Source: Flavobacteriales bacterium (GTDB taxonomy: Bacteria; Bacteroidota; Bacteroidia; Flavobacteriales; BACL11). From it: a DNA stretch of 64,000 nt. The notes below the pieces were generated by a model. That model searched no databases and was not told where the DNA came from. It saw nothing but the letters and a program-made list of their open reading frames with translations. Below, piece after piece: positions 1-64,000 of the stretch; positions within the stretch are counted from its first letter, which is position 1, and the number at the start of each line of letters is the position of its first letter. A program made the translations under genes and the position numbers. The stretch covers positions 5,341 to 69,340 of the forward strand of contig CANNBA010000012.1 of assembly GCA_947502765.1 (NCBI GenBank), given 5' to 3'.

Positions 1-2008
1 TATCCATAATTGCATCCTCATAAACCCCATGCGTGGAAGGATAAGTAATCATCAAGCAGGAAAGATTTTCAGTATGTTCTAATGCCTTTTCTTGTAAAGC
101 AACAACATCAATATTTCCATTTTCATCACAGGGGATTACCACAACTTTCATTCCGGCCATTACCGCAGAAGCAGGATTTGTTCCATGCGCAGAAGATGGA
201 ATTAAACAAATATTTCTATGCTCATCGCCTCTACTATGATGATATGCTCTAATAACCATAAGGCCCGCAAACTCTCCTTGCGCTCCAGAATTTGGTTGTA
301 GACTCATGGCAGCAAAACCTGTAATTTCACAAAGCATTTCTTCAAGTTCATGAAACATAATATGATACCCTCTTGATTGATGAGCTGGGGCAAAAGGATG
401 CAGGTTCCCAAACTCTGACCAGCTTAAAGGAAACAACTCTGAAGCTGCATTCAACTTCATAGTACAAGACCCTAATGCAATCATGGAATGAGTTAGCGAT
501 AAGTCTTTATTTTCTAAGCTTTTGATATACCGCATCATATCTGTTTCAGAATGATATTTATTAAACACCTCATTTTCCAGAAAAGACGATTTTCTATATA
601 AAATCTCTGGAATTAGGGCAGTTGCCTGAGTATAATCTCCATTCAACACTTTATTTATTAAATAAGTAGCATCAGAATGATTGCAGCTTTTTGCAAAAAT
701 CTCTAAAATATCATTAATATTCTGCAAATCGTCTTTTTCATCAATACTAATTGACAATGATTCATCATCAATATAATTAAAATTGATTTTAGCAGCCTCA
801 GCATAAGTCTTTATATTCTGCATGGAAACATTGCCTACTCCTATTTTTAGAGTGTCAAAATAAATAGCATTTAACTGATGATAACCTAATTGTGTTAAGC
901 CTTCTGATAAAGTAGCAGTTAAGCCGTGAATTTTTTTACTCATAGCTCTCAAGCCCTCTTTACCATGATAAACCCCATACATTCCGGCCATTACCGCCAA
1001 TAAAACCTGAGCAGTACAAATGTTTGAAGTTGCATTTTCTCTTTTAATATGTTGTTCTCTTGTTTGTAATGCCATTCTTAAGGCTCTATTGCCATCTGCA
1101 TCTTCCGATACTCCAATAATCCTGCCAGGAATACTTCTTTTGTATTTATCAAAAGTTGCAAAATATGCAGCATGTGGCCCTCCATAACCCATTGGAATTC
1201 CAAATCTTTGTGTGGTCCCCACTACTACATCAGCCCCCCACTCTCCAGGAGGGGTTAAAAGTGTCAAACTTAATAAGTCAGCCGCTACAACTACCCCAAC
1301 TTCATTTTCCTTTGCTGATTTTGCAAAATCAGAATAATCAATTACAGCCCCATCTTTTGCAGGGTATTGTAAAATACACCCAAAGAAGGACTTATCTAAC
1401 TGAACATCATTATGATTACCCATAACCAACTCAATTCCTAAAGGAATAGCTCTTGTTTTAATAATTGCAATAGACTGGGGATAACATAAATCAGAAACAA
1501 AAAACTTAACCACATTTTCTTTTTGCTGAGCTCTACTTCTGGATCCGAATAACATTGCCATGGCCTCAGCAGCAGCCGTTCCTTCATCAAGTAATGATGC
1601 ATTAGCAAGTTCCATGGCTGTTAAATCCATTACCATAGTTTGAAAATTTAATAGTGCCTCTAATCTACCTTGAGCAACTTCTGCTTGATAAGGAGTGTAT
1701 GCCGTATACCAACCTGGGTTTTCTAAAATATTTCTCTGAATCACCCCCGGCAAAATAGTATTAAAATAGCCCATACCAATATAAGATCTGTAATTTTTGT
1801 TCTTTTGAGCAATTTCTTTCATGTGTTCAATGAACCTACTTTCAGACAAGGCAACGGGCAAATTCATTTGATTTTTCAGATGTATTTTTTGAGGTATTGT
1901 TTCATCAATTAGTTGTTTAATTGATGATGCATTTACTACCTCAAGCATCTCAGAAATATCATTATCTCTTGGTCCAATATGTCTGTTAGAAAAATTATAT
2001 AGGCTCAT
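1..2008 (-). CDS. gcvP: Glycine dehydrogenase (decarboxylating), glycine-cleavage P protein; first ~669 codons, 3' end runs off the window start
   Basis: Absent from the ORF track because it has no stop in the window. Reverse-strand reading from the ATG (complement of 2006-2008) gives MSLYNFSNRHIGP... It contains NPGWYTAYTPYQAEVAQ and reads ...LMITYPSTHGVYEDAIMD at positions 2-60. Both are hallmark GcvP motifs. Confidence 0.9.
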   Translation of the reverse strand, partial: MSLYNFSNRHIGPRDNDISEMLEVVNASSIKQLIDETIPQKIHLKNQMNLPVALSESRFIEHMKEIAQKNKNYRSYIGMGYFNTILPGVIQRNILENPGWYTAYTPYQAEVAQGRLEALLNFQTMVMDLTAMELANASLLDEGTAAAEAMAMLFGSRSRAQQKENVVKFFVSDLCYPQSIAIIKTRAIPLGIELVMGNHNDVQLDKSFFGCILQYPAKDGAVIDYSDFAKSAKENEVGVVVAADLLSLTLLTPPGEWGADVVVGTTQRFGIPMGYGGPHAAYFATFDKYKRSIPGRIIGVSEDADGNRALRMALQTREQHIKRENATSNICTAQVLLAVMAGMYGVYHGKEGLRAMSKKIHGLTATLSEGLTQLGYHQLNAIYFDTLKIGVGNVSMQNIKTYAEAAKINFNYIDDESLSISIDEKDDLQNINDILEIFAKSCNHSDATYLINKVLNGDYTQATALIPEILYRKSSFLENEVFNKYHSETDMMRYIKSLENKDLSLTHSMIALGSCTMKLNAASELFPLSWSEFGNLHPFAPAHQSRGYHIMFHELEEMLCEITGFAAMSLQPNSGAQGEFAGLMVIRAYHHSRGDEHRNICLIPSSAHGTNPASAVMAGMKVVVIPCDENGNIDVVALQEKALEHTENLSCLMITYPSTHGVYEDAIMD

Positions 2009-2143
2009 TAATTGTCTTTTTTAGACTGCAAAAATACACATTGTAGTAGATAAAAAAACAAAAATAGAATCAGTTTTAAAGCAGTTGAAAACTTATATTT
2101 TACATAAAATTTATAATTACCCCCCTATTGTCCTAGATAAGAG

Positions 2144-2151
2144 TATTTTTG
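2144..2151 (+). promoter_or_regulatory. Candidate -7 promoter box TATTTTTG for the helicase gene
   Basis: Exact match to the Bacteroidota TAnnTTTG -7 consensus, 15 nt upstream of ATG 2167. It overlaps the TTG (2149) used as start in the ORF track. Confidence 0.45.
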
Positions 2152-2166
2152 CGAAAAATTTACAGC

Positions 2167-4065
2167 ATGACATTTTCCGAAATAGGACTAAATCAAAATA
2201 TTCAAAAAGCTATAGCAGATTTAGGTTTTGAAACACTAACACCAATACAGCAAGAAGCAATTCCATATTTATTGGAAAACGAAACCGATCTTATTGCTCT
2301 TGCTCAAACAGGTACCGGAAAAACGGCTGCTTTTGGACTTCCAATATTGCATAAAATTGAAGTTGAAAGAAAACTACCACAAGCAATTATTCTTTGCCCT
2401 ACTAGAGAGCTATGTCTTCAAATTTCAAAAGACATGGAATCTTATTCAAAATACATTAAAGGATTAAAAGTAACTCCTGTATATGGAGGCGCGAGTATTG
2501 TCCCACAAATACAATTACTCAAATCAGGAACCCAAATTATTGTAGGGACTCCTGGAAGAGTGATTGACTTAATTAATAGAAAAGCTTTACGCCTACAAGA
2601 TATTGAATTTGTAATTTTAGATGAAGCTGATGAGATGCTAAATATGGGATTCAAAGATGATTTAGATATCATTTTAGCAGAAACACCAAAAGAAAAACAA
2701 ACTCTTTTGTTTTCAGCAACTATGCCAAAAGAAGTGATGAGAATTAGCAAAACCTATATGTTTAGTGCTAAAACGATTGAAGTGGCAAGCAGAAATGAAG
2801 GCACTAAGAATGTGGATCATCACTATTACATGGTAAATGCTAGCGATAGGTATAAGGCTCTAAGAAGAATTTGTGATATTAATCCTGACATTTATGGAAT
2901 TGTTTTCTGCCGCACCAGAAGAGAAACAGCTGATATTGCCGATAAATTGATGCAAGATGGCTACAATGCTGATGCTATTCATGGAGAATTATCTCAAGCT
3001 CAAAGAGACCATGTTATGGCAAGATTCAGACAAAAAAAACTACAGATGTTAGTTGCTACTGATGTTGCTGCAAGAGGACTTGACATTAATGATTTAACTC
3101 ATGTAATCAATTATAATTTACCTGATGATAATGAAATCTATGTGCATAGATCAGGTAGGACAGGTAGAGCAGGCAAAAAAGGAATTTCAATAATTATTGC
3201 CCATAGTCGTGAAGGAAGAAAGTTAAAAGATATTGAAAGAATGATTAAGCGTGATTTAATCCTTAAAAAAGTTCCTAATGGTGATGAAATTTGTCAAATT
3301 CAATTAATGAGGTTGGTGGACAAAGTTGTTGCTACAGAGATAAATCATCAGATAGACAGGTACTTGCCATCCATTGAAGAAAAGTTAGCTCATTTGGATA
3401 AAGAGCAGTTGATAAAACACTTTGTATCTACAGAATTCAACAGGTTCTTGTCTTTCTATAAAAATGCGCCTGATCTAAATATCTCTGTAAGCAAAAATAA
3501 CGACAGCAATAAAAGAGGTGAGAAAAACAATCAAAAAACAGAAAGAACAGGCCATGCTGAGCAAGGTCATACAAGATTTTTTATTAATCTTGGCAAAGAA
3601 AAAGATTTACACGCCCACAACCTAATTGGTTTAATTAACGAATACACAAGAAATAGAAATATCCCAATTGGGAAAATTGATATTATGAGAAAGTTCTCAT
3701 TTTTTGAAGTTCCTTCTGATTTTGCAACTGATGTTTTAGGCGGATTAAGTGATGCCAATTGGAATGGAAATAGAGTAAATGTTGAAGTTTCTCAGGCGCC
3801 TGGAGCAAAATCATCAAGTGGCGGTGGTAACAGAAGAGATAGAGGTGATAGTAGAGATAGAAGTAAAGGAAGAGATAGAAAACCCTCAGGAGATAAAAAA
3901 AGAAATGAAAACAAATCTTGGAATGGAGAAAGATCAAACTCAAGTAAAAGTATAACTACAAAAAGAAATAGTGAAAAACCTTCTACAATTAGAAGTTCTG
4001 AAACTGAAGGATCCTCTTTTAAAGGAAGATTTAATGCAGCAGCTAAAAGAAAAAGAAGAGCTTAA
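2167..4065 (+). CDS. deaD: DEAD-box ATP-dependent RNA helicase (DeaD/CsdA-like) with a basic Arg/Ser/Lys-rich C-terminal tail
   Basis: Motifs AQTGTGKT, DEAD (VILDEADEML), SAT (LFSATMP) and HRSGRTGRAG. Start moved to ATG 2167 (MTFSEIGL...) because the track's TTG start overlaps the promoter box. Confidence 0.85.
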   Translation: MTFSEIGLNQNIQKAIADLGFETLTPIQQEAIPYLLENETDLIALAQTGTGKTAAFGLPILHKIEVERKLPQAIILCPTRELCLQISKDMESYSKYIKGLKVTPVYGGASIVPQIQLLKSGTQIIVGTPGRVIDLINRKALRLQDIEFVILDEADEMLNMGFKDDLDIILAETPKEKQTLLFSATMPKEVMRISKTYMFSAKTIEVASRNEGTKNVDHHYYMVNASDRYKALRRICDINPDIYGIVFCRTRRETADIADKLMQDGYNADAIHGELSQAQRDHVMARFRQKKLQMLVATDVAARGLDINDLTHVINYNLPDDNEIYVHRSGRTGRAGKKGISIIIAHSREGRKLKDIERMIKRDLILKKVPNGDEICQIQLMRLVDKVVATEINHQIDRYLPSIEEKLAHLDKEQLIKHFVSTEFNRFLSFYKNAPDLNISVSKNNDSNKRGEKNNQKTERTGHAEQGHTRFFINLGKEKDLHAHNLIGLINEYTRNRNIPIGKIDIMRKFSFFEVPSDFATDVLGGLSDANWNGNRVNVEVSQAPGAKSSSGGGNRRDRGDSRDRSKGRDRKPSGDKKRNENKSWNGERSNSSKSITTKRNSEKPSTIRSSETEGSSFKGRFNAAAKRKRRA

Positions 4066-4739
4066 GATTTTTTCTTTTCCCCAGCAACAAAATCTTTAAG
4101 ATAGTAGGGTTCAAAATACGCAACATCTTCAAAATCCTTACTAGAAAACTTCTCAAACCCTAATACTCCCATATCTTTTGCACAAGGAAATACCCCATCC
4201 AAAAAATGAGCATTAGAATTGTTAATAATCAGCTTGCATTTTTGGGCTCCATCTCCAAAAAACAAAATTTTATCTTTAAGAAAGTCAGCATAAGTATGCT
4301 GATCTACAATATCAGCTCTAATCTCTCTCACTTCATTATTATCTTTATCATATATTGATGCAAAAACTTCCGTCCTTCTAGCATCAATCATTGGACAATA
4401 CAATTTATAATCTTCCTTTTTAGAAATCCCAAAAGCCATTGCCTGTAAGGAGGAAACCGAAACTAATGGAATATCTAAAGCATAACACAAGCCTTTTGCG
4501 GTGGAGGTGCCAATTCTCAAACCCGTATATGAACCAGGCCCCTTACTTAAGATAATGCCATCTAGTTGTTTTAAAGTAATATTTGATTTTTTTACAACTT
4601 CTTCTATAAACAAAGTGAGCTGCTCGGCATGTGAAAATGCTTCAGAGTTTTGCTCTTTTAACCCCAGTAAGCTGCTGTTGTCAAAAAGTGCAACAGAACA
4701 GTTTTTTGTAGTTGTTTCAATGGCTAATAGCAAGGCCAT
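4062..4739 (-). CDS. tsaB: tRNA threonylcarbamoyladenosine (t6A) biosynthesis protein TsaB (YeaZ family)
   Basis: N-terminus LLAIETTTKNCSVAL and the GPGSYTGLRIG motif typical of TsaB. TAATG overlap with the upstream gene. Confidence 0.8.
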   Translation of the reverse strand: MALLLAIETTTKNCSVALFDNSSLLGLKEQNSEAFSHAEQLTLFIEEVVKKSNITLKQLDGIILSKGPGSYTGLRIGTSTAKGLCYALDIPLVSVSSLQAMAFGISKKEDYKLYCPMIDARRTEVFASIYDKDNNEVREIRADIVDQHTYADFLKDKILFFGDGAQKCKLIINNSNAHFLDGVFPCAKDMGVLGFEKFSSKDFEDVAYFEPYYLKDFVAGEKKKS

Positions 4740-6379
4740 TAAATATCGTAATAATAATTGAACAAATCACTCATAATTCCAAAATTAATAAATTGCGATT
4801 TTACATCCTCATCATCATTATGAAAATTTCGCAAAGTAAGGCCTACATTTATTTTAAGATTTGTATAAGGATTTATAATATACGATATATTTAAACTTTT
4901 ACAATCAATTGTTGTAAGGTTGCCTTGATACATTTCAATACCATAATCAGATGGACGACCAGAACCCATACCAACTAAACCTGCCTCTTGTGCATAATTG
5001 CCGGTTGAAAAGTAAACATTACTACCATAAGAGACAGTATCTCCTTTAAAATCTCCACCATATTTAGCAAACATTATTTTAGCATCAATTTCAAATCTTT
5101 TCCATTTATAATTTGCCATAAACAAAAGCTCAGAAAAGTTAGCCCCTAAAGGATGTGCTAGTGGTTGATTGTAATGCGCATAGTTTTGTTGAGGGTTATG
5201 ATGAGCATAAGTGTAGGGCCTAACATAATTATATTCCGTTTGTAAATTAAGTCTATCAATATTAAATGGGTCAAAAATTTTATAGCCTAACTGATAGCCA
5301 ATTTTATTTGCCCAAAAACCATCATTTGCGCGTAAATCAGTAATACTAAATTCATCTAGAACTAATTGTCCATACATATATGATGACTCAAAAGCATATT
5401 TGGTATTTACCCCCACCAAAACATTATCTGGAGAATTTACTGAAAACTCAATGGGTCTTAGCATTGCTATAGGATTTAGATAATTCACATCAAAGCCACT
5501 ACTTCCTGGCGCATGATTCATTCTCCAAATAACGGCTTCATACAATGATATGTTAAACTTTTTAGTAGCATTTAAACTCAAATAATGAGCTGACATATAT
5601 TTCTTAGGATAACCCATTTGATCCCAATTAGGTAGCCCATGTGTTGCAAAATAATTAATGTCCATCAACTCCGCATAAAGATTAGTATACTGCACTTTCC
5701 AAAAAGTAGTCTGAATCTTTAAATAGGGATAATTAAAGGTGTTATCTGAAAGCAGCAAAGAACGATACCCATCACCAATAAAGTTTTTTCCATGACCAAA
5801 CTGAAGAGCAAACATATTATTTGGCCTATAAGTCACATAGCCAGAAGACATGGCATAATCAAAACCTGTTTCTTTAAAATCTCTTGCGTATCCTTGCCCT
5901 GGAACTACATTATTCTTTCTGATACTTTCATCCAAATAATTAGGAAATATTGCTTGATTTTCAACAAATGAAGTAGAAAATGAAATCTTCTTGCCTAAAT
6001 CCCCCTCAATTAAATATCCCCTGCTATTTGTAAATGTGTTTTTAGAGTCAATTAACTCTTTTCCTTTTGACAGGTTGATTATTGGAGATGCTATTACTTT
6101 ATAATCATCCCCTTCCAAAATGAAAAAATGTTCAGAAAAAGTTTTTCTTAAATACCATTTCTTATAAGTAGACTGATAATTACTTCCAATAACTGAATCG
6201 CTTGCAAAACTTAAGTTGGAGTTAAGAATAGGTTTAAATGAAGTATGAATGTCTGGATCCTTAGTGTATAATACCTTATTTATATCTGAAGAATAATTTC
6301 TGCCTAATAACAAATTGGTATGTTGCGAGTAGCAAGCAAACGAAATGATAGTTAATACAACAAAAACAAACTGTTTCAT
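4739..6379 (-). CDS. Putative outer-membrane protein at the distal end of the polysaccharide operon (resembles Wzi capsule-assembly / RemB-type proteins; family recalled from memory only)
   Basis: Signal peptide (MKQFVFVVLTIISFACYSQ). Aromatic-rich alternating beta-strand-like sequence with no TM helices. TAATG-coupled to both neighbours. Confidence 0.4.
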   Translation of the reverse strand: MKQFVFVVLTIISFACYSQHTNLLLGRNYSSDINKVLYTKDPDIHTSFKPILNSNLSFASDSVIGSNYQSTYKKWYLRKTFSEHFFILEGDDYKVIASPIINLSKGKELIDSKNTFTNSRGYLIEGDLGKKISFSTSFVENQAIFPNYLDESIRKNNVVPGQGYARDFKETGFDYAMSSGYVTYRPNNMFALQFGHGKNFIGDGYRSLLLSDNTFNYPYLKIQTTFWKVQYTNLYAELMDINYFATHGLPNWDQMGYPKKYMSAHYLSLNATKKFNISLYEAVIWRMNHAPGSSGFDVNYLNPIAMLRPIEFSVNSPDNVLVGVNTKYAFESSYMYGQLVLDEFSITDLRANDGFWANKIGYQLGYKIFDPFNIDRLNLQTEYNYVRPYTYAHHNPQQNYAHYNQPLAHPLGANFSELLFMANYKWKRFEIDAKIMFAKYGGDFKGDTVSYGSNVYFSTGNYAQEAGLVGMGSGRPSDYGIEMYQGNLTTIDCKSLNISYIINPYTNLKINVGLTLRNFHNDDEDVKSQFINFGIMSDLFNYYYDI

Positions 6380-7410
6380 TATTTTCTTTTTCTTAAGATA
6401 TAGTAAGGTGTCATCAGTATTATAAAACTAACCAAAGCTAAAATTGCAATGCTGGAATTAATATTTATTTCTAACAAAAAATAAGACCCGGTAATTAATA
6501 AAATACTCATTAAATATAAGACAAGTGCTGTCTTTTTATGTCCAAAACCTAAATCTAATAAGGCATGATGAATATGTTCTCTACCTGGATACAAAGGGTT
6601 TTTTCCTTTTATAATTCTAACCACAAATACTCTTAAAGAATCAAAAAGTGGAATTGCCAAAAAAACAATTGCCAAAAGTGGTCCTTTATTGGGTAACTTA
6701 ATAGAGTCAGTCACCAAATCATGCTTAATAAGATTAATAGCCAAAACAGATAAAACCATACCCACTACCAAAGAACCTGTATCTCCCATAAATAACCTAG
6801 CAGGATGAAAATTATATTTTAGAAATGCTAACAATGCACCCAGCAATGAAAAAGCAATAATTGCCATATCCGGCTGATTCATTAAATATGCCATCACACC
6901 AAAACCTAGAGAAGCAATCACGCCTATTCCACTAGCCAAACCATCAACTCCATCAATCAAATTAAAACCATTAGTAATTACAATTACAACAAAAACTGAA
7001 AATAGAGTAGCAATAATATCTGGCAACTCATACACTCCAAGTACCCCACGCATGCTGTTGATTTGAATTTTTCCAAGGAAAATTGCAATCAGAATAGCAA
7101 TAAGCTGTCCAATAATTTTTTTATATGGTGAAAGCCCAAGTAAATCATCAATAACTCCAACAAAGAATACTATTACCAAACTTACTAAAATAAACTGTAT
7201 ATTATCAATTTCTGACCAAAAAATAAGAGAAAAAATAATACCTGAGAAAATTGCTATACCTCCAAAGATAGGAACGCTTCTTTTGTGTGAGGATCTTTCT
7301 CCTGGAACATCTGTAAGTCTAAATTTATCAGCAAAAAAGATGACTTTTGGTACAGCAACATAAGTTATTATGAATGAAGTTAAAAATGCAAATAAGATAG
7401 AAGTGAACAC
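6379..7410 (-). CDS. Polyprenyl-phosphate sugar-1-phosphate transferase (MraY/WecA family, initiating glycosyltransferase)
   Basis: About 10 TM segments and the NLIDGVDGLA motif characteristic of the MraY/WecA family. GTG start. Confidence 0.85.
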   Translation of the reverse strand: MFTSILFAFLTSFIITYVAVPKVIFFADKFRLTDVPGERSSHKRSVPIFGGIAIFSGIIFSLIFWSEIDNIQFILVSLVIVFFVGVIDDLLGLSPYKKIIGQLIAILIAIFLGKIQINSMRGVLGVYELPDIIATLFSVFVVIVITNGFNLIDGVDGLASGIGVIASLGFGVMAYLMNQPDMAIIAFSLLGALLAFLKYNFHPARLFMGDTGSLVVGMVLSVLAINLIKHDLVTDSIKLPNKGPLLAIVFLAIPLFDSLRVFVVRIIKGKNPLYPGREHIHHALLDLGFGHKKTALVLYLMSILLITGSYFLLEININSSIAILALVSFIILMTPYYILRKRK

Positions 7411-7443
7411 GTTTCTTTTTTTGCTGTAAAATTAACAAAAATC

Positions 7444-7944
7444 TTAGATAACTCTCAGCATATCAGTAGTCCATTTTGCTAAAGTGTAATCGTTATCCAC
7501 TTTAACAGTGTTTAAATTCATTTTTTTTCCGGCCTTTATATCAGAATCTGAATCACCAATAAGGTAGGAATTTTTAATATTAATCTCAGGAAAATCAATA
7601 ATTGCTTGCTCTATCATACCGGACTTTGGCTTCCTGCACATACAATTCATATCTTTCAAATGAGGACAATAATATATTTTATTGATTTTACCTCCCAATT
7701 TTTCAATCCTCTCTTGCATTTTAGTATGCAAAATATTTAAATCAGCCTCTGACATTATTCCCTTGGCAATCCCTTGCTGATTAGTTACAATAAGAATACG
7801 ATTAAATAAATTGCTTAGTTTTGAAATGGAATCCAAAGCTCCTGAGATAAATTCAAACTCTGAGAAATTTCGAACATATTTCCCTTCAAGTTTTTTATTT
7901 ATCACCCCATCTCTGTCTAAAAAGAGTGTGTCAAAATTAGGCAT
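7444..7944 (-). CDS. gmhB: D-glycero-D-manno-heptose 1,7-bisphosphate phosphatase (HAD family)
   Basis: HAD motif I LFLDRDGVIN and the zinc motif CPHLKDMNCMCRKP typical of GmhB. ATG at 7944 (MPNFDTLF...) is preferred over the track's TTG at 7965. Confidence 0.75.
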   Translation of the reverse strand: MPNFDTLFLDRDGVINKKLEGKYVRNFSEFEFISGALDSISKLSNLFNRILIVTNQQGIAKGIMSEADLNILHTKMQERIEKLGGKINKIYYCPHLKDMNCMCRKPKSGMIEQAIIDFPEINIKNSYLIGDSDSDIKAGKKMNLNTVKVDNDYTLAKWTTDMLRVI

Positions 7945-8518
7945 TCGGAAACATTTCTTCTTCAATAAGTTGGCAAATTATATGACCAACTAAAATATGA
8001 ACCTCTTGAATTCTTGGAGTGTCATCAGAAGGAACTTTAATCATTATATCGCAAATACTATTCATCTCACCACCCCCACTACCAGTAAAACCAATAGTTG
8101 TTAGGCCTAACTCATTCGCTTTTTTAAGCGCCTTTACCACATTTAGAGAATTTCCTGATGTAGAAATCCCAACTAAAATATCTCCTTTTCTTCCACAAGC
8201 CTCTAACATTCTAGCATATGTTTCATCATAACCAAAATCATTAGCGACAGCCGTCATATAAGAAGAATTTACATGCAAAGCCTCAGCATAAAGTGGTGGG
8301 CGATTCGTATAAAATCTTCCACTTAGTTCAGCTGAAATATGCTGGGCATCAGAGGCGCTACCTCCATTTCCGCAAAAAAGTATTTTTTTATCATCTTTAA
8401 ATGCCTTGATACTAAGCCCAATAATCTTCTCAATATTTGATTGAAGATTTTTATCATTTAAAACTCTAGTATAGTTTTCTACAGAACTTTTTATACAGCT
8501 ATTTATTCTACTTTTCAT
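7937..8518 (-). CDS. gmhA: Phosphoheptose (sedoheptulose-7-phosphate) isomerase, SIS domain
   Basis: CGNGGSASDAQHISAEL and GISTSGNS motifs of GmhA/SIS proteins; size 193 aa. Confidence 0.8.
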   Translation of the reverse strand: MKSRINSCIKSSVENYTRVLNDKNLQSNIEKIIGLSIKAFKDDKKILFCGNGGSASDAQHISAELSGRFYTNRPPLYAEALHVNSSYMTAVANDFGYDETYARMLEACGRKGDILVGISTSGNSLNVVKALKKANELGLTTIGFTGSGGGEMNSICDIMIKVPSDDTPRIQEVHILVGHIICQLIEEEMFPNA

Positions 8519-8545
8519 TTTAATGGTTTTGGTAAAAATACAAAA

Positions 8546-9691
8546 TTATAGAGTTTCATAAGCTAACTTTGTAAGTCTGCCTATTTCATCCCAGCCAAAT
8601 TTCGTATTAATTAATGTGCTGCCATTTTTTCGTACTCTTTCTAGGTTTTCTTGATCAGAAAAAATAAGATTTATTTTTTCAGCCAAATCATTAACATCTT
8701 CTGATTTAAACAAGAATCCATTTTCGTTATCAATTACAACTTCTTGTAATGGTGGTAAATCAGACACTAAAGCAGGTCTTTCATAACTTAAAGTCATCAT
8801 TAACACGCCACTTTGATATATTTTTTTATAGGGTAATACCACTAAATCTGATGCGCAATAATAATGCTCTACATCATCATGAGGAATAAACTTAGTGTGT
8901 AAAATAATATGTTTAGTAAGATTATTTTTATCGATAATTTCTTGATAATCAGCAAAATCATTCTCCCATAAGTTACCAGCAATTAATAAAACCGTATCTG
9001 GATTTGTAGCAACCACTGTTTTAAAAGATTGTAATAGAACATCTAATCCTTTTACTTTTTTTATCATTCCAAAGAAAAGTAATATTGTTTTCTCAGTAGC
9101 TAAGTTTAAATATTCTCTAGATTTTTTTTTATCTCTTTGGACATGAATAAACGGAACATAATTTCCATGTGGAATAATATGGATATTTCCTTTCAGTGAA
9201 GTGTTTAATTTAATTATTTCATCTTTACTAAACTGATTATGAGTTATAATCAAATCTGCTAACTTATAAACTAAATTAGATATTAAATTAGATTTATCCT
9301 TCTCAGCGAATGAAGTAACATCATGAATAGTTAGAACCACTTTGCCAAGTAATAATTTAACAAGTAAAAGATTAAATAATACTAATATATTAGTATAGAA
9401 AATATGAAAATGGAATATAGATACACCATTAAACCTTGCATGAAATACGGATTTAATAGTTCCTAATACCCATTTCAATCCACTAATAAAATAATAATTA
9501 GAAGAGAATAAATCATTATAAAAAGAATAAAAACTTACGCCATCAATAGATGGATTCTCAGTTTCATTATTTGAATATAAATTTAATTTTACATTCAATT
9601 TTGACAGCCCTAAACATTGACCATAAGTATAGAAATGGAAAGATCCTCCATGGGCTCCTAAAGTGTCTATAATTGCTACTTTTCTGTTCAT
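8546..9691 (-). CDS. Glycosyltransferase, group 1 (GT-B fold)
   Basis: 381 aa; the C-terminal half resembles group 1 glycosyltransferases; sits in the polysaccharide locus. Confidence 0.65.
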   Translation of the reverse strand: MNRKVAIIDTLGAHGGSFHFYTYGQCLGLSKLNVKLNLYSNNETENPSIDGVSFYSFYNDLFSSNYYFISGLKWVLGTIKSVFHARFNGVSIFHFHIFYTNILVLFNLLLVKLLLGKVVLTIHDVTSFAEKDKSNLISNLVYKLADLIITHNQFSKDEIIKLNTSLKGNIHIIPHGNYVPFIHVQRDKKKSREYLNLATEKTILLFFGMIKKVKGLDVLLQSFKTVVATNPDTVLLIAGNLWENDFADYQEIIDKNNLTKHIILHTKFIPHDDVEHYYCASDLVVLPYKKIYQSGVLMMTLSYERPALVSDLPPLQEVVIDNENGFLFKSEDVNDLAEKINLIFSDQENLERVRKNGSTLINTKFGWDEIGRLTKLAYETL

Positions 9692-9694
9692 TAC

Positions 9695-10603
9695 TTACAT
9701 TCTCAAACCTTCAAAATAGGACCTGTTAATGAGCCACCAAGTGGATAAATTTTTTCTTATTTGTGGATTAACTATCCATCTAATATTATTTTTAAAAAAT
9801 AGCCAAAAAATAAATCCGTAAGCAAAAACGCCCCCAATCTGTTTTAAAAAATAGACATGATTTCTAGTATTGTGCTTTAAAAAAAAATCTCCTCTATAAG
9901 TCTTTTTTATATCTTTTTCAAAGGACTTTGTCAAGCTCCCTACTTTATGATAAAATTTCACAAAAGGATAGAAAAACATCTTATGTTTTCCATCTTTCCA
10001 AACTCTATATGAAAAATCCGTATCATCAAAATAAACAAAATACTTTTCATCCATCATGCCAACATCCTGAAATACTTCTTTTTTAATTAGTAAACAACAA
10101 GTAGGAGCATATTCTACCTGGGTAATTTTATCATATTGCCCCTCATCCAAATCTTTCATCCCTCTGTGCAATGGCAAATATCCTTTACGTTTATTAAACC
10201 AACTTCCTGCATACCAGATATTTTGAGGGCTATCAAAATACATCATTTTTGGACTAACTAAACTACAAGTATTATCCTTTTGTGCTTTAATTAATTTTTC
10301 AATTAAAGCAACTTCAAATTCAACATCATTATTAATAATTAAAACCTGATCACATCCCTCTTCAATAGCTTTAATAATGCCTTGGTTATTTGCTTTTGCT
10401 ACTCCAAAATTTGTTTCATTTTTAATAAAAACAAGCCTGGGATCATTAGTTTTTGTTAAAATTGACAATGTATTATCCGTAGATGCATTATCAATCACAT
10501 AAAGGATTAAATTCTCATGTGTTTGTTTCCATACGCAATCCAAAAATGGCGGCAATACATCAGCAGAATTATAGCTTATAGTCACCAAGCCTATCTTATC
10601 CAT
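9695..10603 (-). CDS. Glycosyltransferase family 2
   Basis: N-terminal VTISYNSADVL...IDNASTDNT and a DxD-type motif (FDDTDFSYR), typical of GT2. Confidence 0.8.
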   Translation of the reverse strand: MDKIGLVTISYNSADVLPPFLDCVWKQTHENLILYVIDNASTDNTLSILTKTNDPRLVFIKNETNFGVAKANNQGIIKAIEEGCDQVLIINNDVEFEVALIEKLIKAQKDNTCSLVSPKMMYFDSPQNIWYAGSWFNKRKGYLPLHRGMKDLDEGQYDKITQVEYAPTCCLLIKKEVFQDVGMMDEKYFVYFDDTDFSYRVWKDGKHKMFFYPFVKFYHKVGSLTKSFEKDIKKTYRGDFFLKHNTRNHVYFLKQIGGVFAYGFIFWLFFKNNIRWIVNPQIRKNLSTWWLINRSYFEGLRM

Positions 10604-11460
10604 TTTGTAAAATCTTTATTTAACAATTCCGATAATTCTCTCACATCACTTTCAAAATGTTTTTTTAGAAAATTTCTTGTTAATTCAGGAAGTTGTGGTT
10701 TCTTATCACTTCTAAAAAGTAAATTTCTAATGGTTTTAGTCAAATTTTTAGACAATATATTGGCTACCATTTTTCTGAAAGCAACAAAAGAATAAACATG
10801 TCGAATAAACCTATTTTTAGGTGCCGTATAAGTGTTGTATTTCTTTTTTAAATAAGGTTGAAAATCATCATTTACTCCTAAAAATAAAAAAACACTATTT
10901 ACAACATCAGAAGTGTCATTTTTAAAATCTTCATAATCAATAAAATGAATATTATCCTTGCTAAATACTTCTAAATATCTTTTTATCTGCTTGCTATATT
11001 CGCTCACCTGAATATATTGCTGATAAAACAAATTCGCATTCTTATGTTTTGACTGCTTTTGAATAATTGTCTCAAAACTTTCTGAAATTAATCCTAAACT
11101 ATAATCCATTAAATAATGTGAAAATGCCCTATCAATAGGATTTCTAAGCATAATTATAATCTTAGCATCAGGATTATAGGTAAAAATTTTATGAGGCACA
11201 TCTTCATAAAATAAATAAGAGACGCTGGAATCACCTCTTAAAATGACATCATCTCTTTCAAAAAGTGAATTGTATTTTTCAAGGGTATCAATTCTGTTTT
11301 TATCATAATACAACTTTTGTTTTTGTAAAGATTGGTCAGAGAAAAAATCAGGTTCCTTTTGAGAACTCATCTCAATTTCAGAATGCTCATTCAAATAATG
11401 ATACAAAGAAGTTGTGCCTGCTTTTGGGGCTCCAACTATAAAAAAATCTACTTTTTTCAT
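10591..11460 (-). CDS. PAPS-dependent carbohydrate sulfotransferase
   Basis: 5'-phosphosulfate-binding loop FFIVGAPKAGTTSLYHYL and 3'-phosphate-binding motif MLRNPIDRAFSHY (PKxGTT / RxPxxRxxS pattern of the sulfotransferase fold). Confidence 0.8.
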   Translation of the reverse strand: MKKVDFFIVGAPKAGTTSLYHYLNEHSEIEMSSQKEPDFFSDQSLQKQKLYYDKNRIDTLEKYNSLFERDDVILRGDSSVSYLFYEDVPHKIFTYNPDAKIIIMLRNPIDRAFSHYLMDYSLGLISESFETIIQKQSKHKNANLFYQQYIQVSEYSKQIKRYLEVFSKDNIHFIDYEDFKNDTSDVVNSVFLFLGVNDDFQPYLKKKYNTYTAPKNRFIRHVYSFVAFRKMVANILSKNLTKTIRNLLFRSDKKPQLPELTRNFLKKHFESDVRELSELLNKDFTKWIR

Positions 11461-11978
11461 TTAATAAAAAATCTTTTTTTGATTACTACAACAATATTAC
11501 CCATTCTATGAATATTAAAAAGGAAAGCGAATCCAAATTTTACGGGAAATGATAACAAATGAAAAATCAAAGACAAGGGAGGAAAAGCAAATTCTTTTTT
11601 CTCATAACCAAATTTATCCATCATTTTAGAGGAGAATTTCTGTGATAAATATATTTCGCCATTTGAGAAGCCACCTTTCTTCCATTTATTAATTTTTGAT
11701 GGATCAACTCTTAGTTCGGATTTAGCATCAAAATCTGCTATATTCTCTTGCTTGATCAATCTATTTTCCTCAATACAGAACAATCTTAAGAGAAACTCAA
11801 TTTGATCTTTTTTAGTTGATTCTTTATTGCTATAACCAGTACATAGTGTTCCAAAAAAGTGCAGTTCTCTAAATGTAAAAATCTCTGCATTTTTTTCAAA
11901 AATACGCCCCAGAATAGTAGTGCCACTTCTGCTACCTCCAACAATAAATATTTGATTAGTATCACTCACGGAATTCAA
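11457..11978 (-). CDS. Truncated sulfotransferase-like protein (P-loop only, hydrophobic tail)
   Basis: IFIVGGSRSGTTILGRIF resembles the 5'-PSB loop, but no RxPxxRxxS motif is present. Only 173 aa. The C-terminus (LSLIFHLLSFPVKFGFAFLF) is hydrophobic. Confidence 0.45.
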   Translation of the reverse strand: MNSVSDTNQIFIVGGSRSGTTILGRIFEKNAEIFTFRELHFFGTLCTGYSNKESTKKDQIEFLLRLFCIEENRLIKQENIADFDAKSELRVDPSKINKWKKGGFSNGEIYLSQKFSSKMMDKFGYEKKEFAFPPLSLIFHLLSFPVKFGFAFLFNIHRMGNIVVVIKKRFFIK

Positions 11979-13296
11979 GATCTAGAATTCCTAAATTATC
12001 TGCCTTGTCAAATAGATTTTCACTTTTATAAACCATAGATTTTTTTATAGATCCAACGGTGTTATAAGTACAACTAAGCTGACGAGATCCCCAATCTATT
12101 TTATAACTCAAAACTTCTTTATTGTATTTATCATAGCACTTATATGAAAAAATTTCTTTACTTTTTTGTTGTTCAATTTTAACAATCTTATTTTTAAATA
12201 TTTTTCCAATCATCATCATTGGATAATAAGTGCTCTGAATTTCCATTTTTTCTTCATTATTTCTAAAAATAGAACCGCTAATAGTTCTTCCTCCCAAATT
12301 ATGATAAGTAGTTAATTCAATTGCTGATAACTTAGGATTACTCATCAACTCCAATAAATATTGTGCTGCAAACAATGACTGCAACAATGTATTTCCTGTT
12401 GTTTCTGACATTTGTAAATTCCATTCAGTGACCCAAATTGGCTTTTTAAATATCTTTACATAATTTCTAACCTCATTAGGATAATATTCATCAAAAAAAC
12501 TAATTGCTCTGTTTTTATAAATATCAAATGCCTCAGATTTATTTTTCCCTTCTGTTTCTTCTGAAAGCATTTGCCCATACTGATCCTCACCTTTTGTTAC
12601 TTTAGCATAGGAGTGAATAATAATGGCGTCATAAAAATTCATTGCAGCTAATCTATTATTCCAGACACTATGCCTATGCCCTATTTTTTCCTCTAGAGGT
12701 GCAGCAACTATAGCTGTTTCTATTTTTGGAAATTTAGCTTTTATTTTATCTGAACAGCTTTTTGCAAATAAGATATAATCATCAATTGTATACCCCTTAT
12801 TAAAATAACTTCTATTAGAAAGTTCACTTCCTAATTCTACTCCAATAACTTTAATATTATTAGCATGTAGCTTTTCAATCATCAATATAATATCATCATT
12901 ATCTACAAAAGGATTAGCTGAAAGCACAACACTTGCATTTGTTTTCTTAACTAAAACAATAAAATCATCAATATAATCATAGTTTTGATTCTTTTTTCTT
13001 CTTGAATTCTCTAAACCCCTAGATCTTTTAGGAAAGGTTCCTCCATGATACTTATCAATTTCATCAAAATCAAAACCATATCCATTTTTGCCAAAATGAT
13101 AGAAATTCCCTTCAGCTCCACCAGGAAACCTTAACACTTTAGGGTTCATTCTTACCACTTTATTAATAAATGAAGTATCATTCACATCACAATAAGTAAA
13201 GGCATTAGGAGTATCAAAACCAAAAATGTTTTCTTTTATATTTTGAGCAAAAACTACCTCAGCACAAATCAATAATATAATAATTACTTGTTTCAT
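11962..13296 (-). CDS. Secreted TIM-barrel glycoside-hydrolase-like protein (clan GH-A-like)
   Basis: Signal peptide. GVELGSELSN resembles the ELGNE acid/base motif, and VTEWNL is a candidate nucleophile strand. Family not assignable by eye. Confidence 0.4.
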   Translation of the reverse strand: MKQVIIILLICAEVVFAQNIKENIFGFDTPNAFTYCDVNDTSFINKVVRMNPKVLRFPGGAEGNFYHFGKNGYGFDFDEIDKYHGGTFPKRSRGLENSRRKKNQNYDYIDDFIVLVKKTNASVVLSANPFVDNDDIILMIEKLHANNIKVIGVELGSELSNRSYFNKGYTIDDYILFAKSCSDKIKAKFPKIETAIVAAPLEEKIGHRHSVWNNRLAAMNFYDAIIIHSYAKVTKGEDQYGQMLSEETEGKNKSEAFDIYKNRAISFFDEYYPNEVRNYVKIFKKPIWVTEWNLQMSETTGNTLLQSLFAAQYLLELMSNPKLSAIELTTYHNLGGRTISGSIFRNNEEKMEIQSTYYPMMMIGKIFKNKIVKIEQQKSKEIFSYKCYDKYNKEVLSYKIDWGSRQLSCTYNTVGSIKKSMVYKSENLFDKADNLGILDLEFRE

Positions 13297-14420
13297 TTCA
13301 TCAATCCTTTATTTCTTAGCTCCTTAATAGATTCTTCATATTTATCTTCCATTATTTCCTGAGTTTTAACCCAATTTACAAATTTAGAAATTCCTTTTTG
13401 AAAGTCATATTTTGGACTAAAGCCCAAAGCCTCTTTTATTTTAGTTAAGTCAGCATAATTATGACGAATATCTCCTAATCTATATTTACCACTTATTGAA
13501 ATATTTATATCCGAATTATAAAACTTCTTCAAAGACTCAGCTACTTGCCTTACAGTTGTAGTAACTCCAGATCCAACATTAAAAACTTGTCCATTAGCTT
13601 CTTTTTTTTCAATACCTAAAATTGTGGCGTCTACCACATCATCAATATAAACAAAATCCCTGCTTTCTTCTCCATCTTCATAAATATCCAAATCGTTTCC
13701 GTTTAGTATTCGGGTAGAAAAAATAGACAAAATACCAGTATAAGGATTTGAAAGTGATTGTCCAGGACCATAAACATTTTGATACCTAAAAGCTACTGAA
13801 GCTATGCCCAATGATTCTCCAGTTGTCATAACCATTTGTTCTTGTTGTTGTTTAGTTATTCCATAAATAGATAAAGGGTGTATTTTAGAGCTTTCATCTG
13901 TTGCAACCAATTGTAGCTGTGAATTACAGCTATCACATTTGGGATTAAACTCCCCTTTTTCCATATCTGACTCATTTCTTTGTAAAGGATAAATTACACC
14001 ATGTTTAGAGCACAAATATTTGCCTTCTCCATAAATTGCTCGAGATGAAGCAATAAGCATTTTCTCAATTTGATGATTTTTATTCGCTAATAAATCCAAC
14101 ATATTAGCTGTGCCTATAATATTTACATCATTATATTTTTCTACCTCATACATTGATTGTCCTGTACCTGTTTCAGCTGCTAAATGAACTACTATTTCTT
14201 GTCCTTTTATTGCAGCTTTCCAATCCTCTTTATTTCTAACATCTCCTTTAATAAAGGTGCATTTATCTTTAATTTTCTTTAATAAAAATGATTCTCCATT
14301 GCCATGAATTTGAGTAGAAAGGTTATCCAAAACAGTAATATTGTATCCTTTATCAAATAATTTTTCGCATAATCTACTGCCTATAAATCCTGCTCCACCA
14401 GTGATTAATATCTTTTTCAT
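13293..14420 (-). CDS. NAD-dependent nucleotide-sugar epimerase/dehydratase (extended SDR) with a Cys/His-containing insertion
   Basis: ITGGAGFIGSRL Rossmann motif and catalytic YGITK (YxxxK). Contains the insertion CSKHG...CDSCNS. Confidence 0.85.
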   Translation of the reverse strand: MKKILITGGAGFIGSRLCEKLFDKGYNITVLDNLSTQIHGNGESFLLKKIKDKCTFIKGDVRNKEDWKAAIKGQEIVVHLAAETGTGQSMYEVEKYNDVNIIGTANMLDLLANKNHQIEKMLIASSRAIYGEGKYLCSKHGVIYPLQRNESDMEKGEFNPKCDSCNSQLQLVATDESSKIHPLSIYGITKQQQEQMVMTTGESLGIASVAFRYQNVYGPGQSLSNPYTGILSIFSTRILNGNDLDIYEDGEESRDFVYIDDVVDATILGIEKKEANGQVFNVGSGVTTTVRQVAESLKKFYNSDINISISGKYRLGDIRHNYADLTKIKEALGFSPKYDFQKGISKFVNWVKTQEIMEDKYEESIKELRNKGLMK

Positions 14421-15664
14421 GCTAGTTGTTTCTTGTGATTTGCAACTTTATAAAAGAAATGAAAAAATCCTGATATAATAAATAGAAAGAAAAATGGTCT
14501 AAATAACAAGGGTTCTGACATTATCGAAAGAAATGTAATAATAAACCAAATAAATCTATCATGTGTTACAATTTGTTGTTTTATAAACATAACCATAAAT
14601 AATATAGCAGTAGGAAATCCCATGCCTGCCAACATATACATTATAGAATTTGTACTGCCCTTAGATGTGGTCTCTAACTTTTGTTGAATTCCCACTTCCC
14701 CAAACATTTCATTTAAATTAGAATTACTATAAAACTCTTCTCTTACTTCCTGAAACCGATCTATATCTAGACCAACACCAGTAAGCGGATGCTCGAATGC
14801 GATAAACAATGGCTGGGTTAGATCAAGCAATCTTTTTTGGAATGAATTTTCCCCCTCTCCATAAACTTTTTCATTCATATTTGCAGAAAAAAGGAAATAC
14901 AAAGGAGTTGCAATTATTACCATTAAAACTATTGCAATATTCTTTTTAAATTCCTTTTGTAAAAAATATATAAGCTGTATCATTAATAATAATAACCCAG
15001 TAGTAGAGTAGGTAGATAATATACCTATAATAATAAGAGCTAGCAATGACTTACTTCTTTTAAACACACTTACCTCTAAAAAAAACAAAATATTTAAGTA
15101 TATCTGTAAAATTCCTGGTTCCCAAAATATTCCTGCATTTCTATGAATATCTAAACCGAACAAGTTGATCGCACTCACATCCTTTACTGAATAATAAAAC
15201 AAATAATTATATGTATTACTATCATGATATTCTGAAGTGAGCAAGAATAAATTATCTTTAACAATGAAATATGCTATAAAACTAAATAAAGAATGAAAAA
15301 GAATTAATTTTAGTACAAAATATAAGCTCTTAATAAAAATTTCTTTGCCTCCTTGATTATTAAAATAAAATAGAGTGAGAACGGTTGTAAAAATTATAAT
15401 CCCAAAAAAAGAATACTTAGTTAATGATTGTGTATTTATTGCATAAACAAAATTTATTGCAAACAATGCTAAAACAACTAAAAGGGCCAAGAAAGAAGAA
15501 TAAAAGATAGATTTCTTAATTTTTTTACCTATTAATAACAAACCAAAAATCATAATTATAACAAATATCAAAGAAGCAAGATTTCTATTAAAAACAAATA
15601 GAAGTCCTCCTGTGCTCGACACAAGCATAAATGTTATGATGATATTTAGAACTTTAGTTTTCAA
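14417..15664 (-). CDS. O-antigen polymerase / ligase-like (Wzy-type) integral membrane protein
   Basis: About 10-12 TM segments plus one large hydrophilic loop near residues 260-330; very AT-rich; polysaccharide-locus context. Confidence 0.6.
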   Translation of the reverse strand: MKTKVLNIIITFMLVSSTGGLLFVFNRNLASLIFVIIMIFGLLLIGKKIKKSIFYSSFLALLVVLALFAINFVYAINTQSLTKYSFFGIIIFTTVLTLFYFNNQGGKEIFIKSLYFVLKLILFHSLFSFIAYFIVKDNLFLLTSEYHDSNTYNYLFYYSVKDVSAINLFGLDIHRNAGIFWEPGILQIYLNILFFLEVSVFKRSKSLLALIIIGILSTYSTTGLLLLMIQLIYFLQKEFKKNIAIVLMVIIATPLYFLFSANMNEKVYGEGENSFQKRLLDLTQPLFIAFEHPLTGVGLDIDRFQEVREEFYSNSNLNEMFGEVGIQQKLETTSKGSTNSIMYMLAGMGFPTAILFMVMFIKQQIVTHDRFIWFIITFLSIMSEPLLFRPFFFLFIISGFFHFFYKVANHKKQLA

Positions 15665-15666
15665 AA

Positions 15667-16575
15667 TTAGCTTTTATCAATCCAATGACTCAAATCTCTA
15701 TTTAATAATTTAGCGAGATTCAGCACATCTTTTTTATAATACATTCTTAATTTATTTATCATTGCAATAGACAGTTGAGGAGTCTCAACAGTACTTATAT
15801 TTATTACTTTCTGTTTTAGCCCTTCTCTTATCTTTTTATTTGGAAAAATACTTTTAATTAATGATTTAAAATTATTTTGTGGTATTATTAGATTTCTCAA
15901 AAATTTATTCTTAAACATCCAACCTCCTTCCATATGCCTTTTAGATGTATCAATTGCAATCTTTTCAATTTTCAAAAAATCAAAGACCTCTTCTAAACAT
16001 AAATTAATATTACTCACATAGTCATCATAAATAATAACATGAACATTATCACCAAAAGCTTTTATATATTGTTTGACCTGATTATCATACATCCCAACAT
16101 GAAGATACCTAGTATCTGGGGTTATATCTATATCTTTATGATACCTATCTTCAGAATTTTCAATTGCTTGTTCAAAACTTAAGTTTTCAGAAGGATTATA
16201 TCGTAAATTATGGAGGTAACCCGCAAACGCTCTTTCAATAGGATTTCTAAGCATTATAATTATTTTTACATCAGGAGTTAAGTGTTTTTTAATATTCTTA
16301 ATTGAAAATTCAGGAAAAGCCAAATACATAACGCTTGATTCTCCTTTATAGCTGTAGCCCCTCTTAGTTTCAAACATTTTCTTATACTCCTCTAATGTAA
16401 TAACCCCCTTATGAACTCTACTTTCACCAATCTCAGAATTAATTAGAAAATGAGGCTCTTTATGTTCGGTCATAAAAATAGCTGGATGTTGTTTAAGGTA
16501 ATTATGAAGTGAAGTTGTTCCACTTTTTGCCGCTCCTACAATAAGAAGGTTAGGTAAATTTATATTTTCATCCAT
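15667..16575 (-). CDS. PAPS-dependent carbohydrate sulfotransferase (tandem paralog 2)
   Basis: LLIVGAAKSGTTSLHNYL and MLRNPIERAFAGY motifs. Clear paralog of the upstream gene. Confidence 0.8.
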   Translation of the reverse strand: MDENINLPNLLIVGAAKSGTTSLHNYLKQHPAIFMTEHKEPHFLINSEIGESRVHKGVITLEEYKKMFETKRGYSYKGESSVMYLAFPEFSIKNIKKHLTPDVKIIIMLRNPIERAFAGYLHNLRYNPSENLSFEQAIENSEDRYHKDIDITPDTRYLHVGMYDNQVKQYIKAFGDNVHVIIYDDYVSNINLCLEEVFDFLKIEKIAIDTSKRHMEGGWMFKNKFLRNLIIPQNNFKSLIKSIFPNKKIREGLKQKVINISTVETPQLSIAMINKLRMYYKKDVLNLAKLLNRDLSHWIDKS

Positions 16576-17471
16576 TTGCTTAAATCTTTATTAATTAACT
16601 TTTCTAGCAATTGAATATCCTTTTGGTAATAGTCTAATAATTCTTTTCTTATTGATTTATTCATCTTGTTAGCTTTACTAGTAAAACTATTTATCAAAAT
16701 TTTTTTAATATATACTCTTACATTTTTTGGCAGCAAAAATTTTAGGGACTTTTTCATACTTCCTTCTCCCATAAGTAAATCTTTCGCAACTCTTGAGTTC
16801 CACTTCTGACCTCCAGAATTAATAACTTTACTTGAGTTAATCTCATTAGTATTACTAACATTTAAAAAATCAAATACTCGCCTTACTTCTAAATTAGTTT
16901 GCAAAATGAAATCATCATAAAGAACAATATGAATATGTTTAAATTTTTCCATATAAGCTTTTACCATTTTATAATACATACCTAATTCTTTATACAAAAT
17001 CATAGGACTTAAAGTGTCATCCTTATTATACCTTTCTCTAGAATTGATTAAGGCTTTTTCAAAAGTCTGATTTTCTTGATGAGTTCTAGAGGCAAATAAA
17101 TAAGCCGAATAAGCCCGATCAATTGGATTTCTAAGCATTATGATTATTTTCACATCTTCACCTAAATAATGTTTTATGTTTTGAATAGCATCTTTATAAT
17201 AATACAAATAAAGAACCGTAGATTCTCCAATAGCCTTTTCATCTTTGACATCAGCAAATAAAGATTGATATTCCTCAAAAGTCCAAACTCCATTATGTAC
17301 TCTGTGCTGAACCAAATCTTTTATTAAAAATCTTGGTTCTTTCACTTTCATTCCTTCTTTGTTGAAAGTAGGCATAAAAACTTCAGGATGTTGATTTAAG
17401 TAATTATGAAGAGATGAAGTACCACTTTTTGCAGCTCCAACAATTAGAAAATTTGGCAATTTAGTTTTCAT
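16560..17471 (-). CDS. PAPS-dependent carbohydrate sulfotransferase (tandem paralog 1)
   Basis: FLIVGAAKSGTSSLHNYL and MLRNPIDRAYSAY motifs. 16-bp overlap with the downstream paralog. Confidence 0.8.
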   Translation of the reverse strand: MKTKLPNFLIVGAAKSGTSSLHNYLNQHPEVFMPTFNKEGMKVKEPRFLIKDLVQHRVHNGVWTFEEYQSLFADVKDEKAIGESTVLYLYYYKDAIQNIKHYLGEDVKIIIMLRNPIDRAYSAYLFASRTHQENQTFEKALINSRERYNKDDTLSPMILYKELGMYYKMVKAYMEKFKHIHIVLYDDFILQTNLEVRRVFDFLNVSNTNEINSSKVINSGGQKWNSRVAKDLLMGEGSMKKSLKFLLPKNVRVYIKKILINSFTSKANKMNKSIRKELLDYYQKDIQLLEKLINKDLSKWMKI

Positions 17472-18826
17472 CTTTTTAGAAATGGAATATAAAATGTATA
17501 AAATCCAAACTTCTTTTTAACTACCAAAACCATGCTTAGATTCCAAAATGACAAACTACACATGGATGCAAATGCAGCTCCATCAATTCCACTAATTCCA
17601 AAACCAGAAAGAGGATTACCCTCGGGAATCAATATAAAATTTAAACCTACATTCATAACCGCCCCAAGTAGCAATATTAATCCGTATATATTTTGATTTC
17701 CCGACATCTGCAAAATACTTCCTACCGAGCCTGAAAAGGAACTTACTAATCTTCCGCAAGACATAAATATAAATGCAGTTACCCCAATCTTAAACTCCTC
17801 TCCAAATAAACCAAGAAAAAATTCTGGTAAACTAAAGAAAATTACTATCAAAGGAAGTGAAGTCCAGAAAATCATTTTTGTAGACTGATGAGTAACTTTT
17901 TTCAATCCTTCCATATCATTTCTTGCAAAAAATTCTGCAAATTTTGGTGCTGCAATACTATTGATCGACATCAAAGCAACTGCCGCAAACATGGAAAGTT
18001 TAAATGCTGTAAAATAAATTCCAACCTCTTTTGGATTTGTCATATTGCCCAACATTAATTTATCAGTCCAAGCCATAATAAATTGCACAGATTGAGCAAA
18101 CATCAAGGGAATAGAAATCTTCAGTAAAGTAGAATAACTCATTATTTCTTTTTCCGCACTTTCTTTTCCATCTGATCTCTTTTTCAACCAATATCGGAAA
18201 CTTAAGAATGATAAAATAGAAACTATTAATACACTCACTAGATATGCGTAAACTGGAACCTCAGCGCCTTTATTAAATTGGTATATTACCCCAATTGCAA
18301 GCAACGAAAATAGCCCTTGAGACATCCTATAAAAGAAGGAAAATTCAGTAATTCTCTTAAGTCCCCTTAAACTCTCATAATGTAACATGAAAAATGCCAC
18401 TGGCAATACAAAAAATGCGTTTAGCTGAATATATTCAGCTTTTGTATTAATTAAATCTGCAATAGGAATTGCTAAGAAATACATCAGGATAGATGCAATA
18501 ATAGATGTAAAAGATAAAATAATTACTGCTTGTTTTCTAAAATGAAAAATACTTGTCCATTTTTCCTGTGAAGCAAAAGAGGCAATAAAACGAATTGCAG
18601 TTGTATCTAAGCCGATTATTGCTAATAGAACAAAAAGATTCAAAACAGTAGTAGCTAAAACATAATCTCCTAAGCCATCTGCTTTAAAAAAGTAAGCTAT
18701 AACCCAGGTTAATAAAAAACCAACAGCAAGGCCTCCAAAACGTAAAAAAAAAGATATACCACCTCCTTTAAGAAGTTCTGCAAAATCTTTATCTTCTAGT
18801 GCTTTTTGAAGTCTTTTTTTCATCAA
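17468..18826 (-). CDS. Polysaccharide flippase (Wzx / MOP superfamily)
   Basis: 452 aa with about 12-14 TM segments. Position and topology are typical of Wzx. Confidence 0.7.
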   Translation of the reverse strand: MMKKRLQKALEDKDFAELLKGGGISFFLRFGGLAVGFLLTWVIAYFFKADGLGDYVLATTVLNLFVLLAIIGLDTTAIRFIASFASQEKWTSIFHFRKQAVIILSFTSIIASILMYFLAIPIADLINTKAEYIQLNAFFVLPVAFFMLHYESLRGLKRITEFSFFYRMSQGLFSLLAIGVIYQFNKGAEVPVYAYLVSVLIVSILSFLSFRYWLKKRSDGKESAEKEIMSYSTLLKISIPLMFAQSVQFIMAWTDKLMLGNMTNPKEVGIYFTAFKLSMFAAVALMSINSIAAPKFAEFFARNDMEGLKKVTHQSTKMIFWTSLPLIVIFFSLPEFFLGLFGEEFKIGVTAFIFMSCGRLVSSFSGSVGSILQMSGNQNIYGLILLLGAVMNVGLNFILIPEGNPLSGFGISGIDGAAFASMCSLSFWNLSMVLVVKKKFGFYTFYIPFLKR

Positions 18827-18827
18827 A

Positions 18828-19619
18828 TTAATTAACTAAAAACCATGGATTCAATAAGTCTTCCTTATTGTAAATCACATCCTCATAAGAATTATATTGC
18901 TTTACAGAAAAACCTGCATACTTTGCAATTGCATGTCCCGCTCCTGTATCCCACTCCATTGTTGGCGCATATCTAGGATAAGCATCCGCTTTTCCTTCTG
19001 CTACCATGCAAAGTTTTAATGATGAGCCAACAGCCATCACCTCAACATCACCATGCAATTTTTTCTTTTCTTCAAAAAAGGATTCAGTTTCTCTAGACAT
19101 ATGAGAACGAGAACCAACAACTACATAATTAGTTCTTTTATAATCAATAGGTAATTTATTAGATTCAGAAATTAAGTTATCTAAACTGTCAATTACTGAA
19201 TTTCTACTAGCCTTATAAGAACCTAAACCTTCCATTGCAAAATAGAGTTCTTCTTTTACAGGCACATAAATTACACCAATTATAGGATTACCATTATGAA
19301 TCATAGCTATATTAACGGTAAACTCACCATTTCTTTTTACAAATTCTTTAGTGCCGTCTAAAGGATCAACTAGCCATGAGTATTCCCAATTTTTTCTTTC
19401 AGAATAAGCTGCTTTAGCCCCTTCTTCACTTAAAATGGGAATGTTGGTTTTTAAAAGAAATTTTTCAATTATTGTATTAGAGTTTTTATCTGCAAGAGTT
19501 AAGGGAGATTGGTCAGTTTTATGCTCAACTTCAAAATTGGAAGCATAAACCTCCATTATTGCGTCACCTGCTTGAATTGAAGCATTAATTGCTGTTTTTA
19601 ATAAATCTTGAAAATTCAT
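18828..19619 (-). CDS. cysQ: 3'(2'),5'-bisphosphate nucleotidase (PAP phosphatase)
   Basis: Inositol-monophosphatase-family motifs WLVDPLDGTKEF and EWDTGAGHAI; size 263 aa. Confidence 0.85.
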   Translation of the reverse strand: MNFQDLLKTAINASIQAGDAIMEVYASNFEVEHKTDQSPLTLADKNSNTIIEKFLLKTNIPILSEEGAKAAYSERKNWEYSWLVDPLDGTKEFVKRNGEFTVNIAMIHNGNPIIGVIYVPVKEELYFAMEGLGSYKASRNSVIDSLDNLISESNKLPIDYKRTNYVVVGSRSHMSRETESFFEEKKKLHGDVEVMAVGSSLKLCMVAEGKADAYPRYAPTMEWDTGAGHAIAKYAGFSVKQYNSYEDVIYNKEDLLNPWFLVN

Positions 19620-19629
19620 TGCAACTGTT

Positions 19630-20490
19630 TTATACTTCAGTAGGATGCCATATCGTTTTTATTTCTTGACATTTTTCAATAAAATAAGGCGATTGATCTG
19701 TTTTCCCATTCCAATTTTTTTGTTTGTAAATGGTTACTCTTTTCAAATTTTCTACCGATAGTTTCTCGATCTGTTTTATTTCTTCATTATTGTCTCCACA
19801 ATAAACAATCGCATTTACATCCTTATGAGAAGCAAAATGACTGATTAGTTCTTTTCTTTTTCCTGTTAAAATATTTACCACCCCATGAGGAACATCTGCT
19901 GTATTTATTACTTCAGCAAAAGAAATACTTACCATAGGATTTTCTTCAGAAGATAAAATAACACAAGTATTCCCTCCAACAATAACAGGAGCAACTACAG
20001 AAATCAGTGCTAATAATGGGTGTTCGTTAGCAGAAATAACCGAAACAACTCCCATGCTTTGCAATACTGAAAAATTAAAATGATTGGATGCCACAGGATT
20101 AACCGAACTGAAAATCTGCTGAAATTTATCGCTCCAGCCGGCATAATATATTAACCTATCTATACTTAGTTCTACTTCATTTTTTGCTTGAGATTTTGAT
20201 GATCCAGTCATCATTAACTCCTCTATAAATTGTGATTTTCTGCCTTCTAACATTTCTGCAATTCTGTAAAGAACCTGACCTCTATTTAATGCAGATGCAC
20301 TTTCCCAAGATTTTTGAACTTTTCTGGCCTCAACTACCGCATTTCTAAAATCCTTTCTGGACGAAAGACACATATTTGCTAGTAATTCTCCCTTCTTATT
20401 TTTCATATGAAAATATCTTCCTGATTCTGATCTTGGGAATTTTCCTCCAATAAAGATTTTATATGTTTTTAAAACGTCTATTCTTGCCAT
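19630..20490 (-). CDS. Aldehyde-dehydrogenase-like protein lacking the catalytic domain (cofactor-binding half only)
   Basis: Aligns by eye to the ALDH N-terminal/NAD-binding region (IYYAGWSDKF, GNTCVILSSEENP). It ends at LKRVTIYKQKNW, where ALDHs have LKxVTLELGGK. No catalytic Glu or Cys segment. TAATG-coupled to the full-length ALDH. Confidence 0.6.
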   Translation of the reverse strand: MARIDVLKTYKIFIGGKFPRSESGRYFHMKNKKGELLANMCLSSRKDFRNAVVEARKVQKSWESASALNRGQVLYRIAEMLEGRKSQFIEELMMTGSSKSQAKNEVELSIDRLIYYAGWSDKFQQIFSSVNPVASNHFNFSVLQSMGVVSVISANEHPLLALISVVAPVIVGGNTCVILSSEENPMVSISFAEVINTADVPHGVVNILTGKRKELISHFASHKDVNAIVYCGDNNEEIKQIEKLSVENLKRVTIYKQKNWNGKTDQSPYFIEKCQEIKTIWHPTEV

Positions 20491-21944
20491 TATTCAAATT
20501 TTAAATATGCTTTCAATCCATGTAAGCCTCCTTCTCTGCCAAAACCACTCTCTTTAAAGCCTCCAAAAGGAGATGCAGGATCAAATTTATTGTATGTATT
20601 TGCCCAAACTACTCCAGCATTTAATTCTTTAGTTAGTTTGAAAATCTTAGCCCCTTTTTCAGTCCAAACACCAGCAGACAAACCAAAAGGGGTATTATTT
20701 GCTTTTTCAATCACCTCATCAATTGTTCTAAAAGTCTGAATTGCTAAAACAGGACCAAAAATTTCTTCTTGAACTATGGCGTGAGACTGAGAAACATTTA
20801 AAAACAAAGTTGGAGGACACCAATTTCCTTTTTTAGAAATACTGCATTTTGACTGATAAATCTCTCCTCCTTCTTTTTTGCCAATTTTTATATACTTATT
20901 TATTGTGGCTAATTGTTCTTTGGAATTTATCGCTCCAATATCTGTATTTTTATCTAAGGGATTTCCAACAATTAATGAAGACATTCTGTCTTTTAATTTC
21001 TCAATAACATCTTTAGCGACACTTTCTTGGACAAAAAGTCGAGACCCCGCACAACAAACATGTCCTTGATTGAAAAATATTGCATTAATAATTCCTTCAA
21101 CCGCTTGATCAATAGCGGCATCTTCAAAAATAATATTTGCTCCTTTGCCTCCAAGTTCTAGAGTAGATTTCTTTTTAGTGCCTGAAATACTTTTCTGAAT
21201 TAACTTCCCCACATTGGTAGATCCTGTGAATGCAATCTTATCAATATGCGGATGATTTACTAGCTCAGCACCAGTATTTCCTGCGCCAGTTACAATGTTT
21301 ACAACCCCTTTCGGAAGACCGCTTTCCTGAATAATTTCAGCAAGTTTAAGAGCTGTTAATGAGGTCGTTTCAGCTGGTTTTAAAACAACAGTATTGCCAC
21401 ATGCAATGGCTGGAGCAATTTTCCAAGCTGCCATTAGCAGAGGGAAATTCCAAGGGATTATCTGGCCTGCAACTCCTAATGGTTTAGGAATTTTATTTGG
21501 GAAAGCATACTCTAATTTATCTGCCCAACCCGCATAATAAAAGAAATGATTTGCCGCCAAAGGAATATCAACATTTATGGATTCTCTAATGGGCTTTCCT
21601 CCATCCATACTTTCAATCACTGCAAATTCCTTTGCTCTTTCTTGTATCATTCTGGCAATTCTAAAAATATATTTTCCCCTTTCTTTTGCTGTAAGTTTTG
21701 ACCAACTTTTAAAAGCTATTCTAGCAGATTTTACTGCCAAATCAATATCTTTTTTATTGGCTTCAGCAATCTTAGCAATTACCTCATCTGTTGCTGGGTT
21801 TATTGTATCAAAATACTTTTTTGAGTTTGGCTTTACAAACGCTCCATTTATAAACAAATCATATTTTTCTTTTAATCTAATATGATCTGTACTTTCAAGA
21901 GCATCAGCATACTTCCAACTTTTATTTAACTGTAATTTACTCAT
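20490..21944 (-). CDS. NAD(P)-dependent aldehyde dehydrogenase
   Basis: Full ALDH motifs: IPWNFPL, FTGSTNVG, catalytic LELGGKG and GHVCCAGSRL. Confidence 0.9.
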   Translation of the reverse strand: MSKLQLNKSWKYADALESTDHIRLKEKYDLFINGAFVKPNSKKYFDTINPATDEVIAKIAEANKKDIDLAVKSARIAFKSWSKLTAKERGKYIFRIARMIQERAKEFAVIESMDGGKPIRESINVDIPLAANHFFYYAGWADKLEYAFPNKIPKPLGVAGQIIPWNFPLLMAAWKIAPAIACGNTVVLKPAETTSLTALKLAEIIQESGLPKGVVNIVTGAGNTGAELVNHPHIDKIAFTGSTNVGKLIQKSISGTKKKSTLELGGKGANIIFEDAAIDQAVEGIINAIFFNQGHVCCAGSRLFVQESVAKDVIEKLKDRMSSLIVGNPLDKNTDIGAINSKEQLATINKYIKIGKKEGGEIYQSKCSISKKGNWCPPTLFLNVSQSHAIVQEEIFGPVLAIQTFRTIDEVIEKANNTPFGLSAGVWTEKGAKIFKLTKELNAGVVWANTYNKFDPASPFGGFKESGFGREGGLHGLKAYLKFE

Positions 21945-21947
21945 ATG

Positions 21948-22847
21948 TTAATCTTTTGAAAAATAATCTAAGGATTGATAATGTCCGCTTTCTTGCTTTA
22001 CAAGTTGCATCAAAATATCATTTGCCAAGCTACTTGCTCCAAATCTATACAAATCTTTATTCATCCACTCATCACCTAGGGTTTCGTTTAGCATCACCAA
22101 ATATTGTAAAGCTATCTTAGATGTAGCGATTCCTCCTGCTGGTTTCATTCCTATTTTTATTCCTGTCTTTTTGTAATAATCTTTTATCGCATTTAGCATA
22201 ACAAAAGTAACAGGCATAGTTGCAGCCGGGCTAATTTTACCAGTAGAAGTTTTAATAAAATCAGCTCCAGCATATATTGCAATATCACTAGCTTTTCTCA
22301 CATTATCAAGAGTATCTAACTCTCCTGTTTCTAAAATAACTTTTAAGTGAGCTTTGCCGCAAACTTCTTTAACAGCTGCAATTTCATCATACACAAAATT
22401 ATATTCCCCCGCTAGGAATTTTCCTCTTGAAATAACCATATCAACCTCATCGGCGCCTTGATCTACAGCAAATTTTGTGTCTGAAAGTTTTACTTCAAGA
22501 GTAGACTGCCCACTAGGAAATGCTGTAGAAACAGAGGCAATATTTATTCCGCTTCCCTTCAATTCTTTTTTTGCAATTGAAACAAAAGTAGGATAAACAC
22601 AAACAGCCGCAACACTAGGAAGTCCTGGTAAAGAATCGTGCAAATGTCTTGCTTTATAACACAAACTTTTGACTTTTTCTGGAGTATCTTTTCCTTCCAA
22701 AGTAGTGAGATCAATCATACTTAAAGCTAGATGTAATCCGTATTCTTTTGCCTCATTTTTTATACTTCTTTTACAAAAACGATCAATCCGCTCATCTACT
22801 CCAAGCTTGTCAATTTTAGCTGTTTTTGTTAAATCTGGGAAACTCAA
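21948..22847 (-). CDS. deoC: Deoxyribose-phosphate aldolase (long, class 2 type)
   Basis: DEVDMVI and the Schiff-base lysine context FIKTSTGK; KPAGGI near the C-terminus. Confidence 0.85.
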   Translation of the reverse strand: MSFPDLTKTAKIDKLGVDERIDRFCKRSIKNEAKEYGLHLALSMIDLTTLEGKDTPEKVKSLCYKARHLHDSLPGLPSVAAVCVYPTFVSIAKKELKGSGINIASVSTAFPSGQSTLEVKLSDTKFAVDQGADEVDMVISRGKFLAGEYNFVYDEIAAVKEVCGKAHLKVILETGELDTLDNVRKASDIAIYAGADFIKTSTGKISPAATMPVTFVMLNAIKDYYKKTGIKIGMKPAGGIATSKIALQYLVMLNETLGDEWMNKDLYRFGASSLANDILMQLVKQESGHYQSLDYFSKD

Positions 22848-22927
22848 AATTCTTTATTGCTGATTAGAAAGACAAAGCTACTATTTTATATGATATATTA
22901 CATGATTTCTAATTCATAAATTTTGAT

Positions 22928-22935
22928 TAAATTTG
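22928..22935 (+). promoter_or_regulatory. Candidate -7 promoter box TAAATTTG for cysC-cysD-cysN
   Basis: Exact TAnnTTTG match 12 nt upstream of ATG 22948. It overlaps the TTG start (22933) used in the ORF track. Confidence 0.45.
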
Positions 22936-22947
22936 TGGCCTTATTTT

Positions 22948-23556
22948 ATGAAAGAAGAAAAAGAAAATATATTCTCCATTTTTGATGATGCGCTTCAGAG
23001 AAAGCACAAAGAAGAACTACTTAATCAAAAATCAAAAGTTATTTGGATGACTGGACTTTCAGGATCTGGAAAGACAACCATAGCCAAGGAAGTAGAAAAA
23101 TATTTACACTCTCAAGGGATTTTAAGTCAGCTTTTGGATGGAGACAACATCAGGGTTGGTATCAGTAATAATCTTTCTTTTTCAGCTCAAGATAGAACAG
23201 AAAACGTAAGAAGAATTGCAGAAGTATCAAAACTATTTATGAATTGCGGAGTGGTTACAATAAACTGTTTTATTAGCCCAACAATAGCAATAAGAAAAAT
23301 AGCAAAGGATATCATTGGAAAAGAAAACTTTATTGAAGTTTATATAAATGCATCACTAGAAACTTGTGAAAGTAGAGATGTAAAAGGACTCTACCAAAAA
23401 GCAAGAAAAGGGGAAATAAAAGATTTTACCGGAATTAATGCTCCATTTGAAGCTCCTGAAAATCCAGATTTAGCGATAAACACAACCCAACTTTCAATTG
23501 ATGAGTCAGTACAAAAAGTATTGGATTATTGTTTGCCGAGAATAAAAAATAACTAA
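22948..23556 (+). CDS. cysC: Adenylyl-sulfate (APS) kinase
   Basis: P-loop WMTGLSGSGKTTIA and the LDGDNIR motif. Start moved to ATG 22948 (MKEEKENIF...). Confidence 0.9.
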   Translation: MKEEKENIFSIFDDALQRKHKEELLNQKSKVIWMTGLSGSGKTTIAKEVEKYLHSQGILSQLLDGDNIRVGISNNLSFSAQDRTENVRRIAEVSKLFMNCGVVTINCFISPTIAIRKIAKDIIGKENFIEVYINASLETCESRDVKGLYQKARKGEIKDFTGINAPFEAPENPDLAINTTQLSIDESVQKVLDYCLPRIKNN

Positions 23557-23558
23557 CT

Positions 23559-24464
23559 ATGAGTTCGTACAATTTAACACACTTAAAAGAACTTGAATCG
23601 GAAGCAATTTTCATATTAAGAGAAGTAGCTGCCCAATTTGAAAAACCTGTAATGTTGTTTTCTGGAGGGAAAGATTCTATCATTATGTTTCATCTTGCCA
23701 GAAAAGCTTTTCATCCAGCAAAAGTGCCATTTCCTTTAATGCATGTAGATACCGGCCATAACTTTCCAGAAACCATTGAATTTAGAGATAAATTAATACA
23801 CAGCTCTGGAGAAACCCTAATTGTAAAATACGTTCAGGATTCCATTAACAGAGGAACGGCTGTGGAAGAAACTGGTCCTAACACATCAAGAAATGGATTA
23901 CAAACCGTAACGCTTTTAGAAGGTTTAGAAGAAGGAAAATACGACTGTGCTATGGGTGGAGCTAGAAGAGATGAGGAAAAAGCAAGAGCTAAGGAAAGAT
24001 TCTTTTCGCACAGAGATGAATTCGGACAATGGGATCCAAAAAATCAAAGACCAGAACTTTGGAATTTATTTAATGGGCGAAAAAAAATGGGCGAACATTT
24101 TAGAGTATTTCCAATTTCAAACTGGACAGAAATGGATGTATGGCAATATATTTTACACGAAAAAATAGAATTGCCTTCATTGTATTTCTCTCATCAAAGA
24201 GAGGTAGTGAACAGAAATGGTGTACTGCTTGGAAAATGCGATTACATTACCCTAAAAAATGATGAAAAATGGGAAAAAATGACCATTAGATGCCGAACAA
24301 TTGGAGACATGACCTGTACTGGAGTTACAAAATCTGAAGCAGCAGACTTAGAAGCAATTATTGAAGAAGTAGCATCAACAAGAGTTACGGAAAGAGGTGG
24401 AAGAGCAGATGACAAAAGATCAGAAGCTGCTATGGAAGACAGAAAAAAAGAAGGATATTTTTAA
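23559..24464 (+). CDS. cysD: Sulfate adenylyltransferase subunit 2
   Basis: PP-loop FSGGKDS and a highly conserved CysD-like sequence throughout (MHVDTGHNFPET...). Confidence 0.95.
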   Translation: MSSYNLTHLKELESEAIFILREVAAQFEKPVMLFSGGKDSIIMFHLARKAFHPAKVPFPLMHVDTGHNFPETIEFRDKLIHSSGETLIVKYVQDSINRGTAVEETGPNTSRNGLQTVTLLEGLEEGKYDCAMGGARRDEEKARAKERFFSHRDEFGQWDPKNQRPELWNLFNGRKKMGEHFRVFPISNWTEMDVWQYILHEKIELPSLYFSHQREVVNRNGVLLGKCDYITLKNDEKWEKMTIRCRTIGDMTCTGVTKSEAADLEAIIEEVASTRVTERGGRADDKRSEAAMEDRKKEGYF

Positions 24465-24470
24465 AAAACT

Positions 24471-25739
24471 ATGAATAGCACCAAAGGATATTTAGACATG
24501 GAGTTATTGCGCTTCACAACAGCAGGAAGTGTAGATGACGGAAAAAGCACATTGATTGGAAGGTTGCTTTATGACAGTAAAGCAATTTTTGAAGATCAAT
24601 TGGAATTACTTAAAGAAACAAGTAAGCAAAGAGGTGAAGAAGGAATCAATCTAGCCCTTTTAACAGATGGATTAAGATCGGAAAGAGAGCAAGGAATTAC
24701 TATTGATGTTGCCTACAGATATTTTGCAACTCCAAAAAGAAAATTCATTATTGCAGACACCCCAGGACATATTCAGTATACAAGAAATATGGTTACTGGG
24801 GCTTCAACCGCTAATCTAGCTTTGTTATTAGTTGATGCCAGGCATGGGGTAATTAAACAAACAAAGAGACACGCATTTATTGCTTCTCTTTTACAGATTC
24901 CTCACATTGCTGTTTGTATCAATAAAATGGATTTAGTGGAGTACAGTAAAGATGCATTTGAAAAAATAAAGTCTGACTTTGAAGATTTTGCTTCAAAATT
25001 AGAAATCAAAGACATTCATTTTATTCCTATTTCGGCACTTAATGGAGATAATGTTGTGGATAGATCTAAAAATATGCCATGGTATGAAGGATCTACACTC
25101 ATGCATCTTTTAGAAAATATTCATATTGTTTCAGATCACAACCATATTGATTGTAGATTCCCTGTCCAGTTTGTAGTGCGTCCTCAATCAGTTAAATATC
25201 CAGACTATAGAGGATATGCAGGAAGAATTGAGGGGGGCGTTTTTAAGCCTGGAGATGAAGTAACTATCCTGCCTTCAGGATTTAAATCTAAAATCAAATC
25301 AATCGATACCTTTGATGGAGCAGTTTTAGAAGCATTTTCTCCAATGTCAGTGTGTATGACTTTAACTGATGATATTGATATTAGTAGAGGTGATATGCTG
25401 GTTAGAGAAAACAATAAACCAAATATTGAGCAAGATATTGAGGTAATGATTTGTTGGATGAATGAAAAAAAGATGATCCCAAATGGGAAATATGCTATCA
25501 GGCATACTTCTCAAAGCGCAAGATGCATCATTAAAGAGGTTAAATACAAAATGGATATCAATTCTTTACACAGAATGGAAGATGATAAAGAAATTGGATT
25601 GAATGATATTGGAAGAGTAACTATCCGTACTACCAAACCTTTATTCTTTGATAGTTATACAAGAAATAGAAATACTGGAAGTATTATTTTAGTAGATGAG
25701 GCGACAAATGAAACTGTTGCTGCTGGGATGATTATCTAA
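24471..25739 (+). CDS. cysN: Sulfate adenylyltransferase subunit 1 (GTPase)
   Basis: GTPase motifs GSVDDGKST, DTPGH and NKMD; ITIDVAYRYF, typical of CysN. Confidence 0.95.
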   Translation: MNSTKGYLDMELLRFTTAGSVDDGKSTLIGRLLYDSKAIFEDQLELLKETSKQRGEEGINLALLTDGLRSEREQGITIDVAYRYFATPKRKFIIADTPGHIQYTRNMVTGASTANLALLLVDARHGVIKQTKRHAFIASLLQIPHIAVCINKMDLVEYSKDAFEKIKSDFEDFASKLEIKDIHFIPISALNGDNVVDRSKNMPWYEGSTLMHLLENIHIVSDHNHIDCRFPVQFVVRPQSVKYPDYRGYAGRIEGGVFKPGDEVTILPSGFKSKIKSIDTFDGAVLEAFSPMSVCMTLTDDIDISRGDMLVRENNKPNIEQDIEVMICWMNEKKMIPNGKYAIRHTSQSARCIIKEVKYKMDINSLHRMEDDKEIGLNDIGRVTIRTTKPLFFDSYTRNRNTGSIILVDEATNETVAAGMII

Positions 25740-25763
25740 GTATAATCCTTTAAATAAACCAAT

Positions 25764-25797
25764 AAAAAAGCCGAGCATAATTGCTCGGCTTTTTTAT
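25764..25797. terminator. Bidirectional rho-independent terminator between the convergent cysN and tonB-like genes
   Basis: AGCCGAGCA-taat-TGCTCGGCT perfect 9-bp stem, flanked by an A-run upstream and a T-run downstream. Confidence 0.7.
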
Positions 25798-25815
25798 TCA
25801 ATTTTAACACTATAA

Positions 25816-26469
25816 TTAATTAAGGGTAAAGTTAATTGGAATGGTAAACATTACCCTAACTGCATTCCCTCTCTGCTTTCCAGGCTTATATTTAGGTAAT
25901 GATTTTACCACTCTAACAGCCTCTGCATCTAAACTCTTGTCCACTCCTCTTACAATTTTTACATCTGTAACTGACCCTGATTTATCTACAATAAAACTGA
26001 CATATACCTTACCTGTAATATTATATTCCTTAGCAATTGGCGGATATTTTACATTGTTCTGAATGTACTTCATAAGACCTGCATCCCCTCCAGGAAATTC
26101 TGGCATATTCTCTACAACCATAAAAAATTCCTCATCAGATTCTTCTTCAATCTCAATTGCAACTTTTTCATCCGACTCAGTAGTCTCAATTTTAGCCTCA
26201 TCTACAATTTCAACTTTATCCTCAACGATTACAATAACCTCAGGCGGAGGCGGAGGAGGAGGAGGAGGGTTTTTTTCTTGTTTGGTAATAGGAATAATTT
26301 CTTCTTCCAAATCATCAAGATTTAACTGGCCCAAATTATAATCTACCTTTTCATAACTTTTCCACTCAAAAGCGCCAAGCACAATTACAAGAGTAACAAC
26401 AAGGCCTATTTGAAAGAAAAGTCCTTTCTTCTTTTCTAAACTAATTTCAGGATTCTTTTTTGGTTCCAT
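25816..26469 (-). CDS. TonB-family energy transducer
   Basis: N-terminal TM anchor, a run of nine prolines plus an acidic spacer, and a C-terminal TonB domain (YPPIAKEYNITGKVYVSFIVDKSGSVTDVKIVRG). Confidence 0.8.
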   Translation of the reverse strand: MEPKKNPEISLEKKKGLFFQIGLVVTLVIVLGAFEWKSYEKVDYNLGQLNLDDLEEEIIPITKQEKNPPPPPPPPPEVIVIVEDKVEIVDEAKIETTESDEKVAIEIEEESDEEFFMVVENMPEFPGGDAGLMKYIQNNVKYPPIAKEYNITGKVYVSFIVDKSGSVTDVKIVRGVDKSLDAEAVRVVKSLPKYKPGKQRGNAVRVMFTIPINFTLN

Positions 26470-26481
26470 ATATTATTTTTT

Positions 26482-26859
26482 TTATCCTACTAATTCTTTA
26501 TAGCTAACTGCATCTAAAAGAGAGTCTAACTCTTGAATATCAGAAACTGAAATTTTAATAATCCACCCATCTCCATATGGATCTGAATTAATTAACTCTG
26601 GGGCATCTTCCAGTTTATCATTAAAGGTTAAAACCTTTCCACTTATTGGCATAAATAAATCAGATACTGTTTTAACTGCCTCAATGGAGCCAAAAACTTC
26701 TTCTTTTTCAAGCATTTCTCCTTTAGTATCTATGTCAACAAATACGATATCTCCTAACTCTCCTTGTGCAAATTCAGTGATACCAATATAAGCAGTATCT
26801 CCTTGAACTTTCAGCCATTCATGGTCTTTAGTGTATTTTAATTCTTTTGGAAATTTCAT
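26482..26859 (-). CDS. gcvH: Glycine cleavage system H protein
   Basis: 125 aa; YTKDHEWL and the lipoyl-lysine motif [11 protein letters not shown]. Confidence 0.95.
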
Positions 26860-26905
26860 CTAATTAATTTTTTTCAAAAATACATTTTTTTATTGGTCGG
26901 CAAAA

Positions 26906-29900
26906 TTATCCCGCCAAGGTAAATCTTATACTAAAACCTACATTTGTAATAGAACTCGGAAAAGTGGTGGAAATAAAAGGATTAGTAATTGCTCTATCAT
27001 AAAAAAGTTTAATATTTAATCTCTGATTTACTACATAATCAGCTGAAAATTTAATTTTTATTAACTGTTGTCCCATTGTTATTTGCTCTACATCTTCAAT
27101 TACTTTTCTGATAATTGTTTTATTATTCATCAAATTAAAATCTAATTTCAAATCCAAATCACTTGAAATCTTTTTCCCACTTCCTCCTGAAAACATTTTA
27201 AACTCAACATCTTTAATTCGATATCCAACGCCAACTACATACTCTTGAGAGCCGGTTTCTGTCAACTGATTATTGGCTAAAGATAAAGCTAAAACTCTTG
27301 ACTTTTTGAATTCAATTTTAGTTAAAAGGCTATTTTTCCAAGTCATATCCACTTTAAAAAGCGGACTAAACTGCTCATTAATTGTAACCTGAGAAATTTC
27401 ACGAGCAACATGATAACTCATATTATTCATATTTATCTCATCACCACTTCCATAGTTAAGATTTGTTTGAAAGGAACCAACAGAATAAGTAGATCGATAG
27501 GCATGGCCAATTGTAAATTGTTTGAATGTCTTTTTAATATACGGAATTTTTATAAAACCATCATAGGTAATTGTCCAATTTGGCAAAGGAATTGCAGGAA
27601 AGGCAGTTAGTTTTGAATTAGATGGGTCTCTTCCACTATAAGCTGCTAAAAAAGCAGGAATCATAACCTCTTGAGAAGTTGCCCCATAACCACCAACTAA
27701 AGTTGGGACTGTATCTCCAGAATAAGTAACGTATTCTGTAGGAAAACCAGTAATAGGATCAATCCCTCCATTAAAATTAGGATTATTTGCTGCTAATTGC
27801 TTGGCAATATCATTTCTGTAATTCCTAAAATTATCAAAAGTTGCAGACTCATTATCATCATTATCCCCTCTAAAAGCAGTGCCCCATGAAATAAATGATA
27901 TGCTAAAACTTCCTGATTCTGTTGGACTAAAAGAATTAAAATTATTAATCTCATCATCCCATCTAAAATACTCGGTATTATTAGTGGATGTTGTTTTATT
28001 GGCAGTTAATTCTATTTTCAATTGCTCGATTGGTTCAACAGTACTTCTTAAGGTTAAATTCTCTGCTGAATTCGTTTTATACATGGTATTAAGTGCAGTA
28101 TTTTTTGATATCCAACCATTTCTTCCAGCTGTTGATCTAATGTCTTGTTGGCTTCCAAAAGCAAATGGTAAACCTGGAGATAATTGAGCCCAATCTTGGC
28201 CTAATACTTTTGATTGATTAAGGTAGCCTGGAAGAAAAGTCCCTTGAGTTTCAGAATAATTAATTGCTATATTTTTTACTCCCAATCCAAAACGAGTCAT
28301 GTGTTTTAAGAATTCGAATTTATTTTTCTTCTCTTGATCAGTTTCTTCTTGCTCTTGTCTGTTTCTAACACTATTTCTATCACTTCCTCCCCTACTACTT
28401 CCTTGGCTTAATTTCTTAAAATAGGGGACTTTATTGTATAAAGTTGTAAGATTAATTTGTCCATTATATTGCTTAGAATTAGAGTTTTGAATAGTATTTC
28501 CTAAATTTGAAATAGCAGGCAAAGCTGCTGTCCAATCATAGTTAGCAGTATACCTTATATCTAAAGAAATAAAGTTTACGATAGGAATTTTATTTAATGG
28601 AACTTGATAATTGGCTCCAAAAGTTTGATGATAGTGAGTTACTCTACCAAAATTCCAAACATTGTTCCAAATAGTGTCCATTTTTTCTTTGTACAAAGGA
28701 TCCGATTTGTCGAGTTTTCCTGCTGGTTCATCAATATTTGCTTTTTGATTGACTGCAAAATCCAATTTTAATGTCCGCATTAAATCATATTTTAACTCAT
28801 AGGATCTATTCCAAGTAAAAAACTTGTTATATGTAGGGAAAATAAGCATATTAGAATTGCTCAAATTCCTGATCTTTGTTTCATTATAATTCCTGTCAAA
28901 ATCTGTTCTGAAAGAAAAAGATTTTGGCATAGTATTAAAATTAAAATCTTTGATAAGATTAAAATAGGCTGATTTCGGGAACTTAATTTTAGCAAAAGGT
29001 TTGATGTTTTTGGGCTGAGTATTAAAATTATAGGTTAATGCTCCTCTGTAATTTGCAGTTCTGTTGTATTCGGTATTGATATTTCTTATAAAAGTTTCAT
29101 TTTTTGAATAAGAAATTGTAAAATTCTCTACGTCATATACTTGCTGTTTTTTAGGTGCTTCACCTTTTTTCTGAACTTTTGTTTTTCTCACATTTGTAAA
29201 ATTAATACTCTTTCTTTGCACATAGTCTTGAGCAATATTTTTAAGAGAGTCTTTCTCTACTTTACTATCTAAGGCTTTTAATGAAGTTGTAAAAAGTATA
29301 TCCGGATCAAGAGGATTGTATTGAGGATTTTTTATGGCTTGTGACCTGCCAATATACATTGGGACTTTTAAACCAAAGTCTTCAGAGAAGAATTTTCCTA
29401 AATCAAATGTAGAAGAAAAATCATACTGATAAGCGTTGTATTTTTGTCGTTCATTAACTTTCTTTTCAATACTTCCAAAGCCAATAGTACTCATATTTCC
29501 TGATAAAGTAACATTACCAAAATCAGCCAATCGCGCTGTAACTCTACTATTTGCAGCCCAGCCCCCTTGTTCGTCAAATTCAGTAAGTCTTAACTCATTT
29601 ACCCAAATTTGGCCGCACTTTGACAAGCCATCATCAGAATCTTCCATTGATTTTTTCTTAGGATTCCTTACTCCAATCATAATGGTTTTAACCTGTGCCA
29701 AGTTGGGATTTCCTACCACGGTAACCTTACCCCCACTTGTATATTTAATATAAGGTGAGGATACATCCGAATTGTTATAATTTCTATCTTGTTTTGCTTG
29801 TTGGAAAATTTCAAAAGCAATGTCAATTTCATTTTGTGATGGCCAAATATCATTTGCGTTAGTTGCCCCATGTACAGTAGGTTTTAAGGGTATCTCATAC

Positions 29901-32900
29901 TCATAATAGTTGGCCGTAAAATCCGTCCCTAATCGTAAGAAACAAGATAAATTCCCCTGATTTAAATCATCTTGTTCCCCTTCAGCATGAACGAACATTT
30001 TAATTCTCTTATAGGTTCTTAAATCAAGATCTGATGTTTTATAAGTGGCTCTAGAATCTCCATCTTTTAAATCGCAAACTTTTAAAACTAAGGATTGTTC
30101 ATTTTGCTGTCTTTGAGTAGTTGTTGTATTATCAAGTTCTTGAACAATACCAGGAGGGAGTACATATTTTATAGGACTTCTATTTCCATTTTCTTCAATA
30201 TTTACAGCTGAAACATCAAAAGTAGTAGCATCTTCATCATCAATAGGAATGTATTCACCTGGCTCTTCAAGTGAGAAATTATATCTTCTCCACTCACCTC
30301 TTATTAAGCCGAATGTTGCAAAACGACAAATGATGGGTTGACTAAAATCAGTAAGTGCCAAACGCATAAATCGGATTGATTTAAAATCTCTTATAGTGCC
30401 AATAACCTTATCTGGCTGATATACAGGCACTCTAAATTGATACCATTTAATAGTTCTATTAGCGCCATTTTCAGTTTTTACTGATGTTACCAATACATCC
30501 GAAATACAATTCTGCCCAACAATCATTTCATCAGGATCTAACCTAACTTTATATTGAAAATAACTTTCTGTTTCACTTAAAGTATGATCGCCATTTAGGT
30601 CTTCCGTATTGGGCTGTGATGATGCCGCAGTAGGATAGCTTTCCACAGAATTTTCTGTTGTAACTGAATTCCCCTCCATATTATTAAAGTTCTTGTATCT
30701 ATCTAAAATTGATGTTGATTGACTATCAAAATCACTACCTCTAAAATAATGAAAATTATCCCCAGAAGGGTCATTTATTGCATTGCCATAAGCAGAAGAA
30801 GCAGCGCCATAAAGAGAAAGTAATGGTTGTATATAAACGGAATCAAAAAATAATTTTTCATCGGCTGTTCTTAATCCATCAATACCAACATCTTGATACT
30901 CTCTTGATGTAGGGTCATTATCAAAGGCCTCAACAATTGAAAAGTTTGTGGGCACTCTTCCCCAGGCTGTTGTGTCCACATCTTCAACAATTGCTGAAGT
31001 TGGGAGTCCATTCTCAAAACTTTTATAACCATCTTTTAATACATCTTCTGATATATTTCCAAGTTGAATATACATATCTCCTCCTGAGTGGTTCATTAAA
31101 CCATCCTCATCATTAAAAGGATCCATCATCCAAAATTCTACAAACTCAATATTTGAAGCTTCAAAATCATTGGTTTCTAATTTACGCATCATCCCTGCCC
31201 AACTAGAGTTAGGATTTATCAATTTTCCCTCATTATTAATGCCGTTAATAGTGTAATTATACGGCCCTCTCTCCTGAGGATAATATGCAATATCTAAAAC
31301 TGATAAATTTGTTATTTGACTACCTAAATTAGGATCTTTATTTGGAAAAACTTCTGTTTCTAACACCTCACGAGCATAATGATAGGATTGTTGAGGGATA
31401 GTATTTCCATTAGCTAAAGTTAAGGTTTTATTTACATTTGGAGGTGTAATTGAAGTACTTCTAAAAAACAAAGGATCAATAGTATACCAGGCTAATTTAG
31501 CTCTTTTATGGCCTAAAATTAAATCATTATTTTCAGTGGAATTTTCGAACAAATCTTCTTGTCCTTGAGGTATGCTTGCCAATTTCCAAGCCCCCATATT
31601 TTTTATGTCAATAGCTGTTCTGCTGGATTCAAAATCATCAATATAGGAAACTCCTTCCTCCCCAACTGCTTTATGATGTCCAGGAATAAGATGAGCGAAC
31701 TCTCCAGTTACAATTAATCTGGATTTTTCTTTGGTTTCAAGAAAAGGCAATTTATCAATAACTGTTGTCAGCCAAGGTACCTCAGTTTGATAATTCGCAT
31801 CTAAACCCCAAATTGTATTTGCAATTGGTTCTTGTCCAGAATTAATTTTTTGAGTGTAAGGCCGTTCACTTAATCTCAGCATAGTTGCTCCTATCAAGAA
31901 GTCCTTATTAATCTCATAATCAGCATGTATACCAATTAAAGTTTTATTTTGAATACCAAACATAGAATTATTCTCCAATGAAATTTTTATAGGCACTCCT
32001 GAGCTTAGTATTCCATCATTAATAATTGTTACGCGACCGAGCATATAATCTACGGTATAATCTTGGTTTTCTACCAATTTTTGTGAGCCAGCAGTAACAG
32101 TAACTGAGCCCGCAGGAACATTCATAGCGTTCAATCTAATCTCAGCTCCAGATGAAGATTCGTAAGTTCCTTTTAATCTGAATTTATTCTTTTCAGGAAA
32201 TTGTTGGGCCACTGTTAAAGTAGAGTCATACAAAATTTGATAGGAATATTTTTCTGCAGTTGTAGGGCTAGTGAACTGATTGGCTAAATAATTTCCAAAG
32301 GGCTCTCTAATAGGAAAAATAATTCTCCCATTAGATGATTTTGCAGTTATTCCTTCAATAAAATCAAAAACGCCATCCGATTGCACATCCATCTGCTGAT
32401 TTAACCTGTCCAGATTCAATAGCTTAATAAGTGGTTTTCCATGAATATTTGCCTCATCCTTTTCATTTAAATAATTTGTTAAAGCTCCCGATTCTTCAGT
32501 ATTTTCATAAACCACATCTAACAAAAAACCATCTCTACTCATCTGATAAGCGCCAATAGCATAAATATTCTTCATCATTAAATCCCAGTTTGGTAAGGAT
32601 GGGGTGAAATTTGTCCCTTTTAATAATTTTAGAATTAGTGTATTAGGAGCTGCAGGGCCTGTTGTGCTTAATTCACCAACCTGATAGGTTTCACTTCCTA
32701 TGGTGTACTGAAAAGCAACTGCTAAAACCTCATCATTATTTAAAGCTTGATTTAATGAAATATAGCCTAACTGACTATTAAAAGAAAATTCTGACTCTGA
32801 TAGTTTTCTTGCTCTTTCTAGCTTCTCAAAATCAGTTCCATTAGCCAGTGAAGTCGATTGCAAAGTGCTGTTTACTTCATTTATATTTCTAATTGCTGAA

Positions 32901-34045
32901 TACTCTGTTGTTAGCCGTTTAAACATATCATTTGCATCATTATTATCTGGAAAATTCCCGCCATTAGAAAACGAGAAAGTAGTATTGTAAATATTCTCGC
33001 TTGTTTCTCCTAAGTCTAAAAAGCCAACAATATTTCTAGTCTCATTGGTAGTGCCTGTTTTATTGGTTACCCAAACCTCAATTTTTGTAATATTTATTCC
33101 AGAATTAATAAAAGGTAAATTGGCAAGAGCAGCATCATATTGATCTTTAAAATAATGGGCTAAAAAGTAGTGTTTGTTGGCTTCATATTCATCTGCATAA
33201 ACATCAAACTCTGATTTTTGAGCCCCTCCACTTACTTCTATCTCTGATTTTGTGCTTTTCTGCTGAGATAAAATACCTGTAATGGTTGTTCGTCCAAATT
33301 GTAATTGTGTTTTAAGTCCAAATAAAGATTGACTTCCTGTAATTAAAGTCCCGTTTAGAGGTAGGCTAACATTTCCAATTTCAATTTTCTTAATAATTTC
33401 ATCCTCATATCCTGTATATTCTACTTTCATCTGATTCTCAAAATCAAAAGTAGTTTCTGTATTAAAATTAGCAGTTACTTTTAGTTTCTCTCCAATCTTT
33501 CCAATTACATTCATCTGGATTTTTTCTTGAAAATCAAATGATACTGTTTTTCTTTGTTCTTCTGGTAATGAAGGATTGTCTATCCTATTGATTTTTAATC
33601 CAAAAATTAATTCGGCAGAACCTTGAGGTCTGATATCAACTGCATTTCCCCCAAAAACTCTGTCAAACGATTTTCCAGGTATAAAAAGTTTAGGTAATCC
33701 TAGAGCAGAAGTCTGATTTCCTACTCGTTCTTTTGAGCGTAAATTCCAATACTCATTTACTGAATTAGTTTGAGCATATCTCTGATACTCAGAAAAACTC
33801 ATGATTTTTGGCGCTCCAAAATTAAGGGTTCCTATTTTATCTTGTACGGTATAGGTATTTGTTAAAGGATCGTAAACTACTGATGCACTAAAGTTAGAAG
33901 GAGTATTCATAAATATTCCGCCACTTTGAGATCCAGAAAAAGGAAATGCTAGCGAAGAATCAGAAACTGATTGACCCAATAGATTTACACTTAAAAATAG
34001 TGTAACAACTAAAAATGATATTTTATTAATTATTGCTTCTCTCAA
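26906..34045 (-). CDS. sprA: Type IX secretion system translocon / gliding protein SprA (Sov family)
   Basis: 2379-aa signal-peptide-bearing, beta-strand-rich protein. Size and the ruvA-sprA-gcvH neighbourhood match Flavobacteriia SprA as I recall it. Confidence 0.85.
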   Translation of the reverse strand: MREAIINKISFLVVTLFLSVNLLGQSVSDSSLAFPFSGSQSGGIFMNTPSNFSASVVYDPLTNTYTVQDKIGTLNFGAPKIMSFSEYQRYAQTNSVNEYWNLRSKERVGNQTSALGLPKLFIPGKSFDRVFGGNAVDIRPQGSAELIFGLKINRIDNPSLPEEQRKTVSFDFQEKIQMNVIGKIGEKLKVTANFNTETTFDFENQMKVEYTGYEDEIIKKIEIGNVSLPLNGTLITGSQSLFGLKTQLQFGRTTITGILSQQKSTKSEIEVSGGAQKSEFDVYADEYEANKHYFLAHYFKDQYDAALANLPFINSGINITKIEVWVTNKTGTTNETRNIVGFLDLGETSENIYNTTFSFSNGGNFPDNNDANDMFKRLTTEYSAIRNINEVNSTLQSTSLANGTDFEKLERARKLSESEFSFNSQLGYISLNQALNNDEVLAVAFQYTIGSETYQVGELSTTGPAAPNTLILKLLKGTNFTPSLPNWDLMMKNIYAIGAYQMSRDGFLLDVVYENTEESGALTNYLNEKDEANIHGKPLIKLLNLDRLNQQMDVQSDGVFDFIEGITAKSSNGRIIFPIREPFGNYLANQFTSPTTAEKYSYQILYDSTLTVAQQFPEKNKFRLKGTYESSSGAEIRLNAMNVPAGSVTVTAGSQKLVENQDYTVDYMLGRVTIINDGILSSGVPIKISLENNSMFGIQNKTLIGIHADYEINKDFLIGATMLRLSERPYTQKINSGQEPIANTIWGLDANYQTEVPWLTTVIDKLPFLETKEKSRLIVTGEFAHLIPGHHKAVGEEGVSYIDDFESSRTAIDIKNMGAWKLASIPQGQEDLFENSTENNDLILGHKRAKLAWYTIDPLFFRSTSITPPNVNKTLTLANGNTIPQQSYHYAREVLETEVFPNKDPNLGSQITNLSVLDIAYYPQERGPYNYTINGINNEGKLINPNSSWAGMMRKLETNDFEASNIEFVEFWMMDPFNDEDGLMNHSGGDMYIQLGNISEDVLKDGYKSFENGLPTSAIVEDVDTTAWGRVPTNFSIVEAFDNDPTSREYQDVGIDGLRTADEKLFFDSVYIQPLLSLYGAASSAYGNAINDPSGDNFHYFRGSDFDSQSTSILDRYKNFNNMEGNSVTTENSVESYPTAASSQPNTEDLNGDHTLSETESYFQYKVRLDPDEMIVGQNCISDVLVTSVKTENGANRTIKWYQFRVPVYQPDKVIGTIRDFKSIRFMRLALTDFSQPIICRFATFGLIRGEWRRYNFSLEEPGEYIPIDDEDATTFDVSAVNIEENGNRSPIKYVLPPGIVQELDNTTTTQRQQNEQSLVLKVCDLKDGDSRATYKTSDLDLRTYKRIKMFVHAEGEQDDLNQGNLSCFLRLGTDFTANYYEYEIPLKPTVHGATNANDIWPSQNEIDIAFEIFQQAKQDRNYNNSDVSSPYIKYTSGGKVTVVGNPNLAQVKTIMIGVRNPKKKSMEDSDDGLSKCGQIWVNELRLTEFDEQGGWAANSRVTARLADFGNVTLSGNMSTIGFGSIEKKVNERQKYNAYQYDFSSTFDLGKFFSEDFGLKVPMYIGRSQAIKNPQYNPLDPDILFTTSLKALDSKVEKDSLKNIAQDYVQRKSINFTNVRKTKVQKKGEAPKKQQVYDVENFTISYSKNETFIRNINTEYNRTANYRGALTYNFNTQPKNIKPFAKIKFPKSAYFNLIKDFNFNTMPKSFSFRTDFDRNYNETKIRNLSNSNMLIFPTYNKFFTWNRSYELKYDLMRTLKLDFAVNQKANIDEPAGKLDKSDPLYKEKMDTIWNNVWNFGRVTHYHQTFGANYQVPLNKIPIVNFISLDIRYTANYDWTAALPAISNLGNTIQNSNSKQYNGQINLTTLYNKVPYFKKLSQGSSRGGSDRNSVRNRQEQEETDQEKKNKFEFLKHMTRFGLGVKNIAINYSETQGTFLPGYLNQSKVLGQDWAQLSPGLPFAFGSQQDIRSTAGRNGWISKNTALNTMYKTNSAENLTLRSTVEPIEQLKIELTANKTTSTNNTEYFRWDDEINNFNSFSPTESGSFSISFISWGTAFRGDNDDNESATFDNFRNYRNDIAKQLAANNPNFNGGIDPITGFPTEYVTYSGDTVPTLVGGYGATSQEVMIPAFLAAYSGRDPSNSKLTAFPAIPLPNWTITYDGFIKIPYIKKTFKQFTIGHAYRSTYSVGSFQTNLNYGSGDEINMNNMSYHVAREISQVTINEQFSPLFKVDMTWKNSLLTKIEFKKSRVLALSLANNQLTETGSQEYVVGVGYRIKDVEFKMFSGGSGKKISSDLDLKLDFNLMNNKTIIRKVIEDVEQITMGQQLIKIKFSADYVVNQRLNIKLFYDRAITNPFISTTFPSSITNVGFSIRFTLAG

Positions 34046-34058
34046 TTTCTACAGCTAG

Positions 34059-34643
34059 CTACATCTGACTTAATGCAGTTTTAACTAATTCCTCAACACT
34101 AGCAATTTTAGGTGTTGATTTAAGTACTTTATCAATTTTGCTTTCTGCTGCTTTTTTAGCAAAGCCCAACGCTAGTAATGCAGATAACGCTTCTTCTCTA
34201 ATTGTATTGTCTATTCTATCAAACAATAAATCAGAAGTAGGCATGCCTTTTGCTACTTTATCTTTAAGGTCAATAATTATTCTTTGAGCGGTTTTTCCTC
34301 CAATACCCTTTATGCTTTCAATCGCTTTTACATCTGCTGTAGTAATATGATGTATAATTTCATCAGGAGAATAAGTAGATAAAATTACTTGAGCAGTACT
34401 AGGTCCTACTCCTGAAACTGAAATTAAATTTCTAAATAAATGACGTTCACTTTCTTCAAAAAATCCAAATAAAGTATGAGAATCTTCTTTTACTGAGAGA
34501 TGGGTATACAATTTACAAAACTCACCAGCAATTGCCGAGAAAGTTTGTAATGATATTTTGATTTTATAGCCAATTCCATTAACATCAACAACTACATATG
34601 TTGGTGTTTTTTCAACTAATTTGCCGTGTATGTGTGTTATCAC
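34059..34643 (-). CDS. ruvA: Holliday junction DNA helicase subunit RuvA
   Basis: MITHIHGKL..., helix-hairpin-helix motifs (VSGVGPSTAQ, IKGIGGKTAQRI). GTG start. Confidence 0.95.
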   Translation of the reverse strand: MITHIHGKLVEKTPTYVVVDVNGIGYKIKISLQTFSAIAGEFCKLYTHLSVKEDSHTLFGFFEESERHLFRNLISVSGVGPSTAQVILSTYSPDEIIHHITTADVKAIESIKGIGGKTAQRIIIDLKDKVAKGMPTSDLLFDRIDNTIREEALSALLALGFAKKAAESKIDKVLKSTPKIASVEELVKTALSQM

Positions 34644-34672
34644 TTTTTAATTTATTGAGGTTATACGATAGG

Positions 34673-34680
34673 CAAATTTA
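34673..34680 (-). promoter_or_regulatory. Candidate -7 box (TAAATTTG on the minus strand) for ruvA-sprA
   Basis: Plus-strand CAAATTTA is the reverse complement of TAnnTTTG. It lies 29 nt upstream of the ruvA start. Confidence 0.45.
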
Positions 34681-34704
34681 GGCATTTGAAACTATGTAGC
34701 ACTA

Positions 34705-34744
34705 TAAAAAAGAAAAGCCCTGCAAAATATATTGCAAGGCTTTT
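34705..34744 (-). terminator. Rho-independent terminator after the Cys-rich T9SS cargo gene
   Basis: AAAAGCCCTGCAA / TTGCAAGGCTTTT stem (one mismatch) with a 6-nt loop, followed on the minus strand by TTTTCTTTTTT. Confidence 0.55.
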
Positions 34745-34761
34745 AATTATTGAGTGAGCTC

Positions 34762-35448
34762 TTACCTCACAATTAATTTCTTTATAGTTACTGTCTCATT
34801 ATTTACTACCACATTCCCAAAATAAATTCCTTTTGATAAATCTGATATATTAATTTTTTGAGTTCCTCTTTCTGATAATCTTATCCTCTTTACTTCATTG
34901 CCTAAAATATCCATCACAACTAACTTTGCTGGTTTATTTAAATAATAATCAAACCGAACAATTTCTTTTGCGGGATTAGGAAAAAATTCAGAAATTGCAA
35001 TTGGACTAGTTTCAGAAACTGCTGTTGCTGCCCCATGATAAGTAATGTAAACACAGCTTTTATCTAGTGGCGATCCATCAGGATAGAAACAGTATTCAAC
35101 TATTGCTTGACCAACTTCACAATAAGCATCAAAATAACCTCCAAATGAAACTGCATCAGCTTGACCTGATTGTAAAGTTAAATGTGATGCAGATATAATT
35201 GTACTACTAACGTAACAATTACCTCCCCAACAAAAGTAGTTTGACATTGCAGCTGGCTCAGAAATAACATTTTTCTCACAAAGCACATCATGTTCTTTAT
35301 TTGAAACATTCTTTATTGTTAAATATGAGTGTGTTGTTAAGCAAGGATCAGAAGTTAAAACAGAATTGCTACCAGTAACGGTTAAACTTTGGGCACTCAG
35401 ATTTAAAACCTGAGTAATTATCAATAGAAGTAAACTTATTTTTTTCAT
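34762..35448 (-). CDS. Small cysteine-rich secreted protein with a T9SS C-terminal sorting domain
   Basis: Signal peptide. Seven Cys within ~110 residues. The C-terminal ~75 aa (FPNPAKEIVRF...MDILGNEV...LSKGIYFGNVVV...TIKKLIVR) match the type A T9SS CTD pattern. Confidence 0.75.
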   Translation of the reverse strand: MKKISLLLLIITQVLNLSAQSLTVTGSNSVLTSDPCLTTHSYLTIKNVSNKEHDVLCEKNVISEPAAMSNYFCWGGNCYVSSTIISASHLTLQSGQADAVSFGGYFDAYCEVGQAIVEYCFYPDGSPLDKSCVYITYHGAATAVSETSPIAISEFFPNPAKEIVRFDYYLNKPAKLVVMDILGNEVKRIRLSERGTQKINISDLSKGIYFGNVVVNNETVTIKKLIVR

Positions 35449-35462
35449 TACAATAGTTTTGA

Positions 35463-35470
35463 CAAATATA
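35463..35470 (-). promoter_or_regulatory. Candidate -7 box (TATATTTG on the minus strand) for the Cys-rich cargo gene
   Basis: Plus-strand CAAATATA, 14 nt upstream of the ATG at 35448. Confidence 0.4.
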
Positions 35471-35554
35471 CGAAAAATTTCTTTAGTTAAAACAATAGAA
35501 AACTTTTAGATAACTAATTAATGAACATATTAGTGTCAAAAGAAATAATTAAAC

Positions 35555-35562
35555 TAAATTTG
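35555..35562 (+). promoter_or_regulatory. Candidate -7 box TAAATTTG for thioredoxin-fold cargo 1
   Basis: Exact TAnnTTTG, 27 nt upstream of ATG 35590. The flanking sequence is conserved with the paralog's promoter at 37146. Confidence 0.5.
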
Positions 35563-35589
35563 CACCTTAACTAATTTAAAAAAGAAATA

Positions 35590-37044
35590 ATGAAAAAAAC
35601 TTTACTAATTGCTATTGTTGCTTTATTCTCATTCAACAATGCTCAAGCACAATTACCAGATGGTTCTGTAGCTCCAGATTGGACACTAACAGATCTAAAT
35701 GGAACTTCACACAATTTATATACTTATCTTGATAATGGGTATACTGTATTTATTGACTTTTCTGCAACTTGGTGCGGTCCGTGTTGGGGCTATCACATTT
35801 CTGGAGCTCTAGAAAATTTATATGTTGACCATGGCCCAGCGGGGATGCCTAATGTTAGTCCAACTACAACTGATGATGTAATGGTTTTCTTTATTGAAGG
35901 TGATGAAAGCACTTTAGCTGCATTACAAGGAGGTGCTGGCTCTCAAGGTGACTGGATTACTGGAACGCCTTATCCTATTTTACCTACATACGCAGGAACA
36001 AACAGTACTCAGGTTACCTCAGATTATGAAATTGGATATTGGCCAACTGTATATAAGATTTGCCCTGATAGAATCGTAACTGAATGTGGACAATCTTCTA
36101 ACCCATATCCTTTAGTAAGCGCATGTCCTCCTCCTGCTTCTAACAATAATGATGCCAGAACATTTGCTTATGCAGGGGAAACACTAACTTGTGAAGGCAA
36201 TATAGTGCCGGAAATCATGATTCAAAATTATGGAATAGTTAACTTAACATCTTTAACAATTCAAGTATCGGTTAATGGAAATGTAGTTTCTACTACGCCA
36301 TGGACAGGGAATTTAGCAACTTACGCAACTGATAATATTACTTTACCAGCATTAACTGGTTTGGCTAGTAATGATGCTGTAACTATTAATACAACATTAC
36401 CAAATGGAGTGGTTGATGCTAACCCTGCAAATAATCCAACCGTTTCATTTAATGTAACACTAGCAACACAAAATACAGATACTGATGTAACAGTACAGAT
36501 TGTAACTGATGCTTACGGTTCTGAAACAACTTGGGAAATAAAAGATGCAAATGGAGTGACTGTTTTATCAGGTGGTCCTTATAATAATTTAACTGCTTCA
36601 GGAACAACTACTCAAACTCCTGTAGCAGGAACTTTAGCAATTAATACTTGTCATACATTTACTATTTATGATTCTTATGGTGATGGAATTAATGCTGGTT
36701 ATGGAGCAGGATCTTTTACTATAACTGATGGAAACGGTACTATTCTTGCATCTGGAGGGGTATTTACAGATGAAGATGGAGATGCTTTTAAAACTGGAGG
36801 TGGAGTTTTAGCTATTAATGAACTAGCTTCAAACTTAGCTATCTATCCTAACCCAGTAAAAGAGGTATTAACTATTGAAGGTAATTATACTTCAGTTGAT
36901 GTATTTGATATGTTTGGAAAATTGGTTTTATCATCAGAATATTCTAAAAATATTAATGTTTCTACATTGGCTAACGGCATTTATATGCTAAACATTATTA
37001 CTGAAAAAGGAATCCAAACTCAAAAAATTACTATTACTAAATAG
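35590..37044 (+). CDS. Secreted thioredoxin-fold (redoxin/TlpA-like, WCGPCW) protein with middle beta-rich domains and a T9SS C-terminal sorting domain
   Basis: Signal peptide ending AQA. LPDGSVAPDWTLTDLNG...FIDFSATWCGPCW redoxin motif. Middle domain with TTWEIKD...DSYGDGI. C-terminal YPNPVKEVLTIEG...LANGIYMLNI...QKITITK T9SS CTD. Confidence 0.8.
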   Translation: MKKTLLIAIVALFSFNNAQAQLPDGSVAPDWTLTDLNGTSHNLYTYLDNGYTVFIDFSATWCGPCWGYHISGALENLYVDHGPAGMPNVSPTTTDDVMVFFIEGDESTLAALQGGAGSQGDWITGTPYPILPTYAGTNSTQVTSDYEIGYWPTVYKICPDRIVTECGQSSNPYPLVSACPPPASNNNDARTFAYAGETLTCEGNIVPEIMIQNYGIVNLTSLTIQVSVNGNVVSTTPWTGNLATYATDNITLPALTGLASNDAVTINTTLPNGVVDANPANNPTVSFNVTLATQNTDTDVTVQIVTDAYGSETTWEIKDANGVTVLSGGPYNNLTASGTTTQTPVAGTLAINTCHTFTIYDSYGDGINAGYGAGSFTITDGNGTILASGGVFTDEDGDAFKTGGGVLAINELASNLAIYPNPVKEVLTIEGNYTSVDVFDMFGKLVLSSEYSKNINVSTLANGIYMLNIITEKGIQTQKITITK

Positions 37045-37066
37045 TTTTTATAAAGTTCAAAATTTT

Positions 37067-37096
37067 AAACCCTGGCTATTTAGTCAGGGTTTTTAT
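37067..37096 (+). terminator. Rho-independent terminator after thioredoxin-fold cargo 1
   Basis: AAACCCTG / CAGGGTTT stem with a 10-nt loop, followed by TTTTTATTT. Confidence 0.7.
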
Positions 37097-37145
37097 TTGG
37101 CTAAATTTACAAACTCAAAATAATACAAGTAGTTTAATTTTATAC

Positions 37146-37153
37146 TATATTTG
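37146..37153 (+). promoter_or_regulatory. Candidate -7 box TATATTTG for thioredoxin-fold cargo 2
   Basis: Exact TAnnTTTG, 28 nt upstream of ATG 37182. Confidence 0.5.
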
Positions 37154-37181
37154 CTCCCTAACTAATTTTAAAAAAGAAAAA

Positions 37182-38606
37182 ATGAAAAAAATATTACTTA
37201 TTGCAATTGCCGCATTATTCACATTCAGTAATGCTCAAGCGCAACTTCCTAATGGAAGTATCGGACCAGACTTTACAGCAACAGATTTAAATGGTAACAC
37301 TATAAATTTATATACTGACTTTCTTGACCAAGGTATTCCTGTAATTATGGATGTGTCTGCAACATGGTGTGGGCCTTGTTGGAGCTTTCATCAAGGACAT
37401 GCCCTAAAAGATATCTATATGACTTATGGAATGGGTGGATCACAAGAGATTGGAGTGATTTTTGTAGAAGGAGATGGAAGTACAGGACTTGCGCAGCTAC
37501 AAGGAACCGGTGGTAGTACAGCAGGAGATTGGATTACTGGCACGCCATATCCAATACTAGATAATGCAAGTATTGCCAATAGTTATGATATAGCATACTA
37601 TCCAACAGTTTATGGAATTTGTCCTGATAGAACAGTGTATGAAATAGGACAAGGTAGTGCTAGCAATCTTAGACAGCAATTAATTTCTAACTGTGGGTTA
37701 GGAACTAGTTTCACTGGAGTAATAGATAATGCTGGTATTGAAGGAAGTTCAACTAAAATCTGTTTAGGGTAAGACGCTATCCCTTCTGCATCTGTACATA
37801 ATTACGGAACAAATTCTATCGCTTCTTTTACTGCTGAATTATTTGAATTAGGAAATCCAATTGCTATTGATGTAAATAATTGGACTGGAACTTTAGCAGC
37901 ATCTGGAAATGTTACTGTTCAATTTAACCCTGTAGCAGCAACTACCCCAACTACTTATGAAGTAATGGTTTCTAGTCCTAACGGGAACCCAGATAATTAT
38001 CCTACATATAATGAGGGAGAGTTTTACCTTGATTTCGCTGCTAATACTACAGATAATACAGCAATATTTAAATTAAAAATAGACGCCTGGGGTACTGAAA
38101 TAACCTGGAATATTAAAGATGGAACTGGAGCATTGCTTGCTTCTGGAGGTCCGTATGCTGATGGGGCATCAGGTACTGAGTATACTACAAATATTCCTTT
38201 ATCAAGTGATGGATGTTATGAGCTTACTATTAATGACTCATATGGTGATGGAATAAACTCTCCTGGAGGTTATTCGCTTCAAGATCAACAACAATTCCTA
38301 TTTAGTGAAGTGGGGCCAAATTTTGGATATAATGTAATTGAACCTTTTTCTAAAAGTGGATCAGTACTTGGAATTACAAATCAATCAAGTGTGAATCTAA
38401 ATATATACCCTAACCCAGTAAAAGATGTATTAACTATTGAAGGTAATTATACTTCAGTTGATGTATTTGATATGTTTGGAAAATTGGTTTTATCATCAGA
38501 ATATACTAAAAATATTAATGTTTCTACATTGGCTAACGGCATTTATATGCTAAACATTACTACTGAAAAAGGAATCCAAACTCAAAAAATTACTATTACT
38601 AAATAG
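37182..38606 (+). pseudogene. Paralog of the secreted thioredoxin-fold T9SS cargo, interrupted by one in-frame TAA (37770-37772)
   Basis: Track ORFs 37182-37772 and 37965-38606 are in the same frame (783 nt apart). I checked every codon from 37773 to 37964 and found no other stop. The joined product has signal peptide, WCGPCW, DSYGDGI domain and CTD, colinear with 35590-37044. Confidence 0.7.
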
Positions 38607-38627
38607 TTATATAAAGTTCAAAAATTT

Positions 38628-38660
38628 AAACCCTGGCTATATTAGTCAGGGTTTTTATTT
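38628..38660 (+). terminator. Rho-independent terminator after thioredoxin-fold cargo 2
   Basis: Same AAACCCTG / CAGGGTTT hairpin plus T-run as at 37067. Confidence 0.7.
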
Positions 38661-38707
38661 GGCTGAATTTGCAAACTCAAAATAATACAAGTAGTTTAAT
38701 TTTAAAC

Positions 38708-38715
38708 TATATTTG
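38708..38715 (+). promoter_or_regulatory. Candidate -7 box TATATTTG for the tlpA-like to ubiX operon
   Basis: Exact TAnnTTTG, 17 nt upstream of ATG 38733. It lies within repeat copy B. Confidence 0.5.
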
Positions 38716-38732
38716 TACCAATAAAAACCGTA

Positions 38733-39230
38733 ATGAATAAAAAAACACTTTTCAGCTTTTTAGCTATCGCATTAGTTGCATCAATTAGTTTTGGTCAAGG
38801 TAGAGCTTTGCCCAACATACAAGTAAAGACCTTAGATGGCAGTAACTTTAACATTACTAAGCTTAAAAATGATGGCAAGCCAATAGTAATCTCCTTTTGG
38901 GCTACATGGTGTAAGCCCTGTAAAAAAGAACTAAATACTATTGCGGAAGTGTATGAAGATTGGCAAAAGAAAACTGGAGTAAAACTAGTTGCAATCTCAA
39001 TTGATGATCCAAGATCAATGTCGCAAGTAGCTCCTTATGTAAATGCATCTGACTGGCAGTATGAAGTTTATTTGGACCCAAATAATGACTTAAAAAGAGC
39101 TATGGGCGTATCAACCGCTCCACATACTTTTTTGCTAAATGGAAAAAATGAAATTGTTTGGCAGCACAGAGGTTATGTTGATGGGGATGAGGCAGAACTA
39201 TTAAAAGAAATTAAAAAACTAGTAAAATAG
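38733..39230 (+). CDS. Periplasmic TlpA/ResA-like thiol-disulfide oxidoreductase (thioredoxin fold)
   Basis: Signal peptide without a lipobox; VISFWATWCKPCKKE CxxC motif; 165 aa. Confidence 0.85.
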   Translation: MNKKTLFSFLAIALVASISFGQGRALPNIQVKTLDGSNFNITKLKNDGKPIVISFWATWCKPCKKELNTIAEVYEDWQKKTGVKLVAISIDDPRSMSQVAPYVNASDWQYEVYLDPNNDLKRAMGVSTAPHTFLLNGKNEIVWQHRGYVDGDEAELLKEIKKLVK

Positions 39231-39233
39231 TTT

Positions 39234-40925
39234 ATGAAAAAGATTGCGCTCTTTATTACTACAATTAGCATGTCTTTCTTAGGATTTTCTCAAGAAAACA
39301 ATTTAGGAGAAATTCATGGCGATTTTAATCTTAACTTACAATCCTATCAAGAAGATTTACAAATTGGAGCTAAAGCGGCTGATGAAATCATCCTCAACAA
39401 TGCTTACTTAAACCTAAATTACACAAAAGGAAATTTTGCAACTGGATTACGATACGAAAGCTACCTAAATGCATTAGTCGATTACGACCCTGAATTTAAA
39501 GGTAATGGTATTGCCTACAGATATGCCACCTACAGTATTGATGGGCTAGAGATTACTGCAGGTAATTATTACGAGCAATTAGGCAGTGGACTTATTTTTA
39601 GAAGTTATGAAGAAAAAGGACTTGGAATTGACAATGCTATGGATGGAGTGCGGTTAAAATACAGCCCAATAGAAGGTATGTATTTAAAAACATTTATTGG
39701 AAAAAGCAGAACTTATTTTGATTATGCTGATGGTATTTTCAGAGGTGCAGATGGAGAGCTAAACATCAATGAATTATTCAATTCTGAATCCAAAACAAAA
39801 ATAATTTTAGGGGGAAGTTTTGTGAGTCGATACCAAGAAAGAAGCAATCTTATCTTTAAAATACCTCAGAACGTTAGCTCTTATGCTGGTAGAATGAACT
39901 TAAATCACGGAGGCTGGAGTTATTATGGGGAATATGCTTATAAAATTAATGACCCTGCAAATGTTTTGACTGCAAGCAAAATGAATTATGCAAGTGGCAA
40001 TGCTTTTACCCAAAACATCACTTTTTCAAAAAAAGGATTTGGAATTATAGCAGAGATGCATAGAACGGACAATATGACTTTTAAATCAGATAGAGATAGA
40101 GATGGGAAAGCCTATTTAATCAATTATATCCCTACTTTAAGTAAGCCACATGCTTATACTTTATTAGCACTTTATCCATGCGCTACACAAGCAAATGGAG
40201 AATTTGGAATCCAATTTGATGTTTTTTACAAATTTCAAAAAGAAACTTTACTGGGGGGGGAATACGGAACAAAACTAGCTCTTAATTATTCTCGAATAAA
40301 TGGCTTAAATTGGGGGAATTCATTCTTAAATGACAATACTGAACATACTCCTATGCTTATTAGTATTAAGAATGAGGAATTGTATTTTAATGACATTAAT
40401 TTAACCATAAATAAAAAATTAAATTCGAATACAGAAGCTAACTTTGTTGTAGCGAATCAAACTTACAATAAAGATTTATTAGAAGGGCATGTTCCTGGCG
40501 ATTATGGAGTTCTTAATTCAACCATACTAATTGCCGATTTAAGTTATGAAATTAAGCAAGGTCATTCTTTGAGAATGGAATTACAAAATCTGATATCTAA
40601 CCAACTTGAAGATTATTCGACTAGTGGTGGGGGATATGAAAATGGAATGGAAGAGCCAGCAGAAGGTGATTGGGGTATGGCTCTTTTAGAATACACCGTT
40701 TCTCCTCATTGGTTTTTTACGGTTCAAGACATGTACAACTATGGAAATGAGTTAGAAGAAAAACAGCTGCATTATTTAAATCTAACGGCTGGTTTTATAA
40801 AAGGAGCAAACCGCTTTGAGATCGGTTACGGAAAGAAAAGAGAAGGAATATTTTGCGTTGGTGGAATATGCAAACTTGTCCCCTCATCAAACGGATTTAG
40901 TGTTAACATATCATCCAGTTTTTAA
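39234..40925 (+). CDS. Putative outer-membrane beta-barrel protein (unknown function)
   Basis: Signal peptide; alternating aromatic/Gly-rich strands; C-terminal ...VNISSSF with a terminal Phe, typical of OMPs. Starts 3 nt after the tlpA-like stop. Confidence 0.55.
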   Translation: MKKIALFITTISMSFLGFSQENNLGEIHGDFNLNLQSYQEDLQIGAKAADEIILNNAYLNLNYTKGNFATGLRYESYLNALVDYDPEFKGNGIAYRYATYSIDGLEITAGNYYEQLGSGLIFRSYEEKGLGIDNAMDGVRLKYSPIEGMYLKTFIGKSRTYFDYADGIFRGADGELNINELFNSESKTKIILGGSFVSRYQERSNLIFKIPQNVSSYAGRMNLNHGGWSYYGEYAYKINDPANVLTASKMNYASGNAFTQNITFSKKGFGIIAEMHRTDNMTFKSDRDRDGKAYLINYIPTLSKPHAYTLLALYPCATQANGEFGIQFDVFYKFQKETLLGGEYGTKLALNYSRINGLNWGNSFLNDNTEHTPMLISIKNEELYFNDINLTINKKLNSNTEANFVVANQTYNKDLLEGHVPGDYGVLNSTILIADLSYEIKQGHSLRMELQNLISNQLEDYSTSGGGYENGMEEPAEGDWGMALLEYTVSPHWFFTVQDMYNYGNELEEKQLHYLNLTAGFIKGANRFEIGYGKKREGIFCVGGICKLVPSSNGFSVNISSSF

Positions 40926-40926
40926 A

Positions 40927-41799
40927 ATGAAAAAATACATCACACTACTAAGCATAATTTTCACAATATCAGCTTGTGATAAAATTGAGGGGCCATACAT
41001 TATAAATTCGGATTCATATGTAAATCCTGACAAGAAAGTTCTTGTAGAAGATTTTACAGGACATTTATGTCCTAATTGCCCTGATGCTGCACGAGAGTTA
41101 GAGGCAATTCATGATATTTATGGAGATCAAATAATTAGTATGGCTATACATGTAAGTAAATCTTTTGCAAGACCATACCCATCTAGTCAAGCTCCAAATT
41201 TTCAATATGACTTCAGAACAAATTGGGGAGATAACTGGGATGCCTTTTTTGGGATTTCTAATGTTGGGCTACCAAGAGGAATGGTTAACAGGATTGGCTA
41301 TCAAAATGACTCTCATAAATTAGGAAAAGATGAGTGGGCAAGTGCAGTTGCTCTTGAACTTAAGAAAGAAGTTGACTTTAAAATTTCAATAAATGCCGAT
41401 ACAAACACAATTACAATTTCATCAACATTAGAAAATGCTGTAGTTAATAATTACAATCTTGTTGTGTGCTTAACAGAAAGTAATATTATCAATTGGCAAA
41501 AAGATGGACAAGAAAATGTTGAAAATTATACGCATAATCATGTTTTAAGAACAGTTATTTATAACGACAAATTATCTGCTCAAACGAATTTTGAAAGTGG
41601 TGAAGTTGTAGAAAATAACTTTGAAATTAGCCTATCTGAATTAGAACAATACAATATTAATTACTCAACAAATACTGCCGAATTAGGCAATGGCAATGCG
41701 GGTGGTTGGAATGCGGCAAATATGTCAGTTGTTGCTTATATTTACAATACAATTACTAAAGAGATTGTGCAGGTTGAAGAAGCACATTTAACTAATTAA
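40927..41799 (+). CDS. Lipoprotein with a thioredoxin-like CPNC motif (Omp28-related type, recalled from memory)
   Basis: Start moved to ATG 40927 (MKKYITLLSIIFTISAC, lipobox ISAC). The track's 40816 start overlaps the upstream gene. Motif VEDFTGHLCPNCPDA. Confidence 0.6.
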   Translation: MKKYITLLSIIFTISACDKIEGPYIINSDSYVNPDKKVLVEDFTGHLCPNCPDAARELEAIHDIYGDQIISMAIHVSKSFARPYPSSQAPNFQYDFRTNWGDNWDAFFGISNVGLPRGMVNRIGYQNDSHKLGKDEWASAVALELKKEVDFKISINADTNTITISSTLENAVVNNYNLVVCLTESNIINWQKDGQENVENYTHNHVLRTVIYNDKLSAQTNFESGEVVENNFEISLSELEQYNINYSTNTAELGNGNAGGWNAANMSVVAYIYNTITKEIVQVEEAHLTN

Positions 41800-41809
41800 A
41801 ATTACTAGT

Positions 41810-42736
41810 ATGAAAAAATTACTATTTACATTTTTAGCTGGGTTTATTGGATTTACATCTTATGGGCAAGCAGATGAAATTATAGATGGGAAAAGCTTAA
41901 TTAAAGCCTATATTAGTCCATTAGGAAATAGCTTTGGTGCTGCTTTGAATAACGGATGGTATAATACTGCTAAGCCCCATAAACTAGGTGGTTTTGATGT
42001 TACTATTACTGCCAACATTGTAATAGTTCCTCCTAATGCAAAAACATTTAATGTCTCCGAATCGAATGGAAACACATTTAAAGGTGTTGAAACTCCAACA
42101 ATTTTAGGTAATGGAAATGGATCTCAAGTTACTTATAGTGAGGCACAATACGATATGCCAAAAGGGCTTAATATACCTGTTATTCCTCTGCCAATGTTAC
42201 AAGCCGGAGTTGGCTTAATAAAAAGTACAGAAATAGATGTCCGATATATGCCAGAACTTAAAATTTGCAATGCTGGTAAGATGGGTTTATTTGGGATAGG
42301 ATTAAAACATGATATCTTACAATGGTTACCTATTGTGGATAAAATTCCGATAGATCTTTCGGTACAAGCAGGCTACACAAAGCTTAGTTCAGAAATTAAA
42401 CTTATAGAACCTACGAGCACCACATCTCCCCAAGCAAACTTAGATGTTTCTGCAACCACAATAAATCTAATACTCTCAAAAAAATTATTAATGTTTACTC
42501 CATATTTAGGATTAGGCTATAACTCAACAAAAACAACTTTTAATATTAATGGGGATTACAATATAGCTGGATTACCTATTGATATAGATGAGTTGACAAA
42601 ATTAGATTTTGAAAGCAATAATTTTAGAGCAAATATTGGTTTTAGGTTTAATATTGCTGTGCTTGCATTACAGGCTAATTATACTTTTGCAGAGTACCCA
42701 ACTGCAACTCTTGGGCTTGGAGTTAGTTTGAGATAA
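41810..42736 (+). CDS. Putative outer-membrane protein, unknown family
   Basis: Signal peptide (…FTSYGQA); beta-rich, Gly/aromatic alternation; no TM helices. Confidence 0.4.
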   Translation: MKKLLFTFLAGFIGFTSYGQADEIIDGKSLIKAYISPLGNSFGAALNNGWYNTAKPHKLGGFDVTITANIVIVPPNAKTFNVSESNGNTFKGVETPTILGNGNGSQVTYSEAQYDMPKGLNIPVIPLPMLQAGVGLIKSTEIDVRYMPELKICNAGKMGLFGIGLKHDILQWLPIVDKIPIDLSVQAGYTKLSSEIKLIEPTSTTSPQANLDVSATTINLILSKKLLMFTPYLGLGYNSTKTTFNINGDYNIAGLPIDIDELTKLDFESNNFRANIGFRFNIAVLALQANYTFAEYPTATLGLGVSLR

Positions 42737-42737
42737 T

Positions 42738-43349
42738 ATGATAAAGAAATTTGCAATAATCCTTAGTTGTGGATTTCTAACTTTTAGCATTCAAGCGCAA
42801 GATTTTGGTGGTGGAGTTATTTTAGGGCTTAGCACCTCACAAGTGGGAGGAGATAATCTAGCAGGGTTCCATAAAGCAGGTTTATTACTAGGTGTTTTTG
42901 CAAATAAATCTATCACAGAACTTTTAAGTTTTCAAATGGAGATGACCTATATCCAAAAAGGAAGTAACAACCCGAACATGAATAATCCTGAACATCCAAA
43001 TTTGCTTCCAGATATTTCTCTTTCATACATAGAAGTACCATTATTATTACAATATCATCAAAGCGATAAGTTAAAAATTGAAGGGGGTGTACTAACAGCT
43101 TACCTAGTTGATGGTCATTATAATGACTTAAGTGGGGAAATGCCTAATGAACCAAATCCATTTATCAGTTATGATATTGGCTTATTGCTTGGGATTGACT
43201 ATAAATATTCTGAAAATATTAGTTTAAATACAAGAATTAGAAATTCCATTTTACCAATTGGTTCTGAAGATTACAAAAATTTAGATTCAGACTTCAAAAA
43301 AGGAAAATACAATTCCGTTTTAAGTTTCGCTTTACATTATAATTTCTAA
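42738..43349 (+). CDS. Small outer-membrane beta-barrel (porin-family / OmpW-size)
   Basis: Signal peptide ending IQAQ; 203 aa; C-terminal ...SFALHYNF with a terminal Phe. Confidence 0.55.
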   Translation: MIKKFAIILSCGFLTFSIQAQDFGGGVILGLSTSQVGGDNLAGFHKAGLLLGVFANKSITELLSFQMEMTYIQKGSNNPNMNNPEHPNLLPDISLSYIEVPLLLQYHQSDKLKIEGGVLTAYLVDGHYNDLSGEMPNEPNPFISYDIGLLLGIDYKYSENISLNTRIRNSILPIGSEDYKNLDSDFKKGKYNSVLSFALHYNF

Positions 43350-43915
43350 TGAACAAAAAACACAAAATAATAGTTGCAGTTTCAGGAGCAAGTGGAGCAA
43401 TCTATGCCAAAGTTTTATTTGATAAATTGGTCCAATTAAATAACCAAATAGAAAAAATTGGAGTCCTAATGTCTGATAATGCCAAGTATGTTTGGGAGCA
43501 AGAGCTTGGCAATACTGATTACAAAAATTACCCTTTTACATTTTATAACAAAATGGATTTTATGGCTCCTTTTGCCAGTGGATCTGCAAATTACGGAACA
43601 ATGATAATATGCCCATCATCAATGGGAACTATGGGGCGTATTGCTAGTGGAATAAGTGATGATTTAACAACAAGAGCAGCTGATGTAATCCTAAAAGAAA
43701 GACGAAAACTTATTATTGTAGCAAGAGAAACTCCTTTAAGTTTAATACACATTAATAATATGAAGTTAATTACAGAGGCTGGTGGAATTATCTGCCCCGC
43801 AACCCCTTCTTTTTATAGCAAGCCTCAAACTTTTGAAGAACTGGCTGCTACAGTAATTGATAGAGTATTAACACTCTCAGGTTTACAAAACGATTCATAT
43901 AGTTGGAACGAATAA
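43349..43915 (+). CDS. ubiX: Flavin prenyltransferase UbiX (prenyl-FMN synthase)
   Basis: IIVAVSGASGAIYA and CPSSMGTMGRIASG motifs; 188 aa. Start overlaps the previous stop (TAATG). Confidence 0.9.
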   Translation: MNKKHKIIVAVSGASGAIYAKVLFDKLVQLNNQIEKIGVLMSDNAKYVWEQELGNTDYKNYPFTFYNKMDFMAPFASGSANYGTMIICPSSMGTMGRIASGISDDLTTRAADVILKERRKLIIVARETPLSLIHINNMKLITEAGGIICPATPSFYSKPQTFEELAATVIDRVLTLSGLQNDSYSWNE

Positions 43916-43964
43916 TAATAAATTTCTGAGTTTTGTGTTATTGTAATTGTAAACATTAAATATT

Positions 43965-44150
43965 ATGTTAGAATTCAGTAAAAAAATCCTAAGTAAAGTT
44001 AGTTTTGATAAAAATCTTTTCAAAAAAGAACTTTCAAAAAGCATAAGATGGTTGAGTAAAAAGGAAGTATTAACTTTAAAAATATGGGCACTTACTACTT
44101 TTTCGCAATACAAAAATACTATCCAAGAAGTTTTTGATCAAATCTCTTAA
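43965..44150 (+). CDS. Hypothetical small Lys-rich protein (61 aa)
   Basis: ORF only. No recognisable motif or promoter box. Lies 49 nt downstream of ubiX and overlaps the ruvB stop convergently by 4 nt. Confidence 0.25.
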
Positions 44151-45166
44151 AATAGATTTCCTTGATCAGCCGGTTTTACTTTTCCTAAATGCTTAAATGC
44201 AAGTTCAGTGGCTTGCCTTCCTCTTGGTGTTCGCATCAGATAACCTTCCATTATTAGAAAAGGCTCGTAAACTTCCTCAATAGTTCCTGCTTGCTCTCCT
44301 ACTGCAGTTGCAATAGTTGTAAGTCCAACAGGGCCTCCCTTGAATTTATCAATAATCGCAGATAAAATTCTATTATCCATCTCATCTAGCCCATGCTCAT
44401 CAACATTTAAAGCTTCTAATGAATATTTAGTAATTTTCATATCAATATTACCATCTCCTTTTATCTGGGCAAAATCTCTCACTCTTCTAAGTAGTGCATT
44501 TGCAATTCTAGGGGTTCCTCTACTTCTTCTTGCAATTTCTGATGCTGCTTCTTTAGCAATACCAATATCCAAAATAGAAGAGGATCTGTTTATAATTTTT
44601 GATAATAAATCTAGCTGATAATATTCCAACCTGCAATTAATACCAAAACGAGCTCTTAGTGGAGAGGTTAGTAAGCCTGAACGAGTTGTTGCCCCAATTA
44701 AAGTAAAGGGATTTATTTTTATTTGGACAGATCGTGCATTGGGTCCTGATTCAATCATGATATCAATTTGATAATCCTCCATAGCAGAATACAAATACTC
44801 TTCCACGATTGGATTTAATCTATGTATCTCATCTATAAATAAAACATCTCTTTCTTCCAAGTTTGTGAGTAGTCCTGCCAAATCTCCAGGCTTATCAAGT
44901 ACCGGTCCAGAAGTGGTTTTTATATTTACCCCAAGTTCATTTGCTATAATATTGCCCAGTGTAGTTTTTCCAAGCCCTGGAGGGCCGTGTAATAGCACGT
45001 GATCCAAAGCGTCTTGTCTTTTTTTTGCAGCTTCAATAAAAACCTTAAGATTATCAACTATTTTATCTTGACCTTCAAAATCAACAAATAGTTTAGGGCG
45101 TAAAACCTGCTCTATCTCAAATTCTTCATTAAAGCCATCTTGCTCAATTTCATAATCTTCATTCAT
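44147..45166 (-). CDS. ruvB: Holliday junction DNA helicase RuvB
   Basis: AAA+ motifs GPPGLGKTT and FIDEIHRL; conserved RuvB C-terminal winged helix. Confidence 0.95.
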
Positions 45167-45173
45167 ATACTAG

Positions 45174-45181
45174 CAAAAATA
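45174..45181 (-). promoter_or_regulatory. Candidate -7 box (TATTTTTG on the minus strand) for ruvB, only 7 nt from the ATG
   Basis: Plus-strand CAAAAATA. It sits directly between the act-operon terminator and the ruvB ATG at 45166. Confidence 0.4.
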
Positions 45182-45185
45182 AGCA

Positions 45186-45216
45186 TAAAAAAAGGTCAGA
45201 TTAATCTGACCTTTTA
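45186..45216 (-). terminator. Rho-independent terminator of the alternative complex III operon
   Basis: AAAAGGTCAGA / TCTGACCTTTT 11-bp perfect stem with loop TTAA, followed on the minus strand by TTTTTTTATG. Confidence 0.7.
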
Positions 45217-45237
45217 AAATATATCAACAACACCATT

Positions 45238-46422
45238 TTATGTATGTAAGTGTTTGGACTCATCTAAGAAAGGATGATTTTTAGTTTCTAAAGGTGCTTT
45301 TGTTAAAGTATTTAACGTTAAGTAAATTAACAGTCCAGCAAAACCTAATCCCATTCCGATCTCAGTAAAACCAATATGGCCATGCGTTCCTAAAGTTCCT
45401 GGCGCGACTAATAAATAAGAATTGAGCCAATGGCCAAGTAATATTACGCAACTAACAAAAATTAATCTGCTACTGTTTCTTTTGGCATCTCTACTCATTA
45501 ATAAAATAATTGGAAAAAGGAAATTAATAAGCATACTGAACCAGAATAAAAATTTGTAATTTTTAACTTCAAGCCTTGCCGTAAAATAAGTTACTTCTTC
45601 AGGAATATTGGCATACCAAATTAACATAAACTGTGAAAACCACATATAAGTCCAAACTAAAGAGAAAGCAAAAATCCATTTTCCTAAGTCATGAATATGA
45701 CTTTCATTTACATCTTTTAAATACCCTTGTCTTTTTAAATACAGTGTGAATAAAAAGATTGTGGTAAAACCAATCGCACTCCATTCAGCAAAAACATACC
45801 AACCAAAAATAGTGGAGAACCAGTGCGCGTCAATCGACATAATCCAGTCCCAAGATGCCATTGCAGAAGTAACTGCAAAAAACACCATGAACCAAGCTGA
45901 AGTGCTAACCCCTTTAAAATGAATTCCTGGTCCTGATTGCTTATCTTCAAGTAGAGATAATGATCTTAATTTTTTAGCAAAATAATTCCATCCTAATAAG
46001 TAAACTATTGTTCTAATAACAAAGAAAGTTGCATTTAAATAAGGCTCTTTTCCCGATATTATTCGATCATAGTGTTCGCTTGCAGGATCCATAATTCCCT
46101 CATGTAACCAGTGATAAATATGATTCCAATGCATAATAGAAGCAATCATAATGAATAGCATAATTCCACTAAACACTGGAAGTGCTCCCATAATTGCTTC
46201 TGGTACTCTCTTAAGGACAATTGACCATCCGGCTTCCGCAACATATTGCAAAGCCACAAAGAATACTGCAAATACTGATATTCCTAAATAAAAGTAGGTG
46301 TTGAATAAAAGTGCAGGCCAAGCTCCGTGGGGATTTGAAACAAATCCAAAAATTACTGTTATAATCCCAATAGCCATAAGGGCCATAGAAAAATTCTTTG
46401 CTTTTTTATCTATTGTAAACAT
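45238..46422 (-). CDS. actF: Alternative complex III membrane subunit ActF-like
   Basis: 394-aa polytopic membrane protein occupying the last position of the act operon. Confidence 0.65.
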   Translation of the reverse strand: MFTIDKKAKNFSMALMAIGIITVIFGFVSNPHGAWPALLFNTYFYLGISVFAVFFVALQYVAEAGWSIVLKRVPEAIMGALPVFSGIMLFIMIASIMHWNHIYHWLHEGIMDPASEHYDRIISGKEPYLNATFFVIRTIVYLLGWNYFAKKLRSLSLLEDKQSGPGIHFKGVSTSAWFMVFFAVTSAMASWDWIMSIDAHWFSTIFGWYVFAEWSAIGFTTIFLFTLYLKRQGYLKDVNESHIHDLGKWIFAFSLVWTYMWFSQFMLIWYANIPEEVTYFTARLEVKNYKFLFWFSMLINFLFPIILLMSRDAKRNSSRLIFVSCVILLGHWLNSYLLVAPGTLGTHGHIGFTEIGMGLGFAGLLIYLTLNTLTKAPLETKNHPFLDESKHLHT

Positions 46423-46423
46423 T

Positions 46424-47005
46424 CTAATTCTCTTTTAATTTTTCGCCTTGTAACTTTTGAACATGAAGTACAATCTTCCACCTCTCTTGTTCAGTAATTT
46501 GAGAAGCATGAGGCCCCATTGCATTTAAACCATATGTAATAGCATGGAAAATATGGCCAGATTTTAATTGATTCATTGGGACGTCTGCTCTTCTTAATAA
46601 TTTAGCGTCATTATAATGAGGTACTGCAGAATAAATTGGATGTTTAATTGTTCCATCTCCCGCACCTGTTGCTCCGTGACAATGCTGACAAAACATTCCA
46701 TAAAGGGCTTGGCCATCTGCTAAGTTTTTTTCATTATTTTCTAGTGGATTAACTACTGTATTTCCTGCAGCTAAATATCCTTCTAAAGTATTGTCATAAT
46801 TAAAGGCTAATAATTTTCCTTTAGCAATAGTCCCTTTTACAGGCTTTCCGTCATAATTTTCTATATTGTGCTCTTCATAAGTTTCTATACTTGGAGAGCG
46901 GTACATATTAGGCATATATTCGTATCCAGGACTAGAATCCCCTCCGCAAGAAGTAAAGAATATAACTGCTATAATAAATACGGTTGTTGTTAATAGTTTA
47001 TTCAT
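46424..47005 (-). CDS. actE: Alternative complex III monoheme cytochrome c subunit
   Basis: Lipoprotein-like signal (FFTSCGG) and a single CQHCH heme-binding motif. Confidence 0.75.
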   Translation of the reverse strand: MNKLLTTTVFIIAVIFFTSCGGDSSPGYEYMPNMYRSPSIETYEEHNIENYDGKPVKGTIAKGKLLAFNYDNTLEGYLAAGNTVVNPLENNEKNLADGQALYGMFCQHCHGATGAGDGTIKHPIYSAVPHYNDAKLLRRADVPMNQLKSGHIFHAITYGLNAMGPHASQITEQERWKIVLHVQKLQGEKLKEN

Positions 47006-47007
47006 AA

Positions 47008-47529
47008 TTAAGCATCTTTTTCATTAATTTCTGAAGCCCCTGTCTTAGCAAGTATATTTTTTACAGAAGATGCATCACCTTCAACCTCAATCTCCATTAA
47101 AAATTTATCGTCTGTAGTTCTTGGATCAGGACTTCCAGATTTTCCTCCTGGGAACAAGCCACATCTTATCAAATAAGTAATTGACATGAGGTGGGCAGCA
47201 AACATTACAGTACATTCAAATAAGATAGGAACAAAAGCCGGCATGTTATGATAGAAAGTCCAATTTGGCTTACCTCCAATATTTTGTGGCCAATCAATTA
47301 TCATAATATTATAAATCATTAAAGCACCTAATGAAAGTCCTATACAACCATATATAAAAGCTGTAATTGCCATTCTTGTTTCTTTTAGACCTAAAGCTTT
47401 ATCCAATCCATGTACTGGAAAAGGAGAATAAACTTCCTTAATATCAATATTATTGGCACGGATTTCTTTTACTGAAGAAAGCAGAACTTCTTCATCATCA
47501 AAAATACCGTATATTGTTTTTGTACTCAT
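47008..47529 (-). CDS. actD: Alternative complex III subunit ActD (DUF3341-like)
   Basis: 173 aa with two central TM helices, in the conserved operon position between actC and actE. Confidence 0.7.
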   Translation of the reverse strand: MSTKTIYGIFDDEEVLLSSVKEIRANNIDIKEVYSPFPVHGLDKALGLKETRMAITAFIYGCIGLSLGALMIYNIMIIDWPQNIGGKPNWTFYHNMPAFVPILFECTVMFAAHLMSITYLIRCGLFPGGKSGSPDPRTTDDKFLMEIEVEGDASSVKNILAKTGASEINEKDA

Positions 47530-48908
47530 TATTTCTTGTTTTTATGTTCTGAACCTGACGATTTAAGAATAGTTTTAAGTTCTGCTTGAGCAATTACTGG
47601 GAATGTTCTGGCATAGAGCAGAAACAAAGTGAAAAAAAATCCTATCGTTCCTAAGAAAATTCCAATGTCAATAAATGAAGGAGAAAACATGGTCCATGCT
47701 GTTGGCAAAAAGTCTCTATGTAATGAAGTAACAATAATCACAAATCTTTCGAACCACATACCAATATTTACAAAGATTGAAAGTATAAATGTCGCTACAA
47801 ATGATGTTCTTATAGATTTAATCCAATACAATTGTGGAGTTAACACATTACACGTCATCATAATGGCATAAGCCCACCAATAAGGGCCAGTGGCTCTATT
47901 TAAAAAGGCATATTGCTCAAATTCAACCCCTGAATACCAAGCCATAAATAGCTCCGTAATATAAGCAGTTCCTACTAAAGAACCCGTCAACAAGATAATG
48001 ACATTCATATATTCAATATGCTTAATGGTAATATAAGCTTCTAAACCTACCACTTTTCGCATAATAATTAATAATGTTTCAACCATGGCAAAGCCAGAAA
48101 AAAGCGCTCCCAATACAAAGTAAGGAGGGAAGATAGTTGTATGCCATCCTGGAATTACAGAAGTTGCAAAGTCCATAGATACTATTGAGTGAACCGAGAA
48201 TACGAGTGGAGTAGCCAATCCTGCTAATACTAAGGATACTTCTTCAAATCTTTGCCAGTGCTTAGCTCTTCCGCTCCAGCCAAAAGAAAGAAAAGAATAT
48301 AATTTCTTTTTCATTGGTGATATTGTAGCGCTCATTCGATCTCTTATCATAGCAAAATCAGGAATTAACCCAATGTACCAAAATACTACGGAAACTGATA
48401 AATATGTAGAGATTGCAAATACATCCCAAAGTAATGGCGAGTTAAAATTAACCCAAAGCGATCCAAACTGATTTGGAATTGGTAATACATAGTAAGCAAG
48501 CCAAGGTCGGCCCATATGAATTAAAGGGAATAATCCTGCTTGAACAACACCAAAGATAGTCATTGCCTCAGCTGAACGATTAATAGCCATTCTCCATTTT
48601 TGACGAAATAATAAAAGTACGGCTGAAATTAATGTTCCGGCATGGCCAATACCAATCCACCAAACAAAGTTCGTAATATCCCACGCCCAGTTAACCGTTT
48701 TATTAAGTCCCCAAGCTCCAATTCCGGTTCCTATTGTGTAAGATATACAAAGAACTCCCCAAATGAATAACACTAATGATAAGGAAAATAATATCCACCA
48801 ATATTTATTGGCTTTGCCCTCAACAGGGCGAGCTACATCTTTAGTAATATCATGATACGTTTTATTACCTAAAATTAATGGATCTCTAATTTCTGCTTCT
48901 TTTTGCAT
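47529..48908 (-). CDS. actC: Alternative complex III quinol-interacting membrane subunit (NrfD/PsrC-like)
   Basis: 459 aa, ~10 TM helices, NrfD-like character. Follows the Fe-S subunit. Confidence 0.8.
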   Translation of the reverse strand: MQKEAEIRDPLILGNKTYHDITKDVARPVEGKANKYWWILFSLSLVLFIWGVLCISYTIGTGIGAWGLNKTVNWAWDITNFVWWIGIGHAGTLISAVLLLFRQKWRMAINRSAEAMTIFGVVQAGLFPLIHMGRPWLAYYVLPIPNQFGSLWVNFNSPLLWDVFAISTYLSVSVVFWYIGLIPDFAMIRDRMSATISPMKKKLYSFLSFGWSGRAKHWQRFEEVSLVLAGLATPLVFSVHSIVSMDFATSVIPGWHTTIFPPYFVLGALFSGFAMVETLLIIMRKVVGLEAYITIKHIEYMNVIILLTGSLVGTAYITELFMAWYSGVEFEQYAFLNRATGPYWWAYAIMMTCNVLTPQLYWIKSIRTSFVATFILSIFVNIGMWFERFVIIVTSLHRDFLPTAWTMFSPSFIDIGIFLGTIGFFFTLFLLYARTFPVIAQAELKTILKSSGSEHKNKK

Positions 48909-48917
48909 AACTATGTA

Positions 48918-51872
48918 TTAAGCTTTATTTCTAATTTTTGTTTGATAAAATACAGATGGATCTGTATTTAAGTGTTCTAATAATTTGTAAGCTCTTGGAT
49001 CTTTCTTAAGAGCTTGAACTTGATGCGAATTATCATTTACATCACCAAATACAATGGCATTAGTAGGACAAGCTGAAGAGCAAGCTGTTTGAGCATCTTC
49101 ATCTCTAACAGTTTTTCCTGCTCTTTTAGCATCTAACTTAATCTCTTGTATTTTTTGAATACACATACTGCATTTTTCAATAACTCCTCTAGAACGAACT
49201 ACAACATCAGGATTCAACACCATCTTTCCATAGTCATCATTCATATTAAAATCAAACTTATCATTTTCAGAATATTGGAACCAATTGAATCTTCTTACTT
49301 TATAAGGGCAGTTGTTTGCACAATATCTGGTACCTACACATCTATTATAAGCCATATGATTTTGTCCTTCAGCGCTATGAGATGTTGCCGCAACAGGGCA
49401 TACAGTTTCACATGGGGCATGATTACAATGTTGACACATCACTGGTTGGAAAGCAACCTCAGGATTTGCTGATGGCTCTTCCATTTCAGAATACATGTCA
49501 ATAGCAGAAATTTTTTCTTTTGCTGATAATTCTTTGGTCATATCAGAAGAAAAATAACGATCAATTCTAAGCCAATGCATATCTCTTGATTTTCGTACTT
49601 CTGCTTTTCCTACAACTGGCACATTGTTTTCTGCATGACAAGAAATAACGCATGCGGAACAACCAATACAAGAAGTTAAATCAATAGACATATTCCAAAA
49701 ATGACCTGTTGAGTGATCATGCTCATCCCAAAGCGTAACCTTATCTGCTGGTTGCATTCCATTATGAGTGGCATATTTTTCTTGGTGATTTCCTGATTGA
49801 GGATCTTTAATAAAATCGGCAAGGGTAGTTTCTTTAATAATTTCTCTCCCCATCATGGTGTGATGTAATTGAGTGGCAGCAAATTCATACTCACCCTCAA
49901 CTACTTGAATAGTTGCCTTACCATTTCCTAAAGTAAAAGCATTAAATCCAATTCCATTTCCACATTTTCCTGCAGCAGTTCTGCCATAACCAACAGCCAT
50001 AGAAACAGTTCCATTTGCTTGACCTGGCTGAATCATTACAGGAACATTTTTATAGCTAGTTCCATTAACAGTAAGATTGACCATATTTCCATTTAATCCA
50101 CCATTTGAAACATTCCAATTTGTAATTCCTAATTCACTAGCTGTCGCTGCTGAAATTGTTAAATAATTATCCCAACATGCTCTTGAAATTGGATCAGGGA
50201 GCTCTTGTAACCATGGATTATTTGCTTGATTTCCATCTCCCATAGAGATTTTCTCATACATCTCAAACTCAATATCTTTTTCTTTTAACAAACTAAAAGA
50301 CGGAACAGATGCCCCAAATGAAGATACATTTACAGCATTTGAGTTTCTAGTAAAATAGCCATCATGAAGCGATTTACTCCAATCAATATCAGAGTAATAA
50401 TTTTGTAAATAGGTATGGTAATCTGATTGACCCATCCAAACCATCATACTTTCTTGAAATTGTCTTCCATTAAATAATGGAGCAATAGTTGGTTGCATTA
50501 AAGAATATACTCCATTTGATGGATTTGCATCTCCCCAACTTTCTAAATAGTGATTATCTGGCAAAGCATACAGCATTTTAGCAGCTGACTCATCATTATA
50601 AAGTGATGTAGCAACTGTCAAACCAACTTTTGCAACGCCAGAATTATACTCCTTAGCATTTTGTAAAGTATAAGACGGATTTGCATTATAAGTAAATAAT
50701 GCCGCAATATTTCCAGCATTCATATCTTTAATCAGCTTGGCAACCTCAGCATCATTTCCTTGTTTTAAGTAAGAAGGATTTGATAATGACATGGTATTTC
50801 CGTAATTCCCAAGTTTATTATTAATGGCATTTACTAAAATTTGTACCTTAGCATCATTACTATTGCAAACTACAACAGATTTACCAGCTTTTTTTGCTAA
50901 ATCATTTGCCATTTTGGCAATTCGCTTATCCGCAGCACCACCATTTAATGCGCTATATAAGTTGGAAAGTAAACCCGCTTGCTCAGATGGTTTTATCTGA
51001 ATTCTTTCATCTGCATTAGATCCTGTCAAACTTAAAGTTGACTCCACTTGATAATGCTTGGCCATTTTTCCATTTTTAGGATTTCTAGCGCCAGCATACT
51101 CAGTAGCATAATCAACATTCAGCCAATTACCTAAAAAGTCAGCTCCAAAAGAAACAATAACCTCAGCCTTAGCAAAATTGTAAGCAGGTAAAGCTCTTAG
51201 ACCAAATGAAGCCTGGTTAGCATCTAACATACCGCTATAAGAAACAGCATCCACTTGCACATGGACAACATTTCCGTAGGCAGCAGAAAAATCAGCAATT
51301 AACTTTTTAGTAGAAGGACTTATAATGGTAGAAGATAGAATGGCAATTTTACCTCCACTATTTTTTATCTCATTTAATTTTGCGATAATCTCAGCATCAG
51401 CCGTCTTCCAATCTATAGCTACTCCTTTTTTCATTGGATTTTTTAATCTTGCTGAATCATAAAGCGAAAGAACTGAAGCTTGAATTCTTGCATTAGTTGC
51501 CGATTTATTAGCATCAATCTTAATGGGACGACCCTCTCTAGTTTTTACTAAAACAGAGGCATAATCGTGACCATCATACATAGTAGTGGCATAATAATTA
51601 GCGATACCTGGAATAATTTCTTCTGGTTGTATTACGTAAGGAATTGATTTAATAATAGGTGCTTCACAAGCTACTAAGGTTGCTGCAGCCGTACTAAATC
51701 CTAAGAATTTTAGGAAATCTCTTCTAGAAGTTGATGTAGCAGATATTTCTTTATCGCCCAAAAATTCATCCACAGGAATTTCTTCAACAAACTCATTATG
51801 TCTTAGTTTGTCAACTAAAGAATTATCAGTTAACTCCGCTAAACCTTTCCAATATTTTTTTGCTTTTGTCAT
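48918..51872 (-). CDS. actB: Alternative complex III ActB: Tat-exported molybdopterin-oxidoreductase-like domain fused to a 4Fe-4S ferredoxin domain
   Basis: Twin-arginine signal TSRRDFLKFLG. C-terminal Cys clusters CIGCSACVISC, CQHCNHAPCETVCP and CVGTRYCANNCP. Confidence 0.85.
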   Translation of the reverse strand: MTKAKKYWKGLAELTDNSLVDKLRHNEFVEEIPVDEFLGDKEISATSTSRRDFLKFLGFSTAAATLVACEAPIIKSIPYVIQPEEIIPGIANYYATTMYDGHDYASVLVKTREGRPIKIDANKSATNARIQASVLSLYDSARLKNPMKKGVAIDWKTADAEIIAKLNEIKNSGGKIAILSSTIISPSTKKLIADFSAAYGNVVHVQVDAVSYSGMLDANQASFGLRALPAYNFAKAEVIVSFGADFLGNWLNVDYATEYAGARNPKNGKMAKHYQVESTLSLTGSNADERIQIKPSEQAGLLSNLYSALNGGAADKRIAKMANDLAKKAGKSVVVCNSNDAKVQILVNAINNKLGNYGNTMSLSNPSYLKQGNDAEVAKLIKDMNAGNIAALFTYNANPSYTLQNAKEYNSGVAKVGLTVATSLYNDESAAKMLYALPDNHYLESWGDANPSNGVYSLMQPTIAPLFNGRQFQESMMVWMGQSDYHTYLQNYYSDIDWSKSLHDGYFTRNSNAVNVSSFGASVPSFSLLKEKDIEFEMYEKISMGDGNQANNPWLQELPDPISRACWDNYLTISAATASELGITNWNVSNGGLNGNMVNLTVNGTSYKNVPVMIQPGQANGTVSMAVGYGRTAAGKCGNGIGFNAFTLGNGKATIQVVEGEYEFAATQLHHTMMGREIIKETTLADFIKDPQSGNHQEKYATHNGMQPADKVTLWDEHDHSTGHFWNMSIDLTSCIGCSACVISCHAENNVPVVGKAEVRKSRDMHWLRIDRYFSSDMTKELSAKEKISAIDMYSEMEEPSANPEVAFQPVMCQHCNHAPCETVCPVAATSHSAEGQNHMAYNRCVGTRYCANNCPYKVRRFNWFQYSENDKFDFNMNDDYGKMVLNPDVVVRSRGVIEKCSMCIQKIQEIKLDAKRAGKTVRDEDAQTACSSACPTNAIVFGDVNDNSHQVQALKKDPRAYKLLEHLNTDPSVFYQTKIRNKA

Positions 51873-51896
51873 TTTATATAAAAATCTAAATCCTTA

Positions 51897-53108
51897 TTAA
51901 TAGTGGCACTTACCGCATTCCAAGCCTCCAATTTTTTCCACAGTAATTTTTTGACCTGCATATTTTTTCTTCATTTTTTCGTGCATAACGGTATAGTACT
52001 CATTGCCTTCCATTTTAACTTCTGATTCTCTATGACATTCTATGCACCAACCCATTGTTAATTCTGAATGCTGTTTTACAACATCCATTTCCTCAATCGC
52101 CCCATGACATTCTTGACATTCCAACTTACCCACGCTAACATGTTGCGAGTGATTAAAATAAGCCAAATCTGGTAAATTATGGATTCTCACCCACTCTATT
52201 GGTTTTTGCTCATAACCTTCAATATAGGTTCTTGACTTAGGATCATATCCTACTGCATCATAAATTTTTTGAAGTTCAGCAGTACCTGAAATAGTACCTT
52301 CTACAATGTTTGCATGACAATTCATACATACATTTGCTGACGGAATTCCAGAATGTTTTGATGTACGAGCAGAAGTATGGCAATAATTACAATCTATAGC
52401 ATTATCGCCAGCATGTATTTTATGAGAGAATGCAATTGGCTGAGTTGGCTGATAATTAGTTGTTACTCCCACTCCCATCATTGCATCATAAACAAATTTT
52501 AACACAATAATGGCAATAACAAAACCTAAAAAAAGTTTGTTAAAAGTTTTAGCTAAAAATAACTTAATCTGAGATTGAACAGATTCAGGTACTGTCTGTG
52601 TATCTTGGCCTAAACTTTCTTTAAGACTATTTTTTACTGATGCTAAAACAAAAATAAGAGTTAGTAAAATAAGGGCTATTATCATTAATTGAGTAGACCC
52701 TTTCATTCCTTCATCTATAGGAGCTCCTTCTGCAGAAACAGCTGCTTTGACCTGTTCAACAGGAGGATTTTGTAAGTATACATAAAGCGCTTCAAAATCT
52801 TCATCTGAGAAATTGAAGTTAGTCATAGCAACTTTATTATATTCTTCAAATATTGCAATTGCATCAGGATCTCCTGAGGCAATTAATTCTGACGAATTAT
52901 TAATCCACTTTTTTAACCATTCTTTATTTCTTTTTTCGGTAACACCCTTCAAACCAGGACCTATCAACTTGGTTTCTCCAATAACATGACATGCAGTACA
53001 ATTTTGTTTAAAAATTTTTGCACCATCTGGCTGAGCAAAGGCAGATAATGAAATAAATGCTGCTAGAATAAATAAGATTTGATTTTTGATAGGTTTAGCT
53101 AGAATCAT
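51897..53108 (-). CDS. actA: Alternative complex III multiheme cytochrome c ActA with an N-terminal extra class-I cytochrome c domain (six CxxCH in total)
   Basis: CxxCH motifs CTACH, CNYCH, CMNCH, CQECH, CIECH and CGKCH. ATG 53108 is preferred because the track's TTG start (53135) lies inside the promoter box. Confidence 0.8.
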   Translation of the reverse strand: MILAKPIKNQILFILAAFISLSAFAQPDGAKIFKQNCTACHVIGETKLIGPGLKGVTEKRNKEWLKKWINNSSELIASGDPDAIAIFEEYNKVAMTNFNFSDEDFEALYVYLQNPPVEQVKAAVSAEGAPIDEGMKGSTQLMIIALILLTLIFVLASVKNSLKESLGQDTQTVPESVQSQIKLFLAKTFNKLFLGFVIAIIVLKFVYDAMMGVGVTTNYQPTQPIAFSHKIHAGDNAIDCNYCHTSARTSKHSGIPSANVCMNCHANIVEGTISGTAELQKIYDAVGYDPKSRTYIEGYEQKPIEWVRIHNLPDLAYFNHSQHVSVGKLECQECHGAIEEMDVVKQHSELTMGWCIECHRESEVKMEGNEYYTVMHEKMKKKYAGQKITVEKIGGLECGKCHY

Positions 53109-53132
53109 GTTTTTAATGTTCAATTTCGGGTG

Positions 53133-53140
53133 CAAAATTA
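53133..53140 (-). promoter_or_regulatory. Candidate -7 box (TAATTTTG on the minus strand) for the act operon
   Basis: Plus-strand CAAAATTA is the reverse complement of TAnnTTTG, 24 nt upstream of ATG 53108. Confidence 0.5.
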
Positions 53141-53246
53141 AACTATTAAAGTGATAGCAACATGAGAAATTTTAGTGTTTTCTATAATTTATAACTAATC
53201 TAAATAAGAGATTCTTTTATAACCATAAAAAAAGAAGTATAAGGCT

Positions 53247-53501
53247 TTATAAAGCAGATACTTCAATAACTTTTTTAACTTCTGGAACAGCATTTTTTAC
53301 AACAACTTCCACTCCATTTTTTAAAGTCATCATGCTGATATTGCAACTACTACAAGAGCCAACAAGTTTTACTTTTACTACCCAATCATCTGTTAATTCT
53401 ACAAAATGGATATCCCCACCATCACTCTCTAAAAAAGGTCGAATTTCTGTAAGTGCATTTTCAATCTTAGCAATAATTTTTTTGTTTGTAATAATTCCCA
53501 T
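53247..53501 (-). CDS. NifU-like (Nfu C-terminal domain) Fe-S cluster protein
   Basis: 84 aa; ESDGGDI and GSCSSC (CxxC) motifs. Confidence 0.8.
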   Translation of the reverse strand: MGIITNKKIIAKIENALTEIRPFLESDGGDIHFVELTDDWVVKVKLVGSCSSCNISMMTLKNGVEVVVKNAVPEVKKVIEVSAL

Positions 53502-53507
53502 GCTATT

Positions 53508-54632
53508 TTATTTAGTTGAGCAGCCTTTTGAATTGGTTAACTCTACAGCTTTTGTTGGTGCTAAATTAGTATTTCTCTTAGTAATTGATGCTAATATATT
53601 TTTTGTCATGCTTAATAACTCTAAAGCTATAGGAGTAGTCCCTTGCAATACAGCTGGTCTTCCTGCATCTGCAGCTTCTCTGACCGATTGAACTAAAGGA
53701 ATTTGAGCTAAAAGTTCGATTTCCAATTGCTCGGCTAAACCTTTAGCTCCTTCTTTTCCAAAAATATAATATTTGTTATTTGGCAACTCCTCAGGATTAA
53801 AATAAGCCATATTCTCTACTATACCCAAAACAGGAACATTAATACTTTCCATCTGAAACATATTTACTCCTTTTCTAGCATCAGCAAGAGCAATATTTTG
53901 AGGAGTACTTACTACAACTGCTCCGGTTAAAGGAATAGATTGAACTAAAGACAAATGAATATCTCCAGTGCCAGGAGGTAAATCCACCACCAAAAAGTCA
54001 AGCTCGCCCCAATGAGTATCCCAAAGTAATTGATTTAATGCTTTTGAAGCCATAGGACCTCTCCATACTACAGCCTGTTGGCTTTGGGCAAAAAAACCTA
54101 TAGAAAGTAACTTTACTCCATAACTTTCCAAGGGTTTAATTTTTGATTTTCCATCAATATTTATAGCTTCAGGAACTGCCCCTTCCAAGCCAAACATAAT
54201 ATGCATAGAGGGCCCATAAATATCAGCATCTATTACCCCCACTTTATAACCTAAATCGACTAAACTAACCGCAAAATTAGCAGCTATAGTTGATTTCCCT
54301 ACTCCTCCTTTACCGGAAGAAATGGCAATAATATTCTTAACCCCAGGAATAGCATTTCCTTTTATCTCAATCGTTTTTTTAGGAGCATTAACAATCAGGT
54401 TGACTTTTACTTTTGACTTCTCAAAAGCATGATCATGTATGGCTTTAATACAGTCGACCTCAACCCTTTTTTTATATTGTAATGTTGGGATTTGAATCTC
54501 CACATCAAGCTCCACATCAGTTCCAAAAATATGAACATTTTTAATAGCTCCACTCTCAACAATACTCTTTCCTTCATTTGGTAATGTGATATTTGATAGT
54601 GCTGCTAAAATAACTTCCTTGGTAAGTTTCAT
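53508..54632 (-). CDS. Mrp/ApbC-family Fe-S cluster carrier ATPase with an N-terminal DUF59-like domain
   Basis: Deviant Walker A SSGKGGVGKST and DLPPGTGD, typical of Mrp/NBP35. Confidence 0.9.
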   Translation of the reverse strand: MKLTKEVILAALSNITLPNEGKSIVESGAIKNVHIFGTDVELDVEIQIPTLQYKKRVEVDCIKAIHDHAFEKSKVKVNLIVNAPKKTIEIKGNAIPGVKNIIAISSGKGGVGKSTIAANFAVSLVDLGYKVGVIDADIYGPSMHIMFGLEGAVPEAINIDGKSKIKPLESYGVKLLSIGFFAQSQQAVVWRGPMASKALNQLLWDTHWGELDFLVVDLPPGTGDIHLSLVQSIPLTGAVVVSTPQNIALADARKGVNMFQMESINVPVLGIVENMAYFNPEELPNNKYYIFGKEGAKGLAEQLEIELLAQIPLVQSVREAADAGRPAVLQGTTPIALELLSMTKNILASITKRNTNLAPTKAVELTNSKGCSTK

Positions 54633-54702
54633 TGGCTAAAATATTGGTTGTAAAGATAAATGTTTTAACTCGAGTTTTTAAAAAAGAAATTATCTTTTTA
54701 TA

Positions 54703-55368
54703 TTATTTTAATCGAAACCTCAAATAAGTAATTGGCACCCCTTTATCTAAATAAATTTGCTCGTAATGGGTTTTAATTTCCATATGCTCTCTTGGAACTA
54801 CAGATCCATACAAATCATGGGTACTATCTTCTAAAATATGTTTTTCTCCAGCAATTATACCTAGAGTAAAACCATGTAGAAATTGACTATCTGTCTTTAA
54901 ATGAATAGGAGCATTCTTGTTTAATATATTTTTATATCTTTCTAAAAAATTGGGATGAGTCAATCGTTTTGTGCCCCTTCTTTTTTTAAGTTGAGGATCA
55001 GGGAAAGTAAGCCAAATCTCATCTACTTCATTTTTTGCAAAACATTTTTCAATCCAATCAATGCGAATACGCAAGAATCCAACATTTTTTAATTCTTTTG
55101 CTACTGTTGCAGCTGCTCCTTGCCAAATTCTTGCTCCTTTTATGTCTATTCCTAAAAAGTTTTTTTCTGGAAATTTTTCAGCTAGTCCCACACTATATTC
55201 TCCCATTCCACATCCCAGCTCTAAAACCAATGGATTTTCATTTTTAAAAAAATTCTTTTTCCAATTTCCCTTTAAGTCATATCCTTTTTCTAACAACTGT
55301 AAATCAGGCTGCTCGACATGAGGGAAAGTCTCCATTTGAGCAAACTTTTTTAATTTATTTTTTGCCAA
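54703..55368 (-). CDS. trmB: tRNA (guanine46-N7)-methyltransferase
   Basis: SAM motif LELGCGMGEY and FPDPQLKKR (the FPDPW-K-RH region of TrmB). Confidence 0.85.
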   Translation of the reverse strand: MAKNKLKKFAQMETFPHVEQPDLQLLEKGYDLKGNWKKNFFKNENPLVLELGCGMGEYSVGLAEKFPEKNFLGIDIKGARIWQGAAATVAKELKNVGFLRIRIDWIEKCFAKNEVDEIWLTFPDPQLKKRRGTKRLTHPNFLERYKNILNKNAPIHLKTDSQFLHGFTLGIIAGEKHILEDSTHDLYGSVVPREHMEIKTHYEQIYLDKGVPITYLRFRLK

Positions 55369-55416
55369 AATTTTAATTTTTATACAAAAATACTTTGTTT
55401 TAACTATTTTCGGCCT

Positions 55417-56466
55417 GTGAAAACAAAAAAACGAATTTTAATAGCCCCACTAGATTGGGGTATAGGGCACGCCACAAGATGCATCCCTATTATTAAAGCA
55501 TTAATTAATCATGATTATGAAGTAGTAATAGCTGCCGATAGTAGACCCCTGCACCTTTTAAGTGCAGAATTCCCAAAGCTAGAAATTATTCGTTTTGAAG
55601 GGTATAACATAAAATATCCCCGCTATTTACCAATGCACATAAGCATGCTTTTGCAAGCTCCAAAACTTTTATGGAATATCAAAAAAGAAAATAGTGCCCT
55701 AAATAGTATTGTTGAAGATTACAAAATTGATGGGGTAATTTCGGACAACCGTTTTGGACTTTACACTAGCAAAGTCCCTTGTGTATTTATTACTCATCAG
55801 CTAGAAATTCAGAGCCCTTATTTTACTAAAAAAATTCAAGGCTTTAATTATAAATACATCAATAAATTTGATGCCCTCTGGGTAATGGATGACAAAGAGA
55901 ATAATTTAGCTGGCAATTTATCTGGCCCAAATATACTGCCCAATAATACTATATATATAGGGGCTCAATCTCGGTTTGAATATCAAGACACTGAAAAAAA
56001 ATATGATTTTTTGGCACTAGTTTCAGGACCTGAACCTCAAAGAACAATATTGGAAAAGAAATTGGTAAAGGCTCTAAAAGAAAGAAAAGAAAAATCGCTT
56101 ATTGTATTAGGAAAGCCTGAGTTAAGCAATACGGAACAAATAGGAAATCTCAGTATAATATCACATTTAAATGCAAGTGATTTAAATAAGGTTATTTTAG
56201 AATCAGAGCTTGTAATATGCCGTCCTGGTTATTCCACAATAATGGATTTGGCAAAACTTATGAAAAGAGCTTTCTTTATACCAACTCCAGGTCAAACAGA
56301 GCAAGAATACTTAGCCCAACTATTTCATCAAAAGAAAATCTGCTATTATCAAAATCAAGATCAATTTGATTTTGAAAAAGGAATTATGGAAAGTAAAAAA
56401 TTCGCTGGCTTTTCCAAGCTAAACACTCCAAAAACTAATTGGGAAGAATTATTTAGCCTTTTCTAA
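55417..56466 (+). CDS. GT-B glycosyltransferase (MurG/GT28-like family)
   Basis: N-terminal ILIAPLDWGIGHATRC and C-terminal ICRPGYSTIMD...PTPGQTEQEY, resembling MurG-like transferases. GTG start. Confidence 0.6.
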   Translation: MKTKKRILIAPLDWGIGHATRCIPIIKALINHDYEVVIAADSRPLHLLSAEFPKLEIIRFEGYNIKYPRYLPMHISMLLQAPKLLWNIKKENSALNSIVEDYKIDGVISDNRFGLYTSKVPCVFITHQLEIQSPYFTKKIQGFNYKYINKFDALWVMDDKENNLAGNLSGPNILPNNTIYIGAQSRFEYQDTEKKYDFLALVSGPEPQRTILEKKLVKALKERKEKSLIVLGKPELSNTEQIGNLSIISHLNASDLNKVILESELVICRPGYSTIMDLAKLMKRAFFIPTPGQTEQEYLAQLFHQKKICYYQNQDQFDFEKGIMESKKFAGFSKLNTPKTNWEELFSLF

Positions 56467-57453
56467 AATAAAAGAGAAGGTAGAGCCTACATCTTTTGTG
56501 CTTCTTACACTAATAGTTTGGTTATGCACTTCTAGAATATGTTTAACAATTGCTAATCCAAGACCAGTGCCTCCAATCTCTCTAGATCTATTTTTATCCG
56601 CTCTATAGAATCTTTCGAAAATTCGATTTAAAGATGCTGATTCAATTCCTATACCATTATCTGCAACTTCAATAAGGATACTTTCCTCCATATCAAATAA
56701 TTGAACTTTTGTTTTGCCTCCTTGTTTGCCATATTTGATGGAATTACTAAGAAGATTTAAAAAAACTTGCTGAATCTTATTTCGATCTCCCATTACCATT
56801 TCAGAATTAGCCTCATTATTTAATTCTAATTTTATATTCATTTGGCTAGCCTTCATCTCAAAAGCTTCAAACAATTCTTTTATAAGTTCCACTAGGTTAA
56901 ATGGTCGAATATCGAGCAAATTCTCCTGGGTCTCTAAAGCTGAAATAAGCTCAAGATCTTCTACAATATTAATCATACGATCAACACTTTTATTGGCCCT
57001 TTCAAGATATTTCATATTAATCTTCTCATCATATAAACCCCCTTCAATTAAAGTTTGAACATAACCTTGAATATTAAAAATGGGCGTTTTAAGTTCGTGG
57101 GAAACATTGCCAATGAACTCTCTTCTGAAATTTTCATCTCTTTTATAAGTATTTAGCTCCTCTTCTTTTGCATCTGCCCAATCTTCTGCTTGCTTTTCAA
57201 CTTTATTAATATCTAGTTCTAAAGCATTTGAAGCCGATTGAAACTTATAAATATTCTTATAGATTACTTTAATTCTTTCATGAAAAAAACGCTTCACTAT
57301 GTAATAAATAAGTACAATTGTAGCTAAGAAAAATACTATGAAACTGAAAATGATATTCAAATCATCATCAACTATATAGAAGATTACTAAGGCGAATGCG
57401 AAAATCACTATGCTTAAAAATACAGCAATCTTAAAGGGAGTATTAATCCTCAC
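56449..57453 (-). CDS. Sensor histidine kinase, PhoR-like (two N-terminal TM helices, no periplasmic domain)
   Basis: H-box FIGNVSHELKTP; N and G boxes (LLSNSIKY, DNGIGI, GTGLGLAIV). Adjacent to the OmpR-family regulator and the pst operon. Confidence 0.8.
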   Translation of the reverse strand: MRINTPFKIAVFLSIVIFAFALVIFYIVDDDLNIIFSFIVFFLATIVLIYYIVKRFFHERIKVIYKNIYKFQSASNALELDINKVEKQAEDWADAKEEELNTYKRDENFRREFIGNVSHELKTPIFNIQGYVQTLIEGGLYDEKINMKYLERANKSVDRMINIVEDLELISALETQENLLDIRPFNLVELIKELFEAFEMKASQMNIKLELNNEANSEMVMGDRNKIQQVFLNLLSNSIKYGKQGGKTKVQLFDMEESILIEVADNGIGIESASLNRIFERFYRADKNRSREIGGTGLGLAIVKHILEVHNQTISVRSTKDVGSTFSFILEKAK

Positions 57454-58115
57454 TATAAATCAAATTTATATCCTACTCCTTTAACAGTTTTAATATACTT
57501 ATCTCCTATTTTTTCTCTTATCTTACGAACATGAACATCTATAGTTCTATCTCCCACAAAAGCATCTTTCCATATCTCAGATATGATATCTTCTCTTGTA
57601 AATACTTTGCCAGGAATCGTCATTAAATAATACAGCAAATTAAATTCTTTTCTTGCCAAATGGATCTCCTCTTTGTTGTATAAGAGCGAGAATTTTTCTC
57701 TGTCAATCTCAATATTGCCTATTTGTATATTTTTGGTAGATCCTTTAATCATATTTCGTTTTAAAAGCGCCTTTATTCTACTAATTAATAATTTAGGTTT
57801 GATAGGTTTGGCAACATAATCATCCGCTCCGGCATCAAAGCCTGCCAACTCTGAATACTCCTCTGATCTGGCTGTTAAGAATAATATTAAGGTATTACTT
57901 ATTTCAGGTATTGATCTAATCTCTTGACAAGTTGTAATTCCATCCATCTCAGGCATCATTACATCCAAAATAATTAAATCAGGCTTGTATTTTTTTGCTT
58001 TTTCTATTGCACTCTTACCATTTAATGCTGTATGTACTATAAAACCTTCTTTTTCAAGATTGTAAGACAAAAACTCTAAGATGTCTTTTTCATCATCTAC
58101 AATTAATACTTTCAT
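57453..58115 (-). CDS. OmpR/PhoB-family response regulator
   Basis: Receiver domain (VLIVDDE..., DLIILDVMMPEMDG, KP) and a winged-helix C-terminus (...TVKGVGYKFDL). Confidence 0.9.
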   Translation of the reverse strand: MKVLIVDDEKDILEFLSYNLEKEGFIVHTALNGKSAIEKAKKYKPDLIILDVMMPEMDGITTCQEIRSIPEISNTLILFLTARSEEYSELAGFDAGADDYVAKPIKPKLLISRIKALLKRNMIKGSTKNIQIGNIEIDREKFSLLYNKEEIHLARKEFNLLYYLMTIPGKVFTREDIISEIWKDAFVGDRTIDVHVRKIREKIGDKYIKTVKGVGYKFDL

Positions 58116-58132
58116 ATTTAATTAATTTTGGA

Positions 58133-58140
58133 CAAAGGTA
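58133..58140 (-). promoter_or_regulatory. Candidate -7 box (TACCTTTG on the minus strand) for the response regulator / kinase operon
   Basis: Plus-strand CAAAGGTA, 17 nt upstream of the ATG at 58115. Confidence 0.4.
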
Positions 58141-58177
58141 ATGACTAGCAGGCAAGATAATACATCCATTTTAAAGC

Positions 58178-58205
58178 TTAACAATTAGTTAACAAATTCT
58201 TAACT
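58178..58205 (+). promoter_or_regulatory. Candidate Pho-box array: TTAACA, TTAACA, TTAACT direct repeats at exact 11-bp spacing
   Basis: Hexamers start at 58178, 58189 and 58200, with a degenerate fourth unit (TTACTT) at 58211. An 11-bp phase is the hallmark of OmpR/PhoB-family tandem binding sites. Confidence 0.5.
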
Positions 58206-58211
58206 TTAACT

Positions 58212-58219
58212 TACTTTTC
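58212..58219 (+). promoter_or_regulatory. -7-like box TACTTTTC abutting the repeat array (possible distal pstS promoter)
   Basis: One mismatch to TAnnTTTG. The block TAACTTTA..TACTTTT matches the porin promoter at 62800-62815 apart from 3 extra nt. Confidence 0.3.
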
Positions 58220-58445
58220 CGCAATATATTTTAGAAAATTTAACCAATTAAACAAATTTAAAAATTTATTATTGGATTAAAAAATAATTTATCACTTAAT
58301 AATAAAACTTAACAATTTGATAATATTAAATTGATATCTAATTAATACTGAATTAGATTTAATACAACATTTTTGTGCCAACAAAACAAGTAAGATTAAT
58401 TCTAAAAGTTTTGATTAATTAATGTTTAATATAAACTTACTTTAA

Positions 58446-59393
58446 ATGAAAAAATTTGGAAAAATTGGATTAGCATTCGGAACAATATTATTGTTTGCAT
58501 GCGGAGGTGGCAACGAAAAAGCAGCATTAAGTGGAAGTATCAGAATTGATGGATCTTCTACAGTTTACCCAATTACTGAGGCAATAGCTGAGGAATTTAG
58601 AGCCGATCAACCGGCTGTAAAAGTTACTATTGGAGTTTCAGGTACTGGTGGTGGATTCAAACAATTTGGAAAAGGGGAAATAGACATCTGTAATGCTTCT
58701 AGATTAATAAAAAGCAAAGAGGCTGATGCTTGTTCTCAAAACAATATTGATCATATTGGACTTTCTGTCGCTTATGACGGTTTAGCGGTACTAGTACACC
58801 CAAAAAACACTTGGGTTGATCATTTTACAACAGCAGAACTAAATAAAATATGGAACCCAGCAGCTCAAGGAACTATCCTGTACTGGGATCAAATTCGTGA
58901 GGGATGGCCCCATGAAGAATTACATTTGTTTGGTCCAGGTACTGCGTCAGGAACTTACGATTACTTTGCAGAAGTAATATGTGGGAAAGATGTGGGTACT
59001 CGTGGAGACTACACTGCCTCTGAGGATGATAATGTACTAGTTCAAGGTATTTCTACTGATAAAAATGGTCTAGGTTTTTTTGGACTAGCTTACTATCAAG
59101 AGAATAAAGATAAATTAAAATTAGTAGGGATTGATAATGGCAGCGGGGTTATAGCTCCTTCAATGGAAACGGTTAGTAACGGAACCTACGCCCCATTATC
59201 AAGACCAATTTTTATTTATGTTAGTAGTAAAGCTGCTGAGAATGCAGAAATTAACGAATTTGTAAATTACTATTTAGATATGGCTCCTTCATTAGTAGCG
59301 GAAGTAGGTTTTATTCCTTTAACTAATGATGAGTATGCATTAGAGAAAACAAAATATGCTGATTTTATTAAAAAATATTTTAAAACAAAATAA
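58446..59393 (+). CDS. pstS: Phosphate ABC transporter substrate-binding lipoprotein
   Basis: Lipobox LLFACGG; GSSTVYP and GVSGTGGGF motifs of PstS. Confidence 0.9.
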   Translation: MKKFGKIGLAFGTILLFACGGGNEKAALSGSIRIDGSSTVYPITEAIAEEFRADQPAVKVTIGVSGTGGGFKQFGKGEIDICNASRLIKSKEADACSQNNIDHIGLSVAYDGLAVLVHPKNTWVDHFTTAELNKIWNPAAQGTILYWDQIREGWPHEELHLFGPGTASGTYDYFAEVICGKDVGTRGDYTASEDDNVLVQGISTDKNGLGFFGLAYYQENKDKLKLVGIDNGSGVIAPSMETVSNGTYAPLSRPIFIYVSSKAAENAEINEFVNYYLDMAPSLVAEVGFIPLTNDEYALEKTKYADFIKKYFKTK

Positions 59394-59436
59394 TTATAAC
59401 CTATTTTTTAGAATTGCTTAAGAATAGCTTTTCTTT

Positions 59437-59467
59437 AAATCCTGACAACTTTTAGTTGTCAGGATTT
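59437..59467 (+). promoter_or_regulatory. Strong intercistronic hairpin between pstS and pstC
   Basis: AAATCCTGACAACT / AGTTGTCAGGATTT perfect 14-bp stem with loop TTT. It starts 44 nt after the pstS stop and ends 15 nt before the pstC ATG. Confidence 0.6.
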
Positions 59468-59481
59468 CTGCATTAATTAAT

Positions 59482-60360
59482 ATGAGTAAGAAGTCAGAAA
59501 AATTTATTGAATGGATACTAAAAGGTTGTGCACTTATAACCATCATGACCACTATTGGAATTATCTGGATTTTACTTTTCGAAAGTATCTCCTTTTTCAA
59601 AGAGGTCCCATTAAAAGATTTCTTAACAGATACTCAATGGACTCCATTATTTGCTGATAAACATTTTGGCATCATGCCTCTTCTTAGTGGAACACTTCTT
59701 ACCACTTTTATTGCAGTATCCATAGCATTGCCAGTGGGCTTAATTATTGCTGTTTACTTGAGCCAATATGCTCCAAATGGATTTCGAAAAACAGCAAAAC
59801 CATTATTAGAAATATTAGCAGCAGTCCCAACAGTTGTTTATGGATTTTTTGCTCTTGTCGTAGTAACTCCCTTTTTACAGAAACTAATTCCAAGTATGGC
59901 TGGTTTTAATGCATTATCTGCTGGAATTGTAATGGGGATTATGATTATTCCATTTATTAGTTCCTTGAGTGAAGATGCGCTACAAGCTGTACCAAAATCT
60001 TTGCGTGATGCTGCGTACGGATTAGGCTCTACTCGTTTGCAAACCTCATTTAAAGTAATGGTTCCAGCAGCAGCATCAGGAATTATTGTATCAGTAATAC
60101 TCGCTTTTTCTAGAGCTATAGGAGAGACTATGATTGTAGCTATTGCTGCTGGTCAACAACCAAGATTAACAGCTAATCCATTGGTTCCTATCGAGACTAT
60201 TACAACTTATATTGTACAAGTTAGCTTAGGAGATGTCCCCCATGGGACCTTAGAATATAAAACCATTTTTGCAGCAGGTATAGCACTTTTTGTTTTTACT
60301 TTTATATTAAACAACATTAGTTATTGGATAAGAATGAAATTCAGAGAGCAATATGACTAA
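59482..60360 (+). CDS. pstC: Phosphate ABC transporter permease PstC
   Basis: Six TM segments and the permease EAA-type loop (...AAYGLGSTRLQT...SRAIGETM). Confidence 0.9.
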   Translation: MSKKSEKFIEWILKGCALITIMTTIGIIWILLFESISFFKEVPLKDFLTDTQWTPLFADKHFGIMPLLSGTLLTTFIAVSIALPVGLIIAVYLSQYAPNGFRKTAKPLLEILAAVPTVVYGFFALVVVTPFLQKLIPSMAGFNALSAGIVMGIMIIPFISSLSEDALQAVPKSLRDAAYGLGSTRLQTSFKVMVPAAASGIIVSVILAFSRAIGETMIVAIAAGQQPRLTANPLVPIETITTYIVQVSLGDVPHGTLEYKTIFAAGIALFVFTFILNNISYWIRMKFREQYD

Positions 60361-61210
60361 TTCAGTAAAAAATAGAGTTAAAGACAAAATCTTTGAATAT
60401 ATAGGTATCACCTGTACTCTATTAGGGCTAGTAATACTTGCCATATTTATTGGTAATATTTTAATAGATGGTTTAGCTAGAATTGATTGGGAATTCATGA
60501 AAAATCTACCATCTAGAAAAGCTGCAAAAGCTGGAATTTTTACTGCATGGATTGGAACACTTTGGATACTAACTTTTACTTCCATCATAGCTCTTCCAAT
60601 AGGCCTAGCCGCTGCAATTTATTTGGAAGAATACGTAAAGAAAGGCAAATTAGCATCTTTATTAGAATTAAACATCTCTAATTTAGCCGGTGTTCCTTCT
60701 ATTATTTATGGTTTATTAGGTTTAGAAATTTTTGTACGTGTATTTAAGATGGGAAATAGCATTTTAGCTGGATCATTTACTCTTGCCTTACTTATTTTAC
60801 CAATTGTCATTGTATCTACACGAGAAGCAATTAGAGCAGTACCACCAAGTATTAAGGCTGCCTCTTTTGCACTAGGAGCAAGCAAATGGCAGACTATTTG
60901 GCATCAATTGCTACCAGCCTCTATGGGTGGTATTTTAACAGGAGTAATTTTAGCATTATCTAGAGCGATTGGAGAAACAGCTCCTCTTATTGTAGTTGGG
61001 GCATTAGCTTATGTGCCATTTGCGCCATCATCACCAATGGATGAGTTTACGGTTATGCCTATGCAAATTTTTAATTGGATTTCGCGTCCACAACATGAAT
61101 TCACTATTAATGCAGCTGCAGCAATTATTATATTATTATTAATTACATTTGTGATGAATGGAATAGCAGTTTATATTCGTAATAAATGGCAAAAGAAAAT
61201 TAGCTGGTAA
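60353..61210 (+). CDS. pstA: Phosphate ABC transporter permease PstA
   Basis: ASFALGASKWQT...SRAIGETAP motif. 8-bp overlap with pstC. Confidence 0.9.
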   Translation: MTNSVKNRVKDKIFEYIGITCTLLGLVILAIFIGNILIDGLARIDWEFMKNLPSRKAAKAGIFTAWIGTLWILTFTSIIALPIGLAAAIYLEEYVKKGKLASLLELNISNLAGVPSIIYGLLGLEIFVRVFKMGNSILAGSFTLALLILPIVIVSTREAIRAVPPSIKAASFALGASKWQTIWHQLLPASMGGILTGVILALSRAIGETAPLIVVGALAYVPFAPSSPMDEFTVMPMQIFNWISRPQHEFTINAAAAIIILLLITFVMNGIAVYIRNKWQKKISW

Positions 61211-61216
61211 AAAATT

Positions 61217-61984
61217 ATGAGAAAAGTACGCCAAAATATCTTTAATGTAAAAGGAGTTCATGTATATTATGACACTATGCACGCTTTAAAAAACATTAAT
61301 ATGGATGTAGAAAAAAATAGTGTAACTGCATTTATAGGGCCTTCGGGGTGTGGAAAATCTACTTTGTTGCGAACCTTTAATCGAATGAATGATTATATAG
61401 AATCATTTCGAATGGAAGGAGAAATTTTGATGAATGAACAAAGCATCTACAGCAATAACGTACAAGTAGACGAATTAAGAAAGACAATAGGAATGGTATT
61501 TCAAAAACCTAATCCATTTCCAAAAAGTATTTATGAAAATGTGATTTATGGCCTCAAAATTCAAGGAATAAAAGATAAAACCTTTCTTAACGAAAGACTA
61601 GAAAAATCTTTAACCCAGGCAGCTCTATGGGATGAAGTAAAAGATGATTTGCAAAAATCTGCTTTGGCTTTATCTGGAGGCCAACAACAACGTTTATGCA
61701 TCGCTCGCGCATTAGCAGTTGAACCTTCTGTGTTACTTATGGATGAACCAACCTCAGCATTAGATCCTATTGCAACAGCAAAAATTGAAGGGCTAATAGA
61801 TGAATTAAAAGAATTTTATACTATTATAATTGTTACTCACAATATGCAACAAGCCAATCGCGTAAGCGATAATACTGCTTTTTTCTATATGGGCGATTTA
61901 ATAGAATTCGGCAAAACAGAAGAAATATTCAAAAACCCTAAATTAGAACGTACTCAAAACTACATTACTGGTAGATTCGGATAA
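61217..61984 (+). CDS. pstB: Phosphate ABC transporter ATP-binding protein
   Basis: Walker [10 protein letters not shown], signature LSGGQQQRL, Walker B LLMDEP. Confidence 0.95.
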
Positions 61985-61994
61985 TTTTAAAAAT

Positions 61995-62651
61995 ATGAAA
62001 CTAATAGAACAAGAAATAAAAGACTTAAAACAAGAGCTACTAAGTATGTTCTTAGCCGTAAATAACCAATTAGTTAAAAGCGGGCAGGCTTTTTTAAATT
62101 TCGATAAAGATATCGCTTCTGAAATTTCTAATTCAGAGAAACGTATTAATGCTTTGGAATTAAAAATTGATAAAGATTGTGAAAATATTTTAGCATTACA
62201 CTCTCCGATATCTATTGATTTGCGATTTGTCTTATCCGTATTTAAAATCAATCATGAACTAGAACGAATAGCTGACATTGCAGATGGTATTGCTGCTTAT
62301 GTTAATGATTTAACCACCCCATTTCCAGAAAACGCTATCAATGATGTGCGAATTACTGAAATGTTTGGTCAATGTAAAGCGATGATGGAAAATGTTATAG
62401 AAGCTTTTGAAAATGAAGATACCGCTGTTGCTCGGAAAGTATTTAAACAAGATGAATTATTAAATGCTATTAATAAAGAAGGCAGTAGCAATATAATTAA
62501 AAATTACAATGAAAAAGATGCAAAAGCATTGTTTTTTTTATTGTCAAGTGTAAGGAAATTAGAGAGTGTTGGTGATTTAACAAAAAATATTTCTGAAGAA
62601 CTAATTTTTTCTATCGAATCTAAAGTTGTTAAGCACAAAAAAAATAAGTAA
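61995..62651 (+). CDS. phoU: Phosphate signalling complex protein PhoU
   Basis: Two PhoU repeats with the conserved E/D motifs (HELERIADIA, KLESVGDLTKNI); 218 aa. Confidence 0.9.
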   Translation: MKLIEQEIKDLKQELLSMFLAVNNQLVKSGQAFLNFDKDIASEISNSEKRINALELKIDKDCENILALHSPISIDLRFVLSVFKINHELERIADIADGIAAYVNDLTTPFPENAINDVRITEMFGQCKAMMENVIEAFENEDTAVARKVFKQDELLNAINKEGSSNIIKNYNEKDAKALFFLLSSVRKLESVGDLTKNISEELIFSIESKVVKHKKNK

Positions 62652-62748
62652 TTACAGGCATAAATATTTGAAAAGCAGATGGATTCCGCTTAACTGGATT
62701 ATTTTGGCATTTCAAAGACTTTCTTTATATAAAAAGAATACTAATAAA

Positions 62749-62765
62749 TTAACAATAGCTTAACA
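62749..62765 (+). promoter_or_regulatory. Candidate Pho box: TTAACA-N5-TTAACA
   Basis: Identical hexamers at 62749 and 62760 (11-bp spacing), the same hexamer as at 58178/58189. Confidence 0.5.
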
Positions 62766-62787
62766 CAAATAGTGCAATAAAATAATA

Positions 62788-62804
62788 TTAACTTCATAAT
62801 AACT
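62788..62804 (+). promoter_or_regulatory. Second candidate Pho box: TTAACT-N5-ATAACT, abutting the -7 box
   Basis: Hexamers at 62788 and 62799 (11-bp spacing), ending 3 nt before TACTTTTG. Confidence 0.45.
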
Positions 62805-62807
62805 TTA

Positions 62808-62815
62808 TACTTTTG
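62808..62815 (+). promoter_or_regulatory. Candidate -7 box TACTTTTG for the porin gene
   Basis: Exact TAnnTTTG, 24 nt upstream of ATG 62840. Confidence 0.45.
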
Positions 62816-62839
62816 ATGAAAATTAAATTTTAAAAAACT

Positions 62840-63799
62840 ATGAAAAAAACAATTTTATTACTTAGCGCAGCATTTATCACAGTAGCTAGTGCTTCTGCCC
62901 AAGAAGGAAAGCCTTCAGTTAAAATCTTCTCTAATTTCAATTATGACATGTCAACAGAAGAAGATGAAAATGCATTTAAAGCATTTGAAATTAAAAGAGC
63001 CTACTTAGGCTATTCGTACAAAATAGATGACCAATTCTCAACTGAAATTACTTTTGATGTAGGTAAAAATGATGAGGGAAGTTCATATACAGCATTTTTA
63101 AAAATTGCATCTTTACAATGGAAAGCTTGTGATGAACTAAGTATTAACTTTGGAATGGTTGGAACAAAAAATTTCAAGTTTATGGAGGGAGCTTGGGGAA
63201 GAAGATATGTTGAAAAATCTGCTCTAGATAAATACAAATGGGCAAGTTCTGCTGATGTTGGAGTTACGACAGATTATACATTTTCTGATAAAATCAGTTT
63301 GGATGCACAGGTAATAAATGGAGAAGGATTCAATAAACTCCAAGATTCAAACGGATTGTTTAGAGGAGGATTAGGACTAACCTATAAAGTTAATGAAAGT
63401 TTATCCTTAAGAGTGCAACAAGATCTTTCGCCAAGACCATTATATGATGATATGAGCGCCTCTCAAACAATTACCACAGGTGCAATTTCTTACACCAGCA
63501 ACAACATTACAATTGGAGCCGAAACTAATATGATGAGAAACTCTGGTAATGTTAAAGATGCTGAACAAGATATGATGTCTATTTATGGAGCCTACAAAAT
63601 GTCGGACAAATACACTGTTTTTGCAAGACATGATGATGCTTCAAAAACAAAAGAGCAGGGGAGCTTTACTGTTTACGGTATTGAAAGAAAAATGGCAAAA
63701 GGTGTTACTGTTGCATTAAACTTGCAATCTTGGACTGATTCAGCTGAAGGATCAGAAGCTGAAAACACACTATTTTTAAACTTAGAATACAAATTTTAA
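62840..63799 (+). CDS. Outer-membrane porin-like beta-barrel, candidate Pho-regulated (phosphate/anion) porin
   Basis: Signal peptide ending ASA; alternating beta-strand pattern; C-terminal LNLEYKF with a terminal Phe. Located after phoU behind Pho-box-like repeats. Confidence 0.55.
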   Translation: MKKTILLLSAAFITVASASAQEGKPSVKIFSNFNYDMSTEEDENAFKAFEIKRAYLGYSYKIDDQFSTEITFDVGKNDEGSSYTAFLKIASLQWKACDELSINFGMVGTKNFKFMEGAWGRRYVEKSALDKYKWASSADVGVTTDYTFSDKISLDAQVINGEGFNKLQDSNGLFRGGLGLTYKVNESLSLRVQQDLSPRPLYDDMSASQTITTGAISYTSNNITIGAETNMMRNSGNVKDAEQDMMSIYGAYKMSDKYTVFARHDDASKTKEQGSFTVYGIERKMAKGVTVALNLQSWTDSAEGSEAENTLFLNLEYKF

Positions 63800-63864
63800 T
63801 AAACAAAAGAATTTTATTAAAAAGTTCGAACTATGGCAAGAGAGGCCTACTATGTATATATTAC

Positions 63865-63896
63865 AAAAAAAACACCTATTTCATAAGTGTTTTTTA
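63865..63896 (+). terminator. Rho-independent terminator after the porin gene
   Basis: AAAACACCTAT / ATAAGTGTTTT stem (one mismatch) with loop TTC, followed by a T-run. Confidence 0.6.
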
Positions 63897-64000
63897 TACA
63901 AAAAGACAAAAAGAATAAGTTCTTTTAATTGTTTTCGGAGTTATTTAACCAATGAACCTTAGTGCACTAAGGCCTACTAACAATGTCTTTTTTTGAAGTA

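What the first reader, a model, noticed from the sequence alone, without database searches (positions are those of the whole stretch)
7444..25739. Self-contained sulfated-polysaccharide island: Wzx/Wzy locus with four sulfotransferase genes, CysQ, and a divergent CysC-CysD-CysN PAPS factory
Seen directly: three ORFs (10591-11460, 15667-16575, 16560-17471) carry both PAPS-binding motifs of the sulfotransferase fold, a PKxGTT-like 5'-PSB loop and the MLRNPI(D/E)RA(F/Y)S 3'-PB motif. A fourth ORF (11457-11978) keeps only the P-loop. They are interleaved with a Wzx flippase, a Wzy-like polymerase, GT1 and GT2 glycosyltransferases, a WecA-like initiating transferase, an SDR epimerase/dehydratase and gmhA/gmhB. 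All lie in one co-directional array in which most adjacent genes overlap or abut. CysQ follows the flippase gene directly; it removes PAP, the inhibitory product of sulfotransferases. Across a 100-bp divergent promoter region lie cysC, cysD and cysN, the complete sulfate-to-PAPS pathway. No cysH/cysIJ reduction genes are present in the window. Established knowledge: dedicated PAPS modules next to sulfotransferases are the logic of rhizobial nodPQ/nodH. Sulfated bacterial polysaccharides made through Wzx/Wzy loci are rare and poorly characterised. Inference: the island makes a multiply sulfated, possibly heptose-containing, surface or secreted polysaccharide whose structure and role are undescribed.
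Basis: partly seen in the sequence, partly recalled or inferred. Interest (0 to 1): 0.75.

Follow-up and report, generated by a model that had tools for sequence, protein, structure and literature searches.

The report
Conserved sulfated-glycan locus with PAPS genes
An uncultured, small-genome brackish/marine Flavobacteriales bacterium (BACL11-like) carries a gene cluster that most likely builds a heavily sulfated cell-surface sugar chain, with the genes for the sulfate donor PAPS next to it; the design is already published for Vibrio and Cobetia capsules, but here it is conserved across about 35 related species rather than being a mobile island.

Summary
Most of the sequence observation holds. 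Three ORFs are intact PAPS-type carbohydrate sulfotransferases (STs; Pfam E 2e-22 to 6e-14). They sit in a tight co-directional array with Wzx, a Wzy_C protein, GT2, GT4, a WecA-like transferase, an SDR, GmhA/GmhB-like genes and CysQ. cysC-cysD-cysN lie across an 85-bp divergent spacer.

Corrections:
- The fourth "ST" (173 aa) is an in-frame deletion remnant of a 335-aa ST that is intact in sister species.
- Three unmentioned genes (deoC, an aldehyde dehydrogenase and a conserved 286-aa half-Aldedh) separate cysQ from the spacer.
- The locus also encodes a secreted clan GH-A (PslG/GH51-like) hydrolase and a Wzi/RemB-like outer-membrane protein.

A sulfated glycan fed by an adjacent PAPS module is the best reading. 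It is not an "island": the same gene order at the same chromosomal site recurs in about 35 species-level MAGs. It is not self-contained: no Wza/Wzc, heptose kinase or nucleotidyltransferase was found.

Whether cysDNC is dedicated could not be tested. ST + cysDNC + cysQ polysaccharide clusters are already published for Vibrio and Cobetia, so this is a new member of a known kind. It stands out for as many STs as GTs and for family-wide conservation in streamlined genomes.

The parts
4739..6379 (-). 546-aa secreted beta-rich protein, Wzi/RemB-like outer-membrane candidate; its start overlaps the wecA stop by 1 nt
   Evidence: It has a signal-peptide-like N-terminus and no TM segments. The window protein itself has no Pfam or NCBIfam hit. 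Among 23 aligned homologs (69-87% id), 3 hit Pfam Caps_assemb_Wzi (best E 3e-8). One source names a 72%-identical homolog 'gliding motility protein RemB'. The AF2 model failed (pLDDT 35), so the fold is not shown.
6379..7410 (-). WecA/MraY-family initiating polyprenyl-phosphate sugar-1-phosphate transferase
   Evidence: TIGR02380 wecA E 6.7e-44, but 150 bits against a cutoff of 326. Pfam Glycos_transf_4 on the identical protein. About 11 TM segments.
7444..7965 (-). GmhB-like HAD-IIIA phosphatase (gene callers start it at 7944, giving 166 aa)
   Evidence: NF006506, 154.5 bits against a cutoff of 178; the HAD-IIIA subfamily domain model is above cutoff.
7937..8518 (-). GmhA-like SIS-domain sugar-phosphate isomerase
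   Evidence: TIGR00441 gmhA, 204.3 bits against a cutoff of 209.45; SIS_2 E 4.5e-26.
8546..9691 (-). GT4-family glycosyltransferase
   Evidence: Glycos_transf_1 E 1e-26, Glyco_transf_4 E 8e-7.
9695..10603 (-). GT2-family glycosyltransferase
   Evidence: Glycos_transf_2 E 1.7e-20.
10591..11460 (-). Sulfotransferase ST-A (intact, cytoplasmic)
   Evidence: Sulfotransfer_1 E 2e-22. PDB 3RNL E 7e-37. Aligns to HS NST and 3-OST through the PSB loop, KEPDFF and the 3'-PB motif. No TM segment.
11457..11978 (-). Remnant of a fourth sulfotransferase (in-frame loss of about 165 central residues, including the 3'-PB motif)
   Evidence: Sulfotransfer_3 22.5 bits, below GA 27, N-terminus only. Its N- and C-terminal halves match residues 1-86 and 247-335 of 334-341-aa orthologs in about 20 species. 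Those orthologs are full Sulfotransfer_3 proteins (E 7e-25).
11962..13296 (-). Secreted clan GH-A glycoside-hydrolase-like protein (TIM barrel plus beta-sandwich), PslG/GH51/GH39-like
   Evidence: Signal-peptide-like N-terminus. AF2 pLDDT 81.5, pTM 0.85. Foldseek PDB: GH51 arabinofuranosidases E 2e-12, iduronidase E 3e-7, PslG 9g17 E 3e-6. E154, E158 and E291 (WVTEWN) are invariant in 24 homologs.
13293..14420 (-). SDR nucleotide-sugar epimerase/dehydratase with a 40-residue insertion
   Evidence: Epimerase E 5e-50. The best NCBIfam hit is GalE, below cutoff. The insertion varies between species.
14417..15664 (-). Wzy_C-domain membrane protein (polymerase, or ligase-type transferase)
   Evidence: Wzy_C 33.4 bits against GA 31.7. 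About 10-12 TM segments. It is the most divergent gene of the locus across species (36-74% id).
15667..16575 (-). Sulfotransferase ST-B (intact)
   Evidence: Sulfotransfer_1 E 7.8e-15. 42% identical to ST-C.
16560..17471 (-). Sulfotransferase ST-C (intact)
   Evidence: Sulfotransfer_1 E 5.7e-14. PDB 3RNL E 4.6e-40, and HS NST/3-OST hits. 2125 homologs, the closest in uncultured Flavobacteriales.
17468..18826 (-). Wzx-type (MOP superfamily) flippase
   Evidence: Polysacc_synt 41.6 bits against GA 28.2; MatE E 8.5e-11.
18828..19619 (-). CysQ 3'(2'),5'-bisphosphate nucleotidase (PAP phosphatase)
   Evidence: TIGR01331, 259.9 bits against a cutoff of 228.8. Lies directly upstream of wzx in 33 of 34 related loci that include wzx.
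19630..20490 (-). Conserved 286-aa protein equal to the N-terminal half of an aldehyde dehydrogenase; probably not part of the glycan pathway
   Evidence: Aldedh profile positions 12-233 of 461. 31% id to the neighbouring Aldedh. Exactly 286 aa and 76-88% id in 13 species. Absent from many otherwise identical loci.
20490..21944 (-). Full-length aldehyde dehydrogenase; a conserved neighbour, probably housekeeping
   Evidence: Aldedh E 1e-164. 82-94% id in 12 species.
21948..22847 (-). DeoC deoxyribose-phosphate aldolase; first gene of the co-directional array
   Evidence: TIGR00126, 196 bits against a cutoff of 117.3. A DeoC equivalog (233-261 aa or about 300 aa) occupies this position in every related locus with coverage.
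22848..22932 (.). 85-bp divergent intergenic spacer (deoC <-> cysC)
   Evidence: Sequence. One TAnnTTTG box faces each way (22873-22880 minus, 22928-22935 plus), but the motif is not enriched in the window (106 found, 106.7 expected).
22933..23556 (+). CysC adenylyl-sulfate kinase (true start probably the in-frame ATG at 22948, giving 202 aa as in orthologs)
   Evidence: APS_kinase E 3.5e-61; TIGR00455 229 bits against a cutoff of 138.7. Ortholog lengths; sequence.
23559..24464 (+). CysD sulfate adenylyltransferase small subunit
   Evidence: TIGR02039, 424 bits against a cutoff of 396.6.
24471..25739 (+). CysN sulfate adenylyltransferase GTPase subunit
   Evidence: TIGR02034, 568.6 bits against a cutoff of 336.1.

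Best explanation
The region 4739-25739 is the core-genome locus for a densely sulfated surface glycan of a BACL11-type uncultured Flavobacteriales bacterium.

Proposed mechanism (inferred from family assignments, not demonstrated here):
1. CysD/CysN activate sulfate to APS, and CysC phosphorylates APS to PAPS.
2. A WecA-like transferase starts a short repeat unit on undecaprenyl phosphate at the cytoplasmic face. A GT2 and a GT4 extend it, giving about three sugars. An SDR epimerase and the GmhA/GmhB-like pair supply or modify precursors.
3. Three soluble heparan-sulfate-ST-like sulfotransferases sulfate the lipid-linked unit, or its precursors, in the cytoplasm. That allows up to about one sulfate per sugar.
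4. CysQ hydrolyses the inhibitory by-product PAP.
5. Wzx flips the unit and the Wzy_C protein polymerises or transfers it.
6. A secreted PslG-like clan GH-A hydrolase trims or releases chains.
7. A Wzi/RemB-like outer-membrane protein helps to retain or assemble the product at the surface.

The backbone genes are conserved across the family. The number of STs (3-5) and an occasional acetyltransferase differ between species. This suggests a conserved backbone with species-specific decoration.
For: Shown:
- HMM and structure-sequence support for three intact STs with PSB, KEPxF and 3'-PB motifs.
- CysQ, CysC, CysD and CysN score above curated equivalog or subfamily cutoffs.
- Wzx, Wzy_C, GT2, GT4 and a WecA-family gene are present.
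- The STs lack signal peptides and TM segments.
- The 444-aa protein has a GH-A fold with invariant glutamates.
- Three of 23 homologs of the 546-aa protein hit Pfam Caps_assemb_Wzi, and one source names a homolog RemB.
- The same architecture and flanks occur in about 35 species-level MAGs plus many metagenome contigs.
- An APS kinase gene adjoins the locus in 31 of 31 loci with coverage.
- No cysH/I/J is present in the window.

Precedent:
- Chemically verified sulfated capsules of Vibrio KMM 8419 and Cobetia marina KMM 1449 come from clusters holding cysDNC (+cysQ) and STs (PMC11641403, PMC11766843).
- Synechan is a Wzx/Wzy product sulfated by cluster-encoded STs (PMC8205485).
Against: - No chemistry, and the organism is uncultured.
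- The acceptor of each ST is unknown.
- No Wza/OPX or Wzc/PCP was found in the window, so export and chain-length control are unexplained.
- The Wzy_C hit is marginal (33.4 bits against 31.7), and that domain also occurs in WaaL and PglL.
- Family-wide conservation is atypical of O-antigen and capsule loci.
- gmhA and gmhB score just below equivalog cutoffs, and the heptose kinase and nucleotidyltransferase are absent.
- cysDN is missing from the locus in 11 sister species.
- Tight gene spacing is genome-wide in this streamlined genome.
Confidence: 0.7

Rival explanations
1. The product is not a polymer. It is a single short sulfated oligosaccharide transferred once, to lipid A-core (an LOS-type glycolipid) or to proteins (Bacteroidota-style general O-glycosylation). 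In this reading the Wzy_C protein acts as a WaaL/PglL-type ligase rather than a polymerase.
For: - The Pfam Wzy_C domain is shared by Wzy, WaaL and PglL, and the hit is marginal.
- No Wzz/Wzc or Wza was found in the window.
- The locus is conserved in order and content across about 35 species. Such conservation is unlike hypervariable O-antigen and capsule loci and more like core-glycan or general-glycosylation loci (background knowledge).
- Only three GTs are present.
Against: - A secreted PslG/GH51-like hydrolase inside the locus and a Wzi/RemB-like outer-membrane protein fit a polymer better.
- The Wzy_C gene is the most divergent gene of the locus, as is usual for polymerases.
- No direct test was possible.
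Confidence: 0.2
2. cysC-cysD-cysN is the organism's ordinary (only) sulfate-activation operon for cysteine synthesis, and its position next to the glycan locus is inherited synteny rather than a dedicated 'PAPS factory'. The STs simply draw on the general PAPS pool.
For: - In this genome, co-directional overlap also joins the clearly unrelated housekeeping genes deoC, aldh and tsaB to the array, so adjacency is weak evidence.
- In 11 sister species cysDN is not at the locus.
- Whether the copy is dedicated was not testable.
Against: - No cysH/cysI/cysJ is present in 64 kb.
- cysC and cysQ, which are needed for PAPS use and PAP removal, are linked to the locus in every covered species.
- When cysCDN is absent, another cysC-containing two-gene module occupies the same slot, as if the locus always needs its own PAPS supply.
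- Vibrio and Cobetia show dedicated copies in analogous clusters (PMC11641403, PMC11766843).
Confidence: 0.2
3. The sulfotransferases act on a non-glycan acceptor (a lipid, sterol-like molecule or small metabolite), as Bacteroides BT_0416 does, and merely sit among glycan genes.
For: In Bacteroides a PAPS gene set adjoins a sulfotransferase that sulfates cholesterol (PMC9417993). The acceptor specificity of ST-A, ST-B and ST-C is untested.
Against: - The STs are interleaved with, and overlap, wzx, wzy, GT2 and the hydrolase in every species.
- Apart from one uncharacterised bacterial ST (3RNL), their closest solved relatives are carbohydrate (heparan-sulfate) STs, not cytosolic SULTs.
Confidence: 0.05

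Closest known systems
Sulfated capsule clusters of Cobetia marina KMM 1449 and Vibrio sp. KMM 8419 (PMC11766843, PMC11641403)
   Same: A polysaccharide biosynthesis cluster that holds sulfotransferase genes together with PAPS synthesis genes (cysD, cysN, cysC; cysQ as well in Cobetia). [quoted passage not shown] The products are chemically verified sulfated glycans.
   Different: - Those are Gammaproteobacteria with ABC-transporter (kps) capsule export, 70-80-gene regions, few STs relative to GTs, strain-variable content and signs of HGT.
- Here the host is a Flavobacteriales bacterium and the route is Wzx/Wzy-type.
- The locus is compact (about 21 kb) with as many STs as GTs, and it is conserved across a family.
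- The product here is unknown.
Synechan xss cluster of Synechocystis PCC 6803 (PMC8205485)
   Same: A Wzx/Wzy-dependent pathway with cluster-encoded sulfotransferases acting on the repeat unit. The OPX gene is not in the cluster. Cyanobacterial STs are among the distant homologs of ST-C (32-33% id).
   Different: xss has 8 GTs, 2 STs and a PCP. It carries no cysDNC or cysQ, is plasmid-borne and has its own regulators. Here there are 3 GTs and 3 intact STs (3-5 in relatives), a PAPS module and CysQ, no PCP, and a chromosomal core location.
Bacteroides thetaiotaomicron BT_0411-BT_0416 (PMC9417993)
   Same: Same phylum. Putative PAPS biosynthesis genes lie immediately next to a PAPS-dependent sulfotransferase.
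   Different: It has a single ST with a sterol acceptor and no glycan assembly genes.
Rhizobial nodPQ/nodH
   Same: A dedicated sulfate-activation module is paired with a carbohydrate sulfotransferase.
   Different: The acceptor is a lipo-chitooligosaccharide signal, the genes are plasmid or symbiosis-island borne, and nodPQ is a demonstrable second copy. Second-copy status could not be tested here.
PslG of the Pseudomonas aeruginosa psl locus and Wzi of group 1 capsules
   Same: - PslG is a hydrolase with a GH-A TIM barrel plus beta-sandwich encoded inside an exopolysaccharide biosynthesis locus (9g17 hit, E 3e-6).
- Wzi is an outer-membrane beta-barrel family that assembles capsule at the surface (Caps_assemb_Wzi hits in homologs).
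   Different: Sequence identity is about 9-16%, and the best fold matches are GH51 enzymes rather than PslG. The window's 546-aa protein does not itself reach any Pfam threshold, and its model failed.

Membership tests
PAPS-dependent carbohydrate sulfotransferase (Pfam Sulfotransfer_1/_3; heparan-sulfate ST-like fold) | HMM score above the gathering threshold | tested here: met
   ST-A scores 80.3 bits, ST-B 55.4 and ST-C 52.6 against GA 22. The 173-aa ORF scores 22.5 against GA 27, so it does not meet the threshold.
PAPS-dependent carbohydrate sulfotransferase (Pfam Sulfotransfer_1/_3; heparan-sulfate ST-like fold) | 5'-PSB loop (PKxGTT-like), 3'-PB motif (RxPxxRxxS) and a catalytic acidic residue | tested here: met
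   The motifs are read directly. They align with the IIGVKKGGTRAL, EPHFF and VVRDPVTRAISDY segments of 3-OST-3A. That this Glu is the catalytic base in 3-OSTs is recalled knowledge. In the 173-aa ORF the 3'-PB motif is deleted.
PAPS-dependent carbohydrate sulfotransferase (Pfam Sulfotransfer_1/_3; heparan-sulfate ST-like fold) | Demonstrated sulfate transfer to a glycan acceptor | not testable with these tools
   Requires an enzyme assay.
Wzx/Wzy-dependent polysaccharide pathway | Initiating polyprenyl-phosphate glycosyl-1-phosphate transferase | tested here: met
   Glycos_transf_4/WecA family. It scores below the wecA 'exception' cutoff, so the sugar specificity is unknown.
Wzx/Wzy-dependent polysaccharide pathway | Wzx flippase | tested here: met
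   Polysacc_synt 41.6 bits against GA 28.2.
Wzx/Wzy-dependent polysaccharide pathway | Wzy polymerase (as distinct from a WaaL/PglL ligase) | tested here: inconclusive
   Wzy_C 33.4 bits against GA 31.7. The domain does not separate polymerases from ligases, and there was no NCBIfam hit.
Wzx/Wzy-dependent polysaccharide pathway | PCP (Wzz/Wzc) and OPX (Wza) components | tested here: not met
   None was found among the Pfam-scanned ORFs of the 64-kb window. They could lie elsewhere, as the OPX gene does for synechan (PMC8205485).
Sulfate activation / PAPS cycle (CysD, CysN, CysC, CysQ) | All four enzymes present and above curated cutoffs | tested here: met
   CysD scores 424 bits against 396.6, CysN 568.6 against 336.1, CysC 229 against 138.7 and CysQ 259.9 against 228.8.
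Dedicated (second-copy) PAPS module as in nodPQ or Vibrio KMM 8419 | A separate assimilatory cysDN/cysH set exists elsewhere, or no sulfate-reduction genes exist at all | not testable with these tools
NDP-heptose biosynthesis | GmhA isomerase and GmhB phosphatase equivalogs | tested here: inconclusive
   gmhA scores 204.3 bits against a cutoff of 209.45, and gmhB 154.5 against 178. These are family-level matches only.
NDP-heptose biosynthesis | Heptose-7-P kinase and heptose-1-P nucleotidyltransferase (HldE or HddA/HddC) | tested here: not met
   No PfkB/GHMP kinase or NTP-transferase was found in the locus or elsewhere in the window.
Genomic island | Variable presence among relatives, mobility genes, insertion at tRNA or other hot spots | tested here: not met
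   The locus has the same site, flanks and order in about 35 species. No integrase or transposase was seen. GC is only slightly lower (0.27-0.30 against about 0.33).

The most novel reading that the evidence does not exclude
A vertically inherited, glycosaminoglycan-like surface glycan with roughly one sulfate per sugar is a core trait of the streamlined, abundant BACL11-type marine and brackish Flavobacteriales. Species would differ in their 'sulfation code' (3-5 STs, with or without an acetyltransferase). Free-living heterotrophic bacteria would then be an unrecognised source of sulfated polysaccharide in seawater. The PAPS supply would be a swappable module: in 11 sister species cysDN is replaced at the same slot by a highly conserved 153-158-aa NMNAT-like adenylyltransferase paired with a distinct cysC, which could be a previously unrecognised minimal ATP sulfurylase.
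Probability: 0.2. Interest if true: 0.75.

Novelty: new member of a known kind. Interest (0 to 1): 0.5.

Why it matters
Sulfated polysaccharides in the sea are usually attributed to algae, and within the bacteria the synechan paper ascribes them to cyanobacteria alone. Bacterial producers outside the cyanobacteria have only recently been tied to gene clusters (Vibrio and Cobetia, 2024-2025).

This locus would extend that logic to uncultured Flavobacteriales with genomes of roughly 1.2-1.7 Mb that are common in brackish and marine plankton. About 21 kb (more than 1% of such a genome) is kept across a whole family, which implies strong selection.

If the product is confirmed, it bears on the marine carbon and sulfur budgets of dissolved and particulate glycans, and on phage, grazer and cation interactions of streamlined bacterioplankton. 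It would also supply a compact set of three to five carbohydrate sulfotransferases plus a PAPS-recycling module for engineering sulfated glycans.

Tried and rejected
1. Sigma-70 promoter and terminator scan of 4000-23200. There was no enrichment over shuffles (102 against 97 promoter-like sites), so it was uninformative for operon structure.
2. The Bacteroidota -7 box TAnnTTTG. Two correctly oriented copies lie in the 85-bp spacer, but the motif is not enriched window-wide (106 against 106.7). I kept this only as a weak hint.
3. AlphaFold2 of the 546-aa protein. The model failed (pLDDT 35), probably because the alignment was too shallow (69-87% id), so no fold search was run. A profile search against PDB sequences found nothing.
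4. The idea that the 286-aa Aldedh fragment is a fresh pseudogene. I rejected it: the protein is exactly 286 aa and 76-88% identical in 13 species.
5. The idea that the 173-aa ORF is a small P-loop protein in its own right. I rejected it in favour of an internal deletion.
6. The idea that the SDR insertion is a conserved zinc ribbon. I rejected it: the cysteines are not conserved across species.
7. The idea that the 153-158-aa nucleotidyltransferase of sister loci is the missing heptose-1-P adenylyltransferase. It is not supported: the best matches are NMN adenylyltransferases, and no rfaE domain II model appeared among the hits.
8. Literature search for ST + cysQ in Flavobacteriales. It returned no papers.
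9. I could not determine whether cysH/cysIJ or a second cysDN exist in the genome. No tool gave whole-genome access after the one genome-contig scan.

Full report
WHAT IS IN THE SEQUENCE

ORF listing and HMM scans show a co-directional minus-strand array from 22847 down to 4062. In transcription order it reads:
- deoC (21948-22847), a full-length aldehyde dehydrogenase (20490-21944) and a 286-aa protein equal to the N-terminal half of an aldehyde dehydrogenase (19630-20490);
- cysQ (18828-19619), wzx (17468-18826), sulfotransferase ST-C (16560-17471) and ST-B (15667-16575);
- a Wzy_C membrane protein (14417-15664) and an SDR epimerase/dehydratase (13293-14420);
- a 444-aa protein without a Pfam family (11962-13296) and a 173-aa ORF with only a weak N-terminal Sulfotransfer_3 match (11457-11978);
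- ST-A (10591-11460), GT2 (9695-10603), GT4 (8546-9691), a GmhA-like SIS protein (7937-8518) and a GmhB-like HAD phosphatase (7444-7965);
- a WecA/MraY-family transferase (6379-7410), a 546-aa protein without a Pfam family (4739-6379) and housekeeping tsaB (4062-4739).

Gaps between neighbours range from a 29-nt overlap to 33 bp. Across an 85-bp spacer (22848-22932), cysC, cysD and cysN run on the plus strand (22933-25739). CysQ, CysC, CysD and CysN all score above NCBIfam curated cutoffs.

THE SULFOTRANSFERASES

ST-A, ST-B and ST-C exceed the Sulfotransfer_1 and Sulfotransfer_3 gathering scores. ST-B and ST-C are 42% identical to each other, and ST-A is 32% identical to each of them.

Their best solved relative is the bacterial sulfotransferase 3RNL (E about 1e-37 to 1e-40). 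Next come the heparan-sulfate N- and 3-O-sulfotransferases. The alignment covers the 5'-PSB loop, a KEPxF(F/L) motif opposite the EPHFF segment of 3-OST-3A, and the 3'-PB motif. None has a signal peptide or TM segment, so they should act in the cytoplasm, where PAPS is made.

The 173-aa ORF is not a fourth functional enzyme. About 20 related species have a 334-341-aa Sulfotransfer_3 protein at this position (E 7e-25). The window ORF matches its first 86 or so and last 90 or so residues. It lacks about 165 central residues, including the VRDQRDVLLSQ 3'-PB segment. The same 173-aa gene is called on independent metagenome contigs, so the deletion is real and not an assembly error.

1. deoC, aldh and the half-Aldedh lie between cysQ and the divergent spacer.
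 - A DeoC equivalog occupies this slot in every related locus with coverage.
 - The two Aldedh genes occur in 12-13 species.
 - The half-length protein is always 286 aa and 76-88% identical, so it is a maintained gene rather than debris.
 - Many otherwise identical loci lack the Aldedh pair, so the pair is probably not part of the glycan pathway.
2. The 444-aa protein has a signal-peptide-like N-terminus.
 - Its AlphaFold2 model is confident (pLDDT 81.5, pTM 0.85).
 - The fold is a clan GH-A TIM barrel plus beta-sandwich. It resembles GH51 arabinofuranosidases (E 2e-12), GH39 iduronidase and PslG (E 3e-6).
 - Three glutamates are invariant, including the one in WVTEWN.
 - PslG is the hydrolase encoded inside the Pseudomonas psl exopolysaccharide locus, which makes it a good functional analogy.
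3. The 546-aa protein is secreted and beta-rich, with an aromatic C-terminus.
 - Three of 23 close homologs reach Pfam Caps_assemb_Wzi (best E 3e-8).
 - One source names a homolog 'gliding motility protein RemB'.
 - Its structure prediction failed, so the outer-membrane barrel assignment remains inference.

WHO CARRIES IT, AND IS IT AN ISLAND?

The 546-aa protein is 97% identical to a protein of 'Cryomorphaceae bacterium BACL11 MAG-121015-bin20'. BACL11 is an uncultured brackish and marine Flavobacteriales lineage. Reported features are about 33% GC, a MAG size of 1.19 Mb at 75% completeness and only 4% non-coding DNA (PMC4699468). It is a GTDB placeholder family with genomes of about 1.7 Mb (PMC7214798). 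The window's GC (about 0.32) and tight gene packing fit this description.

ST-A is encoded with 100% identity on at least 24 metagenome contigs that show the same locus. A scan of one genome per GTDB species, using an ST-C alignment, returned 43 loci. Thirty-five of them (L010-L045 except L044) share the architecture, all from uncultured Flavobacteriales-type MAGs. Counting the three additional contigs L007-L009, 38 loci show it.

The shared layout is as follows:
- SprA-GcvH-TonB and a PAPS module lie on one side.
- Then come deoC-(aldh-aldhF)-cysQ-wzx-ST-ST-(ST)-wzy-SDR-hydrolase-(335-aa ST)-ST-(acetyltransferase)-GT2-GT4-gmhA-gmhB-wecA.
- The 546-aa gene follows in the three loci that extend past wecA: the window, L001 and L007.

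Median amino-acid identities to the window run from 48% (wzy) to 89% (cysD). This is therefore a vertically inherited, position-fixed core locus, not an island. The slightly lower GC of 8-18 kb (0.27-0.30) is the only island-like trait.

The decoration genes do vary:
- Relatives have 3-5 intact STs.
- Some have a hexapeptide acetyltransferase.
- The hydrolase and ST-A fall into two divergent classes (about 40% and 60% identity for the hydrolase; about 32% and 50-80% for ST-A).

THE PAPS MODULE

Twenty species have the divergent cysC-cysD-cysN arrangement seen in the window. Eleven lack cysDN within the flank, including the closest genome-collection relative L010 (78-90% identical proteins). 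In the same slot they carry a distinct cysC (about 50% identical) followed by a 153-158-aa protein.

That protein is 79-94% conserved and has GRFQPYHQGH and ISATKIR motifs. Its best matches are NMN adenylyltransferases. In L024 the pair is inverted as a unit. Four loci lack coverage. So 31 of 31 covered loci keep an APS kinase gene beside deoC-cysQ-wzx. This supports a functional tie between PAPS supply and the locus, and it shows that cysDN itself is dispensable at this site.

Whether the small adenylyltransferase replaces CysDN as a minimal ATP sulfurylase is an untested idea. Canonical ATP sulfurylase belongs to the same nucleotidyltransferase superfamily (background knowledge).

The window contains no cysH/cysI/cysJ. 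I could not examine the rest of the genome, so 'dedicated' remains unproven.

HOW IT MOST LIKELY WORKS

The family assignments are shown; the pathway itself is inferred.
1. CysDN and CysC make PAPS.
2. A WecA-like enzyme, a GT2 and a GT4 build a repeat unit of about three sugars on undecaprenyl phosphate.
3. Three cytoplasmic STs sulfate it, and CysQ removes PAP.
4. Wzx flips the unit and the Wzy_C protein polymerises it.
5. A secreted GH-A hydrolase trims it, and a Wzi/RemB-like protein assembles it at the surface.

With three GTs and three intact STs (up to five in relatives), the predicted charge density approaches one sulfate per sugar. Synechan, by contrast, has 2 sulfates per 8 sugars from 2 STs and 8 GTs (PMC8205485).

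The heptose suggestion is weak. gmhA and gmhB score just under equivalog cutoffs, and no kinase or nucleotidyltransferase is present.

RIVALS

- The Wzy_C domain also marks WaaL/PglL ligases, no Wzc or Wza is present, and the locus is unusually conserved. A single sulfated oligosaccharide on lipid A-core or on proteins is therefore a serious alternative (about 0.2).
- cysCDN could be the general sulfate-activation operon (about 0.2). This is compatible with the main model.
- A non-glycan acceptor is unlikely (about 0.05).

COMPARISON WITH WHAT IS KNOWN

The concept is already published. Cobetia marina KMM 1449 and Vibrio sp. KMM 8419 make chemically characterised sulfated capsules from clusters containing cysN/C and cysD plus STs, with cysQ as well in Cobetia. 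[quoted passage not shown] Those systems are ABC/kps-type, large and strain-variable.

Synechan is the characterised Wzx/Wzy example but lacks PAPS genes. Bacteroides BT_0411-0416 shows the PAPS-plus-ST adjacency in the same phylum, for a sterol acceptor. No paper in the library links STs and cysQ in Flavobacteriales.

I therefore file this as a new member of a known kind. Four things distinguish it: the host lineage, the Wzx/Wzy context, the ST:GT ratio and the family-wide conservation in streamlined genomes.

VERDICT

A sulfated glycan with an adjacent PAPS supply is the best reading. 'Island' and 'self-contained' are not supported, and dedication of the PAPS module is untested.
- Interest is 0.5.

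Noticed in passing
L010:337-813, L042:4021-4497, L033:6602-7063 and 8 other related loci (not in the window): In 11 sister species cysDN is absent from the locus. In the same slot, a distinct cysC (about 50% id) is followed by a 153-158-aa NMNAT-like adenylyltransferase. It is 79-94% conserved and carries GRFQPYHQGH and ISATKIR motifs. In L024 the pair is inverted as a unit. It may be a minimal ATP sulfurylase replacing CysDN, or an unrelated NAD-salvage gene.
   Followed up: partly
window 19630-20490: A 286-aa protein equal to the N-terminal (cofactor-binding) half of an aldehyde dehydrogenase, only 31% identical to the full-length Aldedh next to it. It is exactly 286 aa and 76-88% identical in 13 species, so it is a maintained gene of unknown role, not a recent pseudogene.
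   Followed up: partly
window 21948-22847; L008:7113-7862, L031:7138-7866, L033:7141-7842: A DeoC (deoxyribose-phosphate aldolase) equivalog sits between the PAPS module and cysQ in every related locus with coverage. It comes either as a form of about 300 aa (with the two Aldedh genes) or as a 233-261-aa form that is only about 30% identical. Why it is so stably linked is unexplained.
   Followed up: partly
L008:16407-16892, L009:16405-16890; ST counts in L010-L045: Related loci differ in decoration genes: 3-5 intact sulfotransferases, and a hexapeptide-repeat acetyltransferase in some. The hydrolase and ST-A fall into two divergent classes. This looks like a variable cassette within a conserved backbone locus.
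   Followed up: partly
window 22928-22950: cysC most likely starts at the in-frame ATG at 22948 (202 aa, as in orthologs) rather than at the TTG at 22933. A TAAATTTG box (Bacteroidota -7-like) lies 13 nt upstream, and a TAGCTTTG box faces deoC at 22873-22880. The motif is not enriched in the window overall.
   Followed up: partly
window 13293-14420 (residues about 133-172): The SDR epimerase carries an insertion of about 40 residues with a C...CxxC pattern in many species. The cysteines are not universally conserved, and one species (L033) lacks the insertion.
   Followed up: partly
window 4062-4739 and 4739-6379: Housekeeping tsaB (t6A synthesis) overlaps the stop of the last locus gene by 1 nt. 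Gene overlap and abutment are the rule throughout this window, consistent with a streamlined genome (4% non-coding reported for BACL11).
   Followed up: partly
L041 (CAJWTV010000035.1, labelled uncultured Polaribacter sp.): A 7-kb contig binned as Polaribacter carries the same wzx-ST-ST-wzy-SDR-hydrolase segment (43-70% id). This may be mis-binning or a transfer outside the main lineage.
   Followed up: no
L046-L048 (Cyanobacteriota, Spirulina, Xenococcaceae MAGs): Outside the Bacteroidota, the homologs of ST-C recovered by the genome scan include cyanobacterial ones (32-33% id over the full length). Cyanobacteria are the group best known for sulfated exopolysaccharides.
   Followed up: no
window 26906-34045, 34762-38606, 44147-53135, 56449-62651: The rest of the window holds SprA (the T9SS translocon, 2379 aa), three small proteins with T9SS C-terminal sorting domains, RuvA/RuvB, an alternative complex III operon, and a two-component system next to an ABC transporter whose PBP_like_2 binding protein suggests a Pst-type phosphate system. 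SprA-GcvH-TonB is the conserved flank of the glycan locus in all relatives.
   Followed up: partly

Follow-up and report, generated by a model that had tools for sequence, protein, structure and literature searches.

A conserved tlpA-DUF6029-lipoprotein gene triad as a candidate envelope thiol-redox module in Bacteroidota

The window analyzed here, a 64,000-nucleotide stretch of a contig from a Flavobacteriales bacterium, carries at positions 34762 to 43915 a cluster of genes for thioredoxin-fold and outer-membrane proteins. The gene at 34762..35448, on the minus strand, encodes a small T9SS cargo of 228 aa (PF18962, 8.4e-13; TIGR04183, 6.4e-11), an accessory member of the module proposed below, and is followed at its 3' end by a terminator-like hairpin (34713..34744, minus strand; 13-bp stem, then a T run). 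The remaining features lie on the plus strand. The gene for a T9SS-exported thioredoxin-fold protein, copy 1 (35590..37044; 484 aa; PF18962, 3e-14), has a hairpin of the same kind at its 3' end (37067..37092; 11-bp stem, then a T run), and a disrupted second gene, copy 2 (37182..38606; in-frame TAA at 37770-37772), precedes a third (38628..38654; 12-bp stem, then a T run), which is upstream of tlpA. Given these strong terminator-like hairpins, both T9SS-thioredoxin genes and the small cargo gene form separate transcription units.

The core genes begin with tlpA (38733..39230), which encodes a TlpA/ResA-family periplasmic thiol-disulfide oxidoreductase of 165 aa; its WATWCKPC site and its matches to the AhpC-TSA (1.2e-21) and Redoxin (5.5e-18) profiles bear out the first-pass annotation of a TlpA-like protein. 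The other two encode a DUF6029 outer-membrane beta-barrel (39234..40925; 563 aa; PF19494, 2.4e-174) and an Omp28/HBP35-like lipoprotein (40927..41799; 290 aa; NF033782, 2.3e-40). Behind them lie genes for a DUF6588 signal-peptide protein (41810..42736; 308 aa; PF20230, 6.5e-91), a small barrel of the OMP_b-brl_2/TDE1717 family (42738..43349; 203 aa; PF13568, 6.1e-12; NF049866, 7.3e-12), and, as the final operon gene, the UbiX flavin prenyltransferase (43349..43915; TIGR00421, 5.6e-49). As described in the first-pass annotation, there are three signal-peptide proteins of outer-membrane type, two of which end in Phe (DUF6029, ...SSSF; OMP_b-brl_2, ...HYNF; DUF6588 ends in ...SLR). The intergenic gaps from tlpA to ubiX are 3, 1, 10, 1, and -1 nt, and the scan for terminator-like hairpins found none inside this stretch, in agreement with the single operon proposed at the outset. 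The cluster lies 717 nt from the start of sprA, which matches the 0.7 kb first given, but ruvA intervenes.

Copy 1 comprises a signal peptide, a redoxin-like N-domain (SATWCGPCW), two middle domains, and a type A CTD. Its matches to the thioredoxin, AhpC, and ResA profiles are sub-threshold, and WCxPC is kept in 120 of 120 homologs. At the protein level, copies 1 and 2 share 48% identity, and the 3' 315 nt of the two genes are 96% identical, a repeat that includes the hairpin 3' of copy 1. The TAA, at codon 197, splits copy 2 into a 196-aa thioredoxin fragment with a signal peptide and no CTD (37182-37772) and a 213-aa ORF with a CTD and no signal peptide (37965-38606). Copy 2 was not found in the same-species assemblies L083 and L084 or in the relative L001. 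It is probably a pseudogene or a truncated periplasmic thioredoxin. The tandem pair of redoxin-CTD proteins first described is thus reduced to copy 1, copy 2 being interrupted here and missing from those three assemblies, and three of the four reported CxxC thioredoxin-fold proteins stand; with this one error, the initial description was largely correct.

A synteny survey anchored on DUF6029 covered 80 species-level loci from several Bacteroidota orders, in which DUF6029 is merely 38 to 67% identical to the query. The tlpA gene is directly upstream of DUF6029 in 73 to 74 of these loci, and an Omp28-family lipoprotein gene is directly downstream in 75; when the lipoprotein is used as the anchor instead, the triad appears in 7 of 9 contexts. 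The synteny is therefore conserved outside this genome, as are the CxxC cysteines, each of the three core proteins keeping its pair in all or nearly all homologs. Counting against a module, among DUF6029 loci with flanking sequence L032 and L055 lack both partners and L013 lacks tlpA, and the lipoprotein contexts L089 and L097 lack both tlpA and DUF6029. We found no description of the triad as a system in the literature searched.

The window TlpA matches the ResA subfamily model (9.2e-25), and its best PDB match is 2m72 (1.3e-45), which we take to be PG_2175, with ResA entries next; W-C-x-P-C is present in 71 of 74 TlpA proteins encoded upstream of DUF6029. Proteins of the TlpA/ResA/CcmG type are reductants fed by DsbD/CcdA. 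At locus L090, a full-length dsbD (DsbD_N + DsbD_TM + Trx) begins 2 nt behind the gene for the lipoprotein, but this was seen in one lineage only, with dsbD adjacency in 0 of the 80 DUF6029 loci. The AF2 model of DUF6029 (pLDDT, 89.7; pTM, 0.86) has about 24 strands. The loop at residues 113 to 135 is highly conserved, and the tip of the last hairpin carries an invariant C541-V-G-G-I-C546; across the family, C-x-G-G-x-C is found in 80/80 loci and 120/125 cluster representatives, with a terminal F in all. The topology read from the AF2 secondary structure would place this hairpin on the extracellular side, and access for periplasmic TlpA would then be limited to biogenesis.

Besides its lipobox (ISAC), the lipoprotein has CPNC in a thioredoxin-like N-domain and also contains a beta-sandwich domain. 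The first-pass reading of a lipoprotein with CPNC in a thioredoxin-like context proved sound, the protein belonging to the Omp28 family (PF11551, 1.1e-19). Its C-x-x-C is present in 51/51 and 74/74 homologs in two sets; C17, T44, C48, C51, P52, P116, and R208 are invariant in A2, and the same residues are invariant in A3 except R208, which is nearly so. A conserved Pro occupies the place where a thioredoxin fold would have its cis-proline. The AF2 model (pLDDT, 90.1) has HBP35 (5y1a) as its top Foldseek match (E, 1.2e-10; TM, 0.57/0.53), and the family profile matches 2r2c (1.7e-28) and 5y1a (1.7e-4), the latter with CxxC aligned. The mature N terminus is conserved as C-D-K/I/V-I/V-E/D-x-P-Y, which resembles, without matching, the published export signal C-X-K-(D/E)2-X.

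Around the core, accessory genes vary. Among 57 informative loci, T9SS cargo of any kind is directly upstream of tlpA in 41 and CxxC T9SS cargo is linked to the core in 32, which upholds the proposed link between CTD-thioredoxins and the triad. Where a large CTD gene directly precedes tlpA, its product has CxxC in 32 of 33 cases. All 41 upstream-slot proteins have a CTD; 23 match Pfam Omp28 and 5 match Redoxin/AhpC, such that two different thioredoxin subtypes fill the same slot, usually as CxxC proteins of the Omp28/HBP35 type or, in the window for example, of the redoxin type. Across loci, the 3.5 kb before DUF6029 show an approximately 10-fold enrichment of CTD-encoding ORFs (3.62 versus 0.38 per 10 kb), more than chance would give. 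The small cargo (signal peptide, N-domain of ~130 aa, conserved Cys loop FCWGGNCY at C73/C78, type A CTD) has family members in 40/80 loci, with N47, C73, and C78 as the only invariant residues and the Cys spaced as Cx4C in 23, Cx3C in 16, and Cx10C in 2; the seven Cys and CTD reported for this divergent cargo are indeed present here, but just two of the seven Cys are conserved across the family. The OMP_b-brl_2 barrel, of about 200 aa, follows the lipoprotein in 29/80 loci and also in L089, L091, L094, and L097, and by this count it is a frequent accessory gene. DUF6588, though within the operon here, is lineage specific, being confined to the 7 closest of the 80 loci, and ubiX, co-located in 23/80 loci, none of them labelled Lentimicrobium, is probably an operon passenger; neither holds up as a module part.

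In total, these observations lend good support to a dedicated envelope thiol-redox module, and of the thiol-disulfide idea first put forward, the core synteny, the Cys conservation, and the T9SS link survive, while DUF6588, ubiX, most small-cargo Cys, and copy 2 drop out, and electron passage over the outer membrane, barrels as conduits, and the small cargo as substrate stay conjectural. We posit, with roughly even confidence for and against, that the locus is one copy of a conserved Bacteroidota module in which TlpA is a dedicated reductant and which carries out thiol-disulfide chemistry at the surface. The core would be three co-transcribed genes, tlpA, DUF6029, and the Omp28/HBP35-type lipoprotein, and the accessories would be one or two T9SS-exported CxxC proteins (resembling HBP35 in most lineages, redoxin-like in the window), the small Cys-loop T9SS cargo, and the small 200-aa barrel. 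In this model, an inner-membrane DsbD/CcdA system would pass electrons to TlpA, which would reduce the cysteines of its neighbors during their passage through, or exposure to, the periplasm; an outer-membrane or surface assembly would then be built from the barrel, lipoprotein, and T9SS proteins, and its HBP35-like CxxC domains may act on surface Cys-loop partners or external substrates.

One could go further and conjecture an electron relay across the outer membrane, from DsbD via TlpA and the C-x-G-G-x-C of DUF6029 to the surface HBP35-like lipoprotein and T9SS thioredoxins, a scheme that we consider unlikely. If true, it would provide catalytic reducing power at the cell surface, a thiol analogue of DsbD (inner membrane) or MtrCAB (outer membrane). 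A conserved Cys pair is available at each step, the architecture, with a redox protein in the periplasm, a large barrel, a lipoprotein, and T9SS CxxC proteins at the surface, would suit it, dsbD is part of the operon in L090, the acidic, K-containing mature N terminus of the lipoprotein is LES-like, and surface CxxC proteins would be single-turnover unless some re-reduction route exists. However, the lone Cys pair, at the predicted extracellular tip of the last hairpin, is poorly placed for periplasmic electrons, TlpA would have to enter the barrel lumen, and structure searches with DUF6029 return generic large barrels only, MtrB among many matches, all with TM <= 0.47. We also know of no precedent for thiol-disulfide transfer through an outer-membrane barrel, which counts against the relay.

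Could the module instead handle metal or heme, with the lipoprotein and T9SS proteins binding via CxxC and His, DUF6029 as an uptake or insertion channel, and TlpA keeping ligand Cys reduced? We find this doubtful. The Bradyrhizobium TlpA, which keeps the Sco copper chaperone reduced, is a precedent, and the conserved His of the lipoprotein (nearly invariant H75, plus H203 and H205; motif Y-x-H-x-H-V-L-R), together with its CxxC, would be compatible with a role as metal or heme ligands as well. HBP35 binds hemin and aids growth when heme is limiting (PMC2907840). In aerobic Flavobacteriales, moreover, the module is often near ACIII and cytochrome oxidase genes, but such respiratory neighbors are missing in Bacteroidales, Lentimicrobium, and other loci that retain the triad, and the surroundings of DUF6029 show no conserved gene for a TonB-dependent receptor, Hmu, or Sco. 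The His are present in 14 to 22 of 29 T9SS type-B paralogs, below E41, C48, C51, P116, and R208, which those proteins share with the lipoprotein, and the CxxC of type-A T9SS proteins is a classical WCGPC thioredoxin site.

We give still less credence to a biogenesis unit, in which TlpA and the lipoprotein would serve only the disulfide of the DUF6029 hairpin (and that of the small-cargo loop), by forming, isomerizing, or protecting it, and place no more in its corollary that the real function is that of the barrel, as a porin or an exporter, possibly of polysaccharide, after the Wzi-like relatives of DUF6029. No feature of the DUF6029 family is more invariant than the Cys pair, HHpred similarity of DUF6029 to barrel-only Wzi homologues with OPX genes nearby has been reported (PMC9603273), and the periplasmic disulfide oxidoreductase CHU_1165 of Cytophaga is reported to affect outer-membrane proteins (as cited in PMC11611037). 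Against this, a single hairpin disulfide would hardly call for two dedicated catalysts plus T9SS CxxC proteins, the surveyed DUF6029 neighborhoods show no conserved polysaccharide export genes next to the triad, and Wzi does not appear in the top 50 structural matches of DUF6029. Coincidental clustering of a general cytochrome c maturation or CuA-assembly reductase with unrelated outer-membrane proteins is disfavored as very improbable: TlpA does score best against ResA and DsbE models, and genes for ACIII c-type cytochromes follow 1.3 kb downstream in the window, but ruvB stands between them and the operon on the opposite strand, tlpA adjoins DUF6029 in about 74 of 80 loci despite differing surroundings with no ccsBA or ccdA found near the triad in the neighborhood survey, which argues against a purely general reductase, and the conserved Cys pairs of both neighbors would be left unexplained.

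How does the proposed module compare with known systems? MtrCAB offers an analogy only: it likewise combines a redox protein in the periplasm with a large barrel and a redox lipoprotein, but the module has no hemes and no sequence or specific fold relationship to it (TM <= 0.47), and electron transfer via the barrel is conjectural here. HBP35 (P. gingivalis PG0616, PDB 5Y1A), which the window lipoprotein matches best in structure, also has a beta-sandwich after a CxxC-bearing thioredoxin-like N-domain, and its VLEVFTAEWCGYCP motif is aligned by the profile of the lipoprotein family; its gene, we assume, adjoins ahpCF rather than tlpA-DUF6029. HBP35 reduces insulin via C48/C51 and is exported by the T9SS (PMC2907840), as would be the CxxC proteins encoded before tlpA in most loci. 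Unlike HBP35, the window lipoprotein is lipid anchored and without a CTD, and the window's own T9SS thioredoxins have a redoxin/TlpA-like N-domain (WCGPC). Omp28 (P. gingivalis PG2173, PDB 2R2C, PF11551), which has, to our knowledge, no known function, is clearly homologous in its C-terminal domain (profile E, 1.7e-28), including Y-x-H-x-H-V-L-R, although the window lipoprotein, unlike members of the NCBIfam Omp28 subfamily (NF033782), scores just below the cutoff (138.5 versus 150). Omp28 itself is an outer-membrane lipoprotein (PMC9722745). With the DsbD/CcdA to TlpA/ResA/CcmG pathways, the module shares the TlpA-family fold, the WCxPC site, dsbD in the operon of one lineage, and the principle of encoding a dedicated periplasmic reductant next to its clients. 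The known clients of those pathways (apocytochrome c, Sco, CoxB, and Msr) are periplasmic or inner-membrane proteins, whereas TlpA is linked here to a barrel and a lipoprotein of the outer membrane and to T9SS surface proteins.

The association of a TlpA-family protein, a DUF6029 barrel and an Omp28-family lipoprotein, which the first-pass annotation had noted in this one genome, is conserved outside it. An alignment of 58 diverse DUF6029 proteins served to retrieve 80 species-level genome loci, whose DUF6029 proteins are 38-67% identical to the query and which are labelled Flavobacteriales, Bacteroidales, Chitinophaga, Sphingobacteriaceae, Hymenobacter and Lentimicrobium, plus MAGs labelled Chlorobi and Ignavibacteria. 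In 73-74 of the 80 loci, the gene directly upstream of DUF6029 encodes a TlpA homolog, and in 75, the next gene downstream encodes an Omp28-like lipoprotein; several of the loci missing one or the other are contig ends. When the search was anchored on the lipoprotein, using diverse homologs (28-38% identity), TlpA-DUF6029-Omp28 was recovered in 7 of 9 contexts, and the remaining 2 retain Omp28-OMP_b-brl_2-UbiX alone. Neighbor clustering across the 80 loci found no further conserved partner, and it assigned ruvA, ruvB, sprA, malic enzyme, queG and the COX genes to lineage-level synteny rather than to the module. DUF6588 is confined to the 7 closest of the 80 loci, and a small barrel follows the lipoprotein in 29/80 and ubiX in 23/80; the small barrel may be an independent partner of the lipoprotein. 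Some lineages carry a tandemly duplicated Omp28-like lipoprotein, a single protein of ~500-540 aa encoded directly after DUF6029 (P0391-P0394, P0503; L092 1973-3523). The lipoprotein-anchored contexts L089 and L097 have Omp28-like, OMP_b-brl_2 and UbiX together without TlpA or DUF6029, and L089 has an uncalled 2-kb gap (6028-8001) in the barrel's expected place, possibly a decayed gene.

Nearly all elements of the earlier gene list were borne out in the window by a listing of ORFs, by HMM scans and by reading the sequence directly. Near-identical proteins bear names that point to a marine Flavobacteriales MAG of the "Cryomorphaceae BACL11" type. A T9SS cargo of 228 aa with 7 Cys (34762-35448, minus strand; the small cargo) precedes a T9SS cargo of 484 aa with SATWCGPCW in its N-domain (35590-37044, plus strand; copy 1) and a second T9SS thioredoxin gene (37182-38606; copy 2). 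These are followed by the TlpA/ResA-family protein (38733-39230), DUF6029 with a C-terminal Phe (39234-40925; 2.4e-174), the Omp28-family lipoprotein with its ISAC lipobox and CPNC motif (40927-41799), DUF6588 (41810-42736), an OMP_b-brl_2 barrel with a C-terminal Phe (42738-43349) and UbiX (43349-43915). From tlpA to ubiX, the intergenic gaps are 3, 1, 10, 1 and -1 nt, and a hairpin+T scan found no terminator-like site within that stretch; a strong hairpin+T site lies 3' of each of the three T9SS cargo genes. Thus, the single operon proposed earlier stands from tlpA to ubiX, with the cargo genes transcribed as separate units. A sigma-70 promoter scan scored at shuffle level, the sigma-70 model not being applicable to Bacteroidota.

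Several features surround this operon. A 61-aa ORF between ubiX and ruvB (43965-44150, plus strand) overlaps the ruvB stop by 4 nt, has no Pfam match and is called at the equivalent place in compared loci L001 and L083-L088. Past ruvB, ~1.3 kb downstream of the operon, starts an Alternative Complex III-like operon (45238-53135, minus strand) encoding a multiheme cytochrome c, a molybdopterin/FeS subunit, NrfD-like, ActD, a monoheme cytochrome c and an ActF-like protein. In aerobic Flavobacteriales, though not in other orders, the module repeatedly has respiratory genes close by. Elsewhere, a long low-GC stretch (27-31%; 4062-22847, minus strand, and 22933-25739, plus strand) holds a polysaccharide biosynthesis cluster with glycosyltransferases, a Wzy-like protein, a Wzx-like flippase, an epimerase, an aldehyde dehydrogenase and a DeoC aldolase. 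Adjoining it are cysC, cysD and cysN, genes of PAPS synthesis, a hint that the product may be a sulfated polysaccharide of the cell surface.

The TlpA protein exceeds the Pfam thresholds for AhpC-TSA (77.4 bits; threshold, 26), Redoxin (65.6; 26.6) and Thioredoxin_8 (56.2; 27). Its PDB matches include ResA (1e-14 to 7e-17) and 2m72 (1.3e-45), the latter of which we take to be PG_2175 of Porphyromonas gingivalis. It misses all of the NCBIfam cutoffs for ResA (87.5 versus 170), DsbE (53.7 versus 123) and TlpA (41.9 versus 230), and equivalence to ResA, DsbE/CcmG or rhizobial TlpA was rejected on those grounds; judged by its sequence, it is a member of the TlpA/ResA family and not an equivalog of any named enzyme. 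Its active site is WATWCKPC, and W-C-x-P-C is kept in 71 of 74 adjacent orthologs. TlpA-family proteins are reductants supplied by DsbD/CcdA. In one lineage, represented by the lipoprotein-anchored context L090, the TlpA-DUF6029-Omp28 triad is followed by a gene for a full-length DsbD (6881-9019; DsbD_N + DsbD_TM + thioredoxin, 712 aa) that begins 2 nt downstream of the Omp28-like gene. Neither dsbD nor ccdA turned up in the 80 DUF6029 loci, and none was seen in the 64-kb window. Given that the adjacency is seen in a single lineage, it is supportive of, not decisive for, the direction of electron flow.

The barrel matches PF19494 over its full length (581.4 bits; protein 1-563, model 1-538), and its AF2 model is confident (pLDDT 89.7, pTM 0.86), with 24 long strands and short turns after the even-numbered strands. 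Near the C terminus is the motif C-x-G-G-x-C, present in 80/80 loci and in 120/125 cluster representatives; its cysteines, C541 and C546, are the barrel's sole Cys pair. Outer-membrane barrels usually have both termini in the periplasm. If that holds here, the secondary structure of the model would make two features extracellular or lumenal, namely the most conserved loop (113-135) and the tip of the last hairpin, C541-G-G-C546. A Foldseek search of the model against the PDB returned generic large barrels alone (TM <= 0.47), TonB-dependent transporters among them as generic barrels at a TM of about 0.4, and the family profile run against PDB sequences returned spurious RecA matches alone. A TonB-dependent or SusC-like transporter was rejected, there being no Plug or TonB_dep_Rec match at E <= 0.1. 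In the searched literature, DUF6029 comes up in a single paper, as a possible Wzi-like porin (PMC9603273).

The lipoprotein scores 71.4 bits against PF11551 (cutoff, 34.9) and 138.5 against NF033782, slightly below the cutoff of 150, and its family profile matches 2r2c (Omp28; 1.7e-28) and HBP35 (1.7e-4, with the CxxC aligned) in the PDB. The AF2 model is confident (pLDDT 90.1), and its best PDB match by Foldseek is HBP35 of P. gingivalis (5y1a; E 1.2e-10, TM 0.57, 288 aligned columns), followed by a DUF1223 thioredoxin-like protein and an Omp28 domain. In two alignments, the lipidated Cys17 of the lipobox and the pair C48 and C51 are conserved in 51/51 and 74/74 sequences; T44, P52 and P116 are invariant in both, as is R208 in the first alignment; in the second, R208 is nearly invariant. 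P116 falls where a cis-proline is expected in the thioredoxin fold. Across 123 sequences, the mature N terminus reads C-D(93%)-K/I/V-I/V-E/D(82%)-x-P(90%)-Y/F (after the Cys, residues 18-24 of the window lipoprotein). Surface lipoproteins of Bacteroidota carry an export signal, the LES, after the lipidated Cys, C-X-K-(D/E)2-X or like S-D-D-D-D (PMC5080379); the N terminus here is charged and contains K, but position +4 is hydrophobic. Since its sequence is conserved beyond what a generic surface-export signal needs, it may be a docking motif. The P. gingivalis Omp28 is PG2173 (PMC9722745); PG_2174 is a vesicle protein and uncharacterized (PMC4335976). Should PG_2175, PG_2174 and PG2173 form the triad, then the module occurs in an organism amenable to genetics.

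The link to T9SS cargo appears in a count made without selection on cysteines. Upstream sequence sufficed for this in 57 loci, and in 41 of them tlpA is immediately preceded by the gene of a CTD protein: 32 of these proteins are large with a CxxC, 8 belong to the small cargo family and 1 is of another kind. Within the same loci, the density of CTD ORFs is ~10-fold higher over the 3.5 kb preceding DUF6029 than in the remaining sequence. The 41 CxxC proteins found within 4.5 kb upstream of DUF6029 all match Por_Secre_tail, 23 of them match Pfam Omp28 and 5 match Redoxin/AhpC. Their N termini are of two types, the redoxin "SATWCGPCW" (~10 loci; type A, as in the window) and "EEFTGxxCxxCP" (~30 loci; type B), the second being the motif of the lipoprotein itself, with which type B proteins share E41, C48, C51, P116 and R208. 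That two thioredoxin subtypes occupy one genomic slot argues that the surface CxxC domain is what matters there. Type A homologs keep WCxPC in 120/120 sequences. The small cargo had been described as a seven-Cys protein; the window protein does have seven, and C73 and C78 alone are conserved in all 41 aligned sequences, with spacing varying from Cx3C to Cx4C. We rejected the idea that it mirrors the barrel's C-x-G-G-x-C, because both spacing and residues vary.

The one factual error of the first-pass annotation concerns copy 2, which it took for an intact tandem T9SS thioredoxin. The gene is interrupted by an in-frame TAA (37770-37772), and selenocysteine recoding is ruled out because the codon is not TGA. 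The PF18962 scores of the small cargo, copy 1 and copy 2 are 48.9, 53.5 and 64.1 bits (cutoff, 27). The small cargo and copy 1 combine a Sec signal peptide with a CTD above cutoff and qualify as type A T9SS cargo; copy 2 as encoded does not, since the stop leaves the signal peptide on a thioredoxin fragment and the CTD on a separate ORF, neither of them carrying both. Copy 2, an old paralog of copy 1, is 48% identical to it in protein overall, and over the last 315 nt, terminator included, the two are 96% identical. The 315-nt direct repeat (roughly 36840-37155 and 38402-38715; 96% identity) comprises the 3' gene ends, the terminators and the downstream spacers (37045-37181 and 38607-38732). 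A single copy is present in two same-species assemblies (L083, L084) and in an 85%-identical relative (L001); thus, copy 2 is either strain variable or collapsed in those assemblies. The single-copy state is what recombination between the repeats would leave, with copy 2 lost. In the T9SS thioredoxins, the middle domain (36475-36820, copy 1 residues ~295-410; 37965-38400) has a D-S-Y-G-D-G-I motif and no Pfam match, and it recurs in 19 loci upstream of tlpA.

In total, these observations give good support to a conserved envelope module whose members all have conserved Cys pairs, with TlpA in the periplasm and HBP35-like domains at the outer membrane and the surface. We infer that TlpA reduces its neighbors and that the barrel assembles with the lipoprotein and the T9SS proteins; that electrons cross the outer membrane via the barrel is our conjecture. 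Two other roles are live alternatives. The module could handle metal or heme, as suggested by conserved His residues and by the hemin binding of HBP35, or its role could be limited to barrel biogenesis. A simple relay through the barrel is not favored, because the barrel's sole Cys pair is apparently extracellular in the model. We consider it unlikely that the module is a full thiol conduit, in which electrons would pass from cytoplasmic thioredoxin to DsbD, TlpA, the C-x-G-G-x-C of DUF6029 and finally the surface HBP35-like CxxC proteins; if so, Bacteroidota would possess a renewable extracellular disulfide reductase. Last, the possibility raised earlier that TlpA does no more than serve as the general reductase of cytochrome c maturation is disfavored, because the synteny of the triad persists among differing neighbors, including many loci without adjacent respiratory genes.

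The module provides a first functional context for three uncharacterized families (DUF6029, Omp28 and the small Cys-loop T9SS cargo), and it supplies genomic partners for surface thioredoxins of the HBP35 type; recent work has linked these to oxidative-stress and iron phenotypes among oral and gut Bacteroidota. It is also a concrete candidate answer to the question of how surface CxxC proteins could stay active without available reductant, and its carriers include many abundant marine and gut bacteria. The searched literature yielded no description of the triad or of its T9SS link. The component families are known; what is undescribed in that literature is their conserved association and the Cys hairpin of the barrel.

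To our knowledge, known extracytoplasmic thiol-redox pathways end in the periplasm. The phylum-wide combination of TlpA, a barrel, a thioredoxin-like lipoprotein and T9SS thioredoxins suggests organized cysteine chemistry at or beyond the outer membrane. There is precedent for T9SS surface thioredoxins in HBP35 and in a 2026 preprint on Muribaculaceae. For HBP35 itself, a T9SS protein of the cell surface, insulin reductase activity that depends on the CxxC has been shown, as has binding of hemin (PMC2907840), and the lipoprotein shares its arrangement of a thioredoxin-like domain with a CxxC followed by a beta-sandwich. However, HBP35 is a T9SS cargo, whereas Pfam and NCBIfam HMM scans gave no match to a T9SS CTD in the window lipoprotein; the CTD is carried instead, in other genomes, by paralogs encoded upstream of tlpA.
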